Positions 1 through 64,000 of a DNA stretch of 64,000 bases are shown here, piece by piece. Source of the DNA: a virus. Numbering within the stretch: position 1 is the first letter of the stretch; every line of letters begins with the position of its first letter. The translations under genes were made by a program, and so were the position numbers. The notes under the pieces were generated by a model, which ran no database searches, had not been told where the DNA came from, and worked only from the letters and a program-made list of their open reading frames with translations. The stretch spans positions 38,648 to 102,647 of IMG/VR virus record IMGVR_UViG_3300025108_000022; one strand, given 5' to 3'.

Positions 1-1
1 C

Positions 2-1849
2 ATGCAATTGATGAGAGGTGGAGGTTTGGATAAAATGACAACCTTCGCCCCAATGGTTGCAGGGGGAGGACTTGCCACCCAAGAAGTGCCTCTTGGGCCA
101 ATCCATCCTCAATCACACGCTACAATTCCGCCAGTGTATTTGACAGGCGATAAAGACGCTTGGGGACATAAAATGCCAGCGACCCTCGCATTTAATTGGG
201 ACAGGGAAAACAATAGCACACGGTTTGAGGTAAAGGACAAGCCGTTTGAAACTCTTCAACGCACCGTCCATGAAGGCCATGTGGGAATGGTTCACCCTAC
301 ACATGCAGATCACGCATTGAAACCAAAGGTCAATTCAATTCCGGCTCTTGAAGTCACTGATGAAATGGGCGCACCTCCTATTCTAAATGGCGACATTTTC
401 AAAGCCGACGATTATGAACCAACGGGAGTGTTTGAGAAAGTCATTGTCCCAGCACATACTGTTTATGATTTTAGTTCAATAGACGACTTGAGAGGATTCA
501 CTGGTGATTGGGTCGTTCAAAAGAAACCCGAAGGAAAGCGTGTATTCATCCAAAAGAAAGGCGGCCATATCAAAGCCAGCAACGGAAAGGGCAGGGATGT
601 GTCTTTGCCGAAGAAGGTCAAAGAAGGCATACGCAAACAAGAAGGAGATTGCACTTTTGACGGTGTTTTGAAAGACGGCAAGTTCCGAGCCATCGATCTG
701 TTGGTGCATAAGGGCGACGACATTCACATGGAAAAATTAGAAGACAGGCTCACCATCCTTCGCACACTTTACGAAACTGACGAAGGCGTTTCATTCCCAA
801 TGCCAGCCGACTGTAAGTTCAGTGACCGTGAAGGTTTGCGGTCAAACATGGACGCACTTGGCGGAGAACTATGGCTTCGTGACTCCACCTCCACCTTTAT
901 GAAAGGAAAAGAAGCACACCATAAATGGGTTCACTACGCACCGGACGGAGATGGTGTCAAGAAAATGTATGGGCCGTTCCCATCGGTTTCTATTCGCAAC
1001 AACCGAATGGTGCTTGAATACCCCGGACACCCTGCACCGTTGGTGGTGAAGGGTGAGTGGGATGGGGAAGGTTTTGACTATCAAGGATTTGAGAAAGGTT
1101 CACGGCCACTATTGATTCACGCTGAAAGGCAAATGAATGTGTGGGGGCCAGTCGGTGTTCACTTGCTGAAATATGAAATTAGTGAAATTACACCATACCC
1201 ACCATTCATCAAGACCGCTTCTTCAACGCTTTTCAAAGCCTCCTTATTGGACACCGATGGAAAGGCGAATCCGGTTGAAGAGATACTGACTCACGCCCGA
1301 CAACACTTGACGGGTGGTGACGAAGCACTGACCCCAGCCGAATTGAAGGCTAATGTCAAAGGTTTGACCGATGAAATGCTCGATCAGTTCGGTGCCGAAT
1401 ATGGTTTAGAAGCCACTGAAAACGGAAAGTGGACTGTCAATCAAGCGATTGACGACGATATGATGGGGGAAAAGGCCATCAGTTCACCAATAGCAAGGAT
1501 AAGCGGCAGTGTTCAAGGTGGTGGCTGGGCTGGTATGATGGACGCTTATACGGCTCCAAGAGGGCCAACCGAATTACTTGACGACGAGGCAACGCCGTTT
1601 TTTGACCCAATGCAACCGGATGATGCCCAATTAGAGGGAATGCCACAGCACATCAAGATCCAAACAACAGACGGGGAGGGGGAAGAGATTGATGGGGATT
1701 TAACCCTTGAAGGCAACACTGCGACCCTGCGTTTCCCTCAAAAAACAGAACAAGAAGTCAAGGATGAGCAAGAAATTAAGGTGCCTATGGAGGATTCGGA
1801 GGGGGACGGAATGATGCCTCCCGAACCCCCTGCCGCCCCTATCGCTTAA
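2..1849 (+). CDS. Head-module protein (probably 5'-truncated) with a divergent ATP-dependent DNA ligase-like nucleotidyltransferase domain
   Basis: Motif I-like WVVQKKPEGKR, motif III-like TFDGVL, IIIa-like FRAIDLL followed by LEDRLTILR; motifs IV and V degenerate; acidic Pro-rich C-terminus; directly upstream of the prohead protease. Confidence 0.65.
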   Translation: MQLMRGGGLDKMTTFAPMVAGGGLATQEVPLGPIHPQSHATIPPVYLTGDKDAWGHKMPATLAFNWDRENNSTRFEVKDKPFETLQRTVHEGHVGMVHPTHADHALKPKVNSIPALEVTDEMGAPPILNGDIFKADDYEPTGVFEKVIVPAHTVYDFSSIDDLRGFTGDWVVQKKPEGKRVFIQKKGGHIKASNGKGRDVSLPKKVKEGIRKQEGDCTFDGVLKDGKFRAIDLLVHKGDDIHMEKLEDRLTILRTLYETDEGVSFPMPADCKFSDREGLRSNMDALGGELWLRDSTSTFMKGKEAHHKWVHYAPDGDGVKKMYGPFPSVSIRNNRMVLEYPGHPAPLVVKGEWDGEGFDYQGFEKGSRPLLIHAERQMNVWGPVGVHLLKYEISEITPYPPFIKTASSTLFKASLLDTDGKANPVEEILTHARQHLTGGDEALTPAELKANVKGLTDEMLDQFGAEYGLEATENGKWTVNQAIDDDMMGEKAISSPIARISGSVQGGGWAGMMDAYTAPRGPTELLDDEATPFFDPMQPDDAQLEGMPQHIKIQTTDGEGEEIDGDLTLEGNTATLRFPQKTEQEVKDEQEIKVPMEDSEGDGMMPPEPPAAPIA

Positions 1850-1872
1850 ATACCATGACATAAAATGGGTGA
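1846..1872 (+). promoter_or_regulatory. Putative archaeal TATA box (TTAAATA 1846-1852) and GGTGA SD (1868-1872) for the protease/capsid operon
   Basis: TATA-like element about 25 nt upstream of ATG 1877; GGTGA 4 nt before the ATG. Confidence 0.5.
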
Positions 1873-1876
1873 GATA

Positions 1877-3193
1877 ATGGCGACCACTGCAACATGGACA
1901 GCGACCGGAGCAGACTTCATTTTGAAGTCAGCAACCGGAAACGATCTTGTTATTGCTGGCTACGCTTCTGTTGACATGGTTGATAAGCAGGGAGATAGAA
2001 TCCCTGTGTCGGCTCTCAAGAAGGCATTCAACGGCTTTATGGCCGACCCAGCATACCGAAATGTGCAATTAGCGCACAGTGGTATTCAAGTGGGAGAAGT
2101 TCTTTCAAATTATACTGACAGTGAAGGCCGAGTATGGAAATCCACTGTTGATGATCACGGACTGTTTGTCGTGTGCAAGATCCGCAACGACATTGAAAAG
2201 GCCCGTGAAGTCCAAAAGCAAGTTCGCAGTGGCGAACTGCGAGCATTCTCCATTGGGGGCCAAGCGTTGTTCCGTGTTAGCAAGACTACACCGGAACACG
2301 GCACCCACCGTGAAATCACGGACATGGAATTGCATGAAATTACTTTGTGCAAAAAAGGAATAAACCCCGAAAGCACATACACCCTACTGAAAATGGACGA
2401 TGATAACATGAGCAACGAAGCAGAAACCCTAACCGAAATCCGTGACGCTTTGTCACGAATCAACAAGCAAATTGAACAACCAACATACGAAGAACCAGTA
2501 TATGCTGATGATTCGTTGGCTAAGGAAGAAGAAGCCGCAGTGGCTTACATTGACTCTCTTGAAAAGTTCGCACACCAGCAAGGCGTGAACCTTGACGGCC
2601 TACGAGATCACTTTGGACTCGGCAAGGCTTACATGGTCGGCGTTGATGGAGAGCATGGATTCGGACACCGAGGACAAGGCGACCTTTACGGAAGTGGAGA
2701 AGACGCAACCCTCGCTACTGCACCAAAACTCCCAAATGCAAAATCCAACAAGTATGTCATTAAGCAAAATGGCGTGCCGAACATGAAAATGAATGCACCG
2801 TCCGGTGGCCGAAATGTCATCAAAGGCGGATTGGATCTTTCCCCTGCCTCCCTTGAGCGTGGCTACGGTGCTTACTCCGCAATTCGTGATGAAGAAGCGG
2901 TCAAAGCACTTGTTGAGAAAGAATGGCACGACCGCTATGAAGCGGAAACCCAATCAGCCCTCAACATGCAAAAGGCCACTGATTACTCCGGCCAAATTGA
3001 GATGTTGAAGCAAGAAATCGCATCCCTACGCAACGAAACCTCCACCATAGCGAAATCCGCAGTGCCAGTTCCGGCACAGTCGGACATTCGTGTTCCGACC
3101 CATGAAGAGTTCATGGCTCTTGGAGATGGCTTGGACGGATGGCGTGCGCTTGAAGAACTCGGACAGCGTGCCCTTCATGGAGCAAACTTTTGA
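1877..3193 (+). CDS. HK97-type prohead (maturation) protease with C-terminal scaffold-like coiled-coil region
   Basis: VIAGYASVDMVDKQGDRI, LAHS (His), LRAFSIGG (Ser), LHEITLCKKGINP; acidic helical C-terminal half; immediately upstream of MCP. Confidence 0.85.
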   Translation: MATTATWTATGADFILKSATGNDLVIAGYASVDMVDKQGDRIPVSALKKAFNGFMADPAYRNVQLAHSGIQVGEVLSNYTDSEGRVWKSTVDDHGLFVVCKIRNDIEKAREVQKQVRSGELRAFSIGGQALFRVSKTTPEHGTHREITDMELHEITLCKKGINPESTYTLLKMDDDNMSNEAETLTEIRDALSRINKQIEQPTYEEPVYADDSLAKEEEAAVAYIDSLEKFAHQQGVNLDGLRDHFGLGKAYMVGVDGEHGFGHRGQGDLYGSGEDATLATAPKLPNAKSNKYVIKQNGVPNMKMNAPSGGRNVIKGGLDLSPASLERGYGAYSAIRDEEAVKALVEKEWHDRYEAETQSALNMQKATDYSGQIEMLKQEIASLRNETSTIAKSAVPVPAQSDIRVPTHEEFMALGDGLDGWRALEELGQRALHGANF

Positions 3194-3207
3194 AAGGAGA
3201 TGATTAG

Positions 3208-4374
3208 ATGAGTGGAAGCACAGGATATATTCGCACAATTGAAGACATGGAACGACTCTATTACGGAGCCGGAACAGGACAAAACGCATGGGCATACGCT
3301 GGAACCGACCTTTTGAAGTCGGACTCCCCGCTAATGTCCTCAACCGGCGGAACATACCAAGCGATCTTCGGTCGTAAAGTATGGTCGCAATTGAACCAAG
3401 AGTTCAACGCATTCTCCATCCTCCCTAAGAAACCGTGGGAGAAGAGTGGATGGCGTGTCACCACAGCAAAGCCGGACTTCGGAAAAGGCGGCGGTGTGGC
3501 TGAAAACGCAACCCTACCGGAAACCACCAAGCCGACCTTTGAGCATGTTTCAACCAAGCCAAAGACGGTTGCACACTCCTTTGACCTCTCCGAAACAGCC
3601 ATGTTCTTGGCTGACAAGGATGATGGACTGGGCGATGCACGGGCTGTTATCAAAATGGAAATGGCAAAGCACCACACAGAACACATCAACAAGATGCTTC
3701 TTCAAGATGTCAACACTGTTGCTGGAAACGACTTTGAGTCCCTTGACAGAATCACTTCTTCGTCTTTCGTTGAAAGCACAGGCTTCGGCGACATTGACGC
3801 AATCAGCAATCACAACATTTACAACCTCACCCGAAACGGTGCTGGGGCTGGATCTCAACAGTGGTATGACGCTCAAGTGGACGCAGGTGCAAACAACGGA
3901 ACTGACCGTGCTTTGACCCTCAACATTCTTGACGGAATGTTCCGACAGATTTGGGAAGCAGGAGGTCAGCCAAAGGTTATCCTCACTGGCTACGACACTC
4001 TTGAAACCATTCAGCAATTGCTCCAACCTCAACAACGATTCGTTGAGATGAAGCGTGTCGTCCCCGGCGTCAATGGCGTTAAGGGTGTTCCGGGCATTCA
4101 AGGTGGATTCATGGTCGCAACCTACAACGGTGTCCCAATCATCCCATCTAAGGATGTTCACAAGGGCACTGGCGGTTCTTCTCGCCTTTACTTCTTGGAC
4201 ACAGACTACTTGTGGTTCACCACTGCAAAGCCAACACTCTATCACGAATCGGGAATTGAAACCGGAGATCCTTTCGGTATCAACAGGCTCGGACAAATGG
4301 GAATGTTTCACACAATGGGTGAACTCATCGCATCTTTCTTCAAGGCAAGCGGAAAAATCCGTGACCTATCGTGA
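3208..4374 (+). CDS. Major capsid protein (HK97 fold)
   Basis: 388 aa after the protease; GGGVAENATLPET, KPKTVAHSFDLSE, GGFMVATYNGVPIIPSKDV and LYFLDTDYL resemble archaeal tailed-virus MCPs; GGAG SD. Confidence 0.85.
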   Translation: MSGSTGYIRTIEDMERLYYGAGTGQNAWAYAGTDLLKSDSPLMSSTGGTYQAIFGRKVWSQLNQEFNAFSILPKKPWEKSGWRVTTAKPDFGKGGGVAENATLPETTKPTFEHVSTKPKTVAHSFDLSETAMFLADKDDGLGDARAVIKMEMAKHHTEHINKMLLQDVNTVAGNDFESLDRITSSSFVESTGFGDIDAISNHNIYNLTRNGAGAGSQQWYDAQVDAGANNGTDRALTLNILDGMFRQIWEAGGQPKVILTGYDTLETIQQLLQPQQRFVEMKRVVPGVNGVKGVPGIQGGFMVATYNGVPIIPSKDVHKGTGGSSRLYFLDTDYLWFTTAKPTLYHESGIETGDPFGINRLGQMGMFHTMGELIASFFKASGKIRDLS

Positions 4375-4407
4375 TACAAAAAATGAAAAATATGGAGATG
4401 ATTTGAT

Positions 4408-4815
4408 ATGGCAAATACGAATGTAAAAGGAACCCCGACCGCACTACTTGACACCCGCCTTTGGGCTGGTAGTCCAACAGACAGCACAGCATGGCTACAA
4501 TCCCCAATCGGCTCAAACGAGGCTGTTGGGACAATGAGCATGGCTGTCATTGAACTTGTTGCTGACGATGGCGATGCCGCCACCGCCTATGACATCACAG
4601 GCAGTGGTAATGCAAGCATCATCAACCCAGTGATTGGAACTGAATTGATTGCTGTTATGAGCATCATTTCAAGTGCCGAGGAAGATGGAACAGCAGGAGC
4701 CGCTTCGGCGATCCCTGTCGCTGGAAACTTGTCAAGCCCAACAGCAATCAAGTTCACTGGTGCAGGAGCCAACGGAAAGGACACGACTTACCGAATCGCC
4801 TTCTTATACCGTTGA
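4408..4815 (+). CDS. Putative virion structural/decoration protein
   Basis: 135 aa, Ala/Gly/Thr-rich, follows MCP, SD present. Confidence 0.5.
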   Translation: MANTNVKGTPTALLDTRLWAGSPTDSTAWLQSPIGSNEAVGTMSMAVIELVADDGDAATAYDITGSGNASIINPVIGTELIAVMSIISSAEEDGTAGAASAIPVAGNLSSPTAIKFTGAGANGKDTTYRIAFLYR

Positions 4816-4836
4816 GTCGGTTAGGAGGGATTTAGC

Positions 4837-5280
4837 GTGGCAATACTACAATATGTTGGCGACAGGCCGTATGTTGAGTTCAAGGTTGGACAAAAGACAT
4901 TCGGCTTCGCAAGAGGCACAGAACGAAGTGATGTTCCCAAAGAACTTCTTGAGCGTTTCAAGGGCGACAATTTCCCACAGTGGAAAGTCATTGGCGGCGA
5001 AGAAAAGAAGTCCGAGGAAAAGACCAAGAAAATGGTTGAAGTGATCGAAGCCCCCGCTGTGGTTGAAGAAACACCAGCACCGGCACCAAAGACAGTCGCC
5101 ACTGACGAGGACAAGACCGAGCAGATGGCTGACGCTATCATTCCGCCTTTTGACACTACATGGACAAGAGCCAAAATGGTTGACTGGATGAAGTCGCAGG
5201 GTGAAAGCGTATCAAAGGCTGACACCAAAGCAATTCTCACTGAAAGGGCACATGCACTCACCTCAAAGGGTGATGAGTGA
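4837..5280 (+). CDS. Hypothetical protein with C-terminal HeH/LEM-like motif
   Basis: GTG start after GGAGG; Pro/Ala/Glu linker then WTRAKMVDWMKSQGESVSKADTKAILTERA. Confidence 0.5.
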   Translation: MAILQYVGDRPYVEFKVGQKTFGFARGTERSDVPKELLERFKGDNFPQWKVIGGEEKKSEEKTKKMVEVIEAPAVVEETPAPAPKTVATDEDKTEQMADAIIPPFDTTWTRAKMVDWMKSQGESVSKADTKAILTERAHALTSKGDE

Positions 5281-5855
5281 TGCCTCAAAGCGACCTCACC
5301 ATATTTGACGGCGAAGCCCGTTATGCAGGTCGCACCCGTGTCAATCGCATGGTCTATGAGTTCACTCAAGCGGATCTAAGCGGCCAAACAGCCGTCACCT
5401 CCGATTCTTTCGGGTTGAACGGCGAAGTTCACCAAATTATTCTTGATGTTTCGGGATCAAAATTGACAACCAACGGCAACACACAGACGACACATGGCTC
5501 AATGGCTTTAGTTATGGACATCACTACTGTTTCCGGTGCTATGATAACACCGTTTTCACCAATCACCAGTCTTGACTTCACCAATAAAACACCCGGACGC
5601 TTTTATCAATTTCAAACCAATGAAGGTGCGGCTATGGGCACACAGGAACACGCCTTGACAGTCCGACCCGGACTATCGGGACACGACACCCCTGCGGCAC
5701 CGAGAACACCCATCGTGAACGGCACACCGACAGCGATTAACAAGAACCAACCGTGGACTGGACGAGTATGTGGCAATTACAACATCATGCTTGGTTCGGC
5801 AACCGCTTGGGCGGCTGATACCGACACAATCCGTGTTATCATCATCTATTCATAA
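5277..5855 (+). CDS. Putative virion structural protein
   Basis: 192 aa, start overlaps upstream stop, beta-rich composition in head module. Confidence 0.45.
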   Translation: MMPQSDLTIFDGEARYAGRTRVNRMVYEFTQADLSGQTAVTSDSFGLNGEVHQIILDVSGSKLTTNGNTQTTHGSMALVMDITTVSGAMITPFSPITSLDFTNKTPGRFYQFQTNEGAAMGTQEHALTVRPGLSGHDTPAAPRTPIVNGTPTAINKNQPWTGRVCGNYNIMLGSATAWAADTDTIRVIIIYS

Positions 5856-5862
5856 GGAATCC

Positions 5863-5868
5863 TTTTAA
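5863..5868 (+). promoter_or_regulatory. Putative TATA box (TTTTAA)
   Basis: Short AT-rich intergenic element preceded by purine-rich AAGGAA, about 20-30 nt before ATG 5890/5899. Confidence 0.35.
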
Positions 5869-5889
5869 CAAATGACTTACACCCAAGAG

Positions 5890-6270
5890 ATGAGCAACAT
5901 GGCATTGACAATTACACGAAGCAAGCGAAACTCCATTGACGGATCACGAATCACAGCATTCCGAACCGTAGCCTTTGACAATCCATACCCTGCTGGCGGC
6001 GAACCTTTTGATGCCTCCGCTGAATGTGGCCTCAAAAGCGTTGAAGAAGTCCGAATCGGTGCAGGTTTGCCCGCAGGTTTCACAGTGCGATACGACTACG
6101 CCACCAAAAAACTCCAATTGTTCGGTGAATCCACCGAAGCATCGGGCGATGCCGTCAATCCCGGCACCAACCCAGCCGCCGAAACTCGCCCTCTTGCCGA
6201 GTTCGCAGACACTTTTGACGCAAGCGGCATTGACGCACTTGAACTTATTATCAAAGGCACACGGTCTTGA
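5890..6270 (+). CDS. Putative head decoration/structural protein
   Basis: About 125 aa, YPAGGEPFD motif, beta-rich, in head module; start uncertain (5872/5890/5899). Confidence 0.45.
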   Translation: MSNMALTITRSKRNSIDGSRITAFRTVAFDNPYPAGGEPFDASAECGLKSVEEVRIGAGLPAGFTVRYDYATKKLQLFGESTEASGDAVNPGTNPAAETRPLAEFADTFDASGIDALELIIKGTRS

Positions 6271-6293
6271 AGTCGCCGTTGGGGTGATTTCAA

Positions 6294-6626
6294 ATGCCAA
6301 GAATGGAAATTGAAGACATTGATCTCGGAGAGGTCATGGACATTGAGCGACGCCGCCAAGTCCGAATGGCCGAAATCAAACACGCATCCCGTTCATCCGT
6401 CCAAGAGGACGACAGCCCCTTTTCCGATGAAAACATGCGATACGCTACTAAAAAGCGTGTGCAAATGAGGAAAAGTGAACGAAAAGACATTCAAAACATT
6501 GGTTCGGGGACTCGTTGCACCACATGTGGTTGTTTGCACTTTTGCTGGGCACCCAAATGCGGTGCTTGCGGAAGTCCTATGACCTTCAACCTCGGCCATC
6601 ATAGCATGGGCCGGAGGGTTATTTGA
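6294..6626 (+). CDS. Zinc-ribbon protein
   Basis: C-terminal CTTC...CGAC; GGGGTGA SD. Confidence 0.6.
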   Translation: MPRMEIEDIDLGEVMDIERRRQVRMAEIKHASRSSVQEDDSPFSDENMRYATKKRVQMRKSERKDIQNIGSGTRCTTCGCLHFCWAPKCGACGSPMTFNLGHHSMGRRVI

Positions 6627-6627
6627 A

Positions 6628-8244
6628 ATGCCCCGTGCTTTTTCACCCGGCCATCGTCCCGATGCGCCACTTTATCCCGACGAATTAACCTACACCACCA
6701 TTGAGAAAGTGGCCGATTACCTACAATTGCCTTTGCCCGATCCAGTATCACTGGCTGGCGACAGTGTGATTGCTACAAATGACATCAAGTTCCCAATAAC
6801 TGGTGCCGATTATCGCAGGTGGGGGTATTCCGCAGGTGAAAAAATAGTGGTTTATGACGACGCCAACGCTATGGGCATTGAGTTCGTCATAGGGAGCATT
6901 GAGTCGGTTGGTTCAAACGGTCATATTTATTTGGTCGCACCAAAAGGAACCAGCCCATCATTCACCACAGCCAACAAAGCACAGGTTCAACATCAGTCGG
7001 CCATCACGAACAGCAAAGAACGAGGCATCAAAAAGAGCCATGTTGAAAACTTGATTCGCCAACGGCAAGACTACATTGACAAGGTGACACGCCACGCATG
7101 GCGACCACGCCTTGTCGCCGAAGAGTATGTTAATTTCACCACATTCAAACCATTCCGAAGACGATACTACACCGATTATGTGGGTGCTGTTTTCGTTAAG
7201 CGGGGTGCTATTCAGCGCATCCTCAAACTGGGTGCTTGGCAAGGGGACTATTACAGGGAGATGGCTGGGGCAAGGGTGTCCTTTAGGGTGTCCGACCACA
7301 TCGCCCTATCGGGTCAATCCATTTTGCTGTGTCCCGGTGCTAACGGTGTTGCCACACTAACCGAAGGCGACGACGCACAGACCAAGTGGAGATCTGACTT
7401 CGATCACAAATCAACCGCCGAAAACATAGGTGCCCTCGTCAATAAAGACCCAGCGTTTAACAAATCCGCTGTTCCTATTGGCACACTCACAGTGGAGTCA
7501 GCAGACTCCGCCAATGTCACCCTCAATGTGCATGAAGAGTTCTTGGCTTTGTCCAACAGCGACACTGGCGACGGGGTTGTTGAAATCAGTTCAATGCGTA
7601 GCACCGAAGGCGGTGAAAACGCAACAATCGCCATCACCCACGAATCGGCTGTGTCGTTTAACACAAGCCTCTCATCTTTGGTGTCAAGCACCGTTGCGTC
7701 AATAACCAATTCACCCGCCACATCGTTCGTGCTAAACGACGGAACCACCTTCGTTGAAGGGCATGGGTTGGTGTATATCACCAGCGGCACTACGAACAGG
7801 GTGGCTCTTTGCACACGAAATGAGAACACATTCACCATAGTCGCTGATCAATTGAACGACTTTGACGGCCAATTGCAGGTCGGCGATACTGTCAAACAGA
7901 TCCGATTCAAAAACGACATCACCGATGAAGAACGCCAAAAGTCTTGGTGGTCTATTGAAGAAAACGGAATGATTTTGTTTAACAACGAATACCCATTCTT
8001 TGAGAACCACTCCATCCGATGCTCCTACATTTACGGCGAACGGTATGTGGAGGGTTCAATCCATGAGGCTTGCACTAAACTGGTTGTTATGGATATTCTC
8101 ATGTCCGACGATTATTCGGTGATGTTCCCCGAAGGAACTCAAAGCATTGATTTGAACACAAAACACCAAAAATTAGAGGCCGAAGTCGCCAAATTGTTGG
8201 TGCCGTTTCAAGAGTCTATTGTCGTGGCGGGAATGGGTGGTTAA
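6628..8244 (+). CDS. Head-tail adaptor (head completion) protein with inserted beta domains
   Basis: N-terminal YTTIEKVADYL, LIRQRQDYIDKVTRHAW and C-terminal SYIYG...IHEACTKLVVMDIL resemble gp6/gp15-like connectors. Confidence 0.6.
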   Translation: MPRAFSPGHRPDAPLYPDELTYTTIEKVADYLQLPLPDPVSLAGDSVIATNDIKFPITGADYRRWGYSAGEKIVVYDDANAMGIEFVIGSIESVGSNGHIYLVAPKGTSPSFTTANKAQVQHQSAITNSKERGIKKSHVENLIRQRQDYIDKVTRHAWRPRLVAEEYVNFTTFKPFRRRYYTDYVGAVFVKRGAIQRILKLGAWQGDYYREMAGARVSFRVSDHIALSGQSILLCPGANGVATLTEGDDAQTKWRSDFDHKSTAENIGALVNKDPAFNKSAVPIGTLTVESADSANVTLNVHEEFLALSNSDTGDGVVEISSMRSTEGGENATIAITHESAVSFNTSLSSLVSSTVASITNSPATSFVLNDGTTFVEGHGLVYITSGTTNRVALCTRNENTFTIVADQLNDFDGQLQVGDTVKQIRFKNDITDEERQKSWWSIEENGMILFNNEYPFFENHSIRCSYIYGERYVEGSIHEACTKLVVMDILMSDDYSVMFPEGTQSIDLNTKHQKLEAEVAKLLVPFQESIVVAGMGG

Positions 8245-8245
8245 G

Positions 8246-8503
8246 GTGGAAGAAATGCTTGCGTTCCTTGAAAAACACCTCAAGAACACCGAAGATCTTC
8301 TTGCCGCTATGAAGATACAACAAGCCGCCGAACCAGCGCATTTAGAAAAATTGGAGATTTACGAGCGTGAAACACAGGACACCGATGAGCCAGTGAGTGA
8401 AGAGGATGTCAACATTGTCATGCAAGCGCATAAAGCCGCAAGCCCCTTCGCCTTAGATGTAGCGGTGGCTCACGCCAAAATGTTGGAGGGGATGCAAAAA
8501 TGA
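8246..8503 (+). CDS. Hypothetical protein
   Basis: Fills gap between neighbouring genes; ATGA overlap with the next gene. Confidence 0.45.
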   Translation: MEEMLAFLEKHLKNTEDLLAAMKIQQAAEPAHLEKLEIYERETQDTDEPVSEEDVNIVMQAHKAASPFALDVAVAHAKMLEGMQK

Positions 8504-8931
8504 CAGACGCAATTGAAGCCATTCGTGACATCATAGACAGCAATTGGTCTATTTCACCAAAACCGTCTATTTTGGACATCGCTACATTGGATGCTGGCGA
8601 AGGAAAGCGCACTCGGTTGCAGGATCACGACATCATTCGGATTTTTGAAACAGCACATAACGAAGCACAGCCCGAATTGGCTTTTGACTTTGTAAATGAA
8701 CACATCAACCTCACCATTGACATACGCACTGTGAAGAATCGGGAACGCCTAAGCGCACTCCGAGATGAAGTCCGGCGCATACTACATTTGGTGAGAAAGG
8801 GCGATAATAACACATTTGATAGGGTAATCTTCAAAACCCGCACCGACTTGTCCGACCGGAGCAAGAGGTTGTTCCGCTATACAATGCAAGCCGAATGTGT
8901 GATTTTCGCCCAACCACTACCAACCCTATGA
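8500..8931 (+). CDS. Putative tail terminator/completion protein
   Basis: 143 aa immediately upstream of tail tube; LTIDIRT...LRDEVRRIL...FRYTMQ pattern. Confidence 0.55.
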   Translation: MTDAIEAIRDIIDSNWSISPKPSILDIATLDAGEGKRTRLQDHDIIRIFETAHNEAQPELAFDFVNEHINLTIDIRTVKNRERLSALRDEVRRILHLVRKGDNNTFDRVIFKTRTDLSDRSKRLFRYTMQAECVIFAQPLPTL

Positions 8932-8942
8932 GATGATGAAAA

Positions 8943-11183
8943 ATGGCTGTAAATCAAGTATTCAAGGGCGACATTGTTGAAGTGTCGTTCGGAAAAGAAA
9001 CCGGACTGTATGGGCAAGGAACGAATGTCACTTCGGGGACTGGTGCTACTGCTGGTTGGAATACAGTGACCGCTGGCAACAACACCACCATTAGCCTCGG
9101 AGCAGGAATGTATTGGGTTGGCTTGAATGCGGCGGGAAACGCACCTCACGCCCTTATTCCCGACGGAATGCTCACAGGCGCAACGCTTAGGATTTATTCA
9201 TCGGGAAGCAACACCAATTTCAACGCAGATCACTATCCTACGACCAAGCGCACCTACTACATCACCAAAAACAGTGGAAACACAATCACTATCACCCCTG
9301 CGTTGGCAACAACAGCCGACACAACCGCAGACACAGCCGACTACTTCATCATTGACGCCAACCGTGTCCCAACACATGACCCGGCTATGGGTGAAAACGA
9401 TCAACGGGTATTAACCGACCAATTCATCGGTCTTCTCAATTCATTCACACTCCCCGAACCCGAAGTGGAGATTCGCAAACAACACATCGTCGGTATGGGC
9501 CGTGATGTGAACATTTTGACCTCCGGCAAAGAAACTCTTGCTGGCGGTTCTTTTGATGTCAACGCCCACACCCTCCGCTACTGGAAATATGCACTTGGGG
9601 GTCATACAGCACGAAGCAGGGGAGAGTTCTCAAGTATCACCGGAGCAAACACCGTATTGACTGACTTGCCTCTTAACATCAAAGACGGTGCAACAGCCGC
9701 TTATGCGGCACAGGATGTCGGAGGTGCCGCAATAGATGTGAGCATCACAGCCACCGTCGGTGCAAATGGCTTAACTGGCCTTACGGGCACTGCTGGCACA
9801 GAAGTATTCGTTGGTGCGCTTTCAGTGGCCGACCTTGACGCTGGTGAAATCACCCTCACCAATAACGCAAGTGTGAGCCACGAATCAGCACCCGTAGCAG
9901 GGCTATTCAAGGTTCTTTCAGCCGACGGAAACGATGTTTTGCTTGGCTATTATACCGCAGGTGGCGGGGCATCAGCCACACTTACAGGCTGTGCTGATAT
10001 TGATACGGGGGCATTAGCAAGGGCGAAAGCCGCCAATGTTCCGATTTACCTTCTTGCTGGCATCACAGGCAACATCACTTGCGGTGATTTGCGAGTCAAT
10101 GTCGGAGCAACAAACGCCGCCAAGTTCACAATCGGCGACTACATTCAGATCTTTGACAAGGACACAGTGGTTATACCCGGTGCCGATGTCACCGCACCAA
10201 CAGTCAACAGGCACGAAATCCGTCGTGTTATCGCTATCGGAACCGCCAACGGTGGTGACGCTGGGCAATTGTATGTTGAAGAGGCTTTTATGTTCGATCA
10301 CATCGCCGCTTCATGTGGCGTTGAAAGGCTACAATACACATACAGCGACAATGAATACAGAAGAGGAAGCCCTGCGCTTTTATCCACTGGTGAACTCAAA
10401 TATGGTGTTGAACACACTTTCTTTGGTTATTCGCATGTTCCTACATTCGCTGTTGAACAATCATTCCGTTCTTCGGATTCAACACCGGGAGCCAATCAAT
10501 TGCTTCGTGTTTTCAGTGGTTGTAAAATGGGCGACTTGAACCTTGCCGCTGACAGCGAAGGGGAATTGAAACTAAGTGGATCCTTTGAATCCACACGCAT
10601 GTTCAAAGACACTGCCTCAAAGTTCATCACACCACACCGAATGTTTGAGAATACTGCTAATACTCAAATTAAGCGAAGAGTGTCGGGTATTGCAGTGAAC
10701 GGCGAAAAGCCATATCTGTTTCAGCACATGCAATTCAGTGCCTTCGGTGCTTCGGTGCTTCGTGCCAAAACAGTGGACATAACAATCGCAAACACCAATA
10801 CAGCCCAATTTTACATTCGTGGCTCAAGTCAAACACACCTTGACGGAGATCAGGTTCAACAAGCGGCAACGCAGTTCGCATCGGAAATAACCGAAGCCGC
10901 CCGTGAATACACTTTCAAGTTCTCCGCACTTGTTGAGGATGATCGCTGGTTTGAACAATTGCGAACACGCAAGCACCACATTAACTCAAACGATTGCACG
11001 CTGACTTTGACAAAATCCGGCGCACATGCCACTCGCCAAAACGCAACAATCACACTTGAAGACTATACAGTCACGAAGGCCGAACATCCGGTGCCGGATG
11101 ATAAAGGGCCAGTCACAGCGACCGTGGAGTTCGCTGTTCGCCACTTGAAGGTGGCCGAAACTTCTCCATACTTCGTCGTTTGA
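8943..11183 (+). CDS. Major tail (tube) protein with inserted accessory domains
   Basis: EVSFGKET, LPEPEVEIRKQHIVGMGR, FSGCKMGDLNL, AAREYTFKFS, ITLEDYTV tube-like segments; position before chaperone and TMP. Confidence 0.7.
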   Translation: MAVNQVFKGDIVEVSFGKETGLYGQGTNVTSGTGATAGWNTVTAGNNTTISLGAGMYWVGLNAAGNAPHALIPDGMLTGATLRIYSSGSNTNFNADHYPTTKRTYYITKNSGNTITITPALATTADTTADTADYFIIDANRVPTHDPAMGENDQRVLTDQFIGLLNSFTLPEPEVEIRKQHIVGMGRDVNILTSGKETLAGGSFDVNAHTLRYWKYALGGHTARSRGEFSSITGANTVLTDLPLNIKDGATAAYAAQDVGGAAIDVSITATVGANGLTGLTGTAGTEVFVGALSVADLDAGEITLTNNASVSHESAPVAGLFKVLSADGNDVLLGYYTAGGGASATLTGCADIDTGALARAKAANVPIYLLAGITGNITCGDLRVNVGATNAAKFTIGDYIQIFDKDTVVIPGADVTAPTVNRHEIRRVIAIGTANGGDAGQLYVEEAFMFDHIAASCGVERLQYTYSDNEYRRGSPALLSTGELKYGVEHTFFGYSHVPTFAVEQSFRSSDSTPGANQLLRVFSGCKMGDLNLAADSEGELKLSGSFESTRMFKDTASKFITPHRMFENTANTQIKRRVSGIAVNGEKPYLFQHMQFSAFGASVLRAKTVDITIANTNTAQFYIRGSSQTHLDGDQVQQAATQFASEITEAAREYTFKFSALVEDDRWFEQLRTRKHHINSNDCTLTLTKSGAHATRQNATITLEDYTVTKAEHPVPDDKGPVTATVEFAVRHLKVAETSPYFVV

Positions 11184-11194
11184 CGAGGACAAGG

Positions 11195-11220
11195 TATATT
11201 AACAACAATGAGAAGGGTGA
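11195..11220 (+). promoter_or_regulatory. Putative TATA box (TATATTAA 11195-11202) and GGTGA SD (11216-11220)
   Basis: Same spacing as at 1846; ATG at 11226. Confidence 0.45.
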
Positions 11221-11225
11221 GAACA

Positions 11226-11582
11226 ATGGTAAGACTGACAGGATATGTGAACATCGCAGGGCGACGAGAATACTTGAATTGGACAATAGAAGGAACAAGC
11301 ATCATTGAAGGTGCTGGCCTGTCCAGTGGAGAAATCGTTGTCCATGCTGACGCTCCTGTCGCTTCACCCGCCCCTGCAACACCAGCAACACCGGAATTGG
11401 CCCCAGCGGAGCCGACATCATACGACGACATGAACAAGACCGAATTACAGGTCTTGTGTAGTCAGCGTGAACTGTCAACCGCAGGAACCAAAGCCGACTT
11501 GATTGCTCGTTTGAACGAAGGCGATGAAGCCGAACCAGCAACCGAAGGTGAAACAGATGGCGGAGAAAGCGATAGCGAGTGA
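11226..11582 (+). CDS. SAP-domain protein
   Basis: YDDMNKTELQVLCSQRELSTAGTKADLIARL matches the SAP motif; Pro/Ala linker. Confidence 0.75.
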   Translation: MVRLTGYVNIAGRREYLNWTIEGTSIIEGAGLSSGEIVVHADAPVASPAPATPATPELAPAEPTSYDDMNKTELQVLCSQRELSTAGTKADLIARLNEGDEAEPATEGETDGGESDSE

Positions 11583-11922
11583 TTTAATCACAGGCACAGA
11601 TGCAGAAGAAACGAGAGTGGAAACACCATACGGGGAAATGACCCTTTGGATCCGCCCTCTTTCTTGGGTTGATCGGCAAAAAGCACTGACGAAGTTCGTG
11701 TCCTTGTCGGCTGACGGGGACGGAAATATGGCTCCGAAAATTGACTTCGGGGGCTACTGGAAGTTCGTTCTCACGACCTGCATTGAGCGCACAGAACCCG
11801 CACTCACGACAAAGCAATTGCTGAACATTCGCCCCGAAGTCGGTGCCGCAATACAGGCTGTATTGCCTTCATTTGAGGATTTGATGGCCGGTATGGCCGG
11901 TGCAAGCGGCCCTTTGGAATAA
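11557..11922 (+). CDS. Tail assembly chaperone (lambda gpG-like)
   Basis: GGTGA SD; lies between tail tube and TMP; ends with slippery heptamer C CCT TTG. Confidence 0.7.
   Translation: MAEKAIASDLITGTDAEETRVETPYGEMTLWIRPLSWVDRQKALTKFVSLSADGDGNMAPKIDFGGYWKFVLTTCIERTEPALTTKQLLNIRPEVGAAIQAVLPSFEDLMAGMAGASGPLE
11910..11916 (+). other. Predicted -1 programmed ribosomal frameshift site (CCCTTTG)
   Basis: X XXY YYZ heptamer in correct phase; the -1 frame is open from 11910 into ORF 11946-12251. Confidence 0.75.
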
Positions 11923-12251
11923 CCCTTGATGATGTCCGTTCATTTATGAAATGGGATGGAGAGGGCGAACTGCCGATTGACGATTACAAAATACCAGTTA
12001 TTGCTGGCAACATGCCCACCTTTTTTCTCGGACATTTTTTCAAGTGTGCCCCTTCTTCATGGGATCACTTGCCACCCGAAAGAGTCGTTTTAGACTACTT
12101 CACATTGTCGGCATATAAGGAGATGGAGGCCGAACAGATGGAACAATTGAAGCGTGAGAACACCGTCGGTGCAAACAAGGGGCGGTCAGTTCGCACTACA
12201 AGTGACTCCGACTTCTTTGAGCGAATGAATGCAAAACTGGGGAGTGAGTGA
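11910..12251 (+). CDS. Tail chaperone frameshift extension (gpT-like part of gpGT)
   Basis: -1 frame reads PFGITLDDVRSFMKWDG...; no clear SD before ATG 11946; ends overlapping the TMP start. Confidence 0.65.
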   Translation, partial: PFGITLDDVRSFMKWDGEGELPIDDYKIPVIAGNMPTFFLGHFFKCAPSSWDHLPPERVVLDYFTLSAYKEMEAEQMEQLKRENTVGANKGRSVRTTSDSDFFERMNAKLGSE

Positions 12252-13822
12252 ATATGGGAGCAGTAAAGAAACTCGATCTGGAGTTCGCTGATGGTGTGTC
12301 CACCCTTGAAGCATACAGGGACGCACTGGCTATTCTCCCCGATAAAACCCGTGTTCTTTTGAAGGTCTTTGGGCCTTTAATGTCCACCTATTTGAAGGTG
12401 GATTTAGCACTTCAAAGCCTCAACAAAACCTTCGGGGATTCGTCAAAACCAATTGAAGAACTTGGCGACACTATGGAGGAAAGTGGCGACAAAGTGGAAA
12501 AAAGTGGAGGTGCTATGGGCAAGGCGGTGAGCGTTCTCAACGCCCCTTTTGTAGCACTTGGTGGCACTCTCAAACTGGTCGGAAGCATGTTCAAAAGCCT
12601 GTTGTTGGGACTATTGCCCCTCATGGGCGTCGTCATGGCCGTCACGGGTATTGTCATGTTATTTGTCGCCGCCTTTGACGCTGGCGGAGGGAAACTGAAA
12701 CAATGGCTGGCTGATTTGCCGATTATCGGGGGGATGATGGCTACAATTGAAGCGGCGATCCAAGCGGTCAAGGACATTTGGGAAACACTGAAAGCCAACC
12801 TCACTTTGCCCGAAGGGACTGACAGCGAATCATTCTTCACAGGCATTATTGACGGGATCACGATGGTTTATGAGATATTTCAAGGCTACTGGATGATGAT
12901 TATTGAACTCATCAGTGCATACATCACTGCACTGGCCGAGTCGGGGCTTCTCCAAGCCATTATTGATGCAATCGTTTCCGTTTATGATTCTTTCATGGAG
13001 GCTTGGGACATGATCATGGGTGCCTTTGGCGACGGGGGAGTGCAGAACTTCTTTGATATGGTCGTCGGCTTGTTTCAATATACAATGGACTTTTTGGTGA
13101 GTTCGGGCATATTTGCATTCATTGGTGACATTATTCAATTGGTTGGTGAAATCATCGGCACAGTGGTGTTCCTTGCGGCGGTCATTATTCGCATCGTCGT
13201 TGAAATTGTCAAGTTCGTCTATCCGTATGTCGCACCATACTACAAAATGCTGATTGCCGCATTCGGCATGATCCTCACCGTCGTCATGGGTGTTGTTCGC
13301 ACTATTATGAAACTCGTCAGTGCCTTCGTCGCACTGCTTCGTGGCGACTTTGACAAAGTGGGTGAAATCCTATACTCAATCAAGGACATTTGGGTTGATG
13401 TGTTGGACGGAGTGATAGGCTTTTTCAAAGGTTTCATCAACAACCTCATTGATTTCGCCAGCCCTGCTTTGAAACTCATAAACAAGGTCATAGGTGCCTT
13501 TAACGCCATCAATCCATTCGGTGAAATACCGGAAATTGACATTGGTGGCCTCAAACTCGCAAAGGGTGGCGTAGTCAGTGGGCCAAAGTCCGGCTATCCA
13601 GCCGAACTACACGGCACAGAAGCCGTAGTCCCACTGCCCGACGGGCGCACTATCCCAGTCACCATGCAAGGTGGGGGCGGAATGGGTGGAGAAACGACAA
13701 TCAACATCAATGTCAGCGGCGCAAGCGGCGACCCTCGCAAGATAGCACGAATGGTGGGTGATGAAGTCGGGCGTTTGTTCAAAAGCCGTTCACGCACTGG
13801 TGGTTTCAGCAGGGGGGTATGA
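12248..13822 (+). CDS. Tail tape measure protein
   Basis: Amphipathic helical repeats with spaced W/F, hydrophobic segments, C-terminal LAKGGVV...ELHGTEAVVPL and TTININVSG. Confidence 0.85.
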   Translation: MNMGAVKKLDLEFADGVSTLEAYRDALAILPDKTRVLLKVFGPLMSTYLKVDLALQSLNKTFGDSSKPIEELGDTMEESGDKVEKSGGAMGKAVSVLNAPFVALGGTLKLVGSMFKSLLLGLLPLMGVVMAVTGIVMLFVAAFDAGGGKLKQWLADLPIIGGMMATIEAAIQAVKDIWETLKANLTLPEGTDSESFFTGIIDGITMVYEIFQGYWMMIIELISAYITALAESGLLQAIIDAIVSVYDSFMEAWDMIMGAFGDGGVQNFFDMVVGLFQYTMDFLVSSGIFAFIGDIIQLVGEIIGTVVFLAAVIIRIVVEIVKFVYPYVAPYYKMLIAAFGMILTVVMGVVRTIMKLVSAFVALLRGDFDKVGEILYSIKDIWVDVLDGVIGFFKGFINNLIDFASPALKLINKVIGAFNAINPFGEIPEIDIGGLKLAKGGVVSGPKSGYPAELHGTEAVVPLPDGRTIPVTMQGGGGMGGETTININVSGASGDPRKIARMVGDEVGRLFKSRSRTGGFSRGV

Positions 13823-13825
13823 CGG

Positions 13826-15076
13826 GTGCCGAAAATACAATTGATTCGCAAAGACGGGCAAGTCATTGAACTTGATGCAACCGATATAGGCATGTCAGTG
13901 ACCCGTGGTGTTTCTGTTTGGCCGATACCGATTATCGCCACCCGTGCCGCATTAGATCTCAACGCAAACATGCTCGCTATCACCATTAACGGTGTGATCA
14001 CTGACGACACTTCAAGCACAGGCGATAACGGAGCATCCTGCGTTTTGGATTTGTCAAGACCCACTGCGGTCTGTCTTTCTTGGCATGAGCAATTGAGAAA
14101 CGAATACGGTGCTTATGTTCTCAAAGATGTGTTGCATGGAAAGGAAATCATGTTTAGCACAGCGGGGCAAATGAGCGCAGGGCTTGGAGAAAAAACTGTT
14201 TTGCGTTTTGACAAAGCGAGCAATTTTTCAAGCAGTGTCGCAACCGAGTCCGTCGTTCGTGTTGACTTGTCGGGAACAGTGAACCACACGGGCCATGTGG
14301 CTACGGCAATAAAAACAGCCTTAGATGGAGGCACTGTCAAAGTCGGAGGTGCAAACACCGCAATAAGTTCACTCTTAACCACCACTCTTTCGCTCGGTGA
14401 GCAATCCGAATTAAGCGCAAATAAACAAGGGATAGGTGCGGCTGTCAACGAAAAGGTCACGATAGCAAACCTAACGACAGGAAAGGCAGGGAACTTGCCT
14501 CTTGTCAAGCGTGGTGCCATGCCCTTCTCAACAACGGCTGACTGGTCGCACTCATTCTTCACTTCGGCATTTACAGGTGGTGTGGACGGTTCACGCAAAA
14601 GCAAGGGGGACAAGGTGCAAGACCTCCTTAACATGACAATGAATGCAAATGTCGGTGGTTTTATGGTTTCACCTCAAGCACTGACTGGTGATCTTGTTGA
14701 AATGCCGGACTCACTATCGTCTTTTGACACATCAAAATTGCTTGGAATCAGTGAATCTTCGTCTATTCGCAAATACATTGTCGGTCTTCGCATACCGTAT
14801 GAATCAATGGTGACGGCAGGGGTCAGTGGTGAGGTATTGCGCCAATTCATCATTCCTTCGGGGCCGGGAACAGATTACCCGTCCGAAGAAAATACAGAAC
14901 CATTCGATCCGACCAACACAGAAGGCGGAGAAATCACAAGACCCAACCCGTTTTTCCGACAAAAGGTTGCTATTCCGGGTGTAGTTCAAACATTTCAACC
15001 TGCATATCAAGCAGGTGATTCGGTTTGGACTTATTCGCTCGGTTTTGCCGCAGTGGAACAATTGATTGGGGTTTGA
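13826..15076 (+). CDS. Putative distal tail/baseplate hub protein
   Basis: 416 aa directly after TMP; beta-rich. Confidence 0.5.
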   Translation: MPKIQLIRKDGQVIELDATDIGMSVTRGVSVWPIPIIATRAALDLNANMLAITINGVITDDTSSTGDNGASCVLDLSRPTAVCLSWHEQLRNEYGAYVLKDVLHGKEIMFSTAGQMSAGLGEKTVLRFDKASNFSSSVATESVVRVDLSGTVNHTGHVATAIKTALDGGTVKVGGANTAISSLLTTTLSLGEQSELSANKQGIGAAVNEKVTIANLTTGKAGNLPLVKRGAMPFSTTADWSHSFFTSAFTGGVDGSRKSKGDKVQDLLNMTMNANVGGFMVSPQALTGDLVEMPDSLSSFDTSKLLGISESSSIRKYIVGLRIPYESMVTAGVSGEVLRQFIIPSGPGTDYPSEENTEPFDPTNTEGGEITRPNPFFRQKVAIPGVVQTFQPAYQAGDSVWTYSLGFAAVEQLIGV

Positions 15077-15081
15077 TATTC

Positions 15082-17973
15082 ATGCCGATCAAAAAACTGC
15101 ATTCACAGGCCATTCGTTTTAATGGTTTCACTGACGGTATTGTTGTCCCTACGGGTGCATTCCGAGAATCGGGTGTGGATTTGTATGCCGCATCGCACAC
15201 TGAAAAAACAGGATCAACCAACAAAGTTCCCTCATATAATAGCGACGACCCCAAAATAGGGAGGCGACACATACCCAACGAAGGGAACGGTCTAAACAAC
15301 ATAATTGGCCCATTCACCATAGAAGCCTTTGTCATACCCGATAAAGGAGGCATAATCGTTTCAAAGGAAAATTGCTACACATTGGAGATAGGGAGTCCAC
15401 TTGCGCCTAAATCCGCTGTGTTCACCGTGTTCACCCGAAGCACTTCGGGTGCTAAAGACGCTGTGAATGTAGCCACTTCTTTCAATTTTCCCACTTTGAA
15501 TAACCCATACAGCATATTATTGACGGATGAAGGTTTTGAAGAAGGTGTTTATCAATTCAACCCAATTGAAGATGGTGAACAAGGGCACAAGCCCCATGAT
15601 TTAGATTTGCCTTTACAGCCATTGTTGTATTTGAACGCACAGTTCACTGGAAAGGACTTGCGACTTTACATCAATGGAGATTTGGTGGCAAAGTCGGACT
15701 TTGGTGGAGAGGAAAGAACAATTCAAGCGAGTTCTTCTGATCTGTTCATAGGCGGGCGAGGGGGAGAGTTCCGAGGTGTCATTGAAAGTGTTCGGATTAG
15801 CAGGGGTGTTGTAGCACCGAAACTCCAACCATTTACTAAACAAGACAACACTATGGGGCTATGGGATTTTGAAGATGAAGACGACACCCCCAACCTGTTT
15901 TTCGCTAACCATAAGAGTCCGGCACAGGCTGATTATAGCGGGAGAGATGGAGTCGGCCAAAGTGACGGGAAAATGTCGCACCCAATGGTGTGCGTCGGTT
16001 ATGATTTCACTAATGTTGCCGTCAGCGGCAATATAACCACCCCCTTGTCATTGACAACGGGCTACGACTACGCTACTTTCAAAATCCGTGATTTTGGGGG
16101 AACCAAGCCCAGTGCTTTGGAAATGCTCGCTTCTCATATCCTATCCATACCGATTGACGACTTGCCTCTCCAATCATGGTGGAACAATGGGACTGGTGTG
16201 CTTGACATCGGGGCACATGTCACTAAAGCACGCTATCATGCTGATGGGTTGCCAGTGTCAAACTTAAACGCAATCGTCAATGCCAGCGGCACAGATCCGA
16301 ACACAGGGGTGCCGGTATCAGCATACGACTATGAGGATTTGGCACAAGACCCCGCAGGTGGTGTCAGTCTTGACCCTATGGCGAACCCAATAGAACGAAT
16401 CCGCATAATTGCTCTTGACTTCAACGCACACGCAATAGTCGTGCAAAACTCAATGCTCAAGAACGAAGATGGAGTGGCCGATGCAAAAAGTCAAGGGTTC
16501 ATTTTCGCACACCCCGATAATACGCCCATTTGGTTCACTCTCGGAAACGGGGACTTATTGATCGATTTAGGCAACGACTTGCGCCCAGCAGGACAAATGA
16601 CAAGGGCGAGGTTCACTCAAGGCCAACGATTCAAGGACAAATCGGGTTTTGGGAATGCGGCATACTTTGTCAACACCCATTCAAGGAACACAAACGAAAT
16701 GAAAAACCGCCTTCAAAACATCGGTGGTTTAACACAAAACACCGACTATCCGCCAATGACGCCTTCATTGTTGCTTTGGCTTGATGCCGACGATCCGGCC
16801 ACTATGTTGAGGGGCGATATGCAACCCCTCATGGCGGTGACTGACAACAGCAATTACCCAGTGTGGTGGAAAAGTAAAGCCCCAGCGGCACCGGATTATC
16901 ATTTTTATGGCGGAAGCATGGTTGGAAACGCATGGCGTTGGATTAAAAACAACCCAAAGGTGAACAGTCGTGGTGGCCTCCAAGCCGCCGGAATAGCCGA
17001 GCAGGTCGGTGTCACTGAAATTGACCCCGGACTGGAACAAGCGGGTGAAATAAATACAAACCTCATACCACTTACACCCACCACCACTGAAAAATCCATG
17101 TGGGTCAACGGAGAGGGTGCATTCAATCAGCCGGGGAGAGTTCCCGGTTTTGATAGTGCGAACGGGCCAGCACCAACACCTTTCGCTGTCGTTCATAATA
17201 CGGAAATTGGTGGTGTTGCGACCAACAATGGCGATTTCACATTCTATTATGTTATTACACCGCAATATGAGTCCGGCGTCTTGCATTTGTTGAAAAATGT
17301 GGCAAACACACCCGACTTTCAATTGGACAACGGAAGTGGTGTCCCATCCATAGCGTATTCAAACATCACAGCCGCACTTCACCAAGACGGAAAGCCGACA
17401 GCAGGACAACCCTGTTTAGTCGCCATCACTGTCAACGGCACTGAAAATGGCCTTTACAAAATGTGGGCGAAAGGTTCGGGTGCTGGGGCAACCCACAGTC
17501 AAGCGTTAAGCGGAACACCAAATGCCGACCTTTCGTTTTTAGATGCCACCACTGGGACAGCGGGTTTAGAATTGTTTGGTTTCTTAACGCACACACCAGC
17601 CAGTGGCGGCGGCGGTGGCGGCGGCGGTGGCGGCGGTGGCGGGGAACCCGACCCCGAACCACCCGAAGAACCCGAAGAACCCGAACCCGGAGAGATTGGC
17701 GGAGAACCCGGATTTGGCGGAGAAGACCCCTTCAACCCCACCGAACCCGGATTTGGCGGAGAAGACCCCCCGAAAGCAGACCCCTTTGACCCCTTCAACC
17801 CCCCCGGAGGTGGCGGCGGAGGCGGCGGTGCCCCTTTTGTCCCCGAATCAAATACCGCCACTGCTACCGCACCGCCGGGTTTCATAGTTCACGAAGTATT
17901 GATTTATGCTGGTTATCACGGCACTTCTATGAACGATGTGCGACAGTATGTTGAAGACAAATGGGGGATCTGA
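15082..17973 (+). CDS. Tail protein with LamG/concanavalin A-like domains and a Gly/Pro-rich loop
   Basis: FTIEAFV, LRLYINGDLV, FRGVIESVRIS, LWDFE, LLLWLDADD, HEVLIY...YVEDKWGI. Confidence 0.75.
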   Translation: MPIKKLHSQAIRFNGFTDGIVVPTGAFRESGVDLYAASHTEKTGSTNKVPSYNSDDPKIGRRHIPNEGNGLNNIIGPFTIEAFVIPDKGGIIVSKENCYTLEIGSPLAPKSAVFTVFTRSTSGAKDAVNVATSFNFPTLNNPYSILLTDEGFEEGVYQFNPIEDGEQGHKPHDLDLPLQPLLYLNAQFTGKDLRLYINGDLVAKSDFGGEERTIQASSSDLFIGGRGGEFRGVIESVRISRGVVAPKLQPFTKQDNTMGLWDFEDEDDTPNLFFANHKSPAQADYSGRDGVGQSDGKMSHPMVCVGYDFTNVAVSGNITTPLSLTTGYDYATFKIRDFGGTKPSALEMLASHILSIPIDDLPLQSWWNNGTGVLDIGAHVTKARYHADGLPVSNLNAIVNASGTDPNTGVPVSAYDYEDLAQDPAGGVSLDPMANPIERIRIIALDFNAHAIVVQNSMLKNEDGVADAKSQGFIFAHPDNTPIWFTLGNGDLLIDLGNDLRPAGQMTRARFTQGQRFKDKSGFGNAAYFVNTHSRNTNEMKNRLQNIGGLTQNTDYPPMTPSLLLWLDADDPATMLRGDMQPLMAVTDNSNYPVWWKSKAPAAPDYHFYGGSMVGNAWRWIKNNPKVNSRGGLQAAGIAEQVGVTEIDPGLEQAGEINTNLIPLTPTTTEKSMWVNGEGAFNQPGRVPGFDSANGPAPTPFAVVHNTEIGGVATNNGDFTFYYVITPQYESGVLHLLKNVANTPDFQLDNGSGVPSIAYSNITAALHQDGKPTAGQPCLVAITVNGTENGLYKMWAKGSGAGATHSQALSGTPNADLSFLDATTGTAGLELFGFLTHTPASGGGGGGGGGGGGGEPDPEPPEEPEEPEPGEIGGEPGFGGEDPFNPTEPGFGGEDPPKADPFDPFNPPGGGGGGGGAPFVPESNTATATAPPGFIVHEVLIYAGYHGTSMNDVRQYVEDKWGI
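17605..17829 (+). repeat. Low-complexity GGC/GGT tracts, EP repeats and a 27-nt direct repeat
   Basis: Poly-Gly tracts flank EPDPEPPEEPEEPEP; GAACCCGGATTTGGCGGAGAAGACCCC at 17704-17730 and 17743-17769. Confidence 0.9.
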
Positions 17974-17975
17974 AT

Positions 17976-20900
17976 ATGCCCGAAGAGGACAATTACCCCA
18001 ACCCAAGTCTTGGACTGGGCGAAGAAGCCATTAACGGAATTGACAAAGAGCCAGTGAACCATTTCGCAGGGTGTTCGGGTGTCACTTCGTATAATCGTGT
18101 GAAAGGGCACTTTTTCCTTGCGAGTTTGCCTCAACCACAGGATGAAACCATAACAAGGACTGTTCAAGGACTCGCTGATCGATTTGAAACCACTCACGAA
18201 GACCCTTCGGTGGCGTCAATTGTGTCAATGAACGCCAATGTTCAAATCACTGAAACCGTATATCAAGGTGAAGTATTGAATGTCATTGACAAAAGCAATA
18301 TGGCTACATTGACTCAATCGTTAAGCCCGAACCATAAGCAATCCGCCATCGTGGTGCAAGGCGGCTACGGCTACAATAACAACCTTGCACATGCTTCATC
18401 AACAGCCGACTCCATTATCGCAATCGGCCTTGACGACATACGCCCCTTTGCGCTGAAAGGACTTGATGTTGAACACACTGCGTTATTTGACGCAACCAAC
18501 CCAACCAAACCAACCAACCAAGAATATGTCCGGCATTTGACCCCGGAAAAAGAATCAAGGGTCGCTTCAATAGAAATCCCTTTGGCGTTGCGACAACAGG
18601 GATTACCACCAAGAGTTTTGGTGCATTATAGTGCTATTGATCTGACCGGAGAAGTCGTTGCCGCATGGAAAGGAGATACGAGAGCAGGTATTACTATTCT
18701 TAATCAAACATACAATTACAAGAACGCTTTAGCAAACCTTGACAATACCCATAACGACCTCAAAGGCATTGACGGTATGGATAAAAAAGGGTGGCTTGTC
18801 GTTGAAAAAACAGTCCCCGACTCCAACATGGTTTATCCCGATACTTCGCTTCCTAATGCCGCACCCACATTCCGCACACTCGCCAATTGGCTGAAAGAGC
18901 CGTTCACAGCGGCTCAAAAAGCAAGCGGGGCGCAAACGGCATGGGATTCGCTGACAGTGACGGCACCGGGCGGTATTGTTTCGGTGCCAGCGGGAGGGGC
19001 AAATCGTTCACTGCAAGATCACTCAATGAGAGTGAATCCAACCGGAGGGGAAACACATTCACCTTTCATCAATCTTGAAAATTGCGCTCACACTTTGGTT
19101 CAAAACGGTGCCTTATCACCATCACCCGGCATTTCAAAAAGTATTGACAATGGCTACGGCATACCCGTTGCACAGCACGGAACACGGAGTCCTATGTCAA
19201 AGAGTGAAGGTGTGTATCACACCTTTTCAGTTTTGGCTGGCGGGGGAGCCGACAAAACCAATGCCACTTCAATTCAAGCACTTGGTATCACTTCATCGGC
19301 GGCGACATTTGAGCAGTATGAAATCATTGACAATAAAACCGAAAATGACAGGCAATTGCTTCTTGTCCAGCCGAAAAACAAGAGCAGGACAGGTGTGTTG
19401 GGTGATATTGGATTGACGAATGATATTGAAAAACATACTTGTAAAATTGAACTCGTTTCTATGCGTGGGCGTGTTGAAGAAATCGCCCCTAACAGCGACA
19501 GTGAAGGCGGCGGAGGCGTTGTTATTCGTGGTCGCTCACAAATGATGGATGTTTCAGATCGTGTCGCTGAAAGGGATTTTAGCCTTGCTGAAGGATTTGC
19601 TTTGAAGGAGATTGGCGACCTCGGCTCTCCTACGGTCAGCCTCACTATGGGCGGATTGGGGCAGGGTGGCATTGACATCGCCCCGACCCGAACTGAACAC
19701 TCTTTCTTGCCAGTATGGAAAGACAAGGTGATTGGCTCAAACAACCCGTCTGTGCGGAATGATCGACAAACCTCCACCTATTATGCTTCAACCCGTGCGC
19801 TGGTTGAATTGCCACTATTCCCATCAATGTTTTATGATGTTGAGCAACGGCTTGCTGATAGTGAAAGTAAGCGTAGTCCCCTGCCCTCAACCAAGTCCAC
19901 TGAATTGATAATTGACGCTACAATGACAGCCAAAAATCGTCCCCAAATGAAGGACTACGAGAACCGAAACGCCATTGATTGGGGCATGAAGAATGTCGTT
20001 TCGTCGTTAAAGGTCAATGATGCTGATTTGGTTTCGGGGAAAACATGGATCCGAGCCATGCGTGAGAGTTCAGCGACATTCACCCGCCCCGACGACAATG
20101 CCGATGACAAAGCGTGCATTTTGGGCGGGAGTGGAGGCAACAGCGCATTCTTATATTCGGGTTCATACATTTCAGTGGATAGTGTGTTGCCGTTCATATT
20201 GAATGAAGAAGGGGGATTCACTGGGACTTCAATAAACAACGCTTCGTCCACATACAACACTGCAACACAAGGGCAAGCCTTCTCCAATATGGGGTTTGTA
20301 GTCACCATTGGTGAGGGTATTATCAGTGAAAGGGGCATACGATTTCATATTCACAGGGCGCAATTGATAAACGGTGAACACCGTCTGTATTTTGACGCAT
20401 TTCACCACTTTGACGATGATGGGCTGACTTATACTGAACTCAAAAACATAATCACGACTGGCTTGCCAGTGACTATGGGTTGCTGGCTCACTGACGCCCC
20501 CAATGCCTACGCTGGGACGGGCACTGCTGGAAACAACGCCACTTTCGCCGTCCTCAATGCCACAGCAAGCACCGACAACGCTACAATGGCGCAGAACTTC
20601 ATTGAGCCGCTGGAAAAGACATTTGCACTTGGGCGAACCACCACAAACGGTGTGACCGTGCGTAGTGGAATACAAATTGACCCCAGCGATCCAACCGGCG
20701 CAACCATTCTTATTCACGACGGCCCGACGATGGAGGGCTTTACCTTTGATCCCGGAAATTATCTGTATGGTGCTGGGAGTATGCCTCTTGTCCCGCCAGT
20801 GGAATGTCGTTCCGGCCATTTGTCATTGAAAGGCAAGCGCAACGACAACACATTGGACTGGGTTCGTCCTATGCGCCTTAATTTGGGCGACATAGGGGGT

Positions 20901-23063
20901 GCTGGTTCAGTCAGCAAGTTTGAAGAGGCTGTTGACGAACTCATCCGAAGAATCAATCAAGCCGGACATCCCAAAGCCAAGAATAGCAACGGAGGGAGTG
21001 CCTTTAATCCACCTTCACTGTTCACCACAGACGCCGGAATATACACCGTCACTTCAACCGATACAGGTTCGCACATGGGCTATGTGAGAGCCTTTTTGGG
21101 ACAACAGGTTGAGAGCCGAACTGGCGAAAAGGGTCTTTCAGTGGTTATCCACTGCACTGTTCCCGGTGCCACAGGTCGTGATTTTGCAGTATGGATCAAC
21201 AACAATACCCCATATCCATATCGGCCTATCCAAGCCGTCGGTCATGGTGGGCTTGTAGCGTCCAATAGCCTTTCTTACCAAGCAAGTTCCTTTGCCGCAC
21301 CACTGCCTTTGGGTATGGATGGAGAAACGCATGTCCCAATAACCACATTTCAAGGAGGTGTTCATGGAGCCGTGACTGACGCTGACGGGAACCTCCGTCA
21401 ATATAGCGGAATAGGGCGAGAGTTTGCATTCAACACAGTCGCCCTGCCTCAATTTGAAGATGGCGACCTTATACCCGATTATGACCCCGAAGCCCAACCG
21501 ACTCTCATGGTTCAGCGTAAAGCACTGGACATAATATACAGAATCAACCGGAAAATAAGCCGACAGAACAAGGGATTGATTTTGGTTGACGACAAACACT
21601 TAGGTGAGTTTGATGCAGTGGTTTCCGGCCCCGACAACATTTCAAACAGCAAAGTTTCGGGGGTTGGATCTTGTATGGGGCTGTTCAATTGCCAACCACT
21701 GGATAAGACGCTCGGCAAAAAATGGAAAGAATTGTTTTATGACAGCAGTGGCAAATTGAAAGAGGTGCCAATCAAATTGCTGAACCCGTTGATTGACGCA
21801 AACGCCATTCTATTCTTCGGTGGAGGGCACACTGGCGTCACCTTTGATGTCAGCGACGGCACAGACAACGATTACAGCGACTTTTACACTCACCATTATG
21901 CAAAGGGGCCGACTGGGTATAGTGGTTTTCAAAACCTACAAGAAGTGCAAACATCGGCGGCTGTGCTTGATTTCACCAAATTGAAGAACGCTGATACGGT
22001 GAACGAGAACACATATCGTGGACTCCATCACAGCAAATCCATTGTTGAAACGGGTGTCGTGCCAGCGGAGGGATTATTGGATAAAGAAACAGATGGTTGC
22101 CTTTGGTATGTCCGAATGAACGAACCTGCGTTGTATGCTGATCATGGCGCAAGCGGCAAGGAATTGGCTCTTGACGCAATACACGGTGTGAAATTAAAGG
22201 CGTTTGGCGACTTTGCGAATCAAGCACTTTTGGCGGGGCCAGCAACAGGAGATCCCGAATCAAAGGGCATTGACTTTCACGGGCACAGTGATGCAGGACT
22301 CATTTCACTTCATAAAATTGAAACATTAACCAACCCCGGTGGCCTCCCCACAGTCGCCTCGCTTGTGCCGCTGAAAAGCAACATGTTCGGTGCTTTTGGC
22401 TCATACGATGCCGCAAACGACGGGGCATATTCATTCTCATTCTTTTTCAATTCCGGCGACGCTACGGGGGGTGCTTGGAGTGGTGTTCACTATGGCAACG
22501 GCCCTGTGGTTCACGGTATTGACAGCACGACACGGGGATTCGGTGTTTCAGTCAATTCAAAACAGGGGAACTCAAATAGCGTTATGGACTTCTCAATAAC
22601 GACATTCGTTCATACCGACATTGGGAACGGTAGCGTCACATATCAAATCACCAGCGATGTTCAAGCAAACCAACCAAAAGATGCTTGGTATCATGTAGTG
22701 GTGTCAAGGGCGTCGGGTGCCTCACAGCCACTAATTTACATTAACGGAATTGCAGTGAATGGGACAGGGGCGTCATTCATTAACCAAGTCGCTCTTTCAT
22801 CGGCACCACACCTTCCTTTGGGCGTCGGTGTGGGATCTGCTTTGGGTGGTGGATATTACGGAAAAGCAAACAATATGTTGACTATTGGTGCCGGTTTGTT
22901 GCCGTGGACACCACCTACAAATTATCACCACGGAAAGAACGACCCAGCCTCCGCAAATGCGCCTGTTTATTTCAACGGTGCCCTAAGTGAAATCGCTATG
23001 TGGAATAAGGCACTCACACCCACCGAAGTCGCAACACTCTATAATGCGAGAACCGTGTGGTGA
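17976..23063 (+). CDS. Large tail protein (about 1695 aa) with C-terminal LamG domain
   Basis: C-terminal WYHVVVS...IYINGI...YFNGALSEIAMWNKALTPTEVATLYN; internal MRGRVEEI...VVIRGRS hub-like segment. Confidence 0.7.
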   Translation: MPEEDNYPNPSLGLGEEAINGIDKEPVNHFAGCSGVTSYNRVKGHFFLASLPQPQDETITRTVQGLADRFETTHEDPSVASIVSMNANVQITETVYQGEVLNVIDKSNMATLTQSLSPNHKQSAIVVQGGYGYNNNLAHASSTADSIIAIGLDDIRPFALKGLDVEHTALFDATNPTKPTNQEYVRHLTPEKESRVASIEIPLALRQQGLPPRVLVHYSAIDLTGEVVAAWKGDTRAGITILNQTYNYKNALANLDNTHNDLKGIDGMDKKGWLVVEKTVPDSNMVYPDTSLPNAAPTFRTLANWLKEPFTAAQKASGAQTAWDSLTVTAPGGIVSVPAGGANRSLQDHSMRVNPTGGETHSPFINLENCAHTLVQNGALSPSPGISKSIDNGYGIPVAQHGTRSPMSKSEGVYHTFSVLAGGGADKTNATSIQALGITSSAATFEQYEIIDNKTENDRQLLLVQPKNKSRTGVLGDIGLTNDIEKHTCKIELVSMRGRVEEIAPNSDSEGGGGVVIRGRSQMMDVSDRVAERDFSLAEGFALKEIGDLGSPTVSLTMGGLGQGGIDIAPTRTEHSFLPVWKDKVIGSNNPSVRNDRQTSTYYASTRALVELPLFPSMFYDVEQRLADSESKRSPLPSTKSTELIIDATMTAKNRPQMKDYENRNAIDWGMKNVVSSLKVNDADLVSGKTWIRAMRESSATFTRPDDNADDKACILGGSGGNSAFLYSGSYISVDSVLPFILNEEGGFTGTSINNASSTYNTATQGQAFSNMGFVVTIGEGIISERGIRFHIHRAQLINGEHRLYFDAFHHFDDDGLTYTELKNIITTGLPVTMGCWLTDAPNAYAGTGTAGNNATFAVLNATASTDNATMAQNFIEPLEKTFALGRTTTNGVTVRSGIQIDPSDPTGATILIHDGPTMEGFTFDPGNYLYGAGSMPLVPPVECRSGHLSLKGKRNDNTLDWVRPMRLNLGDIGGAGSVSKFEEAVDELIRRINQAGHPKAKNSNGGSAFNPPSLFTTDAGIYTVTSTDTGSHMGYVRAFLGQQVESRTGEKGLSVVIHCTVPGATGRDFAVWINNNTPYPYRPIQAVGHGGLVASNSLSYQASSFAAPLPLGMDGETHVPITTFQGGVHGAVTDADGNLRQYSGIGREFAFNTVALPQFEDGDLIPDYDPEAQPTLMVQRKALDIIYRINRKISRQNKGLILVDDKHLGEFDAVVSGPDNISNSKVSGVGSCMGLFNCQPLDKTLGKKWKELFYDSSGKLKEVPIKLLNPLIDANAILFFGGGHTGVTFDVSDGTDNDYSDFYTHHYAKGPTGYSGFQNLQEVQTSAAVLDFTKLKNADTVNENTYRGLHHSKSIVETGVVPAEGLLDKETDGCLWYVRMNEPALYADHGASGKELALDAIHGVKLKAFGDFANQALLAGPATGDPESKGIDFHGHSDAGLISLHKIETLTNPGGLPTVASLVPLKSNMFGAFGSYDAANDGAYSFSFFFNSGDATGGAWSGVHYGNGPVVHGIDSTTRGFGVSVNSKQGNSNSVMDFSITTFVHTDIGNGSVTYQITSDVQANQPKDAWYHVVVSRASGASQPLIYINGIAVNGTGASFINQVALSSAPHLPLGVGVGSALGGGYYGKANNMLTIGAGLLPWTPPTNYHHGKNDPASANAPVYFNGALSEIAMWNKALTPTEVATLYNARTVW

Positions 23064-23067
23064 TAAC

Positions 23068-26000
23068 ATGGCGGAGGTGCTGTCCTATGCGAAGCGGGAA
23101 TATCCCGCCGCCTTGACTCCTATTGGTTCCGACAATGGAACCCCTGCGAGTGGGTATTTCAGCCTTCACTTTACCTATCCCGATACGGCCTATGAAGACC
23201 CTACATCCATGACTTTCGCAAAGGATGGAGTCAACCAATTGGGAATCAATTACATGATCAGAACCCCGCTGGCTGGTGATGCAACCAACGCCGCATCAAT
23301 TGACAGTCCGGGTGAGGATGCACGCAACGGAACAAACACTGTTGTCATTGACCTCAAACGAGCCGCCGAAGCACACGCCGCATCAATCGCCGCAGGGGCA
23401 GTTATGCCCGCCAAAACCTTTGATTTGGGCACAGAAGAAGCGGCACGACTCATCGCCGCTACAATCAATTCAACACGCAACCGTCAAATCGGCGCACACT
23501 CTAATTCTCGTTATTTGCGGGCACGATATGTGAAAATGAGTGGGAGCAAGCAATACGGTGGTTGGTATTCAACAACACTTGGCCGTGGTCGGCTTTTGGG
23601 CTTTGAGAACGGACAGCGAATTGGGAGTGGAACGACATATTTGAAGCCAAACGGCAATTTTGCGACGAACCTGCATGAAATAAACACAAATGTTGGGGTC
23701 GGTGGCTATCTCTTGCCCAATGAACACCTATACACCACCGACAACCGATATATTGGACAGATCCTTGAAATCAGTGGCACTCGCATTCGGTTCTATGAAC
23801 CAATCAAGGTGAACTTGACGGCTACCGATAGATTGAGAGGCGGCTGGCTACGCCTGTTGCAGTTTGGAACCACGACTAAGAGAAACACAGTAGCCGAGCA
23901 GTTTAACCATAACATCATGCCGACCGACATGCCAAAGCGTGGCACTATTGTCGGCAATCCAAACACGACACTCCAAGACAGTGCCAGTGCCCCTGTCAGC
24001 AATTACACCTTAACCTATGACGGCTGGGAAATTGTCAATGATAACGAAGTTCAATTCAACATCACCAAAGTGGAGTCAACGAGTGCGGTAAAGGACATCA
24101 CCGACTCCATTGTCACAGACCCCACCCAACCTACATGGTTCGTGAACAACGACACAGAAGAACAACACACGGTTGTTGTTTCGTGGGAAATAGATGCCCC
24201 GACTGGTGGCGGCTATTGGGGCACGGCCAACGGTGGCCCTGTCGTTCAAGGACTCGGTGCCTCCCTCCCTGTTTGGTATTTGACGGCCAAACCAATGGAC
24301 GGCGGGAACATGGGCTTGCCAGCCGCAAACGCTGATTCACGGGGTGCCAGCCCTTCAACACATACGACAGGACATGGGTATAGCCGGTTCTCCATTGAAG
24401 GACTTAATTCATGCTCACTGCCCGACATGCCGCCACCCGACAAGCCGTTTAACGGCCCAGTGGTCGCAGGTTCAACCGAAGCCGATCCGTTTCAGTGGAC
24501 TGGACTAAACGACGCTTTGAATGCACACCAAGAGGACAACCTGTTAATCACTAAAAACGAGTTCGGAACTCAAATGGACGACGGAGGGCCGTTTCAAACC
24601 AATTGTATGGTTTCAACAAACGCTACACTCACCGGAGGAACCACGGTTAAAGCCCTCACACCAGCGACTAAGATTTCAGCCCATTTCAACGACGGTGATG
24701 TCATTTATGCCCCCGACGGGACTCCTTTAGGAACAATTGCCGAAGGGGGCGTCGCCGAAACCACCAGCACAGAACTGACTGTCATTGGCCCTAAAAATGT
24801 TGACAGTGGGGTGCGTGTTGATCATGGTTTTGGGCACACATTGAACGGCGATCCACCGCTTGGTGGAAACCGTTGCTACAACGCCTTCTTTTACTATGCG
24901 TGGGCACATGCAATCAATTCGTTAAGCACTTTGCGAACAGGGGGAGCCGCACCGAACTCCTATTATGAACCCGGAGATGAAATCACCGACAAATCCGACA
25001 ATTTGATTGGCACAGTCCCTATTTGTCGGACTGTCAAGCGTCAAGCACCGGGGGCGGGCGGAATTGTTGGTTCTCTTGTGCATATTGCCGACGGAAACGA
25101 TTTGTTTTCGGACGCAAACAGGGACATAAAATCCTTCACCGTTGACACCAACGACCCGAACTTGATTTATCATGTTGGTGAAAAATTGTATGCCGAGGAT
25201 ATTTATTACAAAACCACGGTGACGACGCAACCCACACCAGCGGGCGAACTGTTGCTTGCTATTGCCGGAGGTGATCCGACATCAGCCGGATATGACGGAA
25301 CACGAATTAAACCACACGATAGGATTTACCTAAAAACCGTCGGGAATAGCATGGACTTGATTGGAACTGTAAAGGCTGTTGATGCAGGAATGATTACACT
25401 AAAGGAGGCGTCAGTGACTCCTTGTGGCGTAAATGAAGAACTCTATGTTCACTCTTACATTGGGACTATCAAAAGTATGCAGGAAACACAGCATAAAACA
25501 AGCGTGCATGGGTTCCTTAGCGGCACGGTCGCCATCAATTCAACGACAACATTGAACTTCTCAACCAATGACACCACTGTATTCACACGACGGGTATTGC
25601 CCGGTTCAAAATTGGAAAACGGTGTTGGGAGCCTTATCGGAACGGTCAGTTCTGTGGGGGACAGGGAAATTACACTTGAAGCCAATAACGCCATCCCTCT
25701 TACCGCTAACAGCATTCTCCATGTTCGGGGGAACAGCGAATGGGCAATTGAATTGGAAGATAAATTGCACTTTGACAACGGGGCAGGACATGAGTTCTTT
25801 AACGATGTAGCGAACACCACCGCAACAGGTCAATTTAGGCTAATTGACAATTTGAAATTGAGAGCCGAGTCTGTCAGTGCCCAAAGCATCACAGTTTCGG
25901 ACGCTGGGGATTCGTCCCTTTCGGGCACTATCCTACGAGCCATCACGAATGATGAACGCCTATTCAGCCCTGCGGTGAATTATGAGGCTGGTGTCAATAA

Positions 26001-29000
26001 TCAAGGTGCCCTTAACACCCCAGCACAGGGCTGGGCATACACAACATCACACCATAATGACGGCAACAATACCGGCTCTCGCCACCTCGTTGTCAAATCA
26101 ACCGCTGGTGTGAAGAGTATTGACAACGAAGCCTACGGTGGAGCGTTGATGATGAACTATGCCGACCAAAATAGTGGGAACTCCGCAACATTGATTGGTT
26201 CGGATGGAAAAGAATACGGCACGATTGCGGGAGTATTGGATGAACGGGTTGTCACCGTTGGAGCGACAACCTACACCTACTCACGGATCTTATTGGCTAC
26301 ATGTGTTGCGGATATTCCCGAAGGAACCATTCTTCATCGGGCGGCACCAACCCTCACTCTCACCTCTCCAATTAGCGGAAACAACCTTTATCACGGCCAA
26401 ATGCTGTTCAAAGGAAAGGACATTAACAAGTGGCAAGTCGCTCTTGAAAACGGGCATAAAATCAACAGCCGTTTCCCTAAATGGAATAACGCATACGGTG
26501 ATCAGCACGAAGAAATTACAAGCCTCACCAATTCCGATGTTGTATTGAATAAGGCCATCGTCAAAAACGGACTAAAGAGTGAAGTCAGCACTATTACTGC
26601 CTCCACTGTCGCTCATACAGGCTCACAGGGGTATGTGCATAGACCATTCCGAACGGTGCGGGCTGTCAACACCGAACGGGTCAAAGGATTGCACATTCCC
26701 AATGAAGCGATGGTTTGGGAGAACATAGAACTGGTGGACGACACTGGTGCTGAATTGACTCTTGAAGGCGGCTCTCCGTTTGGGACTGTGATAAAAGACT
26801 ACAATTACAAACAAAACCGCATCGATCCTAAAACAAACACTGCCTCTTCGTTGCCTTCAACACCCGGCAGTGGTCTTGAACCGAACTTGGAAATCCAATT
26901 GCCATCACAAGATGAAATACCGGGCAACATCATTGTCCGTAGTGGGCACGACCGTGTGCAAGCATGGCGACACCTTTCATGGGGCATGGGTGGCCTAAGC
27001 ATCCCTCGTCCCGATGAACCGGGTGTTATTGAGGCAAACCAAAGTCCATTCACTTCTGTGGCGAATCCAAACCTACAACACACCACAGCCGGAGAAGCCA
27101 CGCAGTTTGACACAAACGACAGGGTTCTCCACTTTCACCCAGTGCGTATTTTGCACGACACCCTCACCTCTCAATTCGGCCTCTCATTGAACAACACACC
27201 CGGCGCAGTGCCCAGTGGTTCAACACGAATGTTTGCGGCACACCGCCTTTCCGATCACACCGAGCGTGGTTCAGTATTGCCCGAAACCCAAAACGGGGCA
27301 GTTCAAGCCAGCAACATACACGCTCACCACCGCATTCGCTTTGGTCGTCAAGGACACCACTTTGTTTCACCTATCACCATACGAGGAACGCCGATGTCCC
27401 TTCGTCGTCAATTGCACAGATCTCATGGTTCAGCGTATTCGTTGATGTTTGAAGCGGAAACGGAAAACAAGCACTTTGGTTTTCAATCGGGACATAATGA
27501 CAGCGACGCAAACACATTCTATTTGGACACGATGGAGGTTAAATCGGGTAATGAAAACACTGGGTCGTTCAACGCAGATGGCCTACCACACGCCGAAATT
27601 GAGAACAACGGCTTGCCAAATCACCACCGATACTTCAACACCGCCCCAAATGACGGCTATGATGTTCTTTTAGCACCCGGTCAAGAGCATACAATGACCG
27701 AAGGCGGAATGGAGCAAGCCCACTTTGTAGCCTCAAATCACGGAAAGGAAGTAAGCAATTTTGGTGGTTATGGGAATGCAGGGCATAGTGCCACAGTGGC
27801 TTTAGAATTAGCAAGTTCAAGGGTTGTCAATAACCGCTTTACGGCTGGCGAAGAGTTCACCCTCAACGGGTTCTTTGTCAACCAATACTTGCTCATGGGC
27901 GGTCGCCCAAGACCAGCACTACGCTCACTCCCACACGAAAGAAGCCAAGTCGATCCATACGGCTACACCTACAACGGACACCCAGCAGGGTGGCATCAGC
28001 CCCGTGTCGGGACGGAACTGGCTACAACCCCCCCTCTTATCGCCCACGACCCCGAAATGGTGAATGCTTCGGCCACTCCTGTTCCTATCGTTGAAAGTCC
28101 ATCCAACGACCAATCACACTTTACGCAAGTTTCGGAACACAACGACCTTGCGCTGGTTTCAGCCAGCAACACGAACTCCGGTGCTACGCCCGACGCATTC
28201 CTTTGCACATGGCTGGCCGAATACAGCCACCCTGCACTGTTCGGCACAAGCCGTGAGCAATACATGACATTCCGATACCGGACAGCCGGTATGCCGAAAG
28301 CCGTCAACAACCCAGCGGTTCGTGGTTTGATGTTGAGAAACGCACATTCAATCGGTTCTCAAACGACAGGGACACCAAAGGTCGCTATGCCGTTTGAACG
28401 CCTTTATGCTTTTCAATGGCTACAAAATTATGGCTACAATGGACTGAACGCAGGAGGTCATGGGACTAATTGGGGGACAAGAGCCGCCAGTGCTGTCCTC
28501 ATGGGGCACTCCACTATCCGAGAGCCGCACGGAACTCTTGAACTGCGACCAAATTATGTGTATCATGCGTATGGAAGGCGGAAAAGTCGTGGTGAAGGTA
28601 TTGGGGATGGACTCAACCCATACAAGGTCGTTTCAAGAACCATACTGGATCAAGGAGGAACCAATTCGCAAGTTTGGAACGAAGTCACCACCGTTGAGAA
28701 CGCTATGGTTGCTGTGGATTGGAGCCGCCGATTGCCTGTGCGAGCATGGGGGTTCCGAACAGGCAGTGATGCACTGAATATGCTTGCTGGCGACCCTGCT
28801 GAAACACTCACCACTCAACAAAAAATACAAGCCTCCGGTCGTTTTGATGGAGGAAAACATGACACCATGAATACACTGCCTGTGGGCAACGACTGGCAAA
28901 CACTGTCGGCCTATACGGGCGTTGAGCGAACAGTGCCGATTGGTGTTGTTATGAGCGAACATACGAACGAAGGGTATGACCTTGAAGGCTTCACACGCCT

Positions 29001-32000
29001 CTCCAACAAAGCGTGGGAGAAGGGTGAGAATCCGGCAGGTATGGGTCGTGTATTGGGTATGGAGGATGTTGGGCTTGTTAAGCCAAATGCTCTCCCAGCG
29101 GGTCTTGTTCACTCTCACCGAACCGATTTCACCACTGTGACGGGAACTTCGGCTAAGTTCCTTCATGCTAAATCACTGAACACTGGTTCAGATCCTATCA
29201 TTGGCTTGAATCATCATAGTGGGGATGCCACTTTGGCCGCAGGTTCGGTTGAGGCTGTCAGTCAATCCAGTGCGTTTGGGGGTGGAAGCACCTTTATTCA
29301 CCATAAAGGGAACAACCTACACCTTAACGCTCATCCTGTTGATCATAAGGTCAGCAGTGGGGATTTGACGCATTATCCATCACATGGCTGGGGCCGTTCT
29401 TTGAATATGAAGAATAAAAACGAAGCGGAAAGAGGAACTATGCCTATCCCGCTATCGGAAATCGCAGACCACCGACAAGTGCAATCCGACCTGTCCCCTC
29501 GTTTGGGTATGGTTGTTGAAACCGAAAGTGAGCGAACCACAGGAAAGAACGAGGAATACATCGTCACCAGCACCAAAGCCGTGTCTTTGCACAGCGACTT
29601 GGCTATCGGCCAACAGTTCCCATTAACCCCATCATGGGTTCAGCAAACAAAGTGGACAAAGTATGCTCAAGGGGGCGAAACAGCCGCCACTGGGCCGGAT
29701 AATACATACGGTTCGCCGTTAGCACCAAACCAAATAGACCAAATGCCGCAGTGGAGTTTAGGCAGGGAAACGCTCTTTGACGCTCCTGCTAATTCCGACA
29801 GCGTGCGTATGTTTGACAGCAAAGGTGTTCAAGACCACTGGGCTGTTCGTGGTTGTGGCGATTTGCCAGCATGGGGCGGTGTGTATATTCTCCGTAAAAC
29901 ATGGCTTGAGCGACCCGAAAACGACAACAACCGTCGGAGTGTCATGCCTTATGATGCTGACGACCCCCTACATTCCCAAAACCCTGCGCCCGTGAATACT
30001 GTGGATCAACCTGTTCGTAAAACAGCCGACTACATCATGCGTATGGTTCGCCCTCTCAAAACATTCGGCTTTTCAACACGAAGGGACTGGGACAACGAAG
30101 ATCATTTCACTCAAGACGGGTGGCTCTTAGGGGCGTATAACACCCTCACAGTCAGTGATAAAGCGCACCAGCCGTTCACCCGTGACAAACGATACGGTAT
30201 GTTTGAGTTAAACCAAAGCAAAATGCCCGGAACACTTGAGCCTATCACATCCCGTGTTGATACTGCACCTACAATGGCTTGGCCCGACGCTAACGACAGG
30301 GATGTCACTTGGCACTTGATACCGAGCGCAAATATGCTTCAACATTTCAAGTCCGATGCCGCAAGAAGGGACGGAGAAGGAACATTGGTTCCTTCAATTG
30401 ACCCCCGATACTCACAGACGACGCATCCGGGTGGAAAGCATGTAGTATCGCAGACTGAAACCCAATTCACCACTCAATCCAATTTGGCTATGATGGATCC
30501 GTATAACCGAAGAGGTGCTGATGAAAAGGTTGTCAAGGAACAAGCGGATTTGGCTATGACAACACTCGGCCCCAAACAAAAAATATCAATTGATGGGGGT
30601 TCTTACATGTATGTCAAGGACGCAACAGTGTTCCCTGCTACTGGAACGCTTGTTATCATCGGCCTCACGGGACAATTGACATACACTGCAAGGGATGAGC
30701 AAAGACTGACGATTTCAACCGATCCCTCGCTATCAACAGGCGAGTGTCACAGCACACCCGACCTTGCTGGGTATGAGGTTTATTTCGGCAAAAACGGTGC
30801 TTCAACAGCGGCCACAGTCGCCAACATCCACCCATCAAAACACTCGCTTGTAGTCGCCCCATCGTTCGTGGACAACGCTGTGTCAATGGGTCTTTCACTG
30901 CCGGATAAATGGGACGCTACTGACAGCACAGATACCCAAACATTCAGCCCCAACATCGCTTATCGGGGAATCGGGCATTATGAGCCATCGGATTTCAACA
31001 TGCTAACACCCCAGCGTTTCGTGCTAAACGACGGGGCAAAAGAAGGAGTCATTTCGTATGCTAAAAGACCGGGAACTGGTGGTTTAAGCACAGTTTATGT
31101 TGACGGAAAGGCACTTGCCGTTGATTATTGCCCTCCATATTTGATTGATGCGGTGAAGAAAAAGTGGCGTATCGCAGGAGCCGATGTGGTTTCCGGTGAA
31201 GGGCTTTGGCAAAAGAACATACTCAAGTTCCGCAATATCAATGGTGACTCGTTGTCCGGCGGAGGCATGTCGTTGGGGTTCGTTCGCTTAGGGCATAGCA
31301 TGGGTGTCGGAGTCCGAACCACAGATGCCGCTTTGATGCTTCTAAACGACATCGGAAAATCGCTTCCGGGTGCAGATCTCATTTCCTATGAAAGCACCAT
31401 TGAACCAACGAGGAAAGACACTGGCTTGTATGACTACGGCGACACAGTGGCTACTTTGGGTTATATCACACGGTTCAAGAATGAAATGGCTCTTTCAGCG
31501 GCACTGAACGCCCATCCTTCTTTGCTATCCGGTGTTGATCACAGCAGTGTATTCGTCAGCAGGGATGCAAGAGGAATAGGTGTCCTTGACACAATCCGTT
31601 CTTTGTCGCAAATGGACGGGCGACAATTGTTGCTGGATGAAACAGGGCGGATTCTTTACACTGGGAGTGTATTCGTTGGTCGTGATAAGAAGGTGGGTTC
31701 ATCCAGTGGCCCTCAAACGATTGAGGTTTCTTCAATGCTTGAAATGGCTAACCATGTTATCGTTGAAGGTGATAAAATCGCCGAAAACGAACGAGTTCGT
31801 GGTGAAGTCAAGGACTTAGAAAAGGCCAAGAAAATGGGTGGCGAAGGCAACGAAGAAGGATTATTACGCACGGCTACTCAAATTGTTCCGGGGCTGAAAG
31901 AACCAAGCCTTGCTTTGCGTATGGCAAAACAATTTATGAATCGCACAGAATCGGGTGCCTCTATGTTGCGAATCGGTGGCCTTGTCAAAGCAAGCCATAT

Positions 32001-32634
32001 CCAGCCCGGTGAAATCATCAATGTTGATTTTTCTAATGAAGGCGTAAAAGGACAGTTTGCTGTATTTGAATCAACGACCAACAGCACCACAGGTTTCACG
32101 GATTTGGTGATAGGTCAATATGAAAAGGGCATAGAGGGTATTCTTGCCGATCTGTTGTCCTCCACTGCCGCAACCTCGCAAGAAGACCCATCCCGTTTGA
32201 AAGAGCGCACTGAAATATCATTGAGTGGGTCAATCCGTTTGGTTGCCGCCAGCCGTGTGAGAACTCGTCTTGTCAACAACACCCGCCTTATCATCGGCGG
32301 TCGCTGGCGAAGCGGTTCCGTGAACACGCCGTTGGGTGCAATTGGACTCAAAGGTGGTGCTACTGGTGTTATCAAGAACGGGGCGATAAACGCTACATCA
32401 ACGACCGCTGTGGTTGTTGACGGGTTTGATGCGACCACACGCTTTGCGGCAGGGGATAGAGTCTATACTCTCGCTGACGCCTATGTGGGCTTAGTTCAGT
32501 CTGTTTCAGCAACGCAAATCACGCTGACGGCCAATAACGCCGTAGCCATCGCTGACAACACGGAATTGAGAGTAAAGACAAAGAGGGCCGACCCTGTGGG
32601 TCATTCTAAGTCGGTCTTTTACGAGGTGAGATGA
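23068..32634 (+). CDS. Giant tail-tip/host-recognition protein (about 3188 aa)
   Basis: 9.6-kb uninterrupted ORF in tail module; repeated GDxIY...IGTV modules; C-terminal ANHVIVEG...IQPGEIINV...DLVIGQY hub-like region. Confidence 0.7.
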   Translation: MAEVLSYAKREYPAALTPIGSDNGTPASGYFSLHFTYPDTAYEDPTSMTFAKDGVNQLGINYMIRTPLAGDATNAASIDSPGEDARNGTNTVVIDLKRAAEAHAASIAAGAVMPAKTFDLGTEEAARLIAATINSTRNRQIGAHSNSRYLRARYVKMSGSKQYGGWYSTTLGRGRLLGFENGQRIGSGTTYLKPNGNFATNLHEINTNVGVGGYLLPNEHLYTTDNRYIGQILEISGTRIRFYEPIKVNLTATDRLRGGWLRLLQFGTTTKRNTVAEQFNHNIMPTDMPKRGTIVGNPNTTLQDSASAPVSNYTLTYDGWEIVNDNEVQFNITKVESTSAVKDITDSIVTDPTQPTWFVNNDTEEQHTVVVSWEIDAPTGGGYWGTANGGPVVQGLGASLPVWYLTAKPMDGGNMGLPAANADSRGASPSTHTTGHGYSRFSIEGLNSCSLPDMPPPDKPFNGPVVAGSTEADPFQWTGLNDALNAHQEDNLLITKNEFGTQMDDGGPFQTNCMVSTNATLTGGTTVKALTPATKISAHFNDGDVIYAPDGTPLGTIAEGGVAETTSTELTVIGPKNVDSGVRVDHGFGHTLNGDPPLGGNRCYNAFFYYAWAHAINSLSTLRTGGAAPNSYYEPGDEITDKSDNLIGTVPICRTVKRQAPGAGGIVGSLVHIADGNDLFSDANRDIKSFTVDTNDPNLIYHVGEKLYAEDIYYKTTVTTQPTPAGELLLAIAGGDPTSAGYDGTRIKPHDRIYLKTVGNSMDLIGTVKAVDAGMITLKEASVTPCGVNEELYVHSYIGTIKSMQETQHKTSVHGFLSGTVAINSTTTLNFSTNDTTVFTRRVLPGSKLENGVGSLIGTVSSVGDREITLEANNAIPLTANSILHVRGNSEWAIELEDKLHFDNGAGHEFFNDVANTTATGQFRLIDNLKLRAESVSAQSITVSDAGDSSLSGTILRAITNDERLFSPAVNYEAGVNNQGALNTPAQGWAYTTSHHNDGNNTGSRHLVVKSTAGVKSIDNEAYGGALMMNYADQNSGNSATLIGSDGKEYGTIAGVLDERVVTVGATTYTYSRILLATCVADIPEGTILHRAAPTLTLTSPISGNNLYHGQMLFKGKDINKWQVALENGHKINSRFPKWNNAYGDQHEEITSLTNSDVVLNKAIVKNGLKSEVSTITASTVAHTGSQGYVHRPFRTVRAVNTERVKGLHIPNEAMVWENIELVDDTGAELTLEGGSPFGTVIKDYNYKQNRIDPKTNTASSLPSTPGSGLEPNLEIQLPSQDEIPGNIIVRSGHDRVQAWRHLSWGMGGLSIPRPDEPGVIEANQSPFTSVANPNLQHTTAGEATQFDTNDRVLHFHPVRILHDTLTSQFGLSLNNTPGAVPSGSTRMFAAHRLSDHTERGSVLPETQNGAVQASNIHAHHRIRFGRQGHHFVSPITIRGTPMSLRRQLHRSHGSAYSLMFEAETENKHFGFQSGHNDSDANTFYLDTMEVKSGNENTGSFNADGLPHAEIENNGLPNHHRYFNTAPNDGYDVLLAPGQEHTMTEGGMEQAHFVASNHGKEVSNFGGYGNAGHSATVALELASSRVVNNRFTAGEEFTLNGFFVNQYLLMGGRPRPALRSLPHERSQVDPYGYTYNGHPAGWHQPRVGTELATTPPLIAHDPEMVNASATPVPIVESPSNDQSHFTQVSEHNDLALVSASNTNSGATPDAFLCTWLAEYSHPALFGTSREQYMTFRYRTAGMPKAVNNPAVRGLMLRNAHSIGSQTTGTPKVAMPFERLYAFQWLQNYGYNGLNAGGHGTNWGTRAASAVLMGHSTIREPHGTLELRPNYVYHAYGRRKSRGEGIGDGLNPYKVVSRTILDQGGTNSQVWNEVTTVENAMVAVDWSRRLPVRAWGFRTGSDALNMLAGDPAETLTTQQKIQASGRFDGGKHDTMNTLPVGNDWQTLSAYTGVERTVPIGVVMSEHTNEGYDLEGFTRLSNKAWEKGENPAGMGRVLGMEDVGLVKPNALPAGLVHSHRTDFTTVTGTSAKFLHAKSLNTGSDPIIGLNHHSGDATLAAGSVEAVSQSSAFGGGSTFIHHKGNNLHLNAHPVDHKVSSGDLTHYPSHGWGRSLNMKNKNEAERGTMPIPLSEIADHRQVQSDLSPRLGMVVETESERTTGKNEEYIVTSTKAVSLHSDLAIGQQFPLTPSWVQQTKWTKYAQGGETAATGPDNTYGSPLAPNQIDQMPQWSLGRETLFDAPANSDSVRMFDSKGVQDHWAVRGCGDLPAWGGVYILRKTWLERPENDNNRRSVMPYDADDPLHSQNPAPVNTVDQPVRKTADYIMRMVRPLKTFGFSTRRDWDNEDHFTQDGWLLGAYNTLTVSDKAHQPFTRDKRYGMFELNQSKMPGTLEPITSRVDTAPTMAWPDANDRDVTWHLIPSANMLQHFKSDAARRDGEGTLVPSIDPRYSQTTHPGGKHVVSQTETQFTTQSNLAMMDPYNRRGADEKVVKEQADLAMTTLGPKQKISIDGGSYMYVKDATVFPATGTLVIIGLTGQLTYTARDEQRLTISTDPSLSTGECHSTPDLAGYEVYFGKNGASTAATVANIHPSKHSLVVAPSFVDNAVSMGLSLPDKWDATDSTDTQTFSPNIAYRGIGHYEPSDFNMLTPQRFVLNDGAKEGVISYAKRPGTGGLSTVYVDGKALAVDYCPPYLIDAVKKKWRIAGADVVSGEGLWQKNILKFRNINGDSLSGGGMSLGFVRLGHSMGVGVRTTDAALMLLNDIGKSLPGADLISYESTIEPTRKDTGLYDYGDTVATLGYITRFKNEMALSAALNAHPSLLSGVDHSSVFVSRDARGIGVLDTIRSLSQMDGRQLLLDETGRILYTGSVFVGRDKKVGSSSGPQTIEVSSMLEMANHVIVEGDKIAENERVRGEVKDLEKAKKMGGEGNEEGLLRTATQIVPGLKEPSLALRMAKQFMNRTESGASMLRIGGLVKASHIQPGEIINVDFSNEGVKGQFAVFESTTNSTTGFTDLVIGQYEKGIEGILADLLSSTAATSQEDPSRLKERTEISLSGSIRLVAASRVRTRLVNNTRLIIGGRWRSGSVNTPLGAIGLKGGATGVIKNGAINATSTTAVVVDGFDATTRFAAGDRVYTLADAYVGLVQSVSATQITLTANNAVAIADNTELRVKTKRADPVGHSKSVFYEVR

Positions 32635-32975
32635 TGCCAATACTTGATGGAATAAAAGCAAAATTAGCAGATCACTTACAAACACTTGTCAGCCAAATGA
32701 GTCTTGGAACTTCGGGCGGTCAAGCGTCACGAAGGGACAGCGGGACAGGAAATGTAGCCATGACAACAACGCCTGTCGTGCAAAGAGTGGACGACAGAAC
32801 CATTTCAGCAAATGCAATTTTCACAACGGAAATGATTTCTTCAAACGATGTCAAAGAAGTGGTGTTGCATGGTGCAACCCCCCTTGACAACCCCGCCTTT
32901 AGGGCTTCCTTTGTTCCGATCAATAAGAATACAACAAACGAGATTCGTATTGATGTCGTCATGGAGGTGCGATAG
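32631..32975 (+). CDS. Small tail/baseplate protein
   Basis: MSLGTSG...VKEVVL...FVPINKNTTNEIRIDV resembles tail-fibre-associated proteins. Confidence 0.5.
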   Translation: MMPILDGIKAKLADHLQTLVSQMSLGTSGGQASRRDSGTGNVAMTTTPVVQRVDDRTISANAIFTTEMISSNDVKEVVLHGATPLDNPAFRASFVPINKNTTNEIRIDVVMEVR

Positions 32976-34105
32976 TGGGAACAACAGGAATAACAGAAGG
33001 GCATGAAAAAACAGGCACAGGGGCGTCTTGGCAAGCCGACGGATTAAGGGATAGCGATGTGCTTTCATCGGCCACACTAACCAATTTCGTGGAGCGAGGA
33101 ATAGGCAACGGTGTTATCCCAATCAACCTTACAAATTACGGAGCCGACGCTGGGGGTTCTGATCGCAACAACCCCATTGTCGGGAACTGTGTCGTTCGTC
33201 CCAACAGTGGTGGAGCAACGAACTCTATTTTCGTTGATGCTGGGGTTGTATGCCTTGATGGTGTCTTTTACAGCGTAGGCAGTGGAACCGCATTTGATAT
33301 TGACACGAATGCTTACTACAACAGCCGTTTCAATGCTGGCGGTATGGTTTTGCCAAGTGGCTCAAATCAAGAGTGTTGGGTTCTTGTCATTGTTGATCCC
33401 GAATTGAATGGGACAAACAACATCGGTCTTGTTTGTGGGCCTATTGTGGATGTCACCACTGGTCTTTATCCTCAAATGCCTTATTCACACTTAGTGAAGC
33501 AATCGGTCGTTTTAGCGGCTATGAGAATCACATACGCCAGCCCGTTGAATGTAGCGGCGATTGAAGACAAGCGCATGTTCATTCGTGGTGGCCCTATGCC
33601 TTTGACTACTTTGGTTAAATCGGACGGGACACCCACAGACCCAATTAACGACTACGGCACCAGCCCCTCCTTGACGGCAGGAACCTTGCCCGAAACCGGA
33701 CTTGGTGTGTTTTATGCGAGAGATCCACTTGGACATCAACCAGCCCTTGCTTTACCACATGGTGCAGGACAAACCCACCTCTTTTATCAATCGGATATTG
33801 CGGTCGGTGCTGGTGCTGGTGGTTCGTATCAAATCACTCCTGTTCACAGAATTGAAAAGCAAATCCTATCGGTCGGTGGTGGGGCTGGGGCTTTAACGGC
33901 TCTCGCTTGCACACCCCTCGCCAGTGCCACAGGTGCGGCCAACACTCATTTAATCAGTATTTTGTGGACAAACGCCGACGGGTCAAGCACGAAGGCTTGG
34001 GTGGAAAATGTTCACTACACTGTCAGCGGCAAGGTTGTGAGCGTCACGGCGGTGGCGGCGGTGCCGGGTTCGGCTGAAATCACATACACTCATGCGGGGT
34101 ATTGA
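32975..34105 (+). CDS. Putative tail fibre/minor tail protein
   Basis: GTG start after GGAGGTG; VDAGVVCLDG and VVLAAMRI...IEDKRMF N-terminal fibre-like domain. Confidence 0.5.
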   Translation: MGTTGITEGHEKTGTGASWQADGLRDSDVLSSATLTNFVERGIGNGVIPINLTNYGADAGGSDRNNPIVGNCVVRPNSGGATNSIFVDAGVVCLDGVFYSVGSGTAFDIDTNAYYNSRFNAGGMVLPSGSNQECWVLVIVDPELNGTNNIGLVCGPIVDVTTGLYPQMPYSHLVKQSVVLAAMRITYASPLNVAAIEDKRMFIRGGPMPLTTLVKSDGTPTDPINDYGTSPSLTAGTLPETGLGVFYARDPLGHQPALALPHGAGQTHLFYQSDIAVGAGAGGSYQITPVHRIEKQILSVGGGAGALTALACTPLASATGAANTHLISILWTNADGSSTKAWVENVHYTVSGKVVSVTAVAAVPGSAEITYTHAGY

Positions 34106-34106
34106 G

Positions 34107-34331
34107 ATGGGCAGTTTGGACTTGCTCGGATCGAGGAACAAATACCGTGCTAAGGTCACGCAGGATTGTCCCGGCTGTGGCGACGGCGTTCTTGCTTTAC
34201 GCATCAATGGCTTCTATGCAGGGAGCCGAGAAAGGATATTTTTATGGGAATGTCCTGCGTGCGGTGAACTATGGCGGCACGCACGACCGAGGTTGAAGCC
34301 CGTGCCGCAGATGTCGGATTCGGCGTCTTGA
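34107..34331 (+). CDS. Zinc-ribbon protein
   Basis: CPGC...WECPACGELW. Confidence 0.55.
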   Translation: MGSLDLLGSRNKYRAKVTQDCPGCGDGVLALRINGFYAGSRERIFLWECPACGELWRHARPRLKPVPQMSDSAS

Positions 34332-34546
34332 AAGGAAAGTTTCAAGGATATTCAAAGAACCCTTTGGCTGGTCGTGCTGAACGACAGGCTAAAAGAAGGG
34401 CGTGGGGAGTTTCCCGCAAAAACAAATCTAAGCGAACGGCCAACAGATACAAGCGATCTAAGAAGCGTGGGAGTGGTTCGGGCGCAAGACCTAAAATGCG
34501 TCGCTCTTTAGGTGCAGGTGGACAGCGACCAACGAGGGATAGATGA
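34271..34546 (+). CDS. Very basic Arg/Lys-rich small protein (possible DNA-condensing core protein)
   Basis: GGTGA before ATG; 25 K/R and 2 acidic residues in the last 70 aa; alternative TTG start at 34328. Confidence 0.55.
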   Translation: MAARTTEVEARAADVGFGVLKGKFQGYSKNPLAGRAERQAKRRAWGVSRKNKSKRTANRYKRSKKRGSGSGARPKMRRSLGAGGQRPTRDR

Positions 34547-34704
34547 TGATTTGGAGTTTGACATTTGCGATAATAACAGTGGTGTGTATTTTTTTGATTT
34601 ATGAGGTATTCAACCTTGTCCAAATACCACCCGAAAACGACGGTGACGAAGAGGCTGAACGCCAAGCAATTATCGCTTCAATGTCCCGTCAGCATTTGAG
34701 GTGA
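34543..34704 (+). CDS. 53-aa single-pass membrane protein (not in ORF track)
   Basis: MMIWSLTFAIITVVCIFLIYEVFNLVQIPPENDGDEEAERQAIIASMSRQHLR; overlaps both neighbours (ATGA, GTGA). Confidence 0.6.
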   Translation: MMIWSLTFAIITVVCIFLIYEVFNLVQIPPENDGDEEAERQAIIASMSRQHLR

Positions 34705-36089
34705 AGCGTTTGTTAAATAGCCCCGAAGCATTCGATCAAGCGTGGTCGATCATGAAGGGCATTGTTTTCAACGGTCAGTATTTTGAGGATATTGACGAAA
34801 TGGATCCTATGGTGGTTGAAGCCCTTCGCATGTTTAACCAAGACAAAGAAGCCAACCCTTTGCCCGAACCACCGTTTCAAGCAAAGGGGCGCATAGGGAA
34901 ACCGTTCAAGGCCATGAGGGATGCTCGTTTGGCGGGCATAGACCATCAACCTATTTTTGACGCTATGCCGGGATTCACCGATTCCGAGAACAACATGCTC
35001 TCAACCTTCATCAATTGGGAGGGCGGAAAAACGAGCGAAATGCCAAAGTTCCGTGCGATGGCTCGGCATTTGGGCGATTGGGAACGACCAGTGGAGCCAA
35101 TGACGGGAAGTGGGTCTTTCGTGTTGGGTATGAATCGGGGAACGGGGTTGATGAATGACATGAACCCCGACATCGTGAATGTTCACCAACAGGCAAAGAG
35201 AGGTTTGGGTGATGTAGCAATTCCTCAATCCCAAGAGGCTCATAACACAGCCATTGACGCTATGAACGCTATTCGTGAAAGAAGGGATGTTGACGGCGAA
35301 GAACTTTCGCAACAAGAACTCACTGACCTTGCTCGGCTGTTTGTGGGCAACAACCTGTCTTCTTACCGAACTGATTGGCGAGGGGTGGACTGGGCTGGGC
35401 GCACAGAAGTCAACGAGAAGGGCAAAACGGTGCCGATGGGAGGGTTTGATGGGGACTACGCTGTCCCTTATACAGAAGGCCGTGTTCCCTATCAGTCTTG
35501 GCGTGATAACAACGAAGAGGTTGAGCGTCTATTCCAATTGACAGAACAACAACAAGGCAAGACTCTCAAAGACAGGGCGAATGCGGCTGGACTGACTGAC
35601 GCTGAACGCAAAAAGGTTGGCAATTGGCGGGCTTTCCCTCACCATGCTGGTTCAATCAACCTTAACTCCTATGCTCCACGCTACAAAGGGGTGGACATCC
35701 GACACGGCGACGCTTTTGACCTCCACGAATTGTTGCGACCGACTGATTTGTTGTATCTAGATCCGCCGTATATTGGCCGTGATATGGATTATGGGGCGAC
35801 CTCATTACAGCGTCAAGGAAGAACATACGACGATTTCCAAAGAAAAATCCTGCAAATGGGTCGTGAACACGAAGGCCCATCCATCCTATCCAATTACATG
35901 TATGCGAAGGATCAACATCAGCCCCTTGAACAATACATCAAGGATGTCATAGATTCCGGCTACACTATTTTCCCGTGGCTACGCTCACCGAAAGCAAACA
36001 ATTTCCCACAGGTGGAGATGTTCGGATTGAAAGGGATTGAAGGGCCGATACCCGGTTTAGCACGAAGCACCCAAACCAAATTGTATTGA
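34701..36089 (+). CDS. Dam-family (alpha-class) DNA adenine methyltransferase
   Basis: FINWEGGK, VEPMTGSGS (motif I), MNDMNPDIVN, LLYLDPPY (motif IV), ILSN; start may be TTG 34710 after GAGGTGA. Confidence 0.85.
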   Translation: MKRLLNSPEAFDQAWSIMKGIVFNGQYFEDIDEMDPMVVEALRMFNQDKEANPLPEPPFQAKGRIGKPFKAMRDARLAGIDHQPIFDAMPGFTDSENNMLSTFINWEGGKTSEMPKFRAMARHLGDWERPVEPMTGSGSFVLGMNRGTGLMNDMNPDIVNVHQQAKRGLGDVAIPQSQEAHNTAIDAMNAIRERRDVDGEELSQQELTDLARLFVGNNLSSYRTDWRGVDWAGRTEVNEKGKTVPMGGFDGDYAVPYTEGRVPYQSWRDNNEEVERLFQLTEQQQGKTLKDRANAAGLTDAERKKVGNWRAFPHHAGSINLNSYAPRYKGVDIRHGDAFDLHELLRPTDLLYLDPPYIGRDMDYGATSLQRQGRTYDDFQRKILQMGREHEGPSILSNYMYAKDQHQPLEQYIKDVIDSGYTIFPWLRSPKANNFPQVEMFGLKGIEGPIPGLARSTQTKLY

Positions 36090-36317
36090 TTATTTGCGGT
36101 ATTGGCGAATCCACTGATCCATCAAATCGTTGAAACGATGTGGCTTTTCCGCTTTATCGGGGTCGGGTGGTTGAGGTTCCATCAAATACATTTGGACTTT
36201 GCGACCACACATTTTACAACAAGGCTTTCGCATAGCACTGGTGAACATTTTATGATTCTCACCGTCCGTGCCAAAACACCCGCCGGAGCGACATTCCCAC
36301 CATTTACCCATGCTCAT
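36090..36317 (-). CDS. Small Zn-finger-like protein
   Basis: WECRSGGC...CCKMCG; abuts the convergent MTase stop. Confidence 0.5.
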   Translation of the reverse strand: MSMGKWWECRSGGCFGTDGENHKMFTSAMRKPCCKMCGRKVQMYLMEPQPPDPDKAEKPHRFNDLMDQWIRQYRK

Positions 36318-36883
36318 TCCTCTTCGTCAGTGATAGGCCACGAAACATCGGCATAAGGCTTCTTTCCGGTTTTCGTGTCAAGGAAACGAACTCGCTTGTT
36401 CTTTTTCACAGCATGATACAGATCATAGCACATCATAGCGTCTTCAATGGCCCACCTTGCACAGTTTATGTGCTGACCTTTCATCCATGAAACACCTTTC
36501 CTCATTCGTGAAATCAGTTCAACAGGGAGGCTACGCACCCCGTTCCAGCGAGCAAGATCATACAAGTCAAACCGCTTGCCTTCGTTTTGGAGAACAGGGG
36601 CACTGGCCTTTTTTACGGCTCTCAACACATCAAAGGTGCCCTCACGGAACTTGCCGTGCAGGTTATGGCCGACCGCTTCATTAAGTATGTCATAATCAAA
36701 GGATTCAATGTCCCTCAATTCAACCTTGAGGGATTTTTCACTCATTGAAATGTCGGTATAAACGATGGCCTTTTGCCCATCCCATGTGGCGATTAGCAGG
36801 GGTTTCAGTTCACCCCGCCATCCATCATCCTCAAGGGCTGTGTCAAACAACACGGCAATTCCCATCATACTCAAGCACCCCAT
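36314..36883 (-). CDS. DEDD/RNase H-like 3'-5' exonuclease-fold protein (divergent)
   Basis: VGHNL...FDVL (ExoII-like), LYDLARWNG, WAIEDAMMCYDLY (ExoIII-like). Confidence 0.5.
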   Translation of the reverse strand: MGCLSMMGIAVLFDTALEDDGWRGELKPLLIATWDGQKAIVYTDISMSEKSLKVELRDIESFDYDILNEAVGHNLHGKFREGTFDVLRAVKKASAPVLQNEGKRFDLYDLARWNGVRSLPVELISRMRKGVSWMKGQHINCARWAIEDAMMCYDLYHAVKKNKRVRFLDTKTGKKPYADVSWPITDEEE

Positions 36884-38409
36884 TTGAAGGCGACATAATT
36901 CCTGCCGCCCTTTCCTTGCTTAACGATTTCAACCTGCCCGCCTTTCCTTAATGCCTTAAATCGGCGTTCAGCAGTGATGTCGGCAACGGACTGTTGAGCC
37001 GCATAGACCTTGAGCAGATCTGATTGCATAACACGCTCAACGCCGTCTTTTTCGCTGGTATATTTCTTGCACATGCTTGCCGCCTTTGTCCATGAAGCAC
37101 GCTCCGCAGTGACCTTCTTCTTATCCTTGACGGACTCCTTCTGTTCAAGCCAAATGGTGAGGTTATGTAGGTTGTCAAAAATGATTTCACTTGCCATCAT
37201 AATGTGGTCTTCTGTGATTTGATCTTCACGCATGAGAACGGCAATCAAGTTTGCGAAAATCATGGTGTAGTTCTCAATGTTTGGGAGGAACGACAAGGCT
37301 GTTTCTCTCACGGCCTCGCTGGCTATATTGTTCACCAGCCCGTAGTAGTCGTCCACCGCATTGAGTAATGCTGGGTGATAACCAGCCGATACAGTGAATA
37401 TGTCGTGTGCGTGGCGCATAGCGGCTTGTTCCCTTTCCCCTTCGGGAATGCGCCTCCACACTTCATCACGCTCTATGCGGCGTTCTTCTATTTCCCCATC
37501 TTCGTTGCGAATCTCCACAGTTTCCCATGTTATGCCCATAGCGTCAAACAGACGGTTCTTCATCAGATCGACGGAACCCTGCAAGTATTCAGCGAGTGTC
37601 CCGTAGTCCATGATTCGCTCGTCAGTTCGCATGTATGCACCACCGACACGATGTTCGCTGGTGGTTTGTCGCTGTTCACTGGTGATGTCGTTTTGAAACA
37701 GGAACACACGCTGAAAGAAACCTTTGTCCAGCACATGCGCCATGATGTCCTTTGGTGGATAGGTTGTCATCCAAAGTGATACCCCCGATGGAGTCCTCAC
37801 ATCGCCACCAACAAGGTGCTTTACGAGGATGTTAGTTCTTGACCCCAATGGAGCCATCGCTTGTTGGAGGTATAGGATTTTGTCGGAGAAGTGGGCTTTG
37901 GAGTCGTTGAGTAGGATGGACGCTTCGTCAAAGAGAAGCGTCTTGTAGCCGTTTAGAAGGCCGGGAACGGTAATGTGGTTGACTTCACCCGTTGGACGCC
38001 CATTGTCGTCCACTACGGGCGTTTGTTGGACTGTTCCGATGAGTTTAGCGTCCGACCCTGCTGTGAAGGTGTCGCTCTCAATGCCACATGCCTCAAGCAA
38101 CCGATCAGTGAACTCCCATGCGATGGACTTTCCTGTTCTTGATTGTTGAATCCAATAGGTGTGAACACGACAGTCAATGTAGGTGCCGTGTATAGGGACT
38201 CTCATGTATGGGGCACATAACTGTCCCATGACGAAAAAGAAGGACAACAAACCAGCGTATTCATTGAAGAATGACACAGTGTTAAACCGTTCAATGTAGC
38301 CACGAATGAACGCTGATCCATCGTTGTCACTGCTGACGACGGCATAATCATCCCACTGTCGCTGTTGCGCCATCATGTCGTTCATGTCGCTGTTAATTGA
38401 TACTGTCAT
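36871..38409 (-). CDS. AAA+ (MCM-like) replicative helicase candidate
   Basis: Walker A QQSRTGKS, Walker B LLFDEAS, KGFFQR (Arg-finger-like), C-terminal winged-helix-like region. Confidence 0.6.
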   Translation of the reverse strand: MTVSINSDMNDMMAQQRQWDDYAVVSSDNDGSAFIRGYIERFNTVSFFNEYAGLLSFFFVMGQLCAPYMRVPIHGTYIDCRVHTYWIQQSRTGKSIAWEFTDRLLEACGIESDTFTAGSDAKLIGTVQQTPVVDDNGRPTGEVNHITVPGLLNGYKTLLFDEASILLNDSKAHFSDKILYLQQAMAPLGSRTNILVKHLVGGDVRTPSGVSLWMTTYPPKDIMAHVLDKGFFQRVFLFQNDITSEQRQTTSEHRVGGAYMRTDERIMDYGTLAEYLQGSVDLMKNRLFDAMGITWETVEIRNEDGEIEERRIERDEVWRRIPEGEREQAAMRHAHDIFTVSAGYHPALLNAVDDYYGLVNNIASEAVRETALSFLPNIENYTMIFANLIAVLMREDQITEDHIMMASEIIFDNLHNLTIWLEQKESVKDKKKVTAERASWTKAASMCKKYTSEKDGVERVMQSDLLKVYAAQQSVADITAERRFKALRKGGQVEIVKQGKGGRNYVAFKWGA

Positions 38410-38448
38410 GCTTTTGCCTCCGTTGGAATTGTCCCTATCATTATCCCC

Positions 38449-38456
38449 TATATCAA
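38449..38456 (-). promoter_or_regulatory. Putative TATA box (TTGATATA on minus strand)
   Basis: In the 50-nt intergenic gap upstream of the helicase gene, which also has a GGAGG SD. Confidence 0.35.
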
Positions 38457-38459
38457 GAC

Positions 38460-39167
38460 TTAGGCATTGGTAATTTTGACTCTCTCTTTCACCACAGCCG
38501 ACTCGCTGTTTAGTGCCTCAACAATGGACTTAGCACGGACTTTGCCAATGCCTTCAAGTTTCATCAGTTCTTTCACAGAAGCCCCAGCAATTTCAGCGAT
38601 TGACCCGAAAGAAGACAGCAAACGCTTTGCGATAGCCTCACTACATCCGATACCACGGAGTCCGTCAATCCGTATATCCTCGCTTGAGGTGCGACGGAGT
38701 GTGCGGTATGTGCTAATGCTCCCAAGAGTGCCGTCCTTTTCACATCGTTTCACGATCCAGTAGGCGGCGGCGGAGGGAGTAGGGAATTGCATGATTGTTA
38801 AGTCAAAGTCAACATCAAGTCTTGACAATGAACCTAAGAACTGCGCTTGAATGCGGGCGTATGGTGTCCTGTTGCCTCTTCGCTTGAGGCTTGCCACATA
38901 GGCGTCCAGTTTGCCATGAATAACCAATATCATGCGGTTGTAGTTCTCATCCATGTTCTCCAATTGGTGAGCAAGGTGTCCACTTTGGAGGGATTGCATG
39001 TAGTCGGCAATACTCTTAGCCTCAATGCCGATTTGACCGTAGCAGTAGTCCGTGATCAAGTTTTGGTTAAGTTCCCACTTGATTTTTGCCTTGTCGGCTT
39101 GTTTTTTGACGGCTTCTTCAAGGCCAGATCGTTCACGATTGTCAATGTATAGGATTTTTTCAACCAT
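38460..39167 (-). CDS. ERCC4/XPF-family structure-specific nuclease with HhH motifs
   Basis: IDNRE, IGIEAKSIADY...SLQSGHL, C-terminal GIGCSEAIAKRLL and LEGIGKVRA. Confidence 0.85.
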   Translation of the reverse strand: MVEKILYIDNRERSGLEEAVKKQADKAKIKWELNQNLITDYCYGQIGIEAKSIADYMQSLQSGHLAHQLENMDENYNRMILVIHGKLDAYVASLKRRGNRTPYARIQAQFLGSLSRLDVDFDLTIMQFPTPSAAAYWIVKRCEKDGTLGSISTYRTLRRTSSEDIRIDGLRGIGCSEAIAKRLLSSFGSIAEIAGASVKELMKLEGIGKVRAKSIVEALNSESAVVKERVKITNA

Positions 39168-39253
39168 TCAATCACCTTTCAATACTTCGGGATGTCGCTT
39201 TCGCAGTGCAGTGAAACAGCGGTGGCAAAGACGGTGTATTGGATGCACGGTTT

Positions 39254-39610
39254 TCACTCCTTTGGCGCACCCTCGGCACCTGTATTTTGCTTTGACATGA
39301 TTAGTTCTTCCAGCCGTGCCCGGTTGAGCAGGTCGGTGACGAGTAAGGCCCATTTTGGGTCTGCCGTCATAGCGACTATTTGGCCTTGTTGGCATACTTC
39401 AAAGGCACCCTCCATAGTTTCACTCAAACGGAATCCCCAGTCGGGTTCTTCAAACCCGAAGTCCTTCCAAGTGAATTGGTTTTGCATGGCTTGGACTTCT
39501 TCAAAATCCTTCTCCATGCCTTTCACTTTTGCTTGCATCTCGGCCACTTTTTTTGCTCGTATTTTTTCAATGTCTTTTTCGTCGCTCATCCAATTCCACT
39601 CCGGCTTCAT
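39254..39610 (-). CDS. Hypothetical protein
   Basis: 118-aa coiled-coil-like ORF in operon order. Confidence 0.45.
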   Translation of the reverse strand: MKPEWNWMSDEKDIEKIRAKKVAEMQAKVKGMEKDFEEVQAMQNQFTWKDFGFEEPDWGFRLSETMEGAFEVCQQGQIVAMTADPKWALLVTDLLNRARLEELIMSKQNTGAEGAPKE

Positions 39611-39732
39611 TCCTCTTCCCCAGTTAGATCTTTAATCACCTTTCCGCTTATGCACGATGGGCACTTGCGGAATCCGGCTCTTGCTAAGTTTTTACATTTT
39701 CTGTCGGCACATAGCCTTGTTGTTAATCGCAT
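39607..39732 (-). CDS. 41-aa Zn-finger micro-protein (not in ORF track)
   Basis: MRLTTRLCADRKCKNLARAGFRKCPSCISGKVIKDLTGEEE; GAGG SD; ATGA overlap. Confidence 0.5.
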   Translation of the reverse strand: MRLTTRLCADRKCKNLARAGFRKCPSCISGKVIKDLTGEEE

Positions 39733-39816
39733 CTCATTCCTCTCCATTTTCGTATTTCCAATTGGATTCTGTTTTGACATTTTCCAATTGAAAAATTGAT
39801 TTTCTAATTGGATAAT

Positions 39817-40890
39817 TCATACTCCGCCACTCCTGTCATAGAACGGGCAACGACCGATACAATACCCCTTTTGGTGAAGGGTTCGGCACGATGGTGATTT
39901 GTAGTAGCGATCCACATTATGGTTGATGTATGATACGGTGATGTCCTCTTTGTAGTCCGACCAATCCAAGTCCCGAATGAACGACACGATGGTGTCTTTG
40001 ATGCTACGGTTGGTGGTTGGCGATGAACGAGGGGGTCTTGCGAAGGAGCGTAGCCTGTCCTGCAAATACATGGCAAGATACACTCTCGCTTCGTGAGTAG
40101 GGTTGCTCCCCTTTTCACAGGCGGCTGACGCCAAGCAGGGGAGGATAGTGAGGTTGCCGACCTTCTTCATGTCCACATCCACAGGGTCAGCCTCAAATGG
40201 TGCATCGGGATCTCGCTTCTTGGTCTTGATAACCATACCTTTCGTGCCGTATGGCTTCATGCCCCCATGAGGCTCGTCGGCTTTGGCTATGACTGACGGC
40301 CAACCTGCTTCAAGGTCTTCGGTTGTCAGCGGCATACCCCATAGCCCCCGTTTGAAATTGTATGTGTTAGGAATGCGAATGTGCCTGTCGGGTCGGAATG
40401 AAACCACTGGATCGAGAGTGGACAAGTCCCACTTCTTAACCCAGCCGTCAATCATTTTACGACCAGTGAGCAAGAAGTCACCGAGTTCAATTGAAGTCGG
40501 TTCGTATGTTTTGTCAAGGCTGACCCAAATATGAACACCGCCTCCGGTGAACCACATAGCGTGCCGCCAGTCGTTTGACACAAGGTGCTGATGAAGCGCA
40601 TAGACTTCTTTGAAGCACCTGTCGCCCGCTTGGGCGGCTGATACACTCTCTTTCATGGCTCGTTCATAGTCCATGTCAATGACGAAGTGTGGGATCACAG
40701 CCGTGTTGTATTCACCACGGTTCCCTTTCGTCTTTAATTGACGGAAACCATAGACCGTAGTGGTGAGGTTGTCAGCACCGTTCGTGGCGGCGACATAGCG
40801 TTGCAGTTCGTCCATGTTATGCACCACTTTCCGCTTTCGCATATCCACCTCACGGGGAAAATGTCGGAACATGTGGGTGCTTCGTGTCAT
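39817..40890 (-). CDS. Archaeo-eukaryotic primase, PriS catalytic domain fused to PriL-like Fe-S domain
   Basis: FVIDMDY, FTGGGVHIW, RHIRIPNTYN; C-terminal LPCL...HEARVYL...SPSC...GYCIGRC. Confidence 0.85.
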   Translation of the reverse strand: MTRSTHMFRHFPREVDMRKRKVVHNMDELQRYVAATNGADNLTTTVYGFRQLKTKGNRGEYNTAVIPHFVIDMDYERAMKESVSAAQAGDRCFKEVYALHQHLVSNDWRHAMWFTGGGVHIWVSLDKTYEPTSIELGDFLLTGRKMIDGWVKKWDLSTLDPVVSFRPDRHIRIPNTYNFKRGLWGMPLTTEDLEAGWPSVIAKADEPHGGMKPYGTKGMVIKTKKRDPDAPFEADPVDVDMKKVGNLTILPCLASAACEKGSNPTHEARVYLAMYLQDRLRSFARPPRSSPTTNRSIKDTIVSFIRDLDWSDYKEDITVSYINHNVDRYYKSPSCRTLHQKGYCIGRCPFYDRSGGV

Positions 40891-40899
40891 AATACTCAC
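40877..40899. repeat. Direct repeat copy 1 flanking beta-MTase (21/23 identical to 42205-42227)
   Basis: GTGCTTCGTGTCATAATACTCAC vs GTGCTTCGTGTCATATTGCTCAC. Confidence 0.9.
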
Positions 40900-42218
40900 C
40901 ATTCAAAGAGCGACCTTTGCGCCCGAAGGACACGCACTTTTTGTTCCTCTATTTCAACCCAATGTGAAATCCGATGGCGAGCGATGCCGATGTATTCTTC
41001 TTCACGCTCAATGCCAATGAAATTGAAGCCCTCCACATTCGCCGCAATACCAGTAGTTCCACTCCCCATGAACGGATCTAAGACGACTCCGTTGGGAGGC
41101 GTGACGAGTCGGCATAGGTATTTCATCAAATTAACGGGCTTAACCGTTGGGTGTATGTTTTTTCGGTATTCAACTTTGTTGTGTAAAGACGAAGGCTTCG
41201 CTTCGTCGTTTTCGTGCTTGAAATCCTCACTCCCACGCTTCAATTCGGCTTTTGCTTGATTGCTCCACGCAACAAGTTGCGGTTCTTTGTCTTCCAAACC
41301 AAAGTCCTTTTCCGCTTTGCTCGCTTTAGCGCAGTAAAAGAATCGGGCGGCTGAACCATTTCCCATCTCGGTGCGAACCCCGTTGTCCACATTCCCCCAT
41401 CCCCCTTCGTAATGTTCACCCATAGCCACATTGGACTTCTTTGGGAACGCACCACCATTGGATTGAGGGAACAGGTTCACGACTTCATCCGAGCCATCGT
41501 GAATGAAATTGGCGGGGAATCTCCCTAAAGCGTGTTGATCCTGTGCTTCTTTGTTGTCTTTCATGCCAAAATTGACAACGGCATTCTCCCTGTTGTTGCT
41601 ACCAATGGATAATTTCTCGTTGGTGGCTATTCGGCAACCGTCAATGTTCAAACCGCCTGTGCCATGCTCAAGCACATTCTCAACGATAGTGCCGATAAGG
41701 GGCTTGCGGGCGACCACGATAGGCTCATGGGCAGGTTTGAGGGATGAACCCCACCCCTCCCATTTTTTCGCTTCGTCGGTTTGTGGGTTCTCCGCTGTTT
41801 TCTCTTTCATTTGAAATCCCAATGGCCCTTTCACTGTTCGTGATGAAGGGAGGACTTCTCCCTCAACATAGCGACCCGCTTTTTTGTCAATGTTCTTACT
41901 GACGGACTGACTTTTTGGGAAGCCCGACCCATAGACCCACATGATTTGATCACGGATTTCAAAGCCAGCGTCCTCTATGTTCACGGCCATGCGGTGATAT
42001 GTGCGAGAACCAGCAAATGATAGCAAATATCCTCCCGGTTTCAATACTCGGAAAGCCTCTTTCCACATCTCAACCGAAGGCACATCGTAGTCCCACTTCT
42101 TGCCCATGAAGGACAGTCCGTATGGTGGATCGGTGACGATTGAGTCAACGCTGTTATCCTCCATTTTCTCAAGTATAGCGATACAATCTCCGTGTATTAG
42201 TTCTGTGCTTCGTGTCAT
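40896..42218 (-). CDS. Beta-class N6-adenine/N4-cytosine DNA methyltransferase
   Basis: LIHGDC, DSIVTDPPY, HPTVKPV, VLDPFMGSGTTG, FIGIERE. Confidence 0.92.
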   Translation of the reverse strand: MTRSTELIHGDCIAILEKMEDNSVDSIVTDPPYGLSFMGKKWDYDVPSVEMWKEAFRVLKPGGYLLSFAGSRTYHRMAVNIEDAGFEIRDQIMWVYGSGFPKSQSVSKNIDKKAGRYVEGEVLPSSRTVKGPLGFQMKEKTAENPQTDEAKKWEGWGSSLKPAHEPIVVARKPLIGTIVENVLEHGTGGLNIDGCRIATNEKLSIGSNNRENAVVNFGMKDNKEAQDQHALGRFPANFIHDGSDEVVNLFPQSNGGAFPKKSNVAMGEHYEGGWGNVDNGVRTEMGNGSAARFFYCAKASKAEKDFGLEDKEPQLVAWSNQAKAELKRGSEDFKHENDEAKPSSLHNKVEYRKNIHPTVKPVNLMKYLCRLVTPPNGVVLDPFMGSGTTGIAANVEGFNFIGIEREEEYIGIARHRISHWVEIEEQKVRVLRAQRSLFEW

Positions 42219-42227
42219 ATTGCTCAC
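42205..42227. repeat. Direct repeat copy 2 flanking beta-MTase
   Basis: See 40877-40899. Confidence 0.9.
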
Positions 42228-43165
42228 TCCAAGTGTGTTTGATAACGAGGACAGAACTCTTTGAGAGCGCACCACGGGTCGCAAATTGAGTATTGGCGAC
42301 CGGGTGCAATAAGTGGGAACATGCTGATGTCGCCGTCGCCCTTGTAGCGTCGGTGCATACGGACGAGGTTTTGCATATCAGCCATCATCAAGCCCAGTTC
42401 TTTGACACGAACTGCCTCCACCAAGCGGAACATTTCAGCGTCTTCGGTATCGGTGCCCTTGACACCCTTAGTGTGATCCCACCCCCAGTGGGTGATTTGT
42501 GCCGAAGGGTCAGCCTTTCGCAACGCCCACACATAAAACGCCATTTCCTTTCTCATAGCCTCGTATTTGTATTTGGCTTCTTTCCAAGCACCTGTCTTGA
42601 GTTCGTGAATGTGTAGTGTCCCGTCGGGGTTAGTGTAAATGCGGTCAATAAAACCGTTGATATGTATGCGTTGGGGTTGTCCGTCAACCTTAATTTCAAC
42701 CACGCAATCAATCTCCATCTCGTTGCCAGTCGGCAGGAAGTGTTCGGGGTCGCTGTTGTTGAAGCGGTCAATCTCCTTCACACGGAAACGGTCAATGTGC
42801 AGATCTTCATCCAAAAAGAACGAATCCTGTGCCGAACGGATTTCCTTTGAAGTGGGGAAGCACTCACGGAAATAGCCATCAAGGTCAGTTTCGGCACTTG
42901 CCTTTTCAATATCCACCCTGTCATAGAATCCTTCAACAGCGTCGTGGACATTGGTGCCCCGTAGCATGTTGTCGTTCTGTGGTTCCTTCATACCAACGAT
43001 TCGTTTTAGGCCGTATTGTTGAGCGCAAAAGGTGGACTCGCCCAGCGAGGACTTGCTCATACGGAGAATGATGTTGTCGGGCATACCGGGGTGCCAATCA
43101 TAACATGAGAACAAGTCCTCATGGTTCGGCACAGGGTATGGGCGTGGTGGCTTATGGGTAATCAT
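42224..43165 (-). CDS. Cas4-like PD-(D/E)XK exonuclease (solo, replication-associated)
   Basis: N-terminal Cys (FCAQQY), RGTNVHD, GFIDRI, IHELKTG, EMAFY, C-terminal CDPWCALKEFCP. Confidence 0.8.
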   Translation of the reverse strand: MITHKPPRPYPVPNHEDLFSCYDWHPGMPDNIILRMSKSSLGESTFCAQQYGLKRIVGMKEPQNDNMLRGTNVHDAVEGFYDRVDIEKASAETDLDGYFRECFPTSKEIRSAQDSFFLDEDLHIDRFRVKEIDRFNNSDPEHFLPTGNEMEIDCVVEIKVDGQPQRIHINGFIDRIYTNPDGTLHIHELKTGAWKEAKYKYEAMRKEMAFYVWALRKADPSAQITHWGWDHTKGVKGTDTEDAEMFRLVEAVRVKELGLMMADMQNLVRMHRRYKGDGDISMFPLIAPGRQYSICDPWCALKEFCPRYQTHLE

Positions 43166-44122
43166 TCACCACCACTCCTTTGGTTCGGGCTGTTCGTCTT
43201 TCTTGACCCATTCAAATTGCTCAAGGACTGACTTGTTTCCGGGGTCATTGATTTCGCATGACATGGCATCGTCGCTGTGTAGTTCCTCTTCCCCTCCCCA
43301 CATTTCAACAATACCCTGTTGATCGTCGTGGTAAATGCTCACCGCATCACAGGAATTGCATTCAAATGGCCGTCGGCCTTCGGGCACGAATCCATCGGCG
43401 AACTTCTGTTCCATTTCAGCAAGGGTGTTGTATTGGTTCATCCCGTGCTTCATTGGGGAAACCTTTCGGCTTTCCTCGTCCCAGTGCTTGGCTTGCGCCC
43501 ATAGATCTGGATATTTTTTCCATAGAACATACCACGATGAAGTGGGTTGTTTGATGCAGTGAAAGCACCCCAAGCGTTGAAAATTGACATACAATGGGTT
43601 CACCATGTCAAGTTTGTCAAGGTATTTGAAAGCGTCTTCTTCTGTCCAGCCCCACTCAATGAGAGGATAACGAATGCCGTCCTCCTTTGCGGTCTTTGAC
43701 ACACGCCTCTTCTCGTCTATGGCGATACCGACATACTTGATCGTGCATTCCTTAGTCGCCCGTTGAAGAGGATAGAGTTTGGCTTCTCTCGCCCAGTAGC
43801 AAGGATAAACGATGAGGGGTGCCCCACGAACATTTCCTTCGTTTTTGCCCCTCGTCACCTTGCCATAGAACCACTCGTTCCATGACTTCTTTGAGAACAC
43901 ATGTTCAATGTGCAATCCTTTTTCGGGGTATTTTTCTTGAATGTATTTTTCAACATGCTTGATGTAGTCGTAAAGTTCGGGGAACTCAAAACCAGTGTCA
44001 GCGAATACAATGCGGTGAATCGGATAGTTTGGATCGTCCAGTTCAAGCATCCTCAATAACATAGCCGTTGAATCCTTTCCGCCGCTGAACGACACCATCG
44101 CAATATCCTGTTTCTCTTCCAT
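43166..44122 (-). CDS. PAPS reductase/DndC-like PP-loop protein
   Basis: VSFSGGKDSTAML, FADTGFEFPE, RYPLIEWGW, RLGCFHC. Confidence 0.85.
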   Translation of the reverse strand: MEEKQDIAMVSFSGGKDSTAMLLRMLELDDPNYPIHRIVFADTGFEFPELYDYIKHVEKYIQEKYPEKGLHIEHVFSKKSWNEWFYGKVTRGKNEGNVRGAPLIVYPCYWAREAKLYPLQRATKECTIKYVGIAIDEKRRVSKTAKEDGIRYPLIEWGWTEEDAFKYLDKLDMVNPLYVNFQRLGCFHCIKQPTSSWYVLWKKYPDLWAQAKHWDEESRKVSPMKHGMNQYNTLAEMEQKFADGFVPEGRRPFECNSCDAVSIYHDDQQGIVEMWGGEEELHSDDAMSCEINDPGNKSVLEQFEWVKKDEQPEPKEWW

Positions 44123-44125
44123 GTT

Positions 44126-46405
44126 TTACCACCACTCTTGAGGCTTTGAGCCATCTGCCGTCGGCTGTCGCCAACCCATCGCCTCAAAGATGAGGGAAAC
44201 GGGGGCTATAATTTGCTTTTCTATCACAGCCGTGAAATCTATGTCTAATTCTTCAAGTTCTTCGGGGGTTCGGTATGCTTCGATCCCCTTTGTAGTGTAT
44301 GTGTGGGGGACACCATCGCCCTTCTCAAATCGGTTGTCGGGGTTCAGTCGGTTGTATGCCTTAGCGGCTCCTTGAAACCCACCCTGCTGTCCGTATTTTT
44401 CCGGCTTCTTGCCTAAGCGAGAGCGCATAACAAGAGCCTCACGCTTCACCACAGTTCGCACGCCGGAAATCCATGTGTTCACCAAATCCCGAATGTCGTC
44501 TTCACTGGCGTCCTCACGGCAAACGGCCTCAAAGGCCACTTCTTGAATGCGTTTGGTGATCTGTGCGGCATTGGACTTCTTCATCTCAAAGCCAGTGCAG
44601 TGTAGTCCCTGCTTCGGCCATATCACCCAGCCGAAGTTCCTGTTCTTCTTGGCGGCAACCCATGACTTCATCAGTTTCTCATACTCCACCACGAATCGCT
44701 CGCTGTTGAACTCTTTCTGTATCGTTCGTGTTAAGGCATCGGCTATCTCATGGCCGTCGTTGTCGCCGATTCCGATGTATGCGCTGTCGGTGTGTCCGGC
44801 CAATGGCTCATAGCCCATCTCTTCGCACACATCCATGAGGCGTGAAACCAGTGATCGACCAACATAGGTGATAGTAGCGGCAACAGTTCTGTGTGCTTCA
44901 CCATGACCTGTGTGTCCCATGAGGCCATATACGCTGGCGGCGGCACGCTTGAAGGCTAATTGCAGTGTGTTGAAGCCAGCGTATTCCGATGAACCCGGTT
45001 CGTGCTTCTTCATCTCGGCCTTCGCTTCGTTGCGAGCATCGGCCAGATCCATTTGCAGTTGGGGCAATACCCCAACCCTCTCTTGACTCCAATGTGTGCC
45101 GTTGCCGACCGCACGGGTATTCTCCCCTGCTTCGTGCCGAAGCATTTCGGGACTGATGTTGTCAGCCCGCTGAATCTCGGCATACATGGCACGATAGTCA
45201 AAGACAGCGACATTGTTATGTCGGCCTGTTTTCGGCTCGGCTACAAAGCCACCGCCGTATGAATCGCCAGTTCCCTTCTTGTATGTCCCTGTGGGTGCCG
45301 CCCATGTCGCCCTTCGGCGTAGCAATCCTCTTGCGAAGCGGCTCACTGTAAATACAGAACCAAACGATACGCCACAGACTCGTTGTAAAGCCATGAAGAA
45401 TCGGGTGACATGATATTCCCTGTCAAGGCGATCTGTGAGTAAAACATCAGCACGGTGATAGTGCAGGAAATCCTCAAAATGGTTGAGCCAAAGGTCGTGA
45501 TGTGATATTCCTTTGGTGTCTATCTTCCATAATTCGGGGTTATCGGGGAACGCCACCTTGCCAACAGCACCCAGTCGTCGGTCGGACAATTGACCGTTTC
45601 CTGCGTCCCGCCACACACGCTCAAAGCCGTGGTTCCTGTCAGCGAGGTCAACGGTCATGCGACCGGGTATCACTTGAGTCCCGTCGTCATAGACTCCACT
45701 GCGTGGGAGGTGGATCATTGGTGGTGAAGTGCTGAACTCCGAGAGAGGCGACATCCAGTCAAAGCCAATGTCATGGTGTTTGTAGCGTTCATACATTTTA
45801 GGCCAGTCGGCACGGTTGCCCGACCATGTGGTGATAAGGTCGGGATCTAATTCCTCAAACGCCAATGCAAATGCTTCAAGCATTTCCTTCTCGGAACGGT
45901 ATGGGTTGAGGACACCCTCATAGGTTGGATGCCAAGACCACTGCTGGACAACCTCACCGTTCGTGGTGAAGCCCATAGCAGTGAGTTCTCCTTGCTCGTT
46001 CCATTCAAGGTCAAAGCCACCAGCCCGAACCATGTTCGGGAACCAGTCGGGAATATCCTGCGGATCAATGCTGTCAATAGCATACCTGTCGGGGAAGTGA
46101 ATGTCAGCCTCCCATGTTTCGTCGCAAAGTTCTCGCATAGGTTTGACATCTTTCGGACTCGGTGCGACAATTGAAATCAATTCCCTGCCGTCCAAAGACT
46201 TGGCCGTCCTTTCACCAGCATACCAGCCAACGAACCGTTCGTCAAATAACTCGGTGATTCGTGGTGTATCGCTGTCAGCGGCCACATAGAAGTATGGTCG
46301 GAATGTCCCATCGTGAGCCTCCATCACCACACCGTTTTCATCACGGTATCGCAAATAGATCGAAGGGCACTCCGAATCATCGGTTTCGTATGTTTGGATA
46401 ATCAC
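44126..46405 (-). CDS. polB: Family B DNA polymerase
   Basis: FRPYFY, ExoI FDLEW, ExoII WSGNRADW, ExoIII YHRAD; polymerase motifs VFDYRAMYAE, KRAAASVYG, AGHTDS, KKNRN, GFEMKKS. Confidence 0.92.
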   Translation of the reverse strand: MIIQTYETDDSECPSIYLRYRDENGVVMEAHDGTFRPYFYVAADSDTPRITELFDERFVGWYAGERTAKSLDGRELISIVAPSPKDVKPMRELCDETWEADIHFPDRYAIDSIDPQDIPDWFPNMVRAGGFDLEWNEQGELTAMGFTTNGEVVQQWSWHPTYEGVLNPYRSEKEMLEAFALAFEELDPDLITTWSGNRADWPKMYERYKHHDIGFDWMSPLSEFSTSPPMIHLPRSGVYDDGTQVIPGRMTVDLADRNHGFERVWRDAGNGQLSDRRLGAVGKVAFPDNPELWKIDTKGISHHDLWLNHFEDFLHYHRADVLLTDRLDREYHVTRFFMALQRVCGVSFGSVFTVSRFARGLLRRRATWAAPTGTYKKGTGDSYGGGFVAEPKTGRHNNVAVFDYRAMYAEIQRADNISPEMLRHEAGENTRAVGNGTHWSQERVGVLPQLQMDLADARNEAKAEMKKHEPGSSEYAGFNTLQLAFKRAAASVYGLMGHTGHGEAHRTVAATITYVGRSLVSRLMDVCEEMGYEPLAGHTDSAYIGIGDNDGHEIADALTRTIQKEFNSERFVVEYEKLMKSWVAAKKNRNFGWVIWPKQGLHCTGFEMKKSNAAQITKRIQEVAFEAVCREDASEDDIRDLVNTWISGVRTVVKREALVMRSRLGKKPEKYGQQGGFQGAAKAYNRLNPDNRFEKGDGVPHTYTTKGIEAYRTPEELEELDIDFTAVIEKQIIAPVSLIFEAMGWRQPTADGSKPQEWW

Positions 46406-47202
46406 GCCGATGCCCCGCCTTCTTCTTGGCGGGGAGCGATAACGGCTGTTGTTCCAAAATCACCGTCGGGTGATTCGTGGCGAATGAGCAAGGGGCTGTC
46501 GTTGCCTCCGTGCAAATAGACAGTCCCATTCCCCGGCATAGCCTTGAGAGCGTCCATTAGCCACTTTCCAAACCAATTGAGAACACCTTCGCTTTCATCA
46601 GCGAGGTTGTTTGTCAATGGTTCAAGTGTTGATTCCATGCGGATTGAATCACGCTTGACGCTAAGGGTCAGCCCAGCGACATTTGATTCAAGACAGAATA
46701 GCGCACCGTTCTGTATGGATTTCCCAGTGTTTCGCATTTGTTGAAAACGCTGTCCTTCAAACGATTGAGCGAAGGTCAGTTCACCCGAACCGAACTTGTT
46801 GAAGTCGTTGGCTCTTGAATCATCAATCAGTTTCACGACTTGTTCAACGCCAGCCTGTGAAGAGGCCGAATTGACCGACGGCATAGTGAAGGAAGTGCTT
46901 GAGCCAGCGACATGGATCTTGCCATCGTCGTGAAGAACAATTTTCACTTCTTCGTTTCCAATGCCACATTCCTTGATGAGTGAAGTGAAGGTGGATAATT
47001 GGCCGAGCGCAATTGACCCAGCGTCAACACATCCCTCTCCTTCACGGAAAGAAGTGTGCCGTTGAATGAAATACGCTTTGTCAAGAGTTCCTGCGGAACC
47101 CAAGCCTTCTTCACTGACATTGACGACCAAATCATCCATGCCCTCAAAGCCCTTGAGGAAACCCAGCAGGTTGTGTTGAAGCATACGGAAGCCGACCATC
47201 AA
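46402..47202 (-). CDS. PCNA-like sliding clamp
   Basis: About 266 aa adjacent to PolB; C-terminal DSPLLI...TAVIAPR typical of PCNA. Confidence 0.7.
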   Translation of the reverse strand: MMVGFRMLQHNLLGFLKGFEGMDDLVVNVSEEGLGSAGTLDKAYFIQRHTSFREGEGCVDAGSIALGQLSTFTSLIKECGIGNEEVKIVLHDDGKIHVAGSSTSFTMPSVNSASSQAGVEQVVKLIDDSRANDFNKFGSGELTFAQSFEGQRFQQMRNTGKSIQNGALFCLESNVAGLTLSVKRDSIRMESTLEPLTNNLADESEGVLNWFGKWLMDALKAMPGNGTVYLHGGNDSPLLIRHESPDGDFGTTAVIAPRQEEGGASA

Positions 47203-48401
47203 GCATCACCTCTTGGGACATTGAAGTCGCCAGCGGAGATCTTAGGCCATCCATGCCAAACACCACCGTCGTCGTTCCTCTCAAAGAGCAGGACACGACC
47301 CGACGCTTGGAGTGAAGTGCGGTCAGCGATAATCACAGCGTAGCCACGGACAACACCAGTGAGTTCACCGGATTCGTTGCGTTCCTCTTCAAGTTCAGTG
47401 TGAATGACTTGTTGCAGGTGCCCTTCTGTGCCCTTGAGCCACTTCGGGGTGTCTTGCCCAGCAAGTTCGTTGCCCGACGAGTCGTAGCCCGGTTTCATGT
47501 GGGTAATGACATAGCAGTGAACGCCACCACGACATAGTTCACGGAGAGCGACCATAGCCGTTTGATAGCGAGTAGCACGAATGTTCCAATTGAAGCGGCC
47601 AATTTGAGTGGTGGCCTTCTTGCCCGAAACAGCGATACCGTCAACACCAAGATCCAAATCATCAACCTTCATGCAGGTTTCAGTGATATGTAGCCAATGG
47701 TCGGCTCCATCAAACACCACAGTCTTGAGGTATGGTTTTGGCATCTTGCCGTGTTCAGCGAAGTATTCATTCTGTGCCTCCATTTGAGCCTGTGCGGTCT
47801 TGAGGATGTCCACAGTTTGTTGAAATGTTGCTGGGAAATCGTATGGGACACGACTGTCACCATAATTGAATACCCACGGATTGAGAACGACGAGGTTTTC
47901 AGCCTTGTCAGCGTGGTGAGCCGCCTTCGTAGTTTCCCCACCGAGATCGAAGTCCAAGTGCCAAATCTCGGCACCGTTTTTGACTTCTTGTGGAGTGAGG
48001 CTGTCAAGCACCATACCAGTCTTGCCGGTCTTTGGTGCCCCTGCGATACCACACATAACGAATGCGGGTGGTGCCTTGATAACACGACGAGCGTTGCGAA
48101 TCATGTTAGCAATTGTCGGGTTGACTCTTGACAGGTGGTTTGCGGTGGCCGGTGGAGAAGGCTTCTTGGCCTTCTTTGGAGCAGGTGCGGGTGGTGCCTC
48201 ATCAACAGGTTCCTCCATCTCCGGTTCTTCGTGTTGAACAACAGGTGCTTCATCAACCAGTGCCTCAATAGGAATGTCTTTCATTTCCTTCTTCGGTGCA
48301 GGTTTTGGTGCTGGGGTCTTCTTAGATCCGCCAGCCTTCTTGGTCGGTGGTTCGTAATTGCCCTTCTTTTCCTTGAAGCCGTCTAAGAATCCTGTTCCCA
48401 T
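47199..48401 (-). CDS. RecA-superfamily ATPase (RadA/Sak4-like recombinase)
   Basis: Walker A GAPKTGKT, LDFDLG, Walker B TVVFDG, YVITH; Lys/Pro-rich disordered N-terminus. Confidence 0.7.
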   Translation of the reverse strand: MGTGFLDGFKEKKGNYEPPTKKAGGSKKTPAPKPAPKKEMKDIPIEALVDEAPVVQHEEPEMEEPVDEAPPAPAPKKAKKPSPPATANHLSRVNPTIANMIRNARRVIKAPPAFVMCGIAGAPKTGKTGMVLDSLTPQEVKNGAEIWHLDFDLGGETTKAAHHADKAENLVVLNPWVFNYGDSRVPYDFPATFQQTVDILKTAQAQMEAQNEYFAEHGKMPKPYLKTVVFDGADHWLHITETCMKVDDLDLGVDGIAVSGKKATTQIGRFNWNIRATRYQTAMVALRELCRGGVHCYVITHMKPGYDSSGNELAGQDTPKWLKGTEGHLQQVIHTELEEERNESGELTGVVRGYAVIIADRTSLQASGRVLLFERNDDGGVWHGWPKISAGDFNVPRGDA

Positions 48402-49741
48402 CAGTAATCACCTCCGGCACTGAAACCGTCAAGGTTGCCCAAATCGTTGCTGGACGCACTTGGCTTCTTTGCAGGAATTGACTTGTGAGGGACGGCATAG
48501 ATACCGTGTGCTTGCACCTTGACGACTTCATCGCCGTCTTGGTTGGTGTAAGACTCGGTGCGACCGACAACCCAAACACGGGAACCCTTTGCGAATGGGA
48601 GCCATTCGCCCGCCTTGAGGACGGAGAGAGCGTTGTGGTTTTCCTTTACCGTTCCCGACACACCAATGCCGATACGGGCGTTGGGGTTTTCACGGCGGAG
48701 AACTTGAGTGCTGATAGACAACCAGTAATCACGGCCTGTTGGATCCCATTGGGACTCACGGCCTTCGTGGTTGATGTCCATAACACCACCAACGATGCAG
48801 ACCATTGGGCCGTCATAGCGTTGGACACCGTTGCGGTCAGTGTATGACTCACGGCGGTTGTCAAGGTGGTGTGAGAGCAAATCCTTCACATTCACTGCGG
48901 CGTCGCCAGTAGTGGTGAGGTATTGTTCCGGCTTGAAGAGGTTGGTTGCAGTGTCCCGCTTCTTTCCTTCGGGCACCCAGTCCAAACCATAGGTCGCACT
49001 GGTGTTGCTGATGGAGAGTGTTGGGCCAGCCCCGTTGTAGCCTTCGGGGTCAAAGTTCCCCTTGACGGTGATCGGTTGCCACAGGTTCCAGTCGTGCGTA
49101 GCACCTTCAAAGGCACCCTCAACAGTGATGAGCATTGGGCCTTCTTCAAGGAACTTGTCTTTGGAGTTCCCATTGAACGCCCAAATGGACTTCATGGCCG
49201 TAGCACGCTGTGGGGTGTTGTCAGCCTTGAGCATACAGATTGAAAGTTTCTCGTTGAGAGGGATAACCCAGTTCGGGTTCTCGTCAGCCGAGTCCTTTGA
49301 CACGAATGTCCCAGTGCTGTGTTCGGCTCGCCAAACACCGTCAGCACGGAAAGCACGACCAATACCGACTTTGTTGCCGTTGTATTGGAAACCGTTGTTG
49401 ATTGCACCCGACAGGTCAGCAGTGGCGATGTCAATTGCCGCCTCACGCTTGCGCTTCATCAAGTCAAAGCGTCGGTCAAATCCGATGAACATACCGACCC
49501 ATTCTTCGCCAGATCCGCCACCGCCACCGCCACTTGGGCGGTTAGCGCACACGAACATGTCAGCGAAGTCGTTGTAGTCGTCGTCGTCCAAGCCTTGCGC
49601 TGAACCACCACTGGCTTCCCACATGTCGGGGAATGTTTCGTTCATCCACGAACCAAATGAGGCAAGTGCTTCTTCCGCACCCACACCAAGTATTTTAGCC
49701 GCTTCATCAATGCAATTGTTTCCGATTTCTCTTTCGCTCAT
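48401..49741 (-). CDS. Putative RPA/SSB-like OB-fold ssDNA-binding protein
   Basis: Between RFC and recombinase; OB-like C-terminus (KGSRVWVVGRT...VQAHGIY), acidic aromatic tail. Confidence 0.5.
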   Translation of the reverse strand: MSEREIGNNCIDEAAKILGVGAEEALASFGSWMNETFPDMWEASGGSAQGLDDDDYNDFADMFVCANRPSGGGGGGSGEEWVGMFIGFDRRFDLMKRKREAAIDIATADLSGAINNGFQYNGNKVGIGRAFRADGVWRAEHSTGTFVSKDSADENPNWVIPLNEKLSICMLKADNTPQRATAMKSIWAFNGNSKDKFLEEGPMLITVEGAFEGATHDWNLWQPITVKGNFDPEGYNGAGPTLSISNTSATYGLDWVPEGKKRDTATNLFKPEQYLTTTGDAAVNVKDLLSHHLDNRRESYTDRNGVQRYDGPMVCIVGGVMDINHEGRESQWDPTGRDYWLSISTQVLRRENPNARIGIGVSGTVKENHNALSVLKAGEWLPFAKGSRVWVVGRTESYTNQDGDEVVKVQAHGIYAVPHKSIPAKKPSASSNDLGNLDGFSAGGDY

Positions 49742-49745
49742 ATAA

Positions 49746-50708
49746 TCAACCTCTTTGTTTGTAATCCCCAGTCATAGCATGGAGGAATAGGAGATCACTG
49801 GCTGTCCAGTCGGGGCTTCTTGCCGCCCACTGTCCCAGTATCATAAGGTGCTTCATCGCCGTAGCGGTGTCCACCGTATCGTCTTTGTATGCCGAGAGGA
49901 TTGCTTGGTGCATACCCTCAATTATTTCATCACGGGACATACCGTGCGTGTTGACAAGCGATTCCGCACTGTCAATTAAGTCGGAGTGAGGGCCAGCGAG
50001 AATGCCCTTGTAATAGGACTGTGCTGGCTCAAAGTCAGTGAGTGTCAAATTGATGAGGGCGTCCTCATCGGTTGGATCGATGGTTTGCATGGCTTTCAAA
50101 CAAGCCCGCATATCGCCTTTGTATTTCGTGATAAGCGACGGGAGAGCCGCAACCCACGCATCGGGGAAGTTCTCTTCACCAATCACACGACCGAGGAAAC
50201 CTTCGGCATCGCCTATCTCCAACGGGTTGAAGGAATAGGCAGGGAGTCTTGAACGGAGAGCAGGGATAATACGACCAATACGGTTGCATGTGAGAATCCA
50301 AAGCACATGGGTGCCCGTTTCCTCAATCAATTGGCGCATAGCGTCCTGTGCGTCTTTGGTGAGTCCATCGGCCTCATCAAGAAGAATGACCTTGAAGTCG
50401 TGGCCGACAGCCTTCTGTTCAGCGAGGCTCTTGAGCCTATCACGAACAAACCCAATGCCTCTATCATCGGAGGCGTTGAACACATGAAAGTTATTGGCGA
50501 AGGCATCACCCAGCAGATCCTTAGCGATAGCACGGCCACCGCTGGTTTTACCAGTTCCCGGTTTGCCGAAGAATATGACTCCACCACAGCGTAGTGTGTA
50601 TTTATTTTGAGCGTGGACAACCCATGTCGGAACATCGGCCTTCAATTGCTCAAGGCCGACCATTCCTTGTAGTGTGTCGGGTCGGTGGGTTTTCCATAAC
50701 TGTGTCAT
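49746..50708 (-). CDS. rfcS: Replication factor C small subunit (clamp loader)
   Basis: WKTHRP, GKPGTGKT, FNASDDRGI, LLDEADGLTKDAQDAMR, ALRSR, GDMR. Confidence 0.92.
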   Translation of the reverse strand: MTQLWKTHRPDTLQGMVGLEQLKADVPTWVVHAQNKYTLRCGGVIFFGKPGTGKTSGGRAIAKDLLGDAFANNFHVFNASDDRGIGFVRDRLKSLAEQKAVGHDFKVILLDEADGLTKDAQDAMRQLIEETGTHVLWILTCNRIGRIIPALRSRLPAYSFNPLEIGDAEGFLGRVIGEENFPDAWVAALPSLITKYKGDMRACLKAMQTIDPTDEDALINLTLTDFEPAQSYYKGILAGPHSDLIDSAESLVNTHGMSRDEIIEGMHQAILSAYKDDTVDTATAMKHLMILGQWAARSPDWTASDLLFLHAMTGDYKQRG

Positions 50709-50749
50709 AATATCACGCTCGGTGGGTTTCAAGCCAACAGGGGCTTGGG

Positions 50750-50763
50750 TATAAAAGGTTCGG
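50750..50763 (-). promoter_or_regulatory. Putative BRE-TATA promoter (CCGAACC-TTTTATA on minus strand)
   Basis: Intergenic, upstream of rfcS and the replication operon. Confidence 0.5.
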
Positions 50764-50765
50764 TG

Positions 50766-51344
50766 TCATTGGTTTAGCCCCCAATGGGATAAGGTCATAG
50801 CCGCAGTGTCCTGTTCAGCCGCTTTTTTCAATAGCGTGTCTTTATCATGGATGATGTGTTCCCAATCCTTCTCGATCAGGTGAGGAAGAACCGCCATAAC
50901 ATTGGACTCAACGGCGACAATTGGTTCAAACCATTCGGCTTCGCTTGGCCTTAGACCAAATACAGCAAGTAGGCGGTTCGGCACAGCCTTTGGGCGTTTG
51001 CTTGGGAACTTGATTCTCCGTTGGCTCGTCCCATCCTTTGACAAAGCAAGTATTGAAAGTGAAATGTCGTCGTTTTCCTTCATCAACAATTCACGACCAA
51101 CAAACATTACCGCTGGATCGTATGGGTATGTAGCCAACATTGTGTCAAGCATAAATCGTGGGCTGGACTTCACCTTGTTCAGTGCCTCTCGCACAGCGAT
51201 TCTGTCGTAGTCGTTCGTCCACATGCGTAAAGCATCAAACAATCCTATTTTCCGATCATCAAGAATAATGTCATAGGCATTCGGGCATACCTCAAACCAG
51301 TCGTTCGTGATAAGTTCCTCGTCTTCAAACAGATTCATTTTCAA
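50766..51344 (-). CDS. Hypothetical protein, possible truncated clamp-loader large subunit
   Basis: Adjacent to rfcS; helical; C-terminal AMTLSHW resembles a PIP box. Confidence 0.35.
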   Translation of the reverse strand: MKMNLFEDEELITNDWFEVCPNAYDIILDDRKIGLFDALRMWTNDYDRIAVREALNKVKSSPRFMLDTMLATYPYDPAVMFVGRELLMKENDDISLSILALSKDGTSQRRIKFPSKRPKAVPNRLLAVFGLRPSEAEWFEPIVAVESNVMAVLPHLIEKDWEHIIHDKDTLLKKAAEQDTAAMTLSHWGLNQ

Positions 51345-51693
51345 GCACCTCCAATATATTCTCTATGTCCTCATGCGTTGTTGCTTCGGGCAGACTCCCG
51401 ACATGGCGCAAGACGGCCAAAAAACCTTCGGGTTCTTTTGTGAATAGGCGATACGGTTTCAAGAGCCTCATAAGCCGTGTCAAATGTTGGGGTTTAGTGT
51501 AGCGGTTTTGGGCTGGCAAGCCGTTCTCCCGCAGGAATATAGTGACCTCGGCTGGTATTGTTTTGCGACCGAACAGATCGCATTCGGGGCGAATGTCATA
51601 TCCTGTTTGGTTCTTCGTGGTGAGGCGTGAGGAAATACGGAACCTTGCGTTCTTAGCAATTAGCAACAAAAGAATGTCCTGTTCACTCAACAT
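51325..51693 (-). CDS. Degenerate LAGLIDADG-fold protein
   Basis: ARFRISS...TGYDIRPECDL and LLKPYRL...EGF...THEDIENIL resemble single-motif LAGLIDADG proteins; motif helix reads LLLLIAKNA with no acidic residue. Confidence 0.45.
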   Translation of the reverse strand: MLSEQDILLLLIAKNARFRISSRLTTKNQTGYDIRPECDLFGRKTIPAEVTIFLRENGLPAQNRYTKPQHLTRLMRLLKPYRLFTKEPEGFLAVLRHVGSLPEATTHEDIENILEVLENESV

Positions 51694-53140
51694 GTTCTTC
51701 ACCCACTAAGTATTCAACCTCTTCAACAGGCACAACATCGGACAGCCCTGCGCTTGGTGCTAAACCCGTGATAACACCTTGAATGTGTATTCCTCGCTCG
51801 TCATAGTCAGCGAAGTGGATCTCAACCTCAACAAATGTGGGTGCTTTCATGTCAACCCGTGAGCCTTCAACCGCTGTCCCTGCTTTGGTGAGGCGAGCCA
51901 GTTTCTTTTCCATGTGAGGCTCCGCTGTGATAGTGCCGACTTCATAATAGGCATCTATGCCATCACGGGCGGCAACACGCCAGCCGTTCAGCACCAATCC
52001 CCGTGCGGGTTCATGTCGCCACACACCAGCCACTAAACGGAATATCTCTCCTGTGTGCTTCGTGCTGAACAGCACGACTTCATCGTTCGCACTGGTGAAT
52101 GTGAGTTTGGATTCGGGGTTATGTATGAACACCACTCCGTTCTTCGGGGACAGTTTCTTTATCGCTCTCATGTTCTCCACTGAACGGGTGTCTTTGACAA
52201 GAAGATCTGAAACATGGTCGTCAATGTATTGTCGCCTCTTGCTTCGTGTCCATTCATGGGCGTCGGCTCCTTCAAGCGTGAGTATGTCGCACACCTTGAG
52301 AGGAAAGTCGTCTTGCGGTGTGTGTTCAACCACATAGATACCGGCCTCAAGGCAGGACGCCAATTGCGTGGTGTCAATTTCCTGCACCTCAACCCCATGT
52401 GGGTCATAGGCAACCGAGCCAATTGTTTCATTCATGTGTAGCGTCAGTCGTTCGCCACGAATGACCTCAAGTTCAGCGGTTTTGCTGTTGAACGGCAAAT
52501 CCTCTCCCCGATGTCGTCGGGGGAGTGGGAGAATGACAGGGTTTCCTGTGCTTGGGACACCGATGAGTTCAGCACCCGCAATCACCTTCTCGGCGACAGC
52601 ACGGATCGATGAGAACATTGACTCTTGCATCAATCGCTGGGTCGGCATACCGTAGCATTGACCGAGAGCCTTGAGTATGTCCCTTCGCTTGAAGGGGTTG
52701 GCTGTTCGTGTCAAACGAAGGATGAACCAGTATGAATCACGGGGATGGGAACGCTTGAGGACTATACGAATGATCATCGCACGCACCCTGTTGTCGTCGG
52801 CGTTGAGAATATCCTGCATTCGCTGATATGCGAAACCAAATGTCATGGTGGTTTCCGCATCGGTCTTCACCAATTTTGAAAGTTCAGCGACAATATCGGG
52901 GTCGTCAACCGCCTCTTCGGGGTAAAGGTCAGTGAGGTGATAGAACACCTCACGCAGATCCTCATCGGTCAGTTTCCTGTCAATGCGGCTGTCCTCATAG
53001 AAGAAGTCAATGAGTTCGGGTATTTGTTTAGGGGAGAGTTTGAACGCTGATTCAGCGACGATGGCTGGCCTTCGCACACCATTGTATGCCTGTCTGCAAC
53101 AGGCGGCAATATGGCGAAAGTTCGTATCACGCATGTTCAT
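51683..53140 (-). CDS. ATP-dependent DNA ligase-like protein lacking the catalytic lysine
   Basis: Helical N-domain, motif I region LEVIRGERLTLH, VCDILTL, OB domain YEVGTI...PTFVEVE. Confidence 0.65.
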   Translation of the reverse strand: MNMRDTNFRHIAACCRQAYNGVRRPAIVAESAFKLSPKQIPELIDFFYEDSRIDRKLTDEDLREVFYHLTDLYPEEAVDDPDIVAELSKLVKTDAETTMTFGFAYQRMQDILNADDNRVRAMIIRIVLKRSHPRDSYWFILRLTRTANPFKRRDILKALGQCYGMPTQRLMQESMFSSIRAVAEKVIAGAELIGVPSTGNPVILPLPRRHRGEDLPFNSKTAELEVIRGERLTLHMNETIGSVAYDPHGVEVQEIDTTQLASCLEAGIYVVEHTPQDDFPLKVCDILTLEGADAHEWTRSKRRQYIDDHVSDLLVKDTRSVENMRAIKKLSPKNGVVFIHNPESKLTFTSANDEVVLFSTKHTGEIFRLVAGVWRHEPARGLVLNGWRVAARDGIDAYYEVGTITAEPHMEKKLARLTKAGTAVEGSRVDMKAPTFVEVEIHFADYDERGIHIQGVITGLAPSAGLSDVVPVEEVEYLVGEEHVE

Positions 53141-53436
53141 TCCTCTTCCTTTGCGATAATGTCGTCCATTATTCTCTCATGCGAGTCAAACAAAAGGCAC
53201 GACCAGTGCTTGAGAAGTGTCGGTTCATCACACCGGAACACATGACTGAAATGGTGAGTCAAAGCGTTCCTCTTATAGATCGAATCGTCTTCATAGGTGA
53301 GAGTATAGACATACAAGCCCTTCCCGTTTGGGTATTCGTCAGTGGTGATGTTGATTACCTCACATTGGGTCATTCGTGCTACATCACCAGTGTGATTGTT
53401 CGCCCATCGGTCGCCAATTTCAAATCCTGCTGTCAT
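53137..53436 (-). CDS. Hypothetical protein
   Basis: 99 aa, ATGA-coupled on both sides. Confidence 0.5.
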   Translation of the reverse strand: MTAGFEIGDRWANNHTGDVARMTQCEVINITTDEYPNGKGLYVYTLTYEDDSIYKRNALTHHFSHVFRCDEPTLLKHWSCLLFDSHERIMDDIIAKEEE

Positions 53437-53900
53437 TCCTCACCATCTCCTTCGTCAAAATATGCTGGATCGACGGTCTTATCACGCCATGCGCTCACGA
53501 AGTCGTCCCATGCGGCTTGGTCGGGATAAAGGCGCATAATCTCTATTTTGTAGCCCCATATCCAGCGTCGCATCTCCCTTCTCCGGTCAAGCGGCAAGAC
53601 CTCAACGGACTTGCCCCACAGTTTCTTGGTGGCTCGCTTGACAGCCTTAATACCGACACGGTTGCCCGACAGTTTAGCACAAATGTATAGGCAATCCACC
53701 AGCAGTGGACGGGGCGCACGCCCCACCTTGCCGACGACCTGTTCCCATAGTGCAAATGCGTCCTCTTGAATGGTGGTGAGTAAATCACCAGTGTTTTGAT
53801 CGTGAACCCGCCAGCCTTGCTCCGGCAGTTCGTGGACAAGGGCCAGCAATTCAAAGCGTTTGATGTCAAACCACGGTTCTGTGTATGCACGCACCATCAT
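53433..53900 (-). CDS. TFB/TFIIB-like single cyclin-repeat protein
   Basis: GRAPRPLLVDCLYICAKLSGNRVGIKAV matches the TFB repeat pattern GRxPxxxAAAxLYIAxR. Confidence 0.55.
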   Translation of the reverse strand: MMVRAYTEPWFDIKRFELLALVHELPEQGWRVHDQNTGDLLTTIQEDAFALWEQVVGKVGRAPRPLLVDCLYICAKLSGNRVGIKAVKRATKKLWGKSVEVLPLDRRREMRRWIWGYKIEIMRLYPDQAAWDDFVSAWRDKTVDPAYFDEGDGEE

Positions 53901-54217
53901 TCACCACCTCGCTTAAGAGTTTCAGCAACGGGTTGCATTTTATCATCAACCTTGTCAAACAGATCTGAAATGTTGTCCTTGTGGAGTAGTTCATTGAGCC
54001 TGTCCCTCAATTCAAGTGCTTCTTCTTCTGTCAAGTAAAAGCCCTTCTTAGTGTAGCCGACATGGCCGTTCCTTGAGGGGGCCACACGATTAACACGGAT
54101 GTTCATTATTCTTTCATCACGGGTGTCTTGTGTCAAAATGTGGACTTCTTCGCCAGCAGTGAATGTGGTTTGGATAGTCGCATGGTGGACTTGGTTGTAG
54201 CGGTTCTCGTTGCTCAC
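53897..54217 (-). CDS. PC4-like ssDNA-binding/transcription cofactor
   Basis: IMNIR...YTKKGFYLTEEEALEL resembles PC4 VDIR...PTKKGISL. Confidence 0.6.
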   Translation of the reverse strand: MSNENRYNQVHHATIQTTFTAGEEVHILTQDTRDERIMNIRVNRVAPSRNGHVGYTKKGFYLTEEEALELRDRLNELLHKDNISDLFDKVDDKMQPVAETLKRGGE

Positions 54218-54564
54218 ATTCCCACCTTCTTGTAAAGTGTGTTTCTCACCACATCGTCTTGGATGAGGATGATCTCATTGTTGCGGAATGTGTCTTGGAT
54301 CTCTTCAATGGCCTTTGCGACACTGCGGCGGAAACCTTCGGGTTCATCGTCGTCAGCCTCAAGGGCTTCAATGTCGGCACGCAATTCATCCAATTGACCG
54401 GGTATGTTTTTGGCTTCGGCCTTCACCACCTTCTCGTTCAAGCGAATGATGTCCTTTTCTTGCTCGGCGATGTATTCGTTCATCTCCTGCATTTGAGCCA
54501 TGAGGTTTCTCACAGCCTTCTCAAGTTTCTCTTGGCGTTCGGAGAGGTATTCTTCAACCATCAC
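54214..54564 (-). CDS. Coiled-coil hypothetical protein
   Basis: 116 aa, heptad-rich. Confidence 0.5.
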   Translation of the reverse strand: MMVEEYLSERQEKLEKAVRNLMAQMQEMNEYIAEQEKDIIRLNEKVVKAEAKNIPGQLDELRADIEALEADDDEPEGFRRSVAKAIEEIQDTFRNNEIILIQDDVVRNTLYKKVGM

Positions 54565-55322
54565 TCGCTCACCTGCCCGAATGAATCAATGAAAGAAGGT
54601 GGGTGGCCTGTTGCGACAACAACAGGGCTTACATTGTCCACTGATAGTTCAGTCGTTGGTGGTGAACCAGCAGGGGATGGGATTTCCGCTGTGTCGGTGT
54701 TCGCCTCCATTGGCGTGGAATGTGGATCTAGAGGTATTGGTATGACCTCCATGCTGGTGTGAGTAGCACCTGCTGTGGTGCCGACGAATGTGGTCTTGAG
54801 TTCAGCCATCCATTCAGCCACTTCAACAGCGTGCTTCAATGGAGGGGCGACCTTCTTGTCAAAGGTGAACTTGCCGTCCTTGACGGTCATGCCAGCGGTG
54901 AGTGCGTCTTTGACCTCGGTGAGTGCTTTGTCGGCAACCTTGCCGTTGAGCATACCCACCAGTTTGTCAAGGAGGATTTCAGCAATAAGAGTCGGAGGGA
55001 CATTCCCAGTCTTGACCTTATCAGCCAGTCCGACATCGTTGCGATAGCCGTTGCCGAGAGTCTTTTTGTTCTCGTCGCAGGGTTGGAGCATTAAGCACAT
55101 AACACCGGGGACTTCAATGTCAATGGTTGGATTAGCGACAGCGTTTGGCTTGCCGTCGTTTTCCTTGCGTTCATCGGCTGTCAGTAGTTTGCCACGACGA
55201 GCCAAGAACTCGGACTCAAGTGCTGTGCCGAAGTCCCGAACGGATGCGCCGACACCAGCGAGGTTGTCGATCTGCTCATCGGAGAGTCCTTCAACGAATG
55301 ATTTGAAACGCTTCTTGCTCAT
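54561..55322 (-). CDS. Hypothetical protein
   Basis: 253 aa from ATG 55322 (ATGA overlap). Confidence 0.55.
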   Translation of the reverse strand: MSKKRFKSFVEGLSDEQIDNLAGVGASVRDFGTALESEFLARRGKLLTADERKENDGKPNAVANPTIDIEVPGVMCLMLQPCDENKKTLGNGYRNDVGLADKVKTGNVPPTLIAEILLDKLVGMLNGKVADKALTEVKDALTAGMTVKDGKFTFDKKVAPPLKHAVEVAEWMAELKTTFVGTTAGATHTSMEVIPIPLDPHSTPMEANTDTAEIPSPAGSPPTTELSVDNVSPVVVATGHPPSFIDSFGQVSE

Positions 55323-55480
55323 TGGGAATCCCCCGTGAATAAATCGCCAACATGATAACATGTTTGACAGCGGGGTTCGGATTGAAGCACCATCGCCAGC
55401 GGGGCGATAGTCGGGTCGGTTGGGTTAATCATTGTTGGTCGGCCACAGCCGACACACTTAGGCAGGTTTTGGTTGCTCAT
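55319..55480 (-). CDS. 53-aa Zn-finger micro-protein (not in ORF track), probably leaderless
   Basis: MSNQNLPKCVGCGRP...PRCQTCYHV; ATG 22 nt after the TATA-like element. Confidence 0.55.
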   Translation of the reverse strand: MSNQNLPKCVGCGRPTMINPTDPTIAPLAMVLQSEPRCQTCYHVGDLFTGDSQ

Positions 55481-55502
55481 GGCCTATCCACACAGGGTAG
55501 CC

Positions 55503-55517
55503 TATATGAACCCTTTG
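55503..55517 (-). promoter_or_regulatory. Putative BRE-TATA promoter (CAAAGGG-TTCATATA on minus strand)
   Basis: Intergenic, correct distance to ATG 55480. Confidence 0.5.
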
Positions 55518-55518
55518 T

Positions 55519-56178
55519 TCATTCCTCTTCGGAATCAGTGAATAGATCTTGTTGAGCAAAAGCCGCTTCAATCGGCGGTGCGGGGTATTCGTCCTCATCC
55601 TGTGCAATAGACAGCATTTCCTGTGCTTGCATTTTAGCCAGCACTGCTGTGTCGTTCACCACATTCAGCACACCAGCGTGCGGGTGGGGGATGATTATAT
55701 CGCAATTAGGATTCATACAGTCGCCTGTCGGCGATACCAGCACACGGGTTTCCCCAGCGTTCTCGCCGAGTAAAGAATAGATCATGCCGCACGGGCAAGC
55801 CCACACCTTTCCGATGTGTTCAATGCGTGGTTCGTGTTCTTGAATAGCCATTTTCTCCATGTCGGCGGTTTCAACCCTGTTGCTCACCACGAACCATCCA
55901 ATTTGGTCGGCTAAGTAGCGAATCCAGTCGTGTTTATTCCACACGCTGACACCGATTTTATCGGGCAACATATCAGCATGGATCTCGGTGAGAGTCAGTT
56001 CCCGTTCTCCTGTCCGGCGATAGCGTCCGACATTCGGCATATCCCAAATGCCTCCCACGATTCCTCGTTCTTCGTCACCAATGACGAGGGATTGCCAAAG
56101 GCGCATAGCCCATATAGCATCCTCTTGAGAAGGCAGGGGGAGAGGGCCAATGTCCAATTCCTCCGGCTGGGTCATCAT
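55519..56178 (-). CDS. Hypothetical protein with Cys motif
   Basis: 219 aa from ATG 56178 after GGAGGG; WACPCG...CMNPNC. Confidence 0.55.
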   Translation of the reverse strand: MMTQPEELDIGPLPLPSQEDAIWAMRLWQSLVIGDEERGIVGGIWDMPNVGRYRRTGERELTLTEIHADMLPDKIGVSVWNKHDWIRYLADQIGWFVVSNRVETADMEKMAIQEHEPRIEHIGKVWACPCGMIYSLLGENAGETRVLVSPTGDCMNPNCDIIIPHPHAGVLNVVNDTAVLAKMQAQEMLSIAQDEDEYPAPPIEAAFAQQDLFTDSEEE

Positions 56179-56339
56179 TCTCCCTCCTTTGTGATAAGGC
56201 GTAGCGTGTGCCACACCCAGCGTCCACATTGTTTGCACTTCGCTCTCGGCGTTTGTCCGAGATCTGGATGCTCGCCGTCTTTCCAGCGGAACATCGGGCC
56301 TTCGCAATCGGGGCATGATAATTCGGTTATGTCGATCAT
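56175..56339 (-). CDS. 54-aa Zn-ribbon protein
   Basis: CPDC...CKQC; ATGA overlaps. Confidence 0.55.
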   Translation of the reverse strand: MIDITELSCPDCEGPMFRWKDGEHPDLGQTPRAKCKQCGRWVWHTLRLITKEGE

Positions 56340-56617
56340 TCTTCTTCCTCTCCTTCCGGTGCCTTGTGGCGAACCTTGAGTTTGTAATATGTGTCGGTTG
56401 AGCGCATGTATGTGATGTCCTTTTTCTCCCAATACCAGCGATCACGGGGCGTGTAAAAACCCTGTTCCTTGAGAACCTTCTGTGCGCTTTGAAGGGTTTC
56501 CCTTTCGTTCTCCCCTTCGTATTGCACCAGTGCTTCGTGCCAACCAGCACGGTCGGGGCCGACGATTGACATTAGGAACTCTCTATCGGGATTCGCTGGA
56601 TCAGTCCAAAGAATCAT
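56336..56617 (-). CDS. Hypothetical protein
   Basis: 93 aa, translationally coupled. Confidence 0.5.
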   Translation of the reverse strand: MILWTDPANPDREFLMSIVGPDRAGWHEALVQYEGENERETLQSAQKVLKEQGFYTPRDRWYWEKKDITYMRSTDTYYKLKVRHKAPEGEEEE

Positions 56618-56979
56618 TCCGATACCCCCAGTGCTTCGTCACTAAGCAACAGTATTTTGCGCCGTGCGATTTTTGAACGGTATTTGAATCCGAACGGAAC
56701 TTCAACCGCTTCACCACGAAGGATCTTCAATTCCTCAATGTGCGAATGAGCCTCACGGACGGCGTGATCGATAACACCCAGTGCTTCGGCACGCTCAACG
56801 CCGTTCATTTCGGCGTATTGCGTAGTGCCGAGAAGCATTCCTCGGTCTGCGTGTAGTTCCTGTATGATTGACCGCCAATCACCAGCCTTGCGGCGATAGT
56901 GGCGTTCAGCCGACATGAAGTCGTCGTTGTATTTGGCAAGGATTTCCTTTGAGCGTTTCGTCACGAACAACCACCTCAC
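56614..56979 (-). CDS. Hypothetical protein
   Basis: 121 aa, GTGA overlap. Confidence 0.5.
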   Translation of the reverse strand: MRWLFVTKRSKEILAKYNDDFMSAERHYRRKAGDWRSIIQELHADRGMLLGTTQYAEMNGVERAEALGVIDHAVREAHSHIEELKILRGEAVEVPFGFKYRSKIARRKILLLSDEALGVSE

Positions 56980-57656
56980 TGTTGTAGTAGTGTGAGGATT
57001 TCAAGCGTTTCTTTACCGTTCAAGAAGGCGTCAATTTTTGCCTTCCTGTCTTGGAGTTTGCGAATATCCTCAACCAGTGCATTCTGTTTGCGGATTAGAT
57101 CTTTCATTTCTTCGGTTGCGGCGACGAGTTCGCTGTCGGTCTTTCGTGATAGTTCATTGATAGAACCCAGCGGGTGCTGAATCTTCTTGATGGGGTTTGC
57201 TTGCCCTGCCTTCGGTCTGTATGCGTATGGGTCATGTGGATCGTTGTATGGCTCATACGGCGGAGTTTTTTGTCGTGGGTTGGGGAAGTATTCAGTGCGA
57301 TAGTGGCGTGGTGCATCGGTCAGCGTCTTCCCTTCCCCTGCTTTACCACGAACGACCTTCTTGCTCTTCCTCTTAGGCGTCGTCGTTCCGGCGAACTTTC
57401 GGAACTCACGGCGGAGTGCCGCCTTGATCGATGCGTTGTGTGGTTTTCGCTGATAGCGTGGGTGCTTGTATGCGGCGAACCCTGCTTCAACAACAGCGGC
57501 CTCCCATTCTTTGGCTCCCATTTCCTTTCCTCGCAAAATGGCTTTTGCTTTGTTGGTAATGAAATTGCGGATCTGCAAAAGGTCGCAGGGTGTTCGTTTT
57601 TTGCGGGTTGCTTTGTCGGCCATATCATCACCATTGGGTTTGGGGTATTTAATCAA
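56976..57656 (-). CDS. Basic hypothetical protein with C-terminal coiled coil
   Basis: 226 aa, Lys/Arg-rich. Confidence 0.5.
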   Translation of the reverse strand: MIKYPKPNGDDMADKATRKKRTPCDLLQIRNFITNKAKAILRGKEMGAKEWEAAVVEAGFAAYKHPRYQRKPHNASIKAALRREFRKFAGTTTPKRKSKKVVRGKAGEGKTLTDAPRHYRTEYFPNPRQKTPPYEPYNDPHDPYAYRPKAGQANPIKKIQHPLGSINELSRKTDSELVAATEEMKDLIRKQNALVEDIRKLQDRKAKIDAFLNGKETLEILTLLQQ

Positions 57657-58156
57657 CGGTCGGTTTCCTCTTCACAACCCCGACTGTTCGCCACGAAGTG
57701 CAAGAGCAAGTCAAGCATTTCGGGCGGTGAATCGTGATGAAAGCGGTGGTCTTCAACCTCGTCGGCAATCGCAACCATCATCCTATCCACTCGTTCGTGG
57801 GTAAAGACTGGGCCAGCGTTCGCTCGGAAGAATGTTTGAATCCGCTTCATCATTTCCTCAAAGTCCTTCTCCAGATCATCATCTCCCCACAGGGGTGTAG
57901 TGCCGTCGTTAATGAATAATTCAACCGTGCTGTCGCCGTCAACACCCATAGCGTCAGCCAGCGAAGTCGGCTCCTGCTTCTTCACAAAGGAGTAGCACGA
58001 TGCCTTGTGCGGGCACGCTGGGTCGCCACAGCGACACACACGGCCTTGCCGTCGTTCCTCGTCAATCATGGCCTCGGTTTCGTCGTAGTATGCTGGGCAA
58101 ACGCCTCGGTGTGAACCACCGCATTTACCGCACTCATGGCCTCCGTAGCGACCCAT
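57653..58156 (-). CDS. Hypothetical protein with Cys/His-rich N-terminus
   Basis: CGKCGGSH..C and CRCGDPACPHKASC. Confidence 0.5.
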   Translation of the reverse strand: MGRYGGHECGKCGGSHRGVCPAYYDETEAMIDEERRQGRVCRCGDPACPHKASCYSFVKKQEPTSLADAMGVDGDSTVELFINDGTTPLWGDDDLEKDFEEMMKRIQTFFRANAGPVFTHERVDRMMVAIADEVEDHRFHHDSPPEMLDLLLHFVANSRGCEEETDR

Positions 58157-58311
58157 CAAGCATCACCATCACAGTCGCAATTGCACGCCCAGCACTGGCC
58201 GCACGGGCCACCGCATGTGTCAGATCCAGTATTCATTTCACCACAGGATTTGCATTTCCTGTCCTTCGTGGTGTAGTATGGGTCTTCGTCCATAGGAATG
58301 TCAGCGGTCAT
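58156..58311 (-). CDS. 51-aa Cys-rich micro-protein (not in ORF track)
   Basis: MTADIPMDEDPYYTTKDRKCKSCGEMNTGSDTCGGPCGQCWACNCDCDGDA; coupled to both neighbours. Confidence 0.55.
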   Translation of the reverse strand: MTADIPMDEDPYYTTKDRKCKSCGEMNTGSDTCGGPCGQCWACNCDCDGDA

Positions 58312-58577
58312 TCAAACACCACCTGTTCAAGAAAGAACTCTCCCTCGTTCGTGTCAAATTGCGTGATACAATTAGACTCAAGGAACTCTTTGATGGTTTG
58401 AGGGCCACCCCAACCTCGCCCTTCGGCTTGGCATTTTAGGTTGAACTCAACCTGCTTCTTGATTTTACCTCGCAGGTATTTCTCCGCATCGGCGTATCGC
58501 TTGAACAGTGCGACAGGCGGGGCATACTTTTGGGTGTAGCCTGATCCAGCCGTCTTGATAACAACCCAACGCTTCAT
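58308..58577 (-). CDS. Hypothetical protein
   Basis: 89 aa, operon order. Confidence 0.45.
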   Translation of the reverse strand: MKRWVVIKTAGSGYTQKYAPPVALFKRYADAEKYLRGKIKKQVEFNLKCQAEGRGWGGPQTIKEFLESNCITQFDTNEGEFFLEQVVFE

Positions 58578-58769
58578 TCAAAACGCCCTCCCTTTGGATA
58601 GGGTGTCAATGTCGTCAATGGTAATTTCATCGATCAACACACGGAAAATGAACTCCCTGTATGGGCGGCTGGCATTGTAGCACAAACCATGCAACAGGAG
58701 TGTCAATTCGTTGTTCAATTCCTCATCGGTCGCTGTTTCAAGATCTATGTTTTTCGTTTTTTCAGTCAT
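58578..58769 (-). CDS. Hypothetical protein
   Basis: 63 aa from ATG 58769 after GGTGA. Confidence 0.45.
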   Translation of the reverse strand: MTEKTKNIDLETATDEELNNELTLLLHGLCYNASRPYREFIFRVLIDEITIDDIDTLSKGRAF

Positions 58770-59293
58770 ACTATCACCGCCTCCATGTTTCGCCACCAAT
58801 TAGGGGCAGGAGTTCCCTTGTCCCAGCGAGCAAAGCGTTGCTTGTCATGGAAGTAAAAGTCCCTGTATGCTTGAACACGGTCGGGTTGTTTGTATTCATC
58901 GGGCATAGCCAGCGGCACTGGTGTCATTTGACCGCCAGTCAAGTCGGGAATGTGTTCAGCCATTTGTCGCAAATGACGGATGGCGTCAGTGCAACCGTGT
59001 TCCTTGCCGTAGCGGATCTGGTTTTGCTTAAGTAGCGACTCGGCCAGTTCACACAGCCATTCGTAGTTCGCCCGTGTCAAGCCGACCCACAGCGTGCTGG
59101 GGTGGTGCGGGTGAGCCTTGCCCGAATAGGGGGTCTTGCCGTCGGCACGCATAGGCATGAGGTCAGCGGAGCCTGTGTGCTTGAAGAGAGCCGTTGAGAG
59201 CATCTGTGCGGCCTCAACAATCATTTTCATGTGCTTGTCGCAGTGCATGATTCCCGCCAGCCAAGCCAGCCTGTGGAGAAAGAATATGTTCAT
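58766..59293 (-). CDS. Pyrimidine dimer DNA glycosylase/endonuclease V (DenV-like) family protein
   Basis: MNIFFL, HCDKH..KMIVEAAQMLST, HPSTLW, NYEWL, YGKEH, PLAMPDEYK, AYRDFY..DK. Confidence 0.8.
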   Translation of the reverse strand: MNIFFLHRLAWLAGIMHCDKHMKMIVEAAQMLSTALFKHTGSADLMPMRADGKTPYSGKAHPHHPSTLWVGLTRANYEWLCELAESLLKQNQIRYGKEHGCTDAIRHLRQMAEHIPDLTGGQMTPVPLAMPDEYKQPDRVQAYRDFYFHDKQRFARWDKGTPAPNWWRNMEAVIV

Positions 59294-60699
59294 TGTATCA
59301 CCTCGTTTGTTTGTGTTGAATCACCCACAGACACACAGTCAGCGGGGACAACCTTGAGCCGAACTGCTTGGCTAAGAAGGTATTCTTTGGAGCATCGTGG
59401 ATCGAAGCGTGCCCGTGTCTTGCGGTGAAGCGCACAGCGTAAATCCTCCACGCTGATGTCCTCCCATGTGAGGGTTGGCTTGGGTTCCTCCGGCTGGGGG
59501 ATGGTGGCCTTCTCCTTGTCAGCGAACGGCTTCACTGTGTGCATGTTGCGTGATAGGTATTCGTCCATGCGAACCAGCCCCTCCCAGCGAGCGTCGCTGG
59601 TGGGGTTGTCCCAATTGTATGGGTTCCAGTCGGCTTTACAATCCCCAAGAATCACTTCATACCACGCTTCCTCCTTCGTGGTGAGTAGCGAGGTGGAGAG
59701 GGAGTCGTGAGTCAGTATTGAATTGAACACATGCTCGGTGGCTTCACGCCAGCAACCCATGTTCAGATCTGTGAACTTGCTGTTATCATCAAAAGTGTCG
59801 TCGCCGTGAACTTCCCAGCAACGGGTGATAATCGCTTTGATGTATCGCTTGGCGTGCGAGCGTTCCTTCTTCACCAATTCCTGTGGAGTCGGCTCGGCTT
59901 TTGGTGTTGAAGCATGGGGCTGGAAGAATCTGTTAATGCGAAGTGGTTCGTTGTTGTTCAATTTGTTCTCAATGATGCGCTGAACTTTCTTGCTGGGGCC
60001 GTAGCCTTTGTTGCTGGCGTAGCCCATGTTGAACGGGTTGCATTCCTTCTCGGTGAGGCCAAACCACGGTTGCATCAGTTTGAGCATCATGCGGTTGAAC
60101 ATGATGTCGTGTGGGCGTCGCTTGCCGTTCCTGCCGTGGTGTTCTTTGTAGTGTGTCAATTGGAACACATGGATCATCTCATGGAGTAGCACTTTGAGGG
60201 CACGGGCAGTGGCCTCTCCTTCATCACCATTGACTGACATGGTGATACCGTATTTGGGGCCACCCCGTGCGCTCTTGGTTCGTGCGTCTTTGGCGAACTG
60301 GATTCTGATCGAGCCACGCTGGCGAACACGCTTGATGGATTGGCGAGCCTGTGTCTTGTCAGTCTTTCGCCACAAATCACGGGCACATTCGTTGGTGACG
60401 GTGGCGATGTGCTTTTGATTGGTTCGGGTTCTGTATGACGGCCTCTCTCCTTCACGGGTGGCGTATTCAAACGCCTCATGGGCGATTGCTCCTATGTCCG
60501 TGTTCATGCACACATGGCGTGCAAAGTCCATGATGTTGATTCGCTGATCTGGATTTGCTGGGTGCTTCAATCTGTATTTGTCAATGTCATACCACTGGGT
60601 CGTCATTCGCTTGTCCTCATGTGAATTAGGGGTCGGGCGTATATCAACATGCTTGCCGAATATCCTCTCTATCTCTTGAATTAGATTTGGCATGTTCAT
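59290..60699 (-). CDS. SprT-like zinc metallopeptidase domain protein
   Basis: VLLHEMIH...RRPHDIMF (HExxH plus downstream His); start ATG 60699 after AGGAGG. Confidence 0.65.
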   Translation of the reverse strand: MNMPNLIQEIERIFGKHVDIRPTPNSHEDKRMTTQWYDIDKYRLKHPANPDQRINIMDFARHVCMNTDIGAIAHEAFEYATREGERPSYRTRTNQKHIATVTNECARDLWRKTDKTQARQSIKRVRQRGSIRIQFAKDARTKSARGGPKYGITMSVNGDEGEATARALKVLLHEMIHVFQLTHYKEHHGRNGKRRPHDIMFNRMMLKLMQPWFGLTEKECNPFNMGYASNKGYGPSKKVQRIIENKLNNNEPLRINRFFQPHASTPKAEPTPQELVKKERSHAKRYIKAIITRCWEVHGDDTFDDNSKFTDLNMGCWREATEHVFNSILTHDSLSTSLLTTKEEAWYEVILGDCKADWNPYNWDNPTSDARWEGLVRMDEYLSRNMHTVKPFADKEKATIPQPEEPKPTLTWEDISVEDLRCALHRKTRARFDPRCSKEYLLSQAVRLKVVPADCVSVGDSTQTNEVIQ

Positions 60700-60971
60700 G
60701 CCTCCTTTTGCTGGATGAGTCCTTCGGCACGAATCACCTGTGTGATTTCCTGTGGCCGTTGTCCTGTGAATGTGAATGTTCCTGTTTCGTGATGAATAAC
60801 CCACGAAGAACGGGGGTGAAAAACGCCGTCGTAGCGACGCTGTGGTGGACGATAATGGATCAGTGATGGTGGAGAGCCTGTGGCTTGCTTGATGGCTTGC
60901 CACAGCATACGCACCTTGCGCTGTCCCTGCTTGGGCGATTCCTCGTAGCGTGCTTCAATGAACCCTGTCAT
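60696..60971 (-). CDS. Hypothetical protein
   Basis: 91 aa after GGAGG. Confidence 0.45.
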   Translation of the reverse strand: MTGFIEARYEESPKQGQRKVRMLWQAIKQATGSPPSLIHYRPPQRRYDGVFHPRSSWVIHHETGTFTFTGQRPQEITQVIRAEGLIQQKEA

Positions 60972-61261
60972 GCTTCGTCCTCCGCTGTGTTGATGAGGAC
61001 AGTGAACTCCACGCCGTTTTCCCGTAATAGTCGCATCACGGTTTGTGGTGTAGCACCAGCCAAAGACCAGTCCAAGAACCATGTCTTAGCAGATGGCTGG
61101 CCTTGCTTGATAGCAAAACCAGTGTCAAAGGATATGCCGTTCTCTTGAAGGTGTTCATGCACCTTAGCCATGCGAGGCGTGTGCAATTCCTCTTGCTGGA
61201 TTCGCACTTCAAAGGAGAGCAGATCTGCGGTGCTTCCCACAGGTTGCGGTGAATCACTCAT
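60968..61261 (-). CDS. Hypothetical protein
   Basis: 97 aa, coupled. Confidence 0.45.
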   Translation of the reverse strand: MSDSPQPVGSTADLLSFEVRIQQEELHTPRMAKVHEHLQENGISFDTGFAIKQGQPSAKTWFLDWSLAGATPQTVMRLLRENGVEFTVLINTAEDEA

Positions 61262-61446
61262 TGAACTCCCTCCCCGTCCACATCGTCCATCGTGGCTGGT
61301 CGGATGTCAAGACCCCACGGGGACTCACAGCCCCCACAGAAGAGAACAGGCGTGTTGCCCGATGGTTGATAGATTTTCAGTCGTTCGCCACAGCCTTTAC
61401 AGCATGGGTATTCGTTGAATCCGTGAATCGTCCACTGTTTGCTCAT
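61258..61446 (-). CDS. Zn-finger micro-protein
   Basis: CCKGC...FCGGC. Confidence 0.5.
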   Translation of the reverse strand: MSKQWTIHGFNEYPCCKGCGERLKIYQPSGNTPVLFCGGCESPWGLDIRPATMDDVDGEGVQ

Positions 61447-61985
61447 GCGCTCACCTCGTTCGGTGTGCAACCGTAGCGGATCTGGTCAATCAATATGTCA
61501 ATGCGCTTGTCCTCGTCCTCTCGTTCGTGGTCGTAAATGCACCACACAGCATAGACTGTGCTTGAACCGAGGTCAGCGTCGTCTATGATGTATTGAGAGG
61601 GCTTCTCGTCATACTGGGAGAGTCCTGTCATGTATGCGAATCGGTCAGCACTGTCAAGTGGGACAACAATGCGTGATGAACCCACAGCGAATGGTGGAGA
61701 GGCATTCGTGTATTCCTCTCTCCAATTTTTCCTTTCCTGTTCAGTCAGTCGTTCAACGCAAATCGTGGAGCCATGAATGTCCTTCATCATCACTTCACGA
61801 TTGTTGGCCTTTTGGTGCATGTCCTTGAGCATGTTTTCCCAGCCAGCAATCGTGTTGTTGATCTGCTGGTATTGGTCTTCGGTCAGTTCTCCTGTCGCCT
61901 TCATGGCGTGTGCTGAACAGCACGCCGCCTCAAGGTCGGATAGCGTTTGACTCATCTCGTCAGTCATTCGTGTTGAATCGCTCAT
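61443..61985 (-). CDS. Hypothetical protein
   Basis: 180 aa bounded by the 17-nt repeats. Confidence 0.55.
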   Translation of the reverse strand: MSDSTRMTDEMSQTLSDLEAACCSAHAMKATGELTEDQYQQINNTIAGWENMLKDMHQKANNREVMMKDIHGSTICVERLTEQERKNWREEYTNASPPFAVGSSRIVVPLDSADRFAYMTGLSQYDEKPSQYIIDDADLGSSTVYAVWCIYDHEREDEDKRIDILIDQIRYGCTPNEVSA

Positions 61986-62089
61986 GCGCTCACCTCCACC
62001 ACTTCAAAGAATCCTTTCCATTCCTCAAGCAAGATCTTGAGTTCTGTTTCGTTTAGGTTTTCATGCCAATTGATTTCGTATTTTTTCAT
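61982..62089 (-). CDS. 35-aa hypothetical micro-protein
   Basis: MKKYEINW...EVSA; GGAGG SD; ATGA overlaps. Confidence 0.45.
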   Translation of the reverse strand: MKKYEINWHENLNETELKILLEEWKGFFEVVEVSA

Positions 62090-62199
62090 GCTGATTCCTC
62101 CTTGTTGTAGCAATCCGATGAACAGTATGTTGCACCAGTATGCGGAGTCAGTGGTTTGTAGCAAACAACACAGTTCCCAAGTTCGGGTTTGAATGTCAT
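62086..62199 (-). CDS. 37-aa Zn-finger micro-protein (not in ORF track)
   Basis: MTFKPELGNCVVCYKPLTPHTGATYCSSDCYNKEESA. Confidence 0.55.
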   Translation of the reverse strand: MTFKPELGNCVVCYKPLTPHTGATYCSSDCYNKEESA

Positions 62200-62411
62200 G
62201 CTGATTCCTCCAAGCGGTTTTGCCAGTGCTTGACACCAGCGTCGTCCACATTGTATGAACTCATTCCTGCAAGGCAGATCGTGAGTTCATTCTTTGTATG
62301 CTGGGCGATACCACAGCCACAGAAGCGGCAAATGTCGCCTTCGGTCGGTTCCTTGAACTTCACCACATCAAGTGGGAGCAGTGCGTATTTTTTTCTATAA
62401 GAGTCGGTCAT
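62196..62411 (-). CDS. Small Cys/His protein
   Basis: 71 aa; CRFCGC...H...C; ends EESA. Confidence 0.45.
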   Translation of the reverse strand: MTDSYRKKYALLPLDVVKFKEPTEGDICRFCGCGIAQHTKNELTICLAGMSSYNVDDAGVKHWQNRLEESA

Positions 62412-62451
62412 TTTGATTCCCCGTTGTTCAGTCCACACAGTCCGGCCTATA

Positions 62452-62832
62452 TCAAGCCTCGCAATACCCATGCTTGAGCAATTTGGCGTGCCGATAATGG
62501 TTGTCCATGTCCTTTGCTGTCCACATTTGACACGGTGTAATGACGACCTCTTGTGGGTGTGGATCGTTGGAGTCCTTGAGCGTGCATTGATAGCCAGCCA
62601 TGACAACCTTCTTGACTCGTTGTGCCGTCGCTGGCGAGTCTGCTGGGAACTCCCAACCATTGTGGTTAAAGTCCCCATTGTCTGTGTCAAAGCGCAGGGC
62701 ACCATGATAGCCCAAGTCCTCGTCGTCGCCAGCAAAGCGTCCACGGAGGACGAACAAATACTTGCGTGCCGCATCCCATGTGCTGAAACACTGGATGCCG
62801 TAGCCGTCGCTGATGGTGAAGATCTGCCTCAT
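62452..62832 (-). CDS. Hypothetical protein
   Basis: 126 aa from ATG 62832. Confidence 0.45.
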   Translation of the reverse strand: MRQIFTISDGYGIQCFSTWDAARKYLFVLRGRFAGDDEDLGYHGALRFDTDNGDFNHNGWEFPADSPATAQRVKKVVMAGYQCTLKDSNDPHPQEVVITPCQMWTAKDMDNHYRHAKLLKHGYCEA

Positions 62833-63137
62833 GCTGATTCCTCCATTTGGCGTTCCTCTTCGGCAATCCATTCATCAGCAACCTCTCGGTGCTTTGCGGT
62901 CAATTGCCAAGCACCACCGGGCATAGTGATTGTTTCACCGGGGAGTTCAATGACATGATCGACCCTCTCCAAGTAGCCAGCATGACCCAGCCACCAGTTC
63001 AAATCCTTCATGGTTGAGCCGTGATTGACGCACTGTTGCCAGTGCCCCAGCACAGCGGCCTCAAAGGCACGCAAGCGTGCGACTTCGTTGATTGAAGGCA
63101 CATCACCAGTGTTCAGATCTGCGTTGTCGCTCATCAA
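62829..63137 (-). CDS. Hypothetical protein
   Basis: 102 aa; ends EESA. Confidence 0.45.
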   Translation of the reverse strand: MMSDNADLNTGDVPSINEVARLRAFEAAVLGHWQQCVNHGSTMKDLNWWLGHAGYLERVDHVIELPGETITMPGGAWQLTAKHREVADEWIAEEERQMEESA

Positions 63138-63460
63138 ACCTCGCCTCCTTCAAAGCCAGCCGTGAGGCCAGCAGTTCGTGGCAAACGGTGGGTTTCCTGC
63201 GCTTCGGAGTCAGCCAGTCGGCGAGCCATGCGCTCGTCCATCGCTCGCTGGGATTCGTAGCCCAGTGCTTCGGCACGGGCTTCACAGCGAGGACAGTATC
63301 GTGTTGGGTGCGACCATATTCCTGCCTGTGTGCGAATGGATTCACGCTGGGCGTCAAGCATCTCGCTGATGTATGCGTCAGCGTCAACGGCGAACACATG
63401 ACGATCACATGCGGAAGCACCACATTGGATGTGGATCGAACCGACGATGCTCAAGCCCAT
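63134..63460 (-). CDS. Hypothetical Zn-binding protein
   Basis: CGASAC...YCPRC. Confidence 0.45.
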   Translation of the reverse strand: MGLSIVGSIHIQCGASACDRHVFAVDADAYISEMLDAQRESIRTQAGIWSHPTRYCPRCEARAEALGYESQRAMDERMARRLADSEAQETHRLPRTAGLTAGFEGGEV

Positions 63461-63873
63461 TCCTCCTTGAAGGACGCACTGCCGAAGGCACCACTGGCCT
63501 CAACATCGTCATTAACGACATCAAGTTCAATGGTGAAGTCCTCGGCGACAATGGTGGTGTTGTCGTCGGTGGTTGGTGGTGAAACGCTGGGTTCCTGTGC
63601 CGCCAGTTCCTCCGCTGATGGTTCACCGACACCGACCTCAAGTCGGCGTAGATCGTGCTTGATTTGGGTTGCTTTGATTGCTTGAACATCCCACTTGGCG
63701 ACCTCTCGCATTTCAGTGAGAAGGGCGTTGTAGTCCTCTTCACGGCACGGCTTTGTGTCCTTGATGAACTGGGTGTAGTCAGCGGCGAAACGCTCGCCAC
63801 CAGCGGCCACACAGGCCACCATTCCGCCAGCCTTCATGCCGGGTGGGAGTGGTGTGTATGGCAAGATGCCCAC
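63451..63873 (-). CDS. Hypothetical acidic protein
   Basis: 140 aa, operon order. Confidence 0.45.
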   Translation of the reverse strand: MGILPYTPLPPGMKAGGMVACVAAGGERFAADYTQFIKDTKPCREEDYNALLTEMREVAKWDVQAIKATQIKHDLRRLEVGVGEPSAEELAAQEPSVSPPTTDDNTTIVAEDFTIELDVVNDDVEASGAFGSASFKEEWA

Positions 63874-64000
63874 GATTCGTGCTGGCTTGCTGGCGAAGTT
63901 CTCGGCGTGTCGCTTCTTGATGAGTTCACCAAGTGTGCCGGTGAGTGCTGACCCAGCGTCATTGAGGACAGCAGGGACTCGGCGAAAGCAGATCTGGACT

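Follow-up and report, generated by a model that had tools for sequence, protein, structure and literature searches.

Avoided words survive only in overlap with GATC in a marine magrovirus, a pattern consistent with virus-written modification of its DNA

In the genome of a magrovirus, an ocean archaeal virus, three otherwise avoided words (TCGA, YCWGR, and CTAG) persist only where they overlap GATC. We suggest, with a probability of roughly 0.8, that magrovirus virion DNA carries a GATC-specific modification that is written by the virus and keeps host restriction enzymes from cutting where their sites overlap it. The writer is predicted to be one or more virus-encoded methyltransferases (MTases), with a D12 (Dam-class) enzyme that produces G-m6A-TC as the likeliest candidate. 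The window, meaning the whole stretch of DNA that was analyzed, is 64,000 nt of record IMGVR_UViG_3300025108_000022 (positions 38,648–102,647). A first-pass annotation of the window had proposed that modification of GATC shields overlapping restriction sites, and evidence from sequence alone supports it: the footprint itself, its recurrence in relatives, the lack of survivors in GATC-free relatives, the lack of avoidance in host DNA, and the correspondence of D12 genes with retention of GATC.

Avoided Words Survive Only Inside a GATC Context

Exact counts were compared with expectations from a first-order Markov model and split by overlap with GATC, of which the window has 199 copies (the first-pass annotation had called it common). 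All 35 copies of TCGA occur as TCGATC or GATCGA, against 24 expected in overlap, and none is found outside GATC, where 225 are expected. All 31 copies of YCWGR, by exact count and overlap register, occur as GATCWGR or YCWGATC; observed and expected numbers are 0 and 484 outside GATC, 31 and 25 for 2-base overlap, and 0 and 6.4 for 1-base overlap. CTAG occurs exactly twice, both times overlapping GATC (1.9 expected), and is absent elsewhere (74 expected). A complete GATC is present at 68 of 68 survivors, each overlapping by at least 1 bp, and none of the 68 survivors in the window merely adjoins a GATC without overlap. In unconstrained host DNA, represented by contigs of a Poseidoniales single cell, the share of sites overlapping GATC is 10–13% for TCGA, 8–9% for YCWGR, and 4–6% for CTAG, so the fractions in the window (35/35, 31/31, and 2/2) are far beyond chance. 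Examples of the footprint are as follows.

693..63998, no strand: window-wide footprint of 35 TCGA, 31 YCWGR, and 2 CTAG against 199 GATC (exact counts, registers, observed/expected)
693..698, + strand: TCGATC, in which TCGA and GATC share GA (string read)
5043..5048, + strand: GATCGA (string read)
39124..39130, + strand: CCAGATC, in which YCWGR and GATC share GA (string read, register)
43504..43510, + strand: GATCTGG, in which YCWGR and GATC share TC (string read, register)
35757..35763, + strand: CTAGATC, the first CTAG, within the codons for L-D-P in LDPPY, the Dam-type MTase's catalytic motif
54725..54731, + strand: GATCTAG, the second CTAG (string read)

The first-pass annotation had reported by eye that every TCGA lies within TCGATC or GATCGA, that YCWGR copies overlap GATC, and that CTAGATC and GATCTAG hold the only two CTAG. 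Exact counting reproduces all of this, including the CTAG positions (35757 and 54725), and the quoted strings are present at seven of seven coordinates. The k-mer comparison it proposed gives counts of 0 for nonoverlapping sites and counts that match expectation for overlapping ones. The CTAGATC site at 35757..35763 is kept in relatives G005 and G004.

The Footprint Recurs in Related Magroviruses

Survival restricted to GATC overlap is also found in G009 (TCGA 13/13, YCWGR 11/11, and CGCG 3/3), G005 (YCWGR 14/14 and CTAG 3/3), G004 (TCGA 18/18), and G003 (TCGA 41/41 and CGCG 5/5). Pooled over lineages, TCGA is observed 0 times outside GATC (798 expected) and 107 times in overlap (67.5 expected), and TCWGA 0 times outside (329 expected) and 31 times in overlap (27 expected). 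Rescue across relatives also takes in CGCG, CGAACG, and TCATGA, and TCCGGA is among the words rescued with 2 shared bases, like TCGA, TCWGR, and TCATGA. GATC-free relatives that avoid TCGA and YCWGR retain no survivors, as in genome G017 (observed/expected of 0/535 for TCGA and 1/702 for YCWGR). The window and locus L139 are 90% identical in nucleotides, and each has TCGA and YCWGR sites specific to its own lineage, every one of them beside a GATC, showing that turnover of sites is ongoing.

Rescue is not universal. Overlapping TCGA is observed once in G001 (13.7 expected) and once in G011 (9.5 expected), despite GATC and an orthologue of the Dam-type MTase in both. Nor are CCWGG, CAGAG, CTCAG, GTAGA, and CGATCG rescued by GATC overlap; the outcome varies by enzyme. 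Two relatives, G005 and G003, have purged TGATCA; in the laboratory, Dam methylation blocks BclI.

Site Avoidance Is Broad and Specific to the Virus

The scale of avoidance is larger than the first-pass annotation stated: four 4-mers (ACGT, GTAC, AGCT, and CGCG) have counts of 0 in the window against 123–233 expected, and 54 of 64 palindromic hexamers are missing. CCWGG, GCWGC, GGWCC, CAGAG, CTCAG, GAGAC, and GTWAC are likewise at 0 in the window. Hexamers are kept or lost all-or-none, lineage by lineage. Depletion of target words is thus far below compositional expectation, as in restriction-driven avoidance.

In Poseidoniales single cell AG-422-I20, the host contigs are free of any such avoidance, with 293 AGCT, 159 CCWGG, 508 TCGA, and 387 CTAG per 100 kb and 0 of 64 palindromic hexamers missing. 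In contrast, AGCT and CCWGG are both at 0 in the viral contig of that cell, which lacks 38 of 64 palindromic hexamers, so depletion is virus-specific rather than a reflection of oligonucleotide usage in the host. Sites are skirted through synonymous codon choice. The codon TTC accounts for 70.5% of Phe codons in general and 5.5% before Asp or Glu; use of xTC codons as a whole drops from 22–70% to 1–5% before these residues, and the 18 xTC-GAx exceptions are all in GATC context. Because host contigs avoid nothing and codon choice skirts the sites, selection acts on viral DNA.

Methylomes of marine MGII/Euryarchaeota metagenome-assembled genomes (MAGs) include modified GATC, CGCG, GTAC, GGTAG, and TCGCGA, as well as weakly modified AGCT (PMC8919816, PMC9516812). 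Of these motifs, GATC, CGCG, GTAC, GGTAG, and AGCT match words that the virus avoids. No modification of TCGA, YCWGR, or CTAG was found in these published methylomes (PMC8919816, PMC9516812).

Candidate Writers and Retention of GATC

Two MTase genes are located in the window.

34701..36089, + strand: candidate writer 1, a D12/Dam-class DNA MTase of 462 aa at the end of the late operon (PF02086, DPPY, predicted fold)
40896..42284, − strand: candidate writer 2 (weak), a beta-class N6/N4 MTase with a TDPPY motif (PF01555, 8.6e-36)

The Dam-type gene is a swappable cassette, with homology breakpoints at 34698 and 36088, and its product has the N-terminal motif AFDQAWSIMKG. The protein scores 41.3 bits against PF02086 (cut-off 22), in an alignment that covers profile positions 1–63 only, and 49 bits against TIGR00571, below the cut-off of 115; its best sequence matches in the PDB are DpnM and EcoDam. 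Its motifs are in alpha-class order, in which the AdoMet motif precedes the target-recognition region and the catalytic DPPY (WEGGK...EPMTGSGS at residues 106–139 and LDPPY at 353–357), and are invariant in 10 orthologues, save for DPQY in G013. The AF2 model is of moderate confidence (pLDDT 64, pTM 0.67), and its best Foldseek matches are Mcbe1, EcoDam, DpnM, and T4Dam (E 3e-7 to 1e-3; target-normalized TM 0.54–0.59), which suggests a Dam-like fold. Where EcoDam has LKWAGGK, the viral enzyme has INWEGGK, placing an Asn at the position of the EcoDam Lys, which we take to be Lys9. This position is Asn, His, or Pro across the Dam-type family, and a second D12-like family has PLKWAGSK. Judged by its sequence, with an Asn at Lys9 and a TIGR00571 score below cut-off, the tagged Dam-type MTase is no canonical Dam.

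Variation in cassettes bears on which gene could be the writer. In the closest relatives (L136–L139), a C5-type MTase replaces the Dam-type cassette of the window, and the footprint and k-mer profile are unchanged; the proteins encoded in this slot have the N-terminal motif in common. The beta-class gene, with CcrM and DpnA as best PDB matches, is a cassette between a cas4-like nuclease and primase. It is swapped for an unrelated 0.9-kb segment in L136–L138, where the footprint is kept, and a homologue is found in GATC-free L159, making it a poor candidate for the GATC writer. A second D12-like MTase sits upstream of the window region in a close relative. The first-pass annotation had named the two viral MTases, or else a host enzyme, as candidate writers; the list of viral MTases was too narrow given this additional D12-like gene, the exchange of the Dam-type gene for a C5-type gene with the footprint kept, and the poor candidacy of the beta-class gene.

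Retention of GATC correlates with D12 gene content. GATC is absent from 45 of 80 related loci, and tblastn found the tagged Dam-type gene in none of the 45. No D12 MTase scoring above the PF02086 cut-off was found in the eight GATC-free genomes searched (G006, G016–G018, and G025–G028), two of which are 98–100% complete. Conversely, a D12 match is present in all six GATC-keeping genomes that are at least 90% complete (G004, G008, G020, G021, G022, and G024; the match in G021 is below the Pfam cut-off) and in most partial ones; lineages are related, and these counts are not fully independent. GATC is kept with a D12 gene and purged without one, as for an orphan anti-restriction MTase. That D12 presence tracks GATC retention leads us to predict GATC specificity for the Dam-type MTase.

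A Proposed Model of Shielding and the Base That Would Be Marked

We infer that shielding comes from covalent modification of the DNA. The hosts, a population of Poseidoniales (Marine Group II), would have many restriction systems, whose target words the virus has purged. During infection, virus-encoded MTase(s) would write a mark on GATC, and in a target word that overlaps GATC, the mark would lie inside the target or at its edge. The overlapped target would then look hemi-modified, and the restriction enzyme would fail to cut it. Selection against overlapped sites would be lifted, allowing them to drift to neutral frequency.

A methylated adenine would lie inside TCGA, TCWGR, TCATGA, and TCCGGA, which share 2 bases with GATC, and within YCWGR, it would land on the degenerate R position. 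It would not lie inside CGCG, CTAG, or CGAACG, whose survivors have the G:C pair alone in common with GATC. Observed and expected numbers for this 1-base rescue are 9 and 14.8 for CGCG, 6 and 10.9 for CTAG (7 sites with G007 included, about 5 of them independent), and 4 and 1.0 for CGAACG. Plain m6A, lying outside these words, would not easily explain their rescue. The caveat in the first-pass annotation that the mark may be on C rather than A was therefore justified and is now stronger.

A mark on the G:C pair, either m4C made by a TSPPY-type beta-class MTase or m5C made by a C5-type cassette, instead of or together with m6A, is possible, though we regard it as doubtful. In TCGA and YCWGR the modified C would be the invariant inner one, and in CGCG, CTAG, and CGAACG it would be the outer one, which would mimic the hemi-methylated state of the hosts themselves. 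The C of GATC is the sole position common to every rescued word, 1-base rescue (CGCG, CTAG, and CGAACG) recurs in several lineages, and YCWGR that shares only its degenerate outer Y is not rescued (1 site versus about 13 expected). Suitable enzymes are also found, with TSPPY-motif MTases in G003, G004, and G005 and a C5-type MTase in the Dam slot of L137–L139, where the footprint is kept; moreover, SMRT sequencing has detected methylation at CGCG in MGIIa MAGs, where it can only be on C (PMC9516812). However, the window has neither a TSPPY nor a C5 MTase, and both of its MTases have DPPY, as adenine enzymes typically do. Genome G004 (95% complete) shows rescue without a C5 MTase, whereas GATC-free G006 has a TSPPY homologue. 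A marked C should protect CGATCG and AGATCT, yet almost every genome is without CGATCG, and G001 and G011 lack AGATCT; neither C....G hexamers (0 observed, 7.7 expected) nor CCWGG are rescued at 1-base overlap. As a tentative synthesis, the G:C pair of GATC may be modified too, through dual A and C marking or a bulkier adduct rather than plain Dam m6A, with interchangeable MTase cassettes as writers, some with a putative capsid-loading tag. If true, a four-base umbrella mark would make viral sites look like hemi-methylated self DNA to six or more unrelated restriction systems of the hosts, and the methyl-sensitivity of enzymes of uncultured hosts would be readable from virus sequence alone.

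It is improbable that a host enzyme writes the mark and that progeny inherit host methylation that shields overlaps. GATC is modified at 19–99% in nearly all marine archaeal MAGs studied, so GATC-methylating hosts are common (PMC8919816). Yet magrovirus lineages that lack a D12 MTase have eliminated every GATC (0 in 45 loci and in three whole contigs), so host methylation alone is no reliable shield, and the only D12 match in the infected single cell is on the viral contig. Least credible of all is shielding without modification, in which a GATC-binding protein, such as a putatively capsid-tagged MTase, covers sites (the N-terminal motif common to slot proteins, as a putative capsid-loading tag, would allow co-injection with DNA) or host enzymes dislike GATC flanks: an ∼10 bp protein footprint should spare adjoining nonoverlapping sites and none is seen, near-complete protection would be needed at about 300 sites per genome, and it is implausible that five or more unrelated specificities would share such a dislike.

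Implications and Comparison with Known Systems

Both magroviruses and the Poseidoniales that they infect are uncultured and abundant in surface ocean waters. Under virus-written GATC modification, the footprint predicts, from sequence alone, modification of virion DNA and lists host restriction specificities sorted by whether a GATC mark blocks them. It is evidence that one viral methyltransferase may give collateral protection, relaxing sequence constraint at dozens of sites. It also points to intense restriction pressure, with most 6-bp palindromes missing, hexamers lost all-or-none by lineage, and swappable MTase cassettes. Conditional k-mer analysis could serve generally for inferring viral epigenomes.

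Staphylococcal phages are the classic GATC-free example of restriction-site avoidance. Among haloarchaeal tailed viruses, Dam carriers keep GATC and those without Dam lack it (PMC8651126; M.phiCh1-I), just as magroviruses with a D12 MTase keep GATC and those without have none. Unlike the magrovirus footprint, that account has no mention of collateral overlap protection of other avoided words, and magroviruses differ further in that their MTases are in swappable cassettes, one with an N-terminus that resembles a putative capsid tag. Palindrome avoidance in prokaryotic viruses is similar in being a depletion of short palindromes that is virus-specific, absent from hosts, and achieved via synonymous codons (Rusinov et al. 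2018, PMC6286503). Magroviruses are unusual in degree (four 4-mers at 0 and 54 of 64 hexamers missing) and in a depletion that is conditional on context; overlap with methylated motifs is not mentioned in that study. We found no published description of a GATC-overlap shielding footprint in viral genomes.

In cloning practice, overlapping Dam methylation blocks TaqI (TCGA), Hpy188I (TCNGA), BspHI (TCATGA), BspEI (TCCGGA), XbaI, NruI, and ClaI; a GATC mark inside the overlapping site stops cleavage, as proposed for magroviruses. The rescued TC...GA words (TCGA, TCWGA, TCATGA, and TCCGGA) belong to this known Dam-overlap-sensitive class. We know of no Dam-overlap block of CGCG, CTAG, or CGAACG, which have only the G:C pair in common with GATC. 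Whereas Dam-overlap blocking is an in vitro nuisance, the magrovirus case is a trace left by evolution in the genome of a wild virus, and the enzymes that it reflects would be archaeal.

Avoided words survive in overlap with GATC

Across the window, TCGA, YCWGR, and CTAG are missing outside GATC (199 copies by exact counting) and present at neutral frequency in overlap with it. The first-pass annotation had described this pattern by eye, and exact counting agrees: all 35 TCGA sites are in TCGATC or GATCGA, all 31 YCWGR sites (it had listed TCWGA, CCAGA, and TCAGG) are GATCWGR or YCWGATC, the only two CTAG sites are CTAGATC and GATCTAG, and each coordinate it quoted is correct. Its prediction of near-zero counts for nonoverlapping sites and near-expected counts for overlapping sites also held under a first-order Markov model. 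Observed/expected counts are 0/225 for TCGA, 0/484 for YCWGR, and 0/74 for CTAG outside GATC, versus 35/24, 31/25 (2-base overlap), and 2/1.9 in overlap. In unconstrained host DNA, 4–13% of these words overlap GATC. The proposal that GATC is modified and thereby shields overlapping restriction sites is the best explanation, to which we assign a probability of about 0.8 based on the footprint, its recurrence in relatives, controls, and D12 gene content.

Avoidance is much wider than the three motifs originally listed. Four palindromic 4-mers (ACGT, GTAC, AGCT, and CGCG) and the words CCWGG, GCWGC, GGWCC, CAGAG, CTCAG, GAGAC, and GTWAC have counts of zero, and 54 of 64 palindromic hexamers are missing. 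GGCC has 193 copies, none with palindromic flanks. Across the window, five related genomes (G003–G006 and G008), and a viral contig from a single cell, hexamers are all-or-none by lineage: GATATC occurs only in G008 (58 copies), TTGCAA has 61, 42, and 34 copies in G004, G008, and the single-cell virus, respectively, and GAATTC has either 0 or 10–48 copies per genome. CAATTG occurs 26–94 times in every genome (66 in the window versus 15.6 by base composition, 4×). GTAGA occurs once in the window and AGGTAG and GGTAGA are absent, a scarcity matching GGTAG, a novel methylated motif reported in an MGIIa MAG (PMC9516812).

The virus, its relatives, and its host

The window (64 kb, G+C of 50%) has two arms and encodes two orphan MTases:

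1–36 kb, + strand: late structural arm, with prohead protease, HK97-like capsid protein, and ORFs of 1700 and 3215 aa
36–64 kb, − strand: replication arm, with XPF/ERCC4-HhH, primase, cas4-like nuclease, PolB, and RFC-like ATPase
34701–36089, + strand: D12/Dam-class MTase, with DPPY, passing PF02086, best PDB sequence matches DpnM and EcoDam
40896–42284, − strand: beta-class TDPPY MTase

In a phage database, PolB is closest to those of haloarchaeal tailed viruses (∼24% identity), and a megablast of 12 kb of the window against the phage collection gave no match. IMG/VR contains 254 relatives of the capsid protein (77–99% identity), and a single-sequence search of IMG/VR with the Dam-type gene found one relative only. 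Relatives were gathered by six-frame searches of contigs reached via the capsid protein and neighbor-gene loci, and whole related contigs were retrieved to compare footprints. The capsid protein also matches, at 81% identity, a 106-kb magrovirus contig (L216; G019 contig 2, L217–L222) in the single amplified genome of “uncultured Candidatus Poseidoniales archaeon AG-422-I20.” A match within a single-cell genome is a direct virus–host link, and AG-422-I20 is probably an infected cell. These results are consistent with the window belonging to a magrovirus.

Avoidance reflects selection on viral DNA, because host contigs lack it, codons are routed around it, and close relatives differ in private sites. 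Per 100 kb, host contigs of AG-422-I20 have 293 AGCT, 159 CCWGG, 508 TCGA, and 419 GATC, with no palindromic hexamer missing and no avoidance; its viral contig lacks AGCT, CCWGG, GCWGC, and 38 of 64 palindromic hexamers. In the window, the Phe codon TTC is used at 70.5% in general versus 5.5% ahead of Asp or Glu, and all 18 exceptions with xTC-GAx read G-ATC-GAx or xTC-GAT-C. The window and L139, one of its closest related loci (90% identical), each carry TCGA and YCWGR sites that the other lacks, always adjoining a GATC, with GATCGG versus GATCGA and CTTGATC versus CCTGATC as typical differences.

Recurrence and limits of rescue

In relative G009, which has a 99% identical capsid protein and extends over sequence upstream of the window, all 13 TCGA, 11 YCWGR, and 3 CGCG sites overlap GATC. 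The same is true of 41 TCGA and 5 CGCG sites in G003, 18 TCGA and the single CTAG and CGCG sites in G004, and 14 YCWGR and 3 CTAG sites in G005, in which TCGA is not avoided. Avoided word sets differ among lineages, implying that several independent host specificities are involved. Pooled over rescue-positive genomes, observed/expected counts outside versus overlapping GATC are 0/798 versus 107/67.5 for TCGA, 0/329 versus 31/27.4 for TCWGA, 1/738 versus 9/14.8 for CGCG, 0/554 versus 6/10.9 for CTAG, 0/61 versus 4/1.0 for CGAACG, and 0/73 versus 3/6.1 for TCATGA. In GATC-free G017, the same pressure leaves no survivors (TCGA 0/535, YCWGR 1/702). This magrovirus (L243–L248) has 0 or 1 copy each of TCGA, YCWGR, ACGT, AGCT, GTAC, CTAG, CCWGG, and GCWGC, and is strongly enriched in CGCG (1072 versus ∼670 expected) and GCGC (843).

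Rescue is enzyme-specific. At 1-base GATC overlaps, CCWGG has no copies and YCWGR has 1 versus ∼13 expected. Overlap also fails to rescue CAGAG (0/7.2), CTCAG (0/8.8), GTAGA (as GTAGATC, 1/12.2), and C....G hexamers (0/7.7). Of the fetched viral genomes, only G003 and the single-cell viral contig contain CGATCG, and TGATCA is absent from G005, G003, and that contig. Even in overlap, TCGA is almost lost from G001 (1/13.7) and G011 (1/9.5); these two (L111–L115 and L128–L130) have GATC, a Dam orthologue, and a TSPPY MTase, and lack AGATCT. For CGCG in G008, the 1-base overlap count is 0 versus 2.4 expected, numbers too few to tie rescue to cassette type. Surviving CTAG sites tend to have T on the far side, as TCTAGATC or GATCTAGA (4 of 5 independent, at window 35757 and 54728, G005 61607, and G007 64072; p ∼0.03), a preference not seen in CGCG survivors. 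In G008 (L123–L127), CTAG is not avoided, TCTAGA occurs 23 times, and CTAGATC/GATCTAG reach 32 versus 5.6 expected, an excess that may reflect a repeated functional motif.

Gene content and candidate writers

Presence of a D12 gene tracks GATC across relatives. Of 80 loci centered on a conserved neighbor gene, 45 (∼700 kb) are without any GATC, and tblastn found the tagged Dam-type gene in none of them. Whole contigs G016 (100% complete), G017 (98%), and G018 also have zero GATC, and no PF02086 match above cut-off is present in GATC-free G006, G016–G018, and G025–G028; the syntenic slot of G006 is empty, spanning just 976 bp. Conversely, all six GATC-keeping genomes that are at least 90% complete (G004, G008, G020, G021, G022, and G024) have a D12 match, which for G021 scores under the Pfam cut-off. 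The sole D12 match in single cell AG-422-I20 is on its viral contig.

The first-pass annotation named the two viral MTases as candidate writers. Both are indeed encoded, but the beta-class enzyme is a poor candidate because it is missing from L136–L138 and has a homologue in GATC-free L159. Its gene is a cassette (window 40907–42209), replaced in L136–L138 by an unrelated 0.9-kb segment; a TSPPY MTase precedes it in G003 and G004 and replaces it in G005.

The AlphaFold model of the Dam-type MTase (pLDDT 64) most resembles EcoDam, DpnM, and T4Dam. This gene is also a cassette: homology to L137–L139 breaks exactly at 34698 and 36088, and the slot in these closest relatives encodes a 420-aa C5-type protein with an SPPCEGNS motif (12322–13602 in L139). 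It shares an N-terminal A..GW..[LM]K motif with the Dam-type protein, and has no match among PDB sequences; further members are in the same slot of G008 and in L160. L137–L139 have GATC at 0.73–0.88 of expectation and keep the full footprint (8/8, 9/9, and 11/11 TCGA; 8/8, 6/6, and 10/10 YCWGR). The window and L139 do not differ in any 4- to 6-mer, so the swap failed to assign the writer. It could be that GATC is a target of both cassettes, that the mark comes from a second D12-like enzyme located upstream in G009, or that the cassettes were swapped recently. Relatives have four more MTase families: TSPPY beta-class, the second D12-like enzyme (sometimes GP88-fused, with canonical PLKWAGSK in G004 and G008), the C5-type slot enzyme, and an NPPF enzyme. 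PDB sequence matches of TSPPY enzymes include both N6A and N4C enzymes and do not single out a target base. Pfam gave no match for either the C5-type slot protein or the D12-like ORF of G009.

The base of the proposed mark and other explanations

The annotation had also offered m4C or m5C as an alternative to m6A, a caveat that has gained weight. CGCG, CTAG, and CGAACG survivors have only a G:C pair in common with GATC, which means that m6A would sit just outside them, and in YCWGR it would land on the degenerate R. If the C of GATC were marked, the modified base would coincide with the invariant inner C in TCGA and YCWGR and with the outer C in CGCG and CTAG, which fits with CGCG methylation, necessarily on C, in MGIIa MAGs (PMC9516812). 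However, neither an N4C-type nor a C5-type MTase is encoded in the window, the near-complete genome G004 lacks a C5 MTase, and CGATCG is purged almost everywhere; we consider a C mark less likely than not.

That a host enzyme writes the mark is chemically plausible, as marine archaeal MAGs are GATC-modified (PMC8919816), but is improbable: host methylation cannot suffice, given the complete loss of GATC in lineages without D12. A 7-deazaguanine at the G of GATC is unlikely, as 15 related contigs contain no homologue of TGT/DpdA. So is phosphorothioation via the PAPS-reductase/DndC-like gene (43166–44122), located between PolB and the cas4-like nuclease; Dnd modification is only partial. L136–L139 align across this gene, and no homologue is present in G001, G003–G006, and G008, several of which bear the footprint. 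The gene is limited to the window's lineage and the footprint therefore does not need it. Conservation of GATC for another function is rejected, since an avoided word can be destroyed with GATC intact, as in a change from TCGATC to TTGATC, and relatives do differ in this way. A steric shield by a bound protein is rejected because no avoided word survives adjoining GATC without overlapping it.

Comparison with known systems

Overlapping Dam methylation blocks TaqI, Hpy188I, BspHI, BspEI, XbaI, and NruI, whose sites are of the class to which the TC...GA words rescued here belong. An either/or choice, carry Dam or purge GATC, is reported in haloarchaeal tailed viruses (PMC8651126). Our literature search found no paper on avoided sites that persist solely where they overlap a self-methylated motif, nor on restriction avoidance in magroviruses. 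With GATC as the shielding word and candidate writers in the viral genome, the case is easy to interpret. On this reading, it joins two known counter-restriction strategies, site avoidance and self-methylation, and the collateral shielding leaves its footprint in the genome.

Follow-up and report, generated by a model that had tools for sequence, protein, structure and literature searches.

Nobusato is said to have described, in 2000, the insertion of bacterial restriction-modification genes together with a long duplication of the target. The restriction-modification (R-M) and methyltransferase (MTase) genes of bacteria undergo insertion with long target duplication and allelic substitution, and show TRD diversity (Furuta et al. 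2010, PMC2853133); the survey criteria in that work were a duplication of more than 30 bp and a cargo in which R and M genes are both present. In T4-type phages, modular shuffling takes place at promoter-early stem-loops (PeSLs) (Arbiol et al. 2010, PMC2839356; Comeau et al. 2014, PMC4122927).

The window analysed here is a stretch of 64,000 nucleotides from a virus (positions 38,648 to 102,647 of IMG/VR record IMGVR_UViG_3300025108_000022). Comparison of its gene content with the ICTV profile suggests that the virus belongs to a magrovirus-like family of archaeal tailed viruses, and the G+C content of the window is 50%, against 31.5% in the magrovirus type species. A search of a phage collection with the primase gave a single distant match, Methanobacterium virus PhiF1 (26.6%). 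In a keyword search of the main text of papers on magroviruses, methyltransferases and recombination were unmentioned. We consider it probable that the junction between the cas4-like and primase genes of this virus is a dedicated fast-turnover slot for orphan MTases, with deletion by recombination between two copies of a short repeat (R) and with exchange between relatives. The features of the locus are as follows.

42205..42227, minus strand: left copy of repeat R, spanning the cas4-like stop codon, a 5-nt spacer, and the ATG and first four codons of the MTase
40877..40899, minus strand: right copy of repeat R, spanning the MTase stop, the GGTGA SD, a spacer, and the ATG and first four codons of the primase
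40896..42218, minus strand: beta-class N6/N4 DNA methyltransferase, family A variant A1, 440 aa, cargo of the cassette (Pfam PF01555, PHROG 67)
42224..43165, minus strand: Cas4-like PD-(D/E)XK nuclease, left flank of the slot (Pfam PF12705, E 1.2e-17)
39817..40890, minus strand: archaeo-eukaryotic primase that bounds the slot on the right and has a Cys-rich C-terminal domain (AEP motifs, weak PDB match)
43166..44122, minus strand: PAPS-reductase-like gene, the second accessory gene enclosed by a junction repeat (EWW-stop ends both PolB and the PAPS-reductase-like gene)

The stop of the cas4-like gene is at 42226-42224, the MTase extends from an ATG at 42218 to a stop at 40898-40896, and the primase ATG lies at 40890. 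The two copies of R, 1328 nt apart, are identical at 21 of 23 nt and share a perfect 15-nt core. Each is composed of the remainder of an SD, a 5-nt spacer, an ATG, and four codons, and lies within a tightly coupled operon that has no intergenic space. Both starts fall inside R, and the MTase and the primase have the same first five residues, MTRST. An earlier reading of the DNA, made from the sequence only, had reported the repeat with its core and the common MTRST start; its coordinates and identity were reproduced, and translation from ATG 42218 and ATG 40890 bore out the shared residues.

The MTase matched Pfam PF01555 (E 7e-36, 124.7 bits with a cut-off of 26.7) and PHROG 67 (E 1.9e-79). 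Its motifs stand in the beta-class order, DPPY (motif IV) at residues ~30-33, followed by a variable region and then FMGSG (motif I, FxGxG) ~70 residues from the C-terminus, so that both the Pfam match and the motif order agree with the class proposed in the sequence-only reading; transfer of methyl groups to DNA is its predicted activity. The slot cargo is an orphan MTase, with no restriction gene. No G+C anomaly was found in the MTase gene, which makes it unlikely that the gene was captured recently from a foreign genome. A Pfam scan of ~50 window ORFs detected neither an integrase nor a transposase, in accord with the same reading. We labeled the right-hand neighbor a primase because the AEP motifs (DxD, sGxGxH, hD), represented by D72, D74, T115-G116-G118-H120, and D160, are invariant in an alignment of 12 homologues with identities down to 28%, and because of a weak PDB match (7nqf chains, E 0.014); the Pfam match was below threshold. 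The PAPS-reductase-like gene is missing from more distant relatives. Further accessory genes of the genome are also bracketed by junction repeats.

We compared the slot among 12 distinct contigs with primases at least 97% identical, referred to as the window clade. Family A, to which the window's MTase belongs, occupied the slot in four contigs, as three variants in which conserved N- and C-terminal domains enclose a mosaic, reshuffled middle region; a C5 MTase was present in three (two alleles), and a second N6/N4 MTase family, family B, in two. The site was empty, with exactly one R, in 3 of the 12 contigs (L001, L041, and L042). Only MTase genes occupied the slot, and every occupant in the window lineage was bracketed by two copies of R, which is 23-24 nt long in this lineage; the right copy was the same in all 12 contigs, save one SNP in L051. 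The sequence-only reading had pointed to a single-repeat empty site or a different gene in the slot as what related genomes might contain, and both were found, the latter as the C5 and family B MTases. It had named two observations that would speak against a cassette, namely that all relatives carry the MTase at this position and that MTase homologues elsewhere also start with MTRST. As stated above, a quarter of the clade is empty, and family A homologues at other locations start with MKYELVHGDC and similar sequences; MTRST is not native to family A.

When the cassette and one repeat were removed in silico from L052, the product was the natural empty site of L041, with 0 mismatches over 222 nt. 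The crossover envisaged in the earlier reading, which removes the MTase exactly and joins the cas4 stop to the primase start, thus has a natural counterpart. L042 differs from its near-twin L041 at five sites, all in the last 33 nt before the junction, and at four of the five L042 agrees with L004, which bears variant A2; therefore, break points cluster at the junction. Loss of the MTase by R-to-R recombination is well supported. Of the claim that the gene both entered and can leave by short-homology recombination, this backs the exit; recombination at R may also have served for entry.

It is extremely improbable that the repeat is a chance match, or that the empty sites are metagenome assembly artefacts arising from collapse at the 23-nt repeat. 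All of the relatives are metagenomic contigs, as such an account would have it; however, shuffling of the window gives an expectation of 0.14 for the R 15-mer with two or fewer mismatches, against three observed, and its two exact copies stand at the starts of neighboring genes, in one register. The empty sites lie on three contigs of 16-32 kb that come from different samples and differ by SNPs, and further cargo types share the same boundaries. A 23-nt repeat is too short to cause false joins in long-k assemblies.

The content of the slot is at odds with the tree of the flanking DNA. In the left-flank tree, contigs with family A are polyphyletic, as are those with C5 and those with an empty site; L051 (allele C5b) groups as sister to the window (A1), with support of 100/99, and this pair is sister to the empty L041 and L042 (96/96). 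One could envisage that R is a passive scar with no part in the mechanism, that gain, loss, and replacement at the slot all proceed via ordinary homologous recombination in the long flanks of co-infecting relatives, and that one or two illegitimate deletions gave rise to the empty allele, which later spread. The flanks (cas4, PAPS-reductase, PolB, and primase) are indeed 91-99% identical over kilobases, and the internal mosaics of family A show plain homologous exchange inside the gene. Slot content also varies among outgroup clades, in which no repeat flanks it, and a clade at 89% has empty sites (L007, L008, L045, and L046) that R-by-R recombination leaves unexplained: the primases of the window clade have three extra codons, TRS, which outgroup primases, starting MAH(M/L/I)FRH, are without, and since the empty sites of the 89% clade are likewise without them, these are not simple R-by-R products.

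Nevertheless, we judge the passive-scar account to be unlikely. One and the same start module is found on three unrelated MTase families and on the primase, which calls for joints inside R rather than in the flanks, and the empty sites are found on at least two flank haplotypes, one of them a perfect match to a filled contig. Furthermore, divergence between the C5 alleles begins at the cas4 stop, where identity of ~96% falls to ~73%, returning to 100% ~70 nt before the primase ATG. In 13 more distant relatives the slot was always filled, always by MTases, so that none of these repeat-free loci is empty. The longest exact match between left and right junctions was 13-24 nt in filled window-clade loci compared with 5-7 nt in the 13 filled outgroup loci; for the null of this measure, in which a 65-nt junction window was matched to 65-nt windows drawn at random from the same locus, the 95th percentile was 8 nt. 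Kilobases of flanking homology are a far better substrate than 23 nt, and an empty allele could therefore spread, and cargo be swapped, without R. Most swaps may come about by ordinary homologous exchange in these long flanks.

The sequence-only reading had described the repeat as a duplicate of the primase SD and start. Duplication was confirmed, but the primase does not appear to be the source, which is most likely the family B MTase. In outgroups L018 and L019, family B already has an R-like start and has diverged about as much as the flanks (72.9% versus 68.5% and 73.1% nucleotide identity); hence the coding part of R probably came from this slot MTase family and was then copied onto the primase. 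Together with the absence of the three codons from outgroup primases, this speaks for movement of the module from an MTase to the primase, and R may have originated as something other than a duplication of the target. The right copy could be the in-frame stump of a lost second cassette fused to the primase, or could have arisen as a target duplication at insertion. At other positions of family A (between PolB and the MTase, and in the order primase, MTase, XPF) no flanking repeats were found, save tail/SD repeats of 14-19 nt that separate the two MTases of two-gene slots.

An alternative that we consider very unlikely gives R, kept at both genes, a role in the co-regulation of the MTase and the primase, as an element for translation initiation or as an operator, such as the site of a translational repressor, the deletions being a side effect. 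R covers exactly the initiation-control region from the SD to +14, and the R-like start is identical at 20 of 21 nt between the window clade and L019 despite flanking genes that are only ~70% identical in DNA. However, 21-mers conserved at 20 or more positions are not rare, at 14 of ~985 windows for the family B cassette and 56 of 1054 for the primase; the nucleotide similarity of R across clades deserves notice but is not exceptional. R does not behave as a general start-region motif, as it is absent from the rest of the window, and its occurrences in IMG/VR are confined to the cas4-like/primase slot. In addition, most relatives run the same operon without R on the primase.

In the model that we favor, a fast-turnover slot, the left R would supply the translation start of whichever MTase occupies the slot, and the right R that of the primase. 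When these copies recombine, by a homologous or slippage-type process, the MTase would be deleted precisely and the cas4-stop/SD/ATG-primase arrangement left intact, such that the translationally coupled replication operon would still work. Replacement of the MTase and refilling of empty sites would occur through recombination between co-infecting relatives. The left end points of exchange would lie within R or beside it, and the right ones in R plus a conserved tail of the MTase. The repeat, its confinement to the lineage with single-copy empty sites, those sites themselves, the alternative cargos, and the disagreement between slot content and flank tree are observed; the recombination mechanism, and its direction in any one case, we infer. 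Escape from host restriction is the presumed pay-off.

The conserved tail just mentioned resembles a PIP box, and the virus encodes a sliding clamp:

40899..40919, minus strand: PIP-box-like C-terminal tail of the MTase, QRSLFEW, of which the last codons and the following stop codon form the primase SD
46402..47202, minus strand: virus-encoded PCNA sliding clamp (AF2 model pLDDT 90.6; Foldseek)

PCNA-tethered DNA methylation has a eukaryotic precedent in Dnmt1, which carries a PIP box; archaeal proteins with a PIP box include FEN-1 and RFC-L, and in archaea the motif is usually C-terminal. Nearly all slot MTases end in a tail of this kind, Qxx(L)xx(W/F), and the virus has its own PCNA, RFC, and PolB. 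Unlike the canonical box, QRSLFEW fits 7 of the 8 positions of Qxx[LIM]xx[FYW][FYW], being one aromatic residue short, and it overlaps the SD of the next gene. A strict 7-position PIP motif was present in the last 14 residues of 27 of 120 MTase homologues, compared with 0.35% of internal windows. A PDB sequence search gave no match for the PCNA; its identity came from the fold search, in which the best Foldseek matches of the model were archaeal and human PCNA (E 2.5e-15, TM 0.7-0.78). The MTase tails probably dock on the viral PCNA, and one may speculate that the slot MTases ride the clamp to methylate nascent DNA.

A more far-reaching version, to which we give little probability, is that R and the tail/SD junction form an active, selected exchange site, a recombinase-free or Cas4-like/XPF-nuclease-assisted "MTase integron", which swaps clamp-tethered MTases into and out of the replisome operon at high frequency, possibly via circular one-gene intermediates. 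A DNA pattern search of IMG/VR for tandem-cassette or circle junctions gave no match. If the integron version were true, the similar repeats at other gene junctions of this virus would extend it to a cassette system spanning the whole genome.

Filled, refilled, and empty alleles on near-identical backbones constitute a natural series, which portrays turnover of the anti-restriction (DNA-modification) repertoire in viruses of uncultured marine archaea, with neither a mobile-element enzyme nor disturbance of a coupled core operon. A fixed MTase slot can mark virus-host arms races in ocean viromes, and the series raises the testable idea that a 23-nt expression module suffices to make a gene easily lost.

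Among known systems, integron cassettes are similar in being promoterless single-gene units that occupy one fixed slot and use upstream expression signals; integrons are characterized by a tyrosine-recombinase integrase and attC/attI sites, whereas the viral window has no integrase among the ORFs scanned, and the slot takes only MTases. Like R, PeSLs are short conserved expression signals around non-essential genes, and recombination between neighboring copies deletes, inserts, or replaces genes among near-identical viruses without a dedicated recombinase; deletions and replacements between close relatives, a likeness that was tested, are also seen at the R slot. PeSLs, however, consist of an intergenic promoter and a stem-loop terminator in hyperplastic regions, whereas R consists of SD, spacer, ATG, and four codons, with 5 nt from stop to start, and mini-circles have been demonstrated for PeSLs, whereas the IMG/VR search for circle junctions of the viral cassette gave no match. 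The insertion of bacterial R-M genes with long target duplication shares with this locus direct repeats around a modification gene that align once with the empty site of a relative, the absence of a transposase or integrase, and the occurrence of unrelated MTase types and reshuffled target-recognition regions at one locus. The viral locus lies outside the bacterial survey criteria, with its shorter repeat and orphan cargo, and it is situated in the replication operon of an archaeal virus, where the repeat is itself the translational-coupling junction with the start codons, and the cargo and the downstream gene share an N-terminus.

The slot, i.e., the junction of the cas4-like and primase genes, lies in a minus-strand replication operon, and the features that bear on it are as follows (P, assigned by Pfam/PHROGs).

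34701-36089, plus strand: D12-class (Dam-like) N6-adenine MTase (PF02086, E 2e-10)
38460-39167, minus strand: XPF/ERCC4-HhH nuclease, separated from the primase gene by small ORFs (P)
40890, minus strand: primase ATG, 5 bases past the MTase stop
40899-40919, minus strand: PIP-box-like MTase tail, Qx(S/T)LF(D/E)W-type
42218 (ATG) to 40898-40896 (stop), minus strand: N6/N4 MTase (PF01555, E 7e-36) between Cas4-like nuclease and primase, starting 5 bases past the cas4-like stop
42224-43165, minus strand: cas4-like PD-(D/E)XK nuclease gene, 3' end GGAG-TGA
43166-44122, minus strand: PAPS-reductase-like gene, between PolB and the Cas4-like nuclease (P)
44126-46405, minus strand: PolB (P)
46402-47202, minus strand: 266-aa ORF, predicted PCNA, directly upstream of PolB and near the clamp loader
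49746-50732, further upstream: RFC-like clamp loader (P)
plus strand: caudoviral morphogenesis module (P)

The "primase" label is based on AEP motifs (DxD, TGGGxH and a third Asp) and four C-terminal Cys that are invariant in an alignment reaching down to 28% identity, together with a weak match to PDB. The 266-aa ORF, for which no sequence match was found in Pfam, PHROG or PDB, is confidently folded by structure prediction as a PCNA sliding clamp (pLDDT 90.6; Foldseek best matches archaeal and human PCNA, E 2.5e-15). The D12-class gene, which closes the late operon, encodes a second MTase, bringing the virus's DNA MTases to at least two. In gene content and in its two opposed modules the window agrees with what has been published on magroviruses (order Magrovirales), which have no integrase or transposase; neither was found by Pfam among about 50 ORFs of the window, as had been noticed from the sequence alone.

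Two copies of a 23-nt module, R, consisting of the SD remainder, a 5-nt spacer, ATG and four codons, lie at 42205-42227 and 40877-40899. They are identical at 21 of 23 positions with a perfect core of 15 nt, and both the MTase and the primase have the N-terminus MTRST. The 15-mer occurs three times in the window when up to two mismatches are allowed, compared with 0.14 expected from shuffles of the window; its two exact copies are the neighbouring gene starts, in the same register. These results confirm the repeat-flanked MTase and the shared start described in the sequence-only reading. The first nine bases of R resemble the SD-spacer consensus of most genes in the window, and its 14 coding bases were absent from every other gene start compared there.

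Relatives were collected by protein-guided scans of IMG/VR and JGI/ENA metagenomes, and slot states were read by tblastn and junction read-outs. Twelve distinct contigs, including the window, carry primases at least 97% identical (the window clade). The slot is empty in three of them (L001, L041 and L042), where cas4 stop, 5-nt spacer and primase ATG follow one another with exactly one R copy. The slot of the remaining contigs holds either of two diverged alleles of a C5 cytosine MTase (L002/L003 versus L051), one of three length variants of the window's own family A (440 aa in the window, 405 aa in L004, 388 aa in L005/L006), or one of two variants of a second N6/N4 family, B (L052 and L053); protein clusters added family A variants of 403, 371 and 362 aa. 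Hence the single-copy empty sites and the replacement genes by which the cassette proposal could be checked both exist, and the MTase is not a fixture of the site. All slot occupants tested in the window clade and outgroups are DNA MTases (PF01555 or PF00145 by Pfam), with a tandem pair in some outgroups. R is present at both ends of every filled window-clade locus, the longest exact left/right match being 13-24 nt (a perfect 24-mer in L006). In 13 filled loci of more distant clades the matches were 5-7 nt, with 8 nt as the 95th percentile of the null, and outgroup clades that have no repeats also vary in slot content. In the 89% clade, the empty sites (L007, L008, L045 and L046), where the primase starts MTHMFRH without the three extra codons, look like a different, microhomology-type deletion; L047, a filled locus of that clade, has a diverged version of the primase N-terminal extension.

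When the cassette and one repeat were removed in silico from L052, the product matched the naturally empty L041 at each of the 222 bases that could be compared. Five sites distinguish the near-twins L041 and L042; all lie in the 33 nt leading up to the junction, and four are common to A2-bearing L004. Slot states are scrambled in a well-supported tree of the left flank (1.9 kb): the window (variant A1) is sister to L051 (allele C5b), the pair is sister to empty L041/L042, and A2/A3, empty L001 and C5a lie on other branches. The C5 alleles are ~96% identical as far as the cas4 stop and ~73% identical beyond it; full (100%) identity resumes ~70 nt ahead of the primase start. Homologous recombination is far better served by the flanks surrounding the slot, 91-99% identical over kilobases, than by 23 nt, so crossovers there may account for a large share of the cassette swaps and, after an empty allele had arisen, for its spread. 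However, because crossovers in the flanks cannot give three unrelated genes one in-frame start, the joints must lie inside R; 28 nt at the 5' ends are common to families A and B, and C5 has 13 nt in common with them. We consider it likely that precise loss proceeds by recombination between R copies and that the shared starts were created by joints in R. The sequence-only reading had the MTase both entering and leaving the operon in this way: exit is supported by the in-silico excision of L052 that yields L041, and entry by recombination at R is plausible. A pattern search of IMG/VR for tandem-cassette or circle junctions gave no match.

The start MTR(S/N)TELIHGDC was found only in members of this clade among 120 family A homologues, the nearest others being MKYELVHGDC-like, so MTRST is not a general beginning of these MTases. 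Outgroup primases all start MAH(M/L/I)FRH, three codons shorter. By these comparisons, neither family A nor the primase had the shared start originally. Family B MTases of the outgroup loci L018/L019 already have an R-like sequence at their start, and nucleotide identity between outgroup and window clade is 72.9% for the B cassette and 68.5% and 73.1% for the flanks. Because the B cassette is as diverged as its flanks and already has the R-like start, family B was probably the ancestral slot occupant and the source of R. The right R copy may be a stump left by a former second cassette and joined in frame to the primase; slots with two MTases do occur in outgroups and have tail/SD repeats of 14-19 nt. 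Alternatively, it may reflect a duplication at insertion.

Family A variants are nearly identical over ~105 N-terminal and ~85 C-terminal residues, and the region between is a mosaic of alternative segments (41151-41903, minus strand, in the window; L004, L006, and proteins P0003-P0005 and P0016; 362-440 aa). The target-recognition region of beta-class enzymes sits in this middle region, and the mosaic looks like swapping of that region. The Qx(S/T)LF(D/E)W-type tail ends nearly all slot MTases and was seen in three families (L002, L010, L019, L022, L029-L032, L052-L054); the exceptions are certain C5 enzymes, whose tail is the shorter QxxLW. The strict motif falls within the final 14 residues in 27 of the 120 family A homologues versus 0.35% of internal windows, an enrichment of ~60-fold. 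Given that both the tail motif and a predicted viral PCNA are present, it is reasonable to infer that slot MTases dock on the viral clamp, and the PIP-like tails suggest clamp-coupled methylation of nascent viral DNA. Since the tail is conserved across cassettes, unrelated cassettes have their last 12-17 nt in common, and tail, SD and R thereby supply the right-hand homology. The terminal W-stop of the MTase doubles as the primase SD GGTGA, which places two overlapping constraints on it. No G+C anomaly was detected in the MTase, consistent with exchange inside the pool of viral genes.

In other archaeal virus clades, family A occupies other replisome junctions (PolB-MTase, primase-MTase-XPF) without repeats. 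These homologues (L056-L066, L058, L069, L089 and others) follow PolB, lie between primase and XPF, or precede PolB, always inside the replication module. The PAPS-reductase-like gene, a second accessory gene that is variable, and PolB end in the same EWW-stop junction (at about 43166 and 44126), and in relatives lacking the former (L010, L018, L019, L022 and others) PolB-EWW-stop abuts cas4. The early region contains a 17/17 repeat (61441-61457 / 61980-61996) that brackets the gene at 61443-61985 and, at 62086-62102, 62196-62212 and 62829-62845, three nearly identical 17-mers. These 17-nt repeats, exact or near-exact, are of the SD/spacer/start junction type. Accessory genes bracketed by junction repeats are thus a recurring feature of the genome, and the early-region repeats may point to a cassette arrangement of the same kind at other places in it. 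In L042, PolB (806-3087) is largely ~80% identical, its C-terminal 46 residues are 100% identical and the neighbouring genes are 96-98% identical, which places a sharp mosaic boundary inside PolB.

Among known systems, integrons were compared for the integrase, and since none was found the slot is not regarded as one. Bacterial R-M loci (Furuta et al., PMC2853133) exhibit repeat-flanked indels with a clean empty site, allelic substitution and recognition-region diversity, and the slot shows all three: an indel with an empty site, substitution by unrelated MTases, and diversity of the recognition region. Unlike the loci of that survey, the slot has neither a repeat of >30 bp nor a restriction gene, and a target duplication is probably not how R originated. 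The likeness to PeSL-mediated shuffling in T4-type phages (PMC2839356) is functional; whereas the PeSL is a promoter-terminator element, R is a translational junction that carries start codons.

Follow-up and report, generated by a model that had tools for sequence, protein, structure and literature searches.

The question raised by this locus is why a family B DNA polymerase (PolB) and the PAPS-reductase-like protein encoded next to it end in the same residues, Glu-Trp-Trp, and what this ending says about the role of the second enzyme. The features that meet at this point of the window (the whole 64-kb stretch of DNA that was analysed) are the following:

44126-46405, minus strand: family B DNA polymerase, 759 aa (PF00136, 96 bits), with the terminal KPQEWW at 44129-44146
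43166-44122, minus strand: PAPS-reductase-superfamily PP-loop enzyme, 318 aa, phage type and SspD-like (PF01507, phrog_424, PADLOC SspD, AF2)
42224-43165, minus strand: Cas4-like PD-(D/E)XK nuclease (PF12705, 65 bits), its ATG abutting the PAPS-reductase stop; it ends in QTHLE, without an aromatic tail
43163-43180, minus strand: dual-coding junction AAGGAGTGGTGGTGA-ATG, in which the K-E-W-W-stop codons also read as Shine-Dalgarno (SD)-like AAGGAG / GGTGA for the Cas4-like gene

The replisome encoded in the window comprises PolB, PCNA, an RFC-like AAA+ protein, an AEP-type primase, XPF and the Cas4-like nuclease. Magroviruses are tailed viruses whose archaeal-type replisome is close to complete (PMC5434244) and, judged by this gene content, the window is that of a magrovirus-like archaeal tailed virus. 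Its relatives are uncultured marine viral contigs; among named viruses, haloarchaeal tailed viruses come nearest, with about 24% PolB identity.

As the preliminary description reported, PolB ends in ...DGSKPQEWW followed by TAA, and the PAPS-reductase-like ORF in ...EQPEPKEWW followed by TGA; the PolB stop is separated from the next ATG by AAC, and the PAPS-reductase stop runs directly into the ATG of the Cas4-like gene. The 10-mer GAGTGGTGGT is common to both gene ends (ACCACCACTC is found at 43168-43177 and again at 44128-44137), and the wider stretches 43166-43183 and 44126-44143, compared by hand, are identical at 14 of 18 positions. The double EWW ending is not due to chance, the probability for two of about 70 ORFs being about 2e-6 (E 7.1%, W 2.0%). 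The shared 10-mer occurs three times in the window against 0.21 expected; this DNA match adds almost nothing beyond the peptide match, because Trp has one codon. Encoding E-W-W-stop fixes nine of the ten bases of GAG-TGG-TGG-T, the sole freedom being GAG or GAA, and beyond the ten forced bases the two ends agree at four of eight positions. Considered codon by codon, the 10-nt repeat is not an independent signal of duplication and follows from encoding E-W-W-stop.

These numbers bear on the idea, put forward in the preliminary description, of an insertion that duplicated the end of polB: the PAPS-reductase tail would be a copy of the polB 3' end left by a cassette insertion, and the likeness would be historical and not functional. 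Many relatives lack the gene, and in them PolB-EWW-stop abuts the Cas4 ATG (L065, L084, L066), as the PolB stop also does in L071. The PAPS reductase-Cas4 junction of the window shares 19 of the 21 nt before the stop with the PolB-Cas4 junction of L084, the Pro, Glu and stop codons being identical, and the methyltransferase (MTase) genes of the same operon were clearly swapped as cassettes with shared ends. Against this, ten of the shared bases are forced and the remainder is within chance for six similar codons. The PAPS reductase-Cas4 adjacency is common to three divergent lineages and is also found in viruses without PolB, at 52-59% identity, so that loss of the gene in L065-type genomes or gain of PCNA-PolB is as likely as insertion. 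Tailed PAPS reductases are also encoded elsewhere: in L162 the gene follows the primase, and in L163 it precedes PolB. Furthermore, in a tree of the catalytic core only, four W-tailed PAPS-reductase clades surround tail-less ones; because W-tailed clades stand at several positions of this tree, the tail is old in the family and predates the arrangement seen in the window. The gene-less junctions thus leave a weak case for the duplication, which we consider very unlikely as the origin of the tail.

The distribution of the tail could be followed in other genes of the window and in their relatives, and involves these further features:

40896-42284, minus strand: beta-class N4/N6 DNA methyltransferase (PF01555, 124 bits), ending in AQRSLFEW (tail 40899-40919), of the form QxxLxxW
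34701-36089, plus strand: D12-class (Dam-like) DNA methyltransferase (PF02086, 41 bits), ending in TQTKLY
43169-43372, minus strand: predicted disordered C-terminal extension of the PAPS-reductase-like protein, residues 251-318, with W305 and EPKEWW (43169-43186), from the AF2 model and alignment

The 46 PolB homologs, with identities from 29 to 98%, all close with [L/Y/H/W]-[W/F] or something very similar, for example PQEWW, PVSLW, PKDLW, AKALW, PKKYW and PKSHF, with differing codons and differing downstream genes; three PolBs (L113, L119) have no tail and keep GGTGA in another frame. In a census of 89 magrovirus-like loci, the last residue was W or F in 90 of the 100 ORFs of the tail families (a non-redundant set of PolB, the four DNA-MTase families Dam, beta-MTase, C5-MTase and f416, and PAPS reductase) versus 21 of 1178 others, figures that overstate independence, the sequences being phylogenetically related. 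No W/F ends were found in this census among PCNA, Cas4, XPF, helicase, RFC, g400 and g446, and none of 55 members of the Cas4-like family carries the tail. Beta-MTases end in LFDW, LFEW, DDWW, LFDF, REWL or KLLW, and relatives of the D12-class enzyme in Q-x-x-L-F (F is last in 10 of 11 non-redundant sequences, such as QQRTLF, TQNKLF and MQRRLF). Tails agree within one genome: EWW, EWW and FEW in the window, PLF with TLF in L078/L081, and in L162 TQWL for PolB, AEWL, LGWL and REWL for three MTases and IEWL for the PAPS reductase.

In the PAPS-reductase-like protein the tail closes an extension (residues 251-318, about 65 aa) modelled by AF2 with pLDDT 30-54. Among 25 tail-bearing homologs, W305 is invariant, W317 is conserved in at least 90%, and the linker between them is unalignable. 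The tails read P[QKE]EWW in the clade of the window; three further clades have [V/L/I]-x-W-[L/W]. Bacterial-phage members of phrog_424 have about 260 aa, end in CECTE or CDCTE, and carry neither the disordered extension nor the Trp tail.

Constraint at the DNA level is certainly part of this picture: read as sequence, the Trp-stop bases are dual-coding, specifying both the peptide end and the predicted GGTGA SD of the next gene. The preliminary description had considered that this SD could explain the WW-stop fully; the overlap is real, yet it explains the tail incompletely. In the strict form of that explanation, the Trp tail would be a functionless by-product of translation signals and junction recombination, TGGTGA or GGTGGTGA supplying GGTGA to the coupled downstream gene and each family having inherited its own junction. 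Many starts in the window are indeed preceded, at a distance of 3-6 nt, by GGTGA or GAGGTGA. GGTGGTGA occurs there 13 times against 3.1 expected, and where 53897-54217 meets 53433-53900 it is read in a different frame, as RGGE-stop; other gene ends of the window are likewise SD-shaped (EESA-stop, EVSA-stop, GGE-stop, EEE-stop). Most PolB relatives have TGG-TGA, then 4-6 nt, then ATG, and TGA follows the terminal W in 29 of 30 members of two MTase families. Of 99 tail-bearing ORFs, 55 have a terminal NGG-TGA that provides the GGTGA of the next gene, at position -2 from the stop.

However, the codon used at such stops does not follow from the signal. Where GGTGA spans the stop in other families, the last residue is R or G in 24 of 27 cases (R 19, G 5, W 3), which fits the consensus GAGGTGA, whereas the tail families have W in 54 of 55 (R in one). 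The PolB ends PLF, KYF, SHF, QWL and GWI cannot encode GGTGA, and several have it after the stop, as a separate GGTGA in those ending in F. After the terminal W of PolB, TGA is used at 74% versus a background of 70%, and TAA in 10 of 43 W-ending PolBs, that of the window included. No GGTGA lies near the stop in 35 of 99 tail-family ORFs. PAPS-reductase tails of clade 2 (EWL-TAG, EWL-TAA) are not SD-like, the residue before the terminal W and a second Trp 12 residues upstream are also conserved, and the limitation to polymerase and DNA-modifying enzymes is left unexplained by translation signals. We therefore regard a functionless by-product as unlikely, and the tail appears to be a peptide under selection at the protein level.

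A candidate receptor for such a peptide is encoded next to polB:

46402-47202, minus strand: predicted PCNA-type sliding clamp, 266 aa (AF2 and Foldseek), the proposed receptor of the tail

This protein gave no Pfam, PHROG or NCBIfam match, and its sequence-profile matches to PCNA were marginal (E 0.47-1.3). The AF2 model (pLDDT 93) has a two-domain PCNA fold, and Foldseek matched it with probability 1.00, E about 1e-14 and TM 0.67-0.73 to archaeal and eukaryotic PCNA; the matched entries include archaeal PCNA solved together with C-terminal peptides from FEN-1, RFC-L, PolB and RNase HII (3a2f, 1rxm, 1isq, 3p83). The fold is in line with the initial assignment of this protein as a clamp. The putative docking tail proposed at the same time also gained ground, through PolB conservation down to about 30% identity, the restriction to certain families and the choice of W over R/G. 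We give an even chance to the shared tail being a degenerate, virus-specific, PIP-like clamp-docking motif on a DNA-directed enzyme, for which the viral PCNA would be the receptor. PolB, the methyltransferases and the PP-loop enzyme would then all dock on the virus's own PCNA at the fork, and the last would act on nascent viral DNA through an adenylation-dependent, possibly sulfur-inserting modification, with no role in sulfate assimilation.

The match to known clamp-binding motifs is uneven. The canonical PIP box Q-x-x-[L/I/M]-x-x-[F/Y/W]-[F/Y/W/L] does not fit QPEPKEWW of the PAPS reductase (Q1, P4, W7, W8), and GSKPQEWW of the window PolB has no in-register Q-x-x-[LIM], with P at position 4. 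The end of the window beta-MTase, QRSLFEW, is close to the consensus, MTases ending in QxxLF or QxxLFxW, and a divergent PolB in record G010 ends in QSTMGDWFV, a canonical QxxMxxWF.

The peptide could also dock on another receptor: the clamp of the host, the viral g446 (SSB-like), g400 (RadA-like), the clamp loader or some further hub. Such a receptor is suggested by the departure of the PolB and PAPS-reductase tails from the PIP consensus, by a distinct acidic E-V-E-W tail in the g189 family of distant groups, and by the W tails of MTases in relatives lacking genes for both PolB and PCNA. Because MTases keep their W tails in those viruses, the tail, if it is a clamp motif, must also work on a host clamp. 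On the other side stand the C-terminal clamp-binding peptide established for archaeal family B polymerases (in the structures cited above), the nearness of MTase tails to QxxLxxW, the canonical PIP box of the G010 PolB at the same position, and the finding that W tails on PAPS reductases were seen in no locus lacking a magrovirus-type PolB. All nine non-redundant W-tailed PAPS reductases lie in loci with such a PolB, a link for which the core tree yields just one or two independent contrasts. Thirteen non-redundant acidic-tailed PAPS reductases lie in the order g400, PAPS reductase, Cas4 in viruses without PolB, as checked with PF00136 on seven such records; custom PolB and PCNA HMMs had no match on one record of this group rated 100% complete by CheckV. 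In G010 the PolB has a PIP box, yet the PAPS reductase is acidic-tailed. With this evidence on both sides, a receptor other than the viral PCNA seems distinctly improbable to us.

To what end the PAPS-reductase-like enzyme would be docked depends on its identity, for which the PP-loop is relevant:

44069-44086, minus strand: PP-loop motif SGGKDS, residues 13-18 (translation and 54-sequence alignment)

The PF01507 match (53.3 bits, Pfam gathering cut-off 22.5) places the protein in the PAPS-reductase superfamily. Its top overall profile is phrog_424 (E 2e-40); PADLOC SspD, a profile without a curated cut-off, matches residues 9-239 (E 3.9e-23, 80 bits), and BrxP (30 bits) and DndC (20 bits) match weakly. 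S13, G14, G15, K16, D17 and S18 are each at least 90% conserved in the 54-sequence alignment of the family, and C108, C186, C189, C255 and C258 are conserved in the alignments. The core (residues 1-250) was modelled by AF2 with pLDDT above 90, its nearest folds being PAPS/APS reductase, LarE and NcsA, and the neighbours of the gene are PCNA, PolB, the Cas4-like nuclease, MTase, primase and XPF.

Magroviral and other viral homologs are annotated in the literature as assimilatory reductases (PMC10160649; 10.1101/2021.07.29.453957; PMC13369170), and a true PAPS/APS reductase (CysH), an AMG raising host sulfur assimilation, would agree with the PF01507 match and with PAPS/APS reductases being the nearest solved folds. 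However, these fold matches reach just TM 0.35-0.54 at about 20% identity, and the NCBIfam cut-offs for CysH/APS reductase were all missed, with 28.3 versus 154 bits for NF002537, 25.3 versus 254 for TIGR02057, 23.3 versus 165 for TIGR00434 and 17.5 versus 235 for TIGR02055. SGGKDS is the canonical ATP-pyrophosphatase PP-loop, and no ECGLH-type C-terminal Cys motif was found in the 318-aa translation, the nearest Cys pair being ECNSC (residues 254-258), which precedes the disordered extension of about 60 aa. The gene lies between PolB and the Cas4-like nuclease, no sulfur-metabolism gene was found among 29 window proteins scanned, and the C-terminal tail is common to the polymerase and DNA MTases. 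An assimilatory enzyme is thus extremely improbable; by its profiles and motifs, this one is a stand-alone member of the phage/SspD-like PP-loop branch and not CysH.

The initial proposal of DNA modification instead of sulfate assimilation stands in part. It is favoured by the failed CysH/APS-reductase cut-offs, the phage PAPS-reductase and SspD profiles as best matches, the canonical PP-loop and the location in a replication module; against it, Dnd/Ssp partner genes were not found in the window. For the P-loop NTPase of Dnd, Ssp and BREX type 4 systems (DndD/SspC/BrxC) there was no PADLOC match in nine further proteins and no matching Pfam domain in the 64-kb window, where neither the SspB nickase nor a cysteine desulfurase was found. 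DNA would nevertheless be the substrate of the enzyme.

The shared Trp tail suggests recruitment of the PAPS-reductase-like enzyme to the replication machinery, where it would act on DNA. From the shared tail, the replication operon and the failed CysH models, all evidence at the sequence level, at least the magroviral branch would work on DNA at the fork. A bolder reading, which we hold to be doubtful, is that magroviruses have a C-terminal Trp-tail code of their own, different from the canonical PIP box, by which a stand-alone PP-loop/Fe-S enzyme is loaded on the viral PCNA together with the polymerase and several methyltransferases, giving a non-methyl, replication-coupled DNA modification without Dnd/Ssp partners; the candidates would be phosphorothioates, thiolated bases and other adducts whose formation depends on adenylation. 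Viral cysH/PAPS reductase is routinely counted as a sulfur-cycling AMG, in magroviruses (PMC10160649) and in virome studies of 2026 (PMC13369170). If this reading were true, the viral sulfur AMG cited more widely than any other would, at least in the magrovirus lineage, be an epigenetic counter-defence enzyme. The tail would also offer a testable putative peptide code for proteins docking on the highly divergent PCNA of an abundant, uncultured group of ocean viruses, and a clean case of dual coding, with a putative docking motif and the ribosome-binding site of the next gene in the same bases.

Among known systems, the archaeal PCNA clients (PolB, FEN-1, RFC-L, RNase HII) resemble the present case: a short motif closes the protein on a flexible, aromatic-ended tail, and the replicative family B polymerase shares it with further DNA enzymes encoded in that genome; here PCNA is encoded adjacently, and the viral MTase ends QxxLF/QxxLFxW and the G010 PolB end QSTMGDWFV fit the consensus. 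They differ in that the viral PolB and PAPS-reductase ends, P-x-x-[L/W/Y/H]-[W/F]-COOH, have no Q and no aliphatic residue at position 4, and in that the viral tail, whose binding is putative, usually ends in Trp, with a codon overlapping the SD of the next gene. Gp2.5 and gp4 of phage T7 and bacterial SSB carry acidic, aromatic-ended C-terminal tails through which replisome proteins compete for one receptor site, and these tails bind the polymerase or SSB clients and not a clamp. As in the viruses studied here, a short aromatic-ended C-terminal tail recurs on several replisome proteins of one genome; the sequence and the set of carriers are different.

Dnmt1 is a PCNA-bound methyltransferase whose clamp-binding motif lets nascent DNA be modified behind the fork (PMC9690074). 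The likeness lies in DNA-modifying enzymes with a clamp-binding motif, putative in our case; in the virus the tail is C-terminal and found on as many as four MTase families, unrelated to one another, and on a PP-loop non-MTase, whereas the motif of Dnmt1 is N-terminal. SspD, DndC and BrxP are PAPS-reductase-domain proteins acting on DNA, and phosphorothioate synthesis is reported to require an NTPase partner (PMC12914056). With them the viral enzyme has in common the PAPS_reduct fold, the canonical PP-loop and conserved Cys, SspD being its best defence-system profile; it differs in its weak DndC/BrxP matches and in that NTPase, SspB nickase and cysteine desulfurase were not found in the window. 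Finally, the phage PAPS reductases of phrog_424, widely annotated as the AMG cysH, are also stand-alone in tailed viruses and often lie near DNA MTases, and to this common plan the magroviral branch has added the C-terminal extension and Trp tail, a putative docking module.

On its minus strand the window encodes the replication module of an archaeal tailed virus resembling magroviruses; the following genes of this module were identified:

49746-50732, minus strand, RFC-like AAA+ protein
48401-49741, minus strand, g446 family protein
47199-48401, minus strand, g400 family protein
46402-47202, minus strand, 266-aa PCNA-fold protein (the clamp)
44126-46405, minus strand, family B DNA polymerase (PolB)
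43166-44122, minus strand, PAPS-reductase-domain protein (PAPSr)
42224-43165, minus strand, Cas4-like nuclease
40896-42284, minus strand, beta-class DNA methyltransferase (MTase)
39817-40902, minus strand, primase
38460-39167, minus strand, XPF

This gene set agrees with the one described for magroviruses (PMC5434244). The relatives of the window are marine viral contigs from uncultured sources, and the closest named viruses are haloarchaeal tailed viruses, with a PolB identity of ~24%. The 266-aa protein had no match in Pfam, PHROG or NCBIfam, and a profile search of PDB sequences matched PCNA only marginally, so that a fold search was needed to identify it; its predicted fold is that of PCNA (pLDDT 93; Foldseek probability 1.00, TM 0.67-0.73). 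The g446 product is probably the protein that the magrovirus paper names as SSB. Its tails in the window and in relatives are short (GGDY, GQFD, EQFN, HTEGF) and reminiscent of the acidic/aromatic C-terminal tips of SSB.

The common end of PolB and PAPSr that the preliminary description had pointed out is real: PolB ends in KPQEWW-TAA and PAPSr in the similar EPKEWW-TGA, ACCACCACTC is present at both sites, and the wider match extends to 14/18. This 10-mer occurs three times in the window, against 0.21 copies expected, and finding EWW on two neighbouring genes is far above chance given the composition of the window (W 2%, E 7%). The match in DNA adds no independent evidence, because Trp has a single codon and E-W-W-stop sets 9/10 bases; beyond these bases, the two ends are no more alike than expected for two similar hexapeptides.

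Many starts in the window have GGTGA or GAGGTGA 3-6 nt upstream. In the majority of PolB relatives TGG-TGA is followed by 4-6 nt and then by ATG, and therefore the W-stop is itself the GGTGA Shine-Dalgarno (SD) element of the next gene. Such an overlap, foreseen in the preliminary description, is found in 55/99 tail-bearing ORFs, as would be expected if the tail were only a by-product of the SD. However, if only the SD were constrained, AGG should be preferred, GAGGTGA being the consensus, and among ORFs ending in NGG-TGA the PolB, MTase and PAPSr families have Trp 54 times and Arg once, against 19 Arg, 5 Gly and 3 Trp in all remaining families. We thus consider it unlikely that the SD alone accounts for the tail. 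GGTGGTGA has 13 copies in the window, against 3.1 expected (e.g. 53901-53908 and 43166-43173), and followed by ATG it occurs at two gene junctions in different frames, giving RGGE-stop and EWW-stop. The EVSA-stop or EESA-stop ends of four successive small genes (61443-63137, minus strand) look like another case in which the SD/stop/start junction shapes C-termini.

Homologs of PolB from 98% to 29% identity end in PQEWW, PVSLW, PKDLW, AKALW, PKKYW, PKSHW, PKSHF, PLF, QWL or GWI, and their spacers and downstream genes vary. PolBs ending in F have a separate GGTGA 3' of the stop, 10/43 of those ending in W (including the one in the window) use TAA, and TGA follows the terminal W at background level (74% compared with 70%). 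In two loci (L113 and L119) PolB lacks the aromatic tail, with MIGD and GDTV ends, and GGTGA is kept at the same position in another frame; this could be either true tail loss or an assembly frameshift. In a census of 1340 non-redundant ORFs from 89 loci, the last residue was W or F in 90/100 ORFs of six families (PolB, D12 Dam MTase, PF01555 beta MTase, PF00145 C5 MTase, a weakly C5-like fourth family and PAPSr), against 21/1178 of the others; as the sequences are related, they are less independent than the nominal P of 3e-105 implies, yet the six protein families are unrelated. No terminal W/F was found in PCNA, Cas4, XPF, helicase, RFC, g400 or g446 of these loci. Thus, the tail is both a peptide feature and a DNA feature, and judging from these sequences the best account of it is a docking peptide under selection at the C-terminus, which doubles as an SD. 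An additional 189-aa protein (36314-36883, minus strand), with no Pfam match, ends in ITDEEE in the window and in E-[V/I]-E-[V/L]-[E/D]-W in distant magrovirus groups (e.g. L095, L099, L114), a Trp tail of a second, acidic kind.

In PAPSr the AF2 model is confident for the core (residues 1-250, pLDDT above 90), and the end of the protein is disordered (residues 251-318, pLDDT 30-54). Across 25 tail-bearing homologs W305 is invariant and W317 at least 90% conserved, with an unalignable linker. The homologs fall into a P[QKE]EWW clade that includes the window protein; clades with W-[I/V]-P-P-S-[Q/H]-x(5-8)-x-W-[L/W] or KELF ends; and acidic-ended clades together with short bacterial-phage forms ending in CECTE. 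A tblastn search of GenBank phages at E <= 1e-5 returned bacterial-phage homologs only, and none from haloarchaeal viruses. In a tree built on the catalytic core, after trimming of the last 70 residues, tail-less clades are surrounded by four W-tailed clades, the clade of the window is sister to a large acidic-tailed clade (SH-aLRT 94), and the tail has changed state no fewer than 3 times. For this reason the tail appears to be old in the family rather than copied locally from the polB end. The insertion that was proposed to have duplicated that end finds weak support: in PAPSr-less relatives (L065, L084, L066, L071) the PolB stop adjoins the Cas4 ATG, the L084 junction shares 19/21 nt with the PAPSr-Cas4 junction of the window, and recombination between both EWW-stop copies would yield the junction seen in L084. 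Given the core tree, a tail that is a mere relic of this duplication is very unlikely. Furthermore, the PAPSr>Cas4 order is common to three divergent lineages, PolB-less ones included, so that an insertion is no more likely than a loss of PAPSr, or than a gain or a loss of PCNA-PolB. Between the Cas4-like gene and the primase, the MTase slot is a swap site (40896-42284 in the window; L005:3220-4227; L004, L006): close relatives have a beta MTase (PF01555) there, a C5 MTase unrelated to it (PF00145), or no MTase at all. The first 26 residues of both MTases are identical and both end in LFEW; clearly, the MTase genes of the operon are exchanged as cassettes with common ends.

Regarding the enzyme itself, PAPSr matched phrog_424 (phage PAPS reductase; E 2e-40), PADLOC SspD (E 3.9e-23), PF01507 (53 bits) and, weakly, BrxP (30 bits) and DndC (20 bits). 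It has a canonical PP-loop (SGGKDS) and conserved cysteines (C108, C186xxC189, C255xxC258), and among solved folds PAPS/APS reductases, LarE and NcsA come closest to it (TM 0.3-0.5). The magroviral gene was published as an assimilatory CysH AMG (PMC10160649), an annotation that we found unsupported: CysH/APS-reductase NCBIfam models scored 17-28 bits, against cut-offs of 154-254, and the ECGLH motif is absent. A true CysH is therefore scarcely credible: by these models the enzyme is not one. Its probable substrate is DNA. The earlier preference for DNA modification over sulfate assimilation holds to that extent; there is no support for assigning the enzyme to a known phosphorothioation system, since neither a desulfurase nor the DndD/SspC/BrxC-type NTPase reported to be needed for phosphorothioate synthesis (PMC12914056) was found within the 64-kb window.

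All 9 non-redundant PAPSr genes with a W tail come from loci that also encode a magrovirus-type PolB, and 13 with acidic tails, likewise non-redundant, are arranged as g400>PAPSr>Cas4. A PF00136 search, which recovered PolB in two PolB-encoding magrovirus-like records as positive controls, found none in seven records of the acidic-tailed group (CheckV 44-100% complete). The complete record G003 (loci L214-L219; 108,315 bp; CheckV 100%), a related lineage whose PAPSr has an acidic end, retains g446-g400-PAPSr-Cas4-primase-XPF-helicase; PolB and PCNA were not detected there with HMMs from 64 PolB and 62 PCNA family members, nor was RFC by BLAST against labelled families. The 62-member HMM was used because a search with the clamp alignment missed distant magrovirus PCNAs in positive controls, and its negative was distrusted. 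Tails are concordant within L162 (PolB QWL; three MTases EWL, GWL and EWL; PAPSr EWL), the window (EWW, EWW, FEW) and L078/L081 (PLF with TLF). The WW, LW and LF classes track virus clades, so that co-variation with PCNA is confounded by phylogeny. As counter-examples, W tails persist on MTases of viruses without PolB and PCNA, which could fit docking on another receptor, a quite unlikely reading in our estimate, and record G010 combines an acidic-tailed PAPSr (TDDDN) with a different, divergent family B polymerase of 898 aa (L220:2326-5022, minus strand). A strict rule by which a PIP-box PolB implies a tailed PAPSr was dropped on account of this record.

As receptor of the tail, the clamp is the most plausible candidate, and the chance that this receptor would be PCNA, viral and/or host, seems to us evenly balanced. 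The clamp-docking tail suggested earlier gains from a conserved, family-restricted tail and a PCNA-fold neighbour, but the PolB and PAPSr tails are non-canonical as PIP boxes. To the whole chain, that is, a selected docking tail and SD, a clamp receptor, and an enzyme that is not CysH and acts on DNA, we would give about even credence. Aromatic peptides at the extreme C-terminus are the PCNA-binding elements of archaeal family B polymerases, FEN-1, RFC-L and RNase HII, and solved complexes of these proteins are among the fold matches of the clamp. The extreme C-terminus of the G010 PolB, QSTMGDWFV, is a canonical PIP box (QxxMxxWF) at the position homologous to the PolB tail, and viral MTase tails read QxxLF or QxxLFxW, whereas the PolB and PAPSr tails have P at position 4 and no Q in register. 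For clamp-coupled methylation, Dnmt1 is a precedent (PMC9690074).
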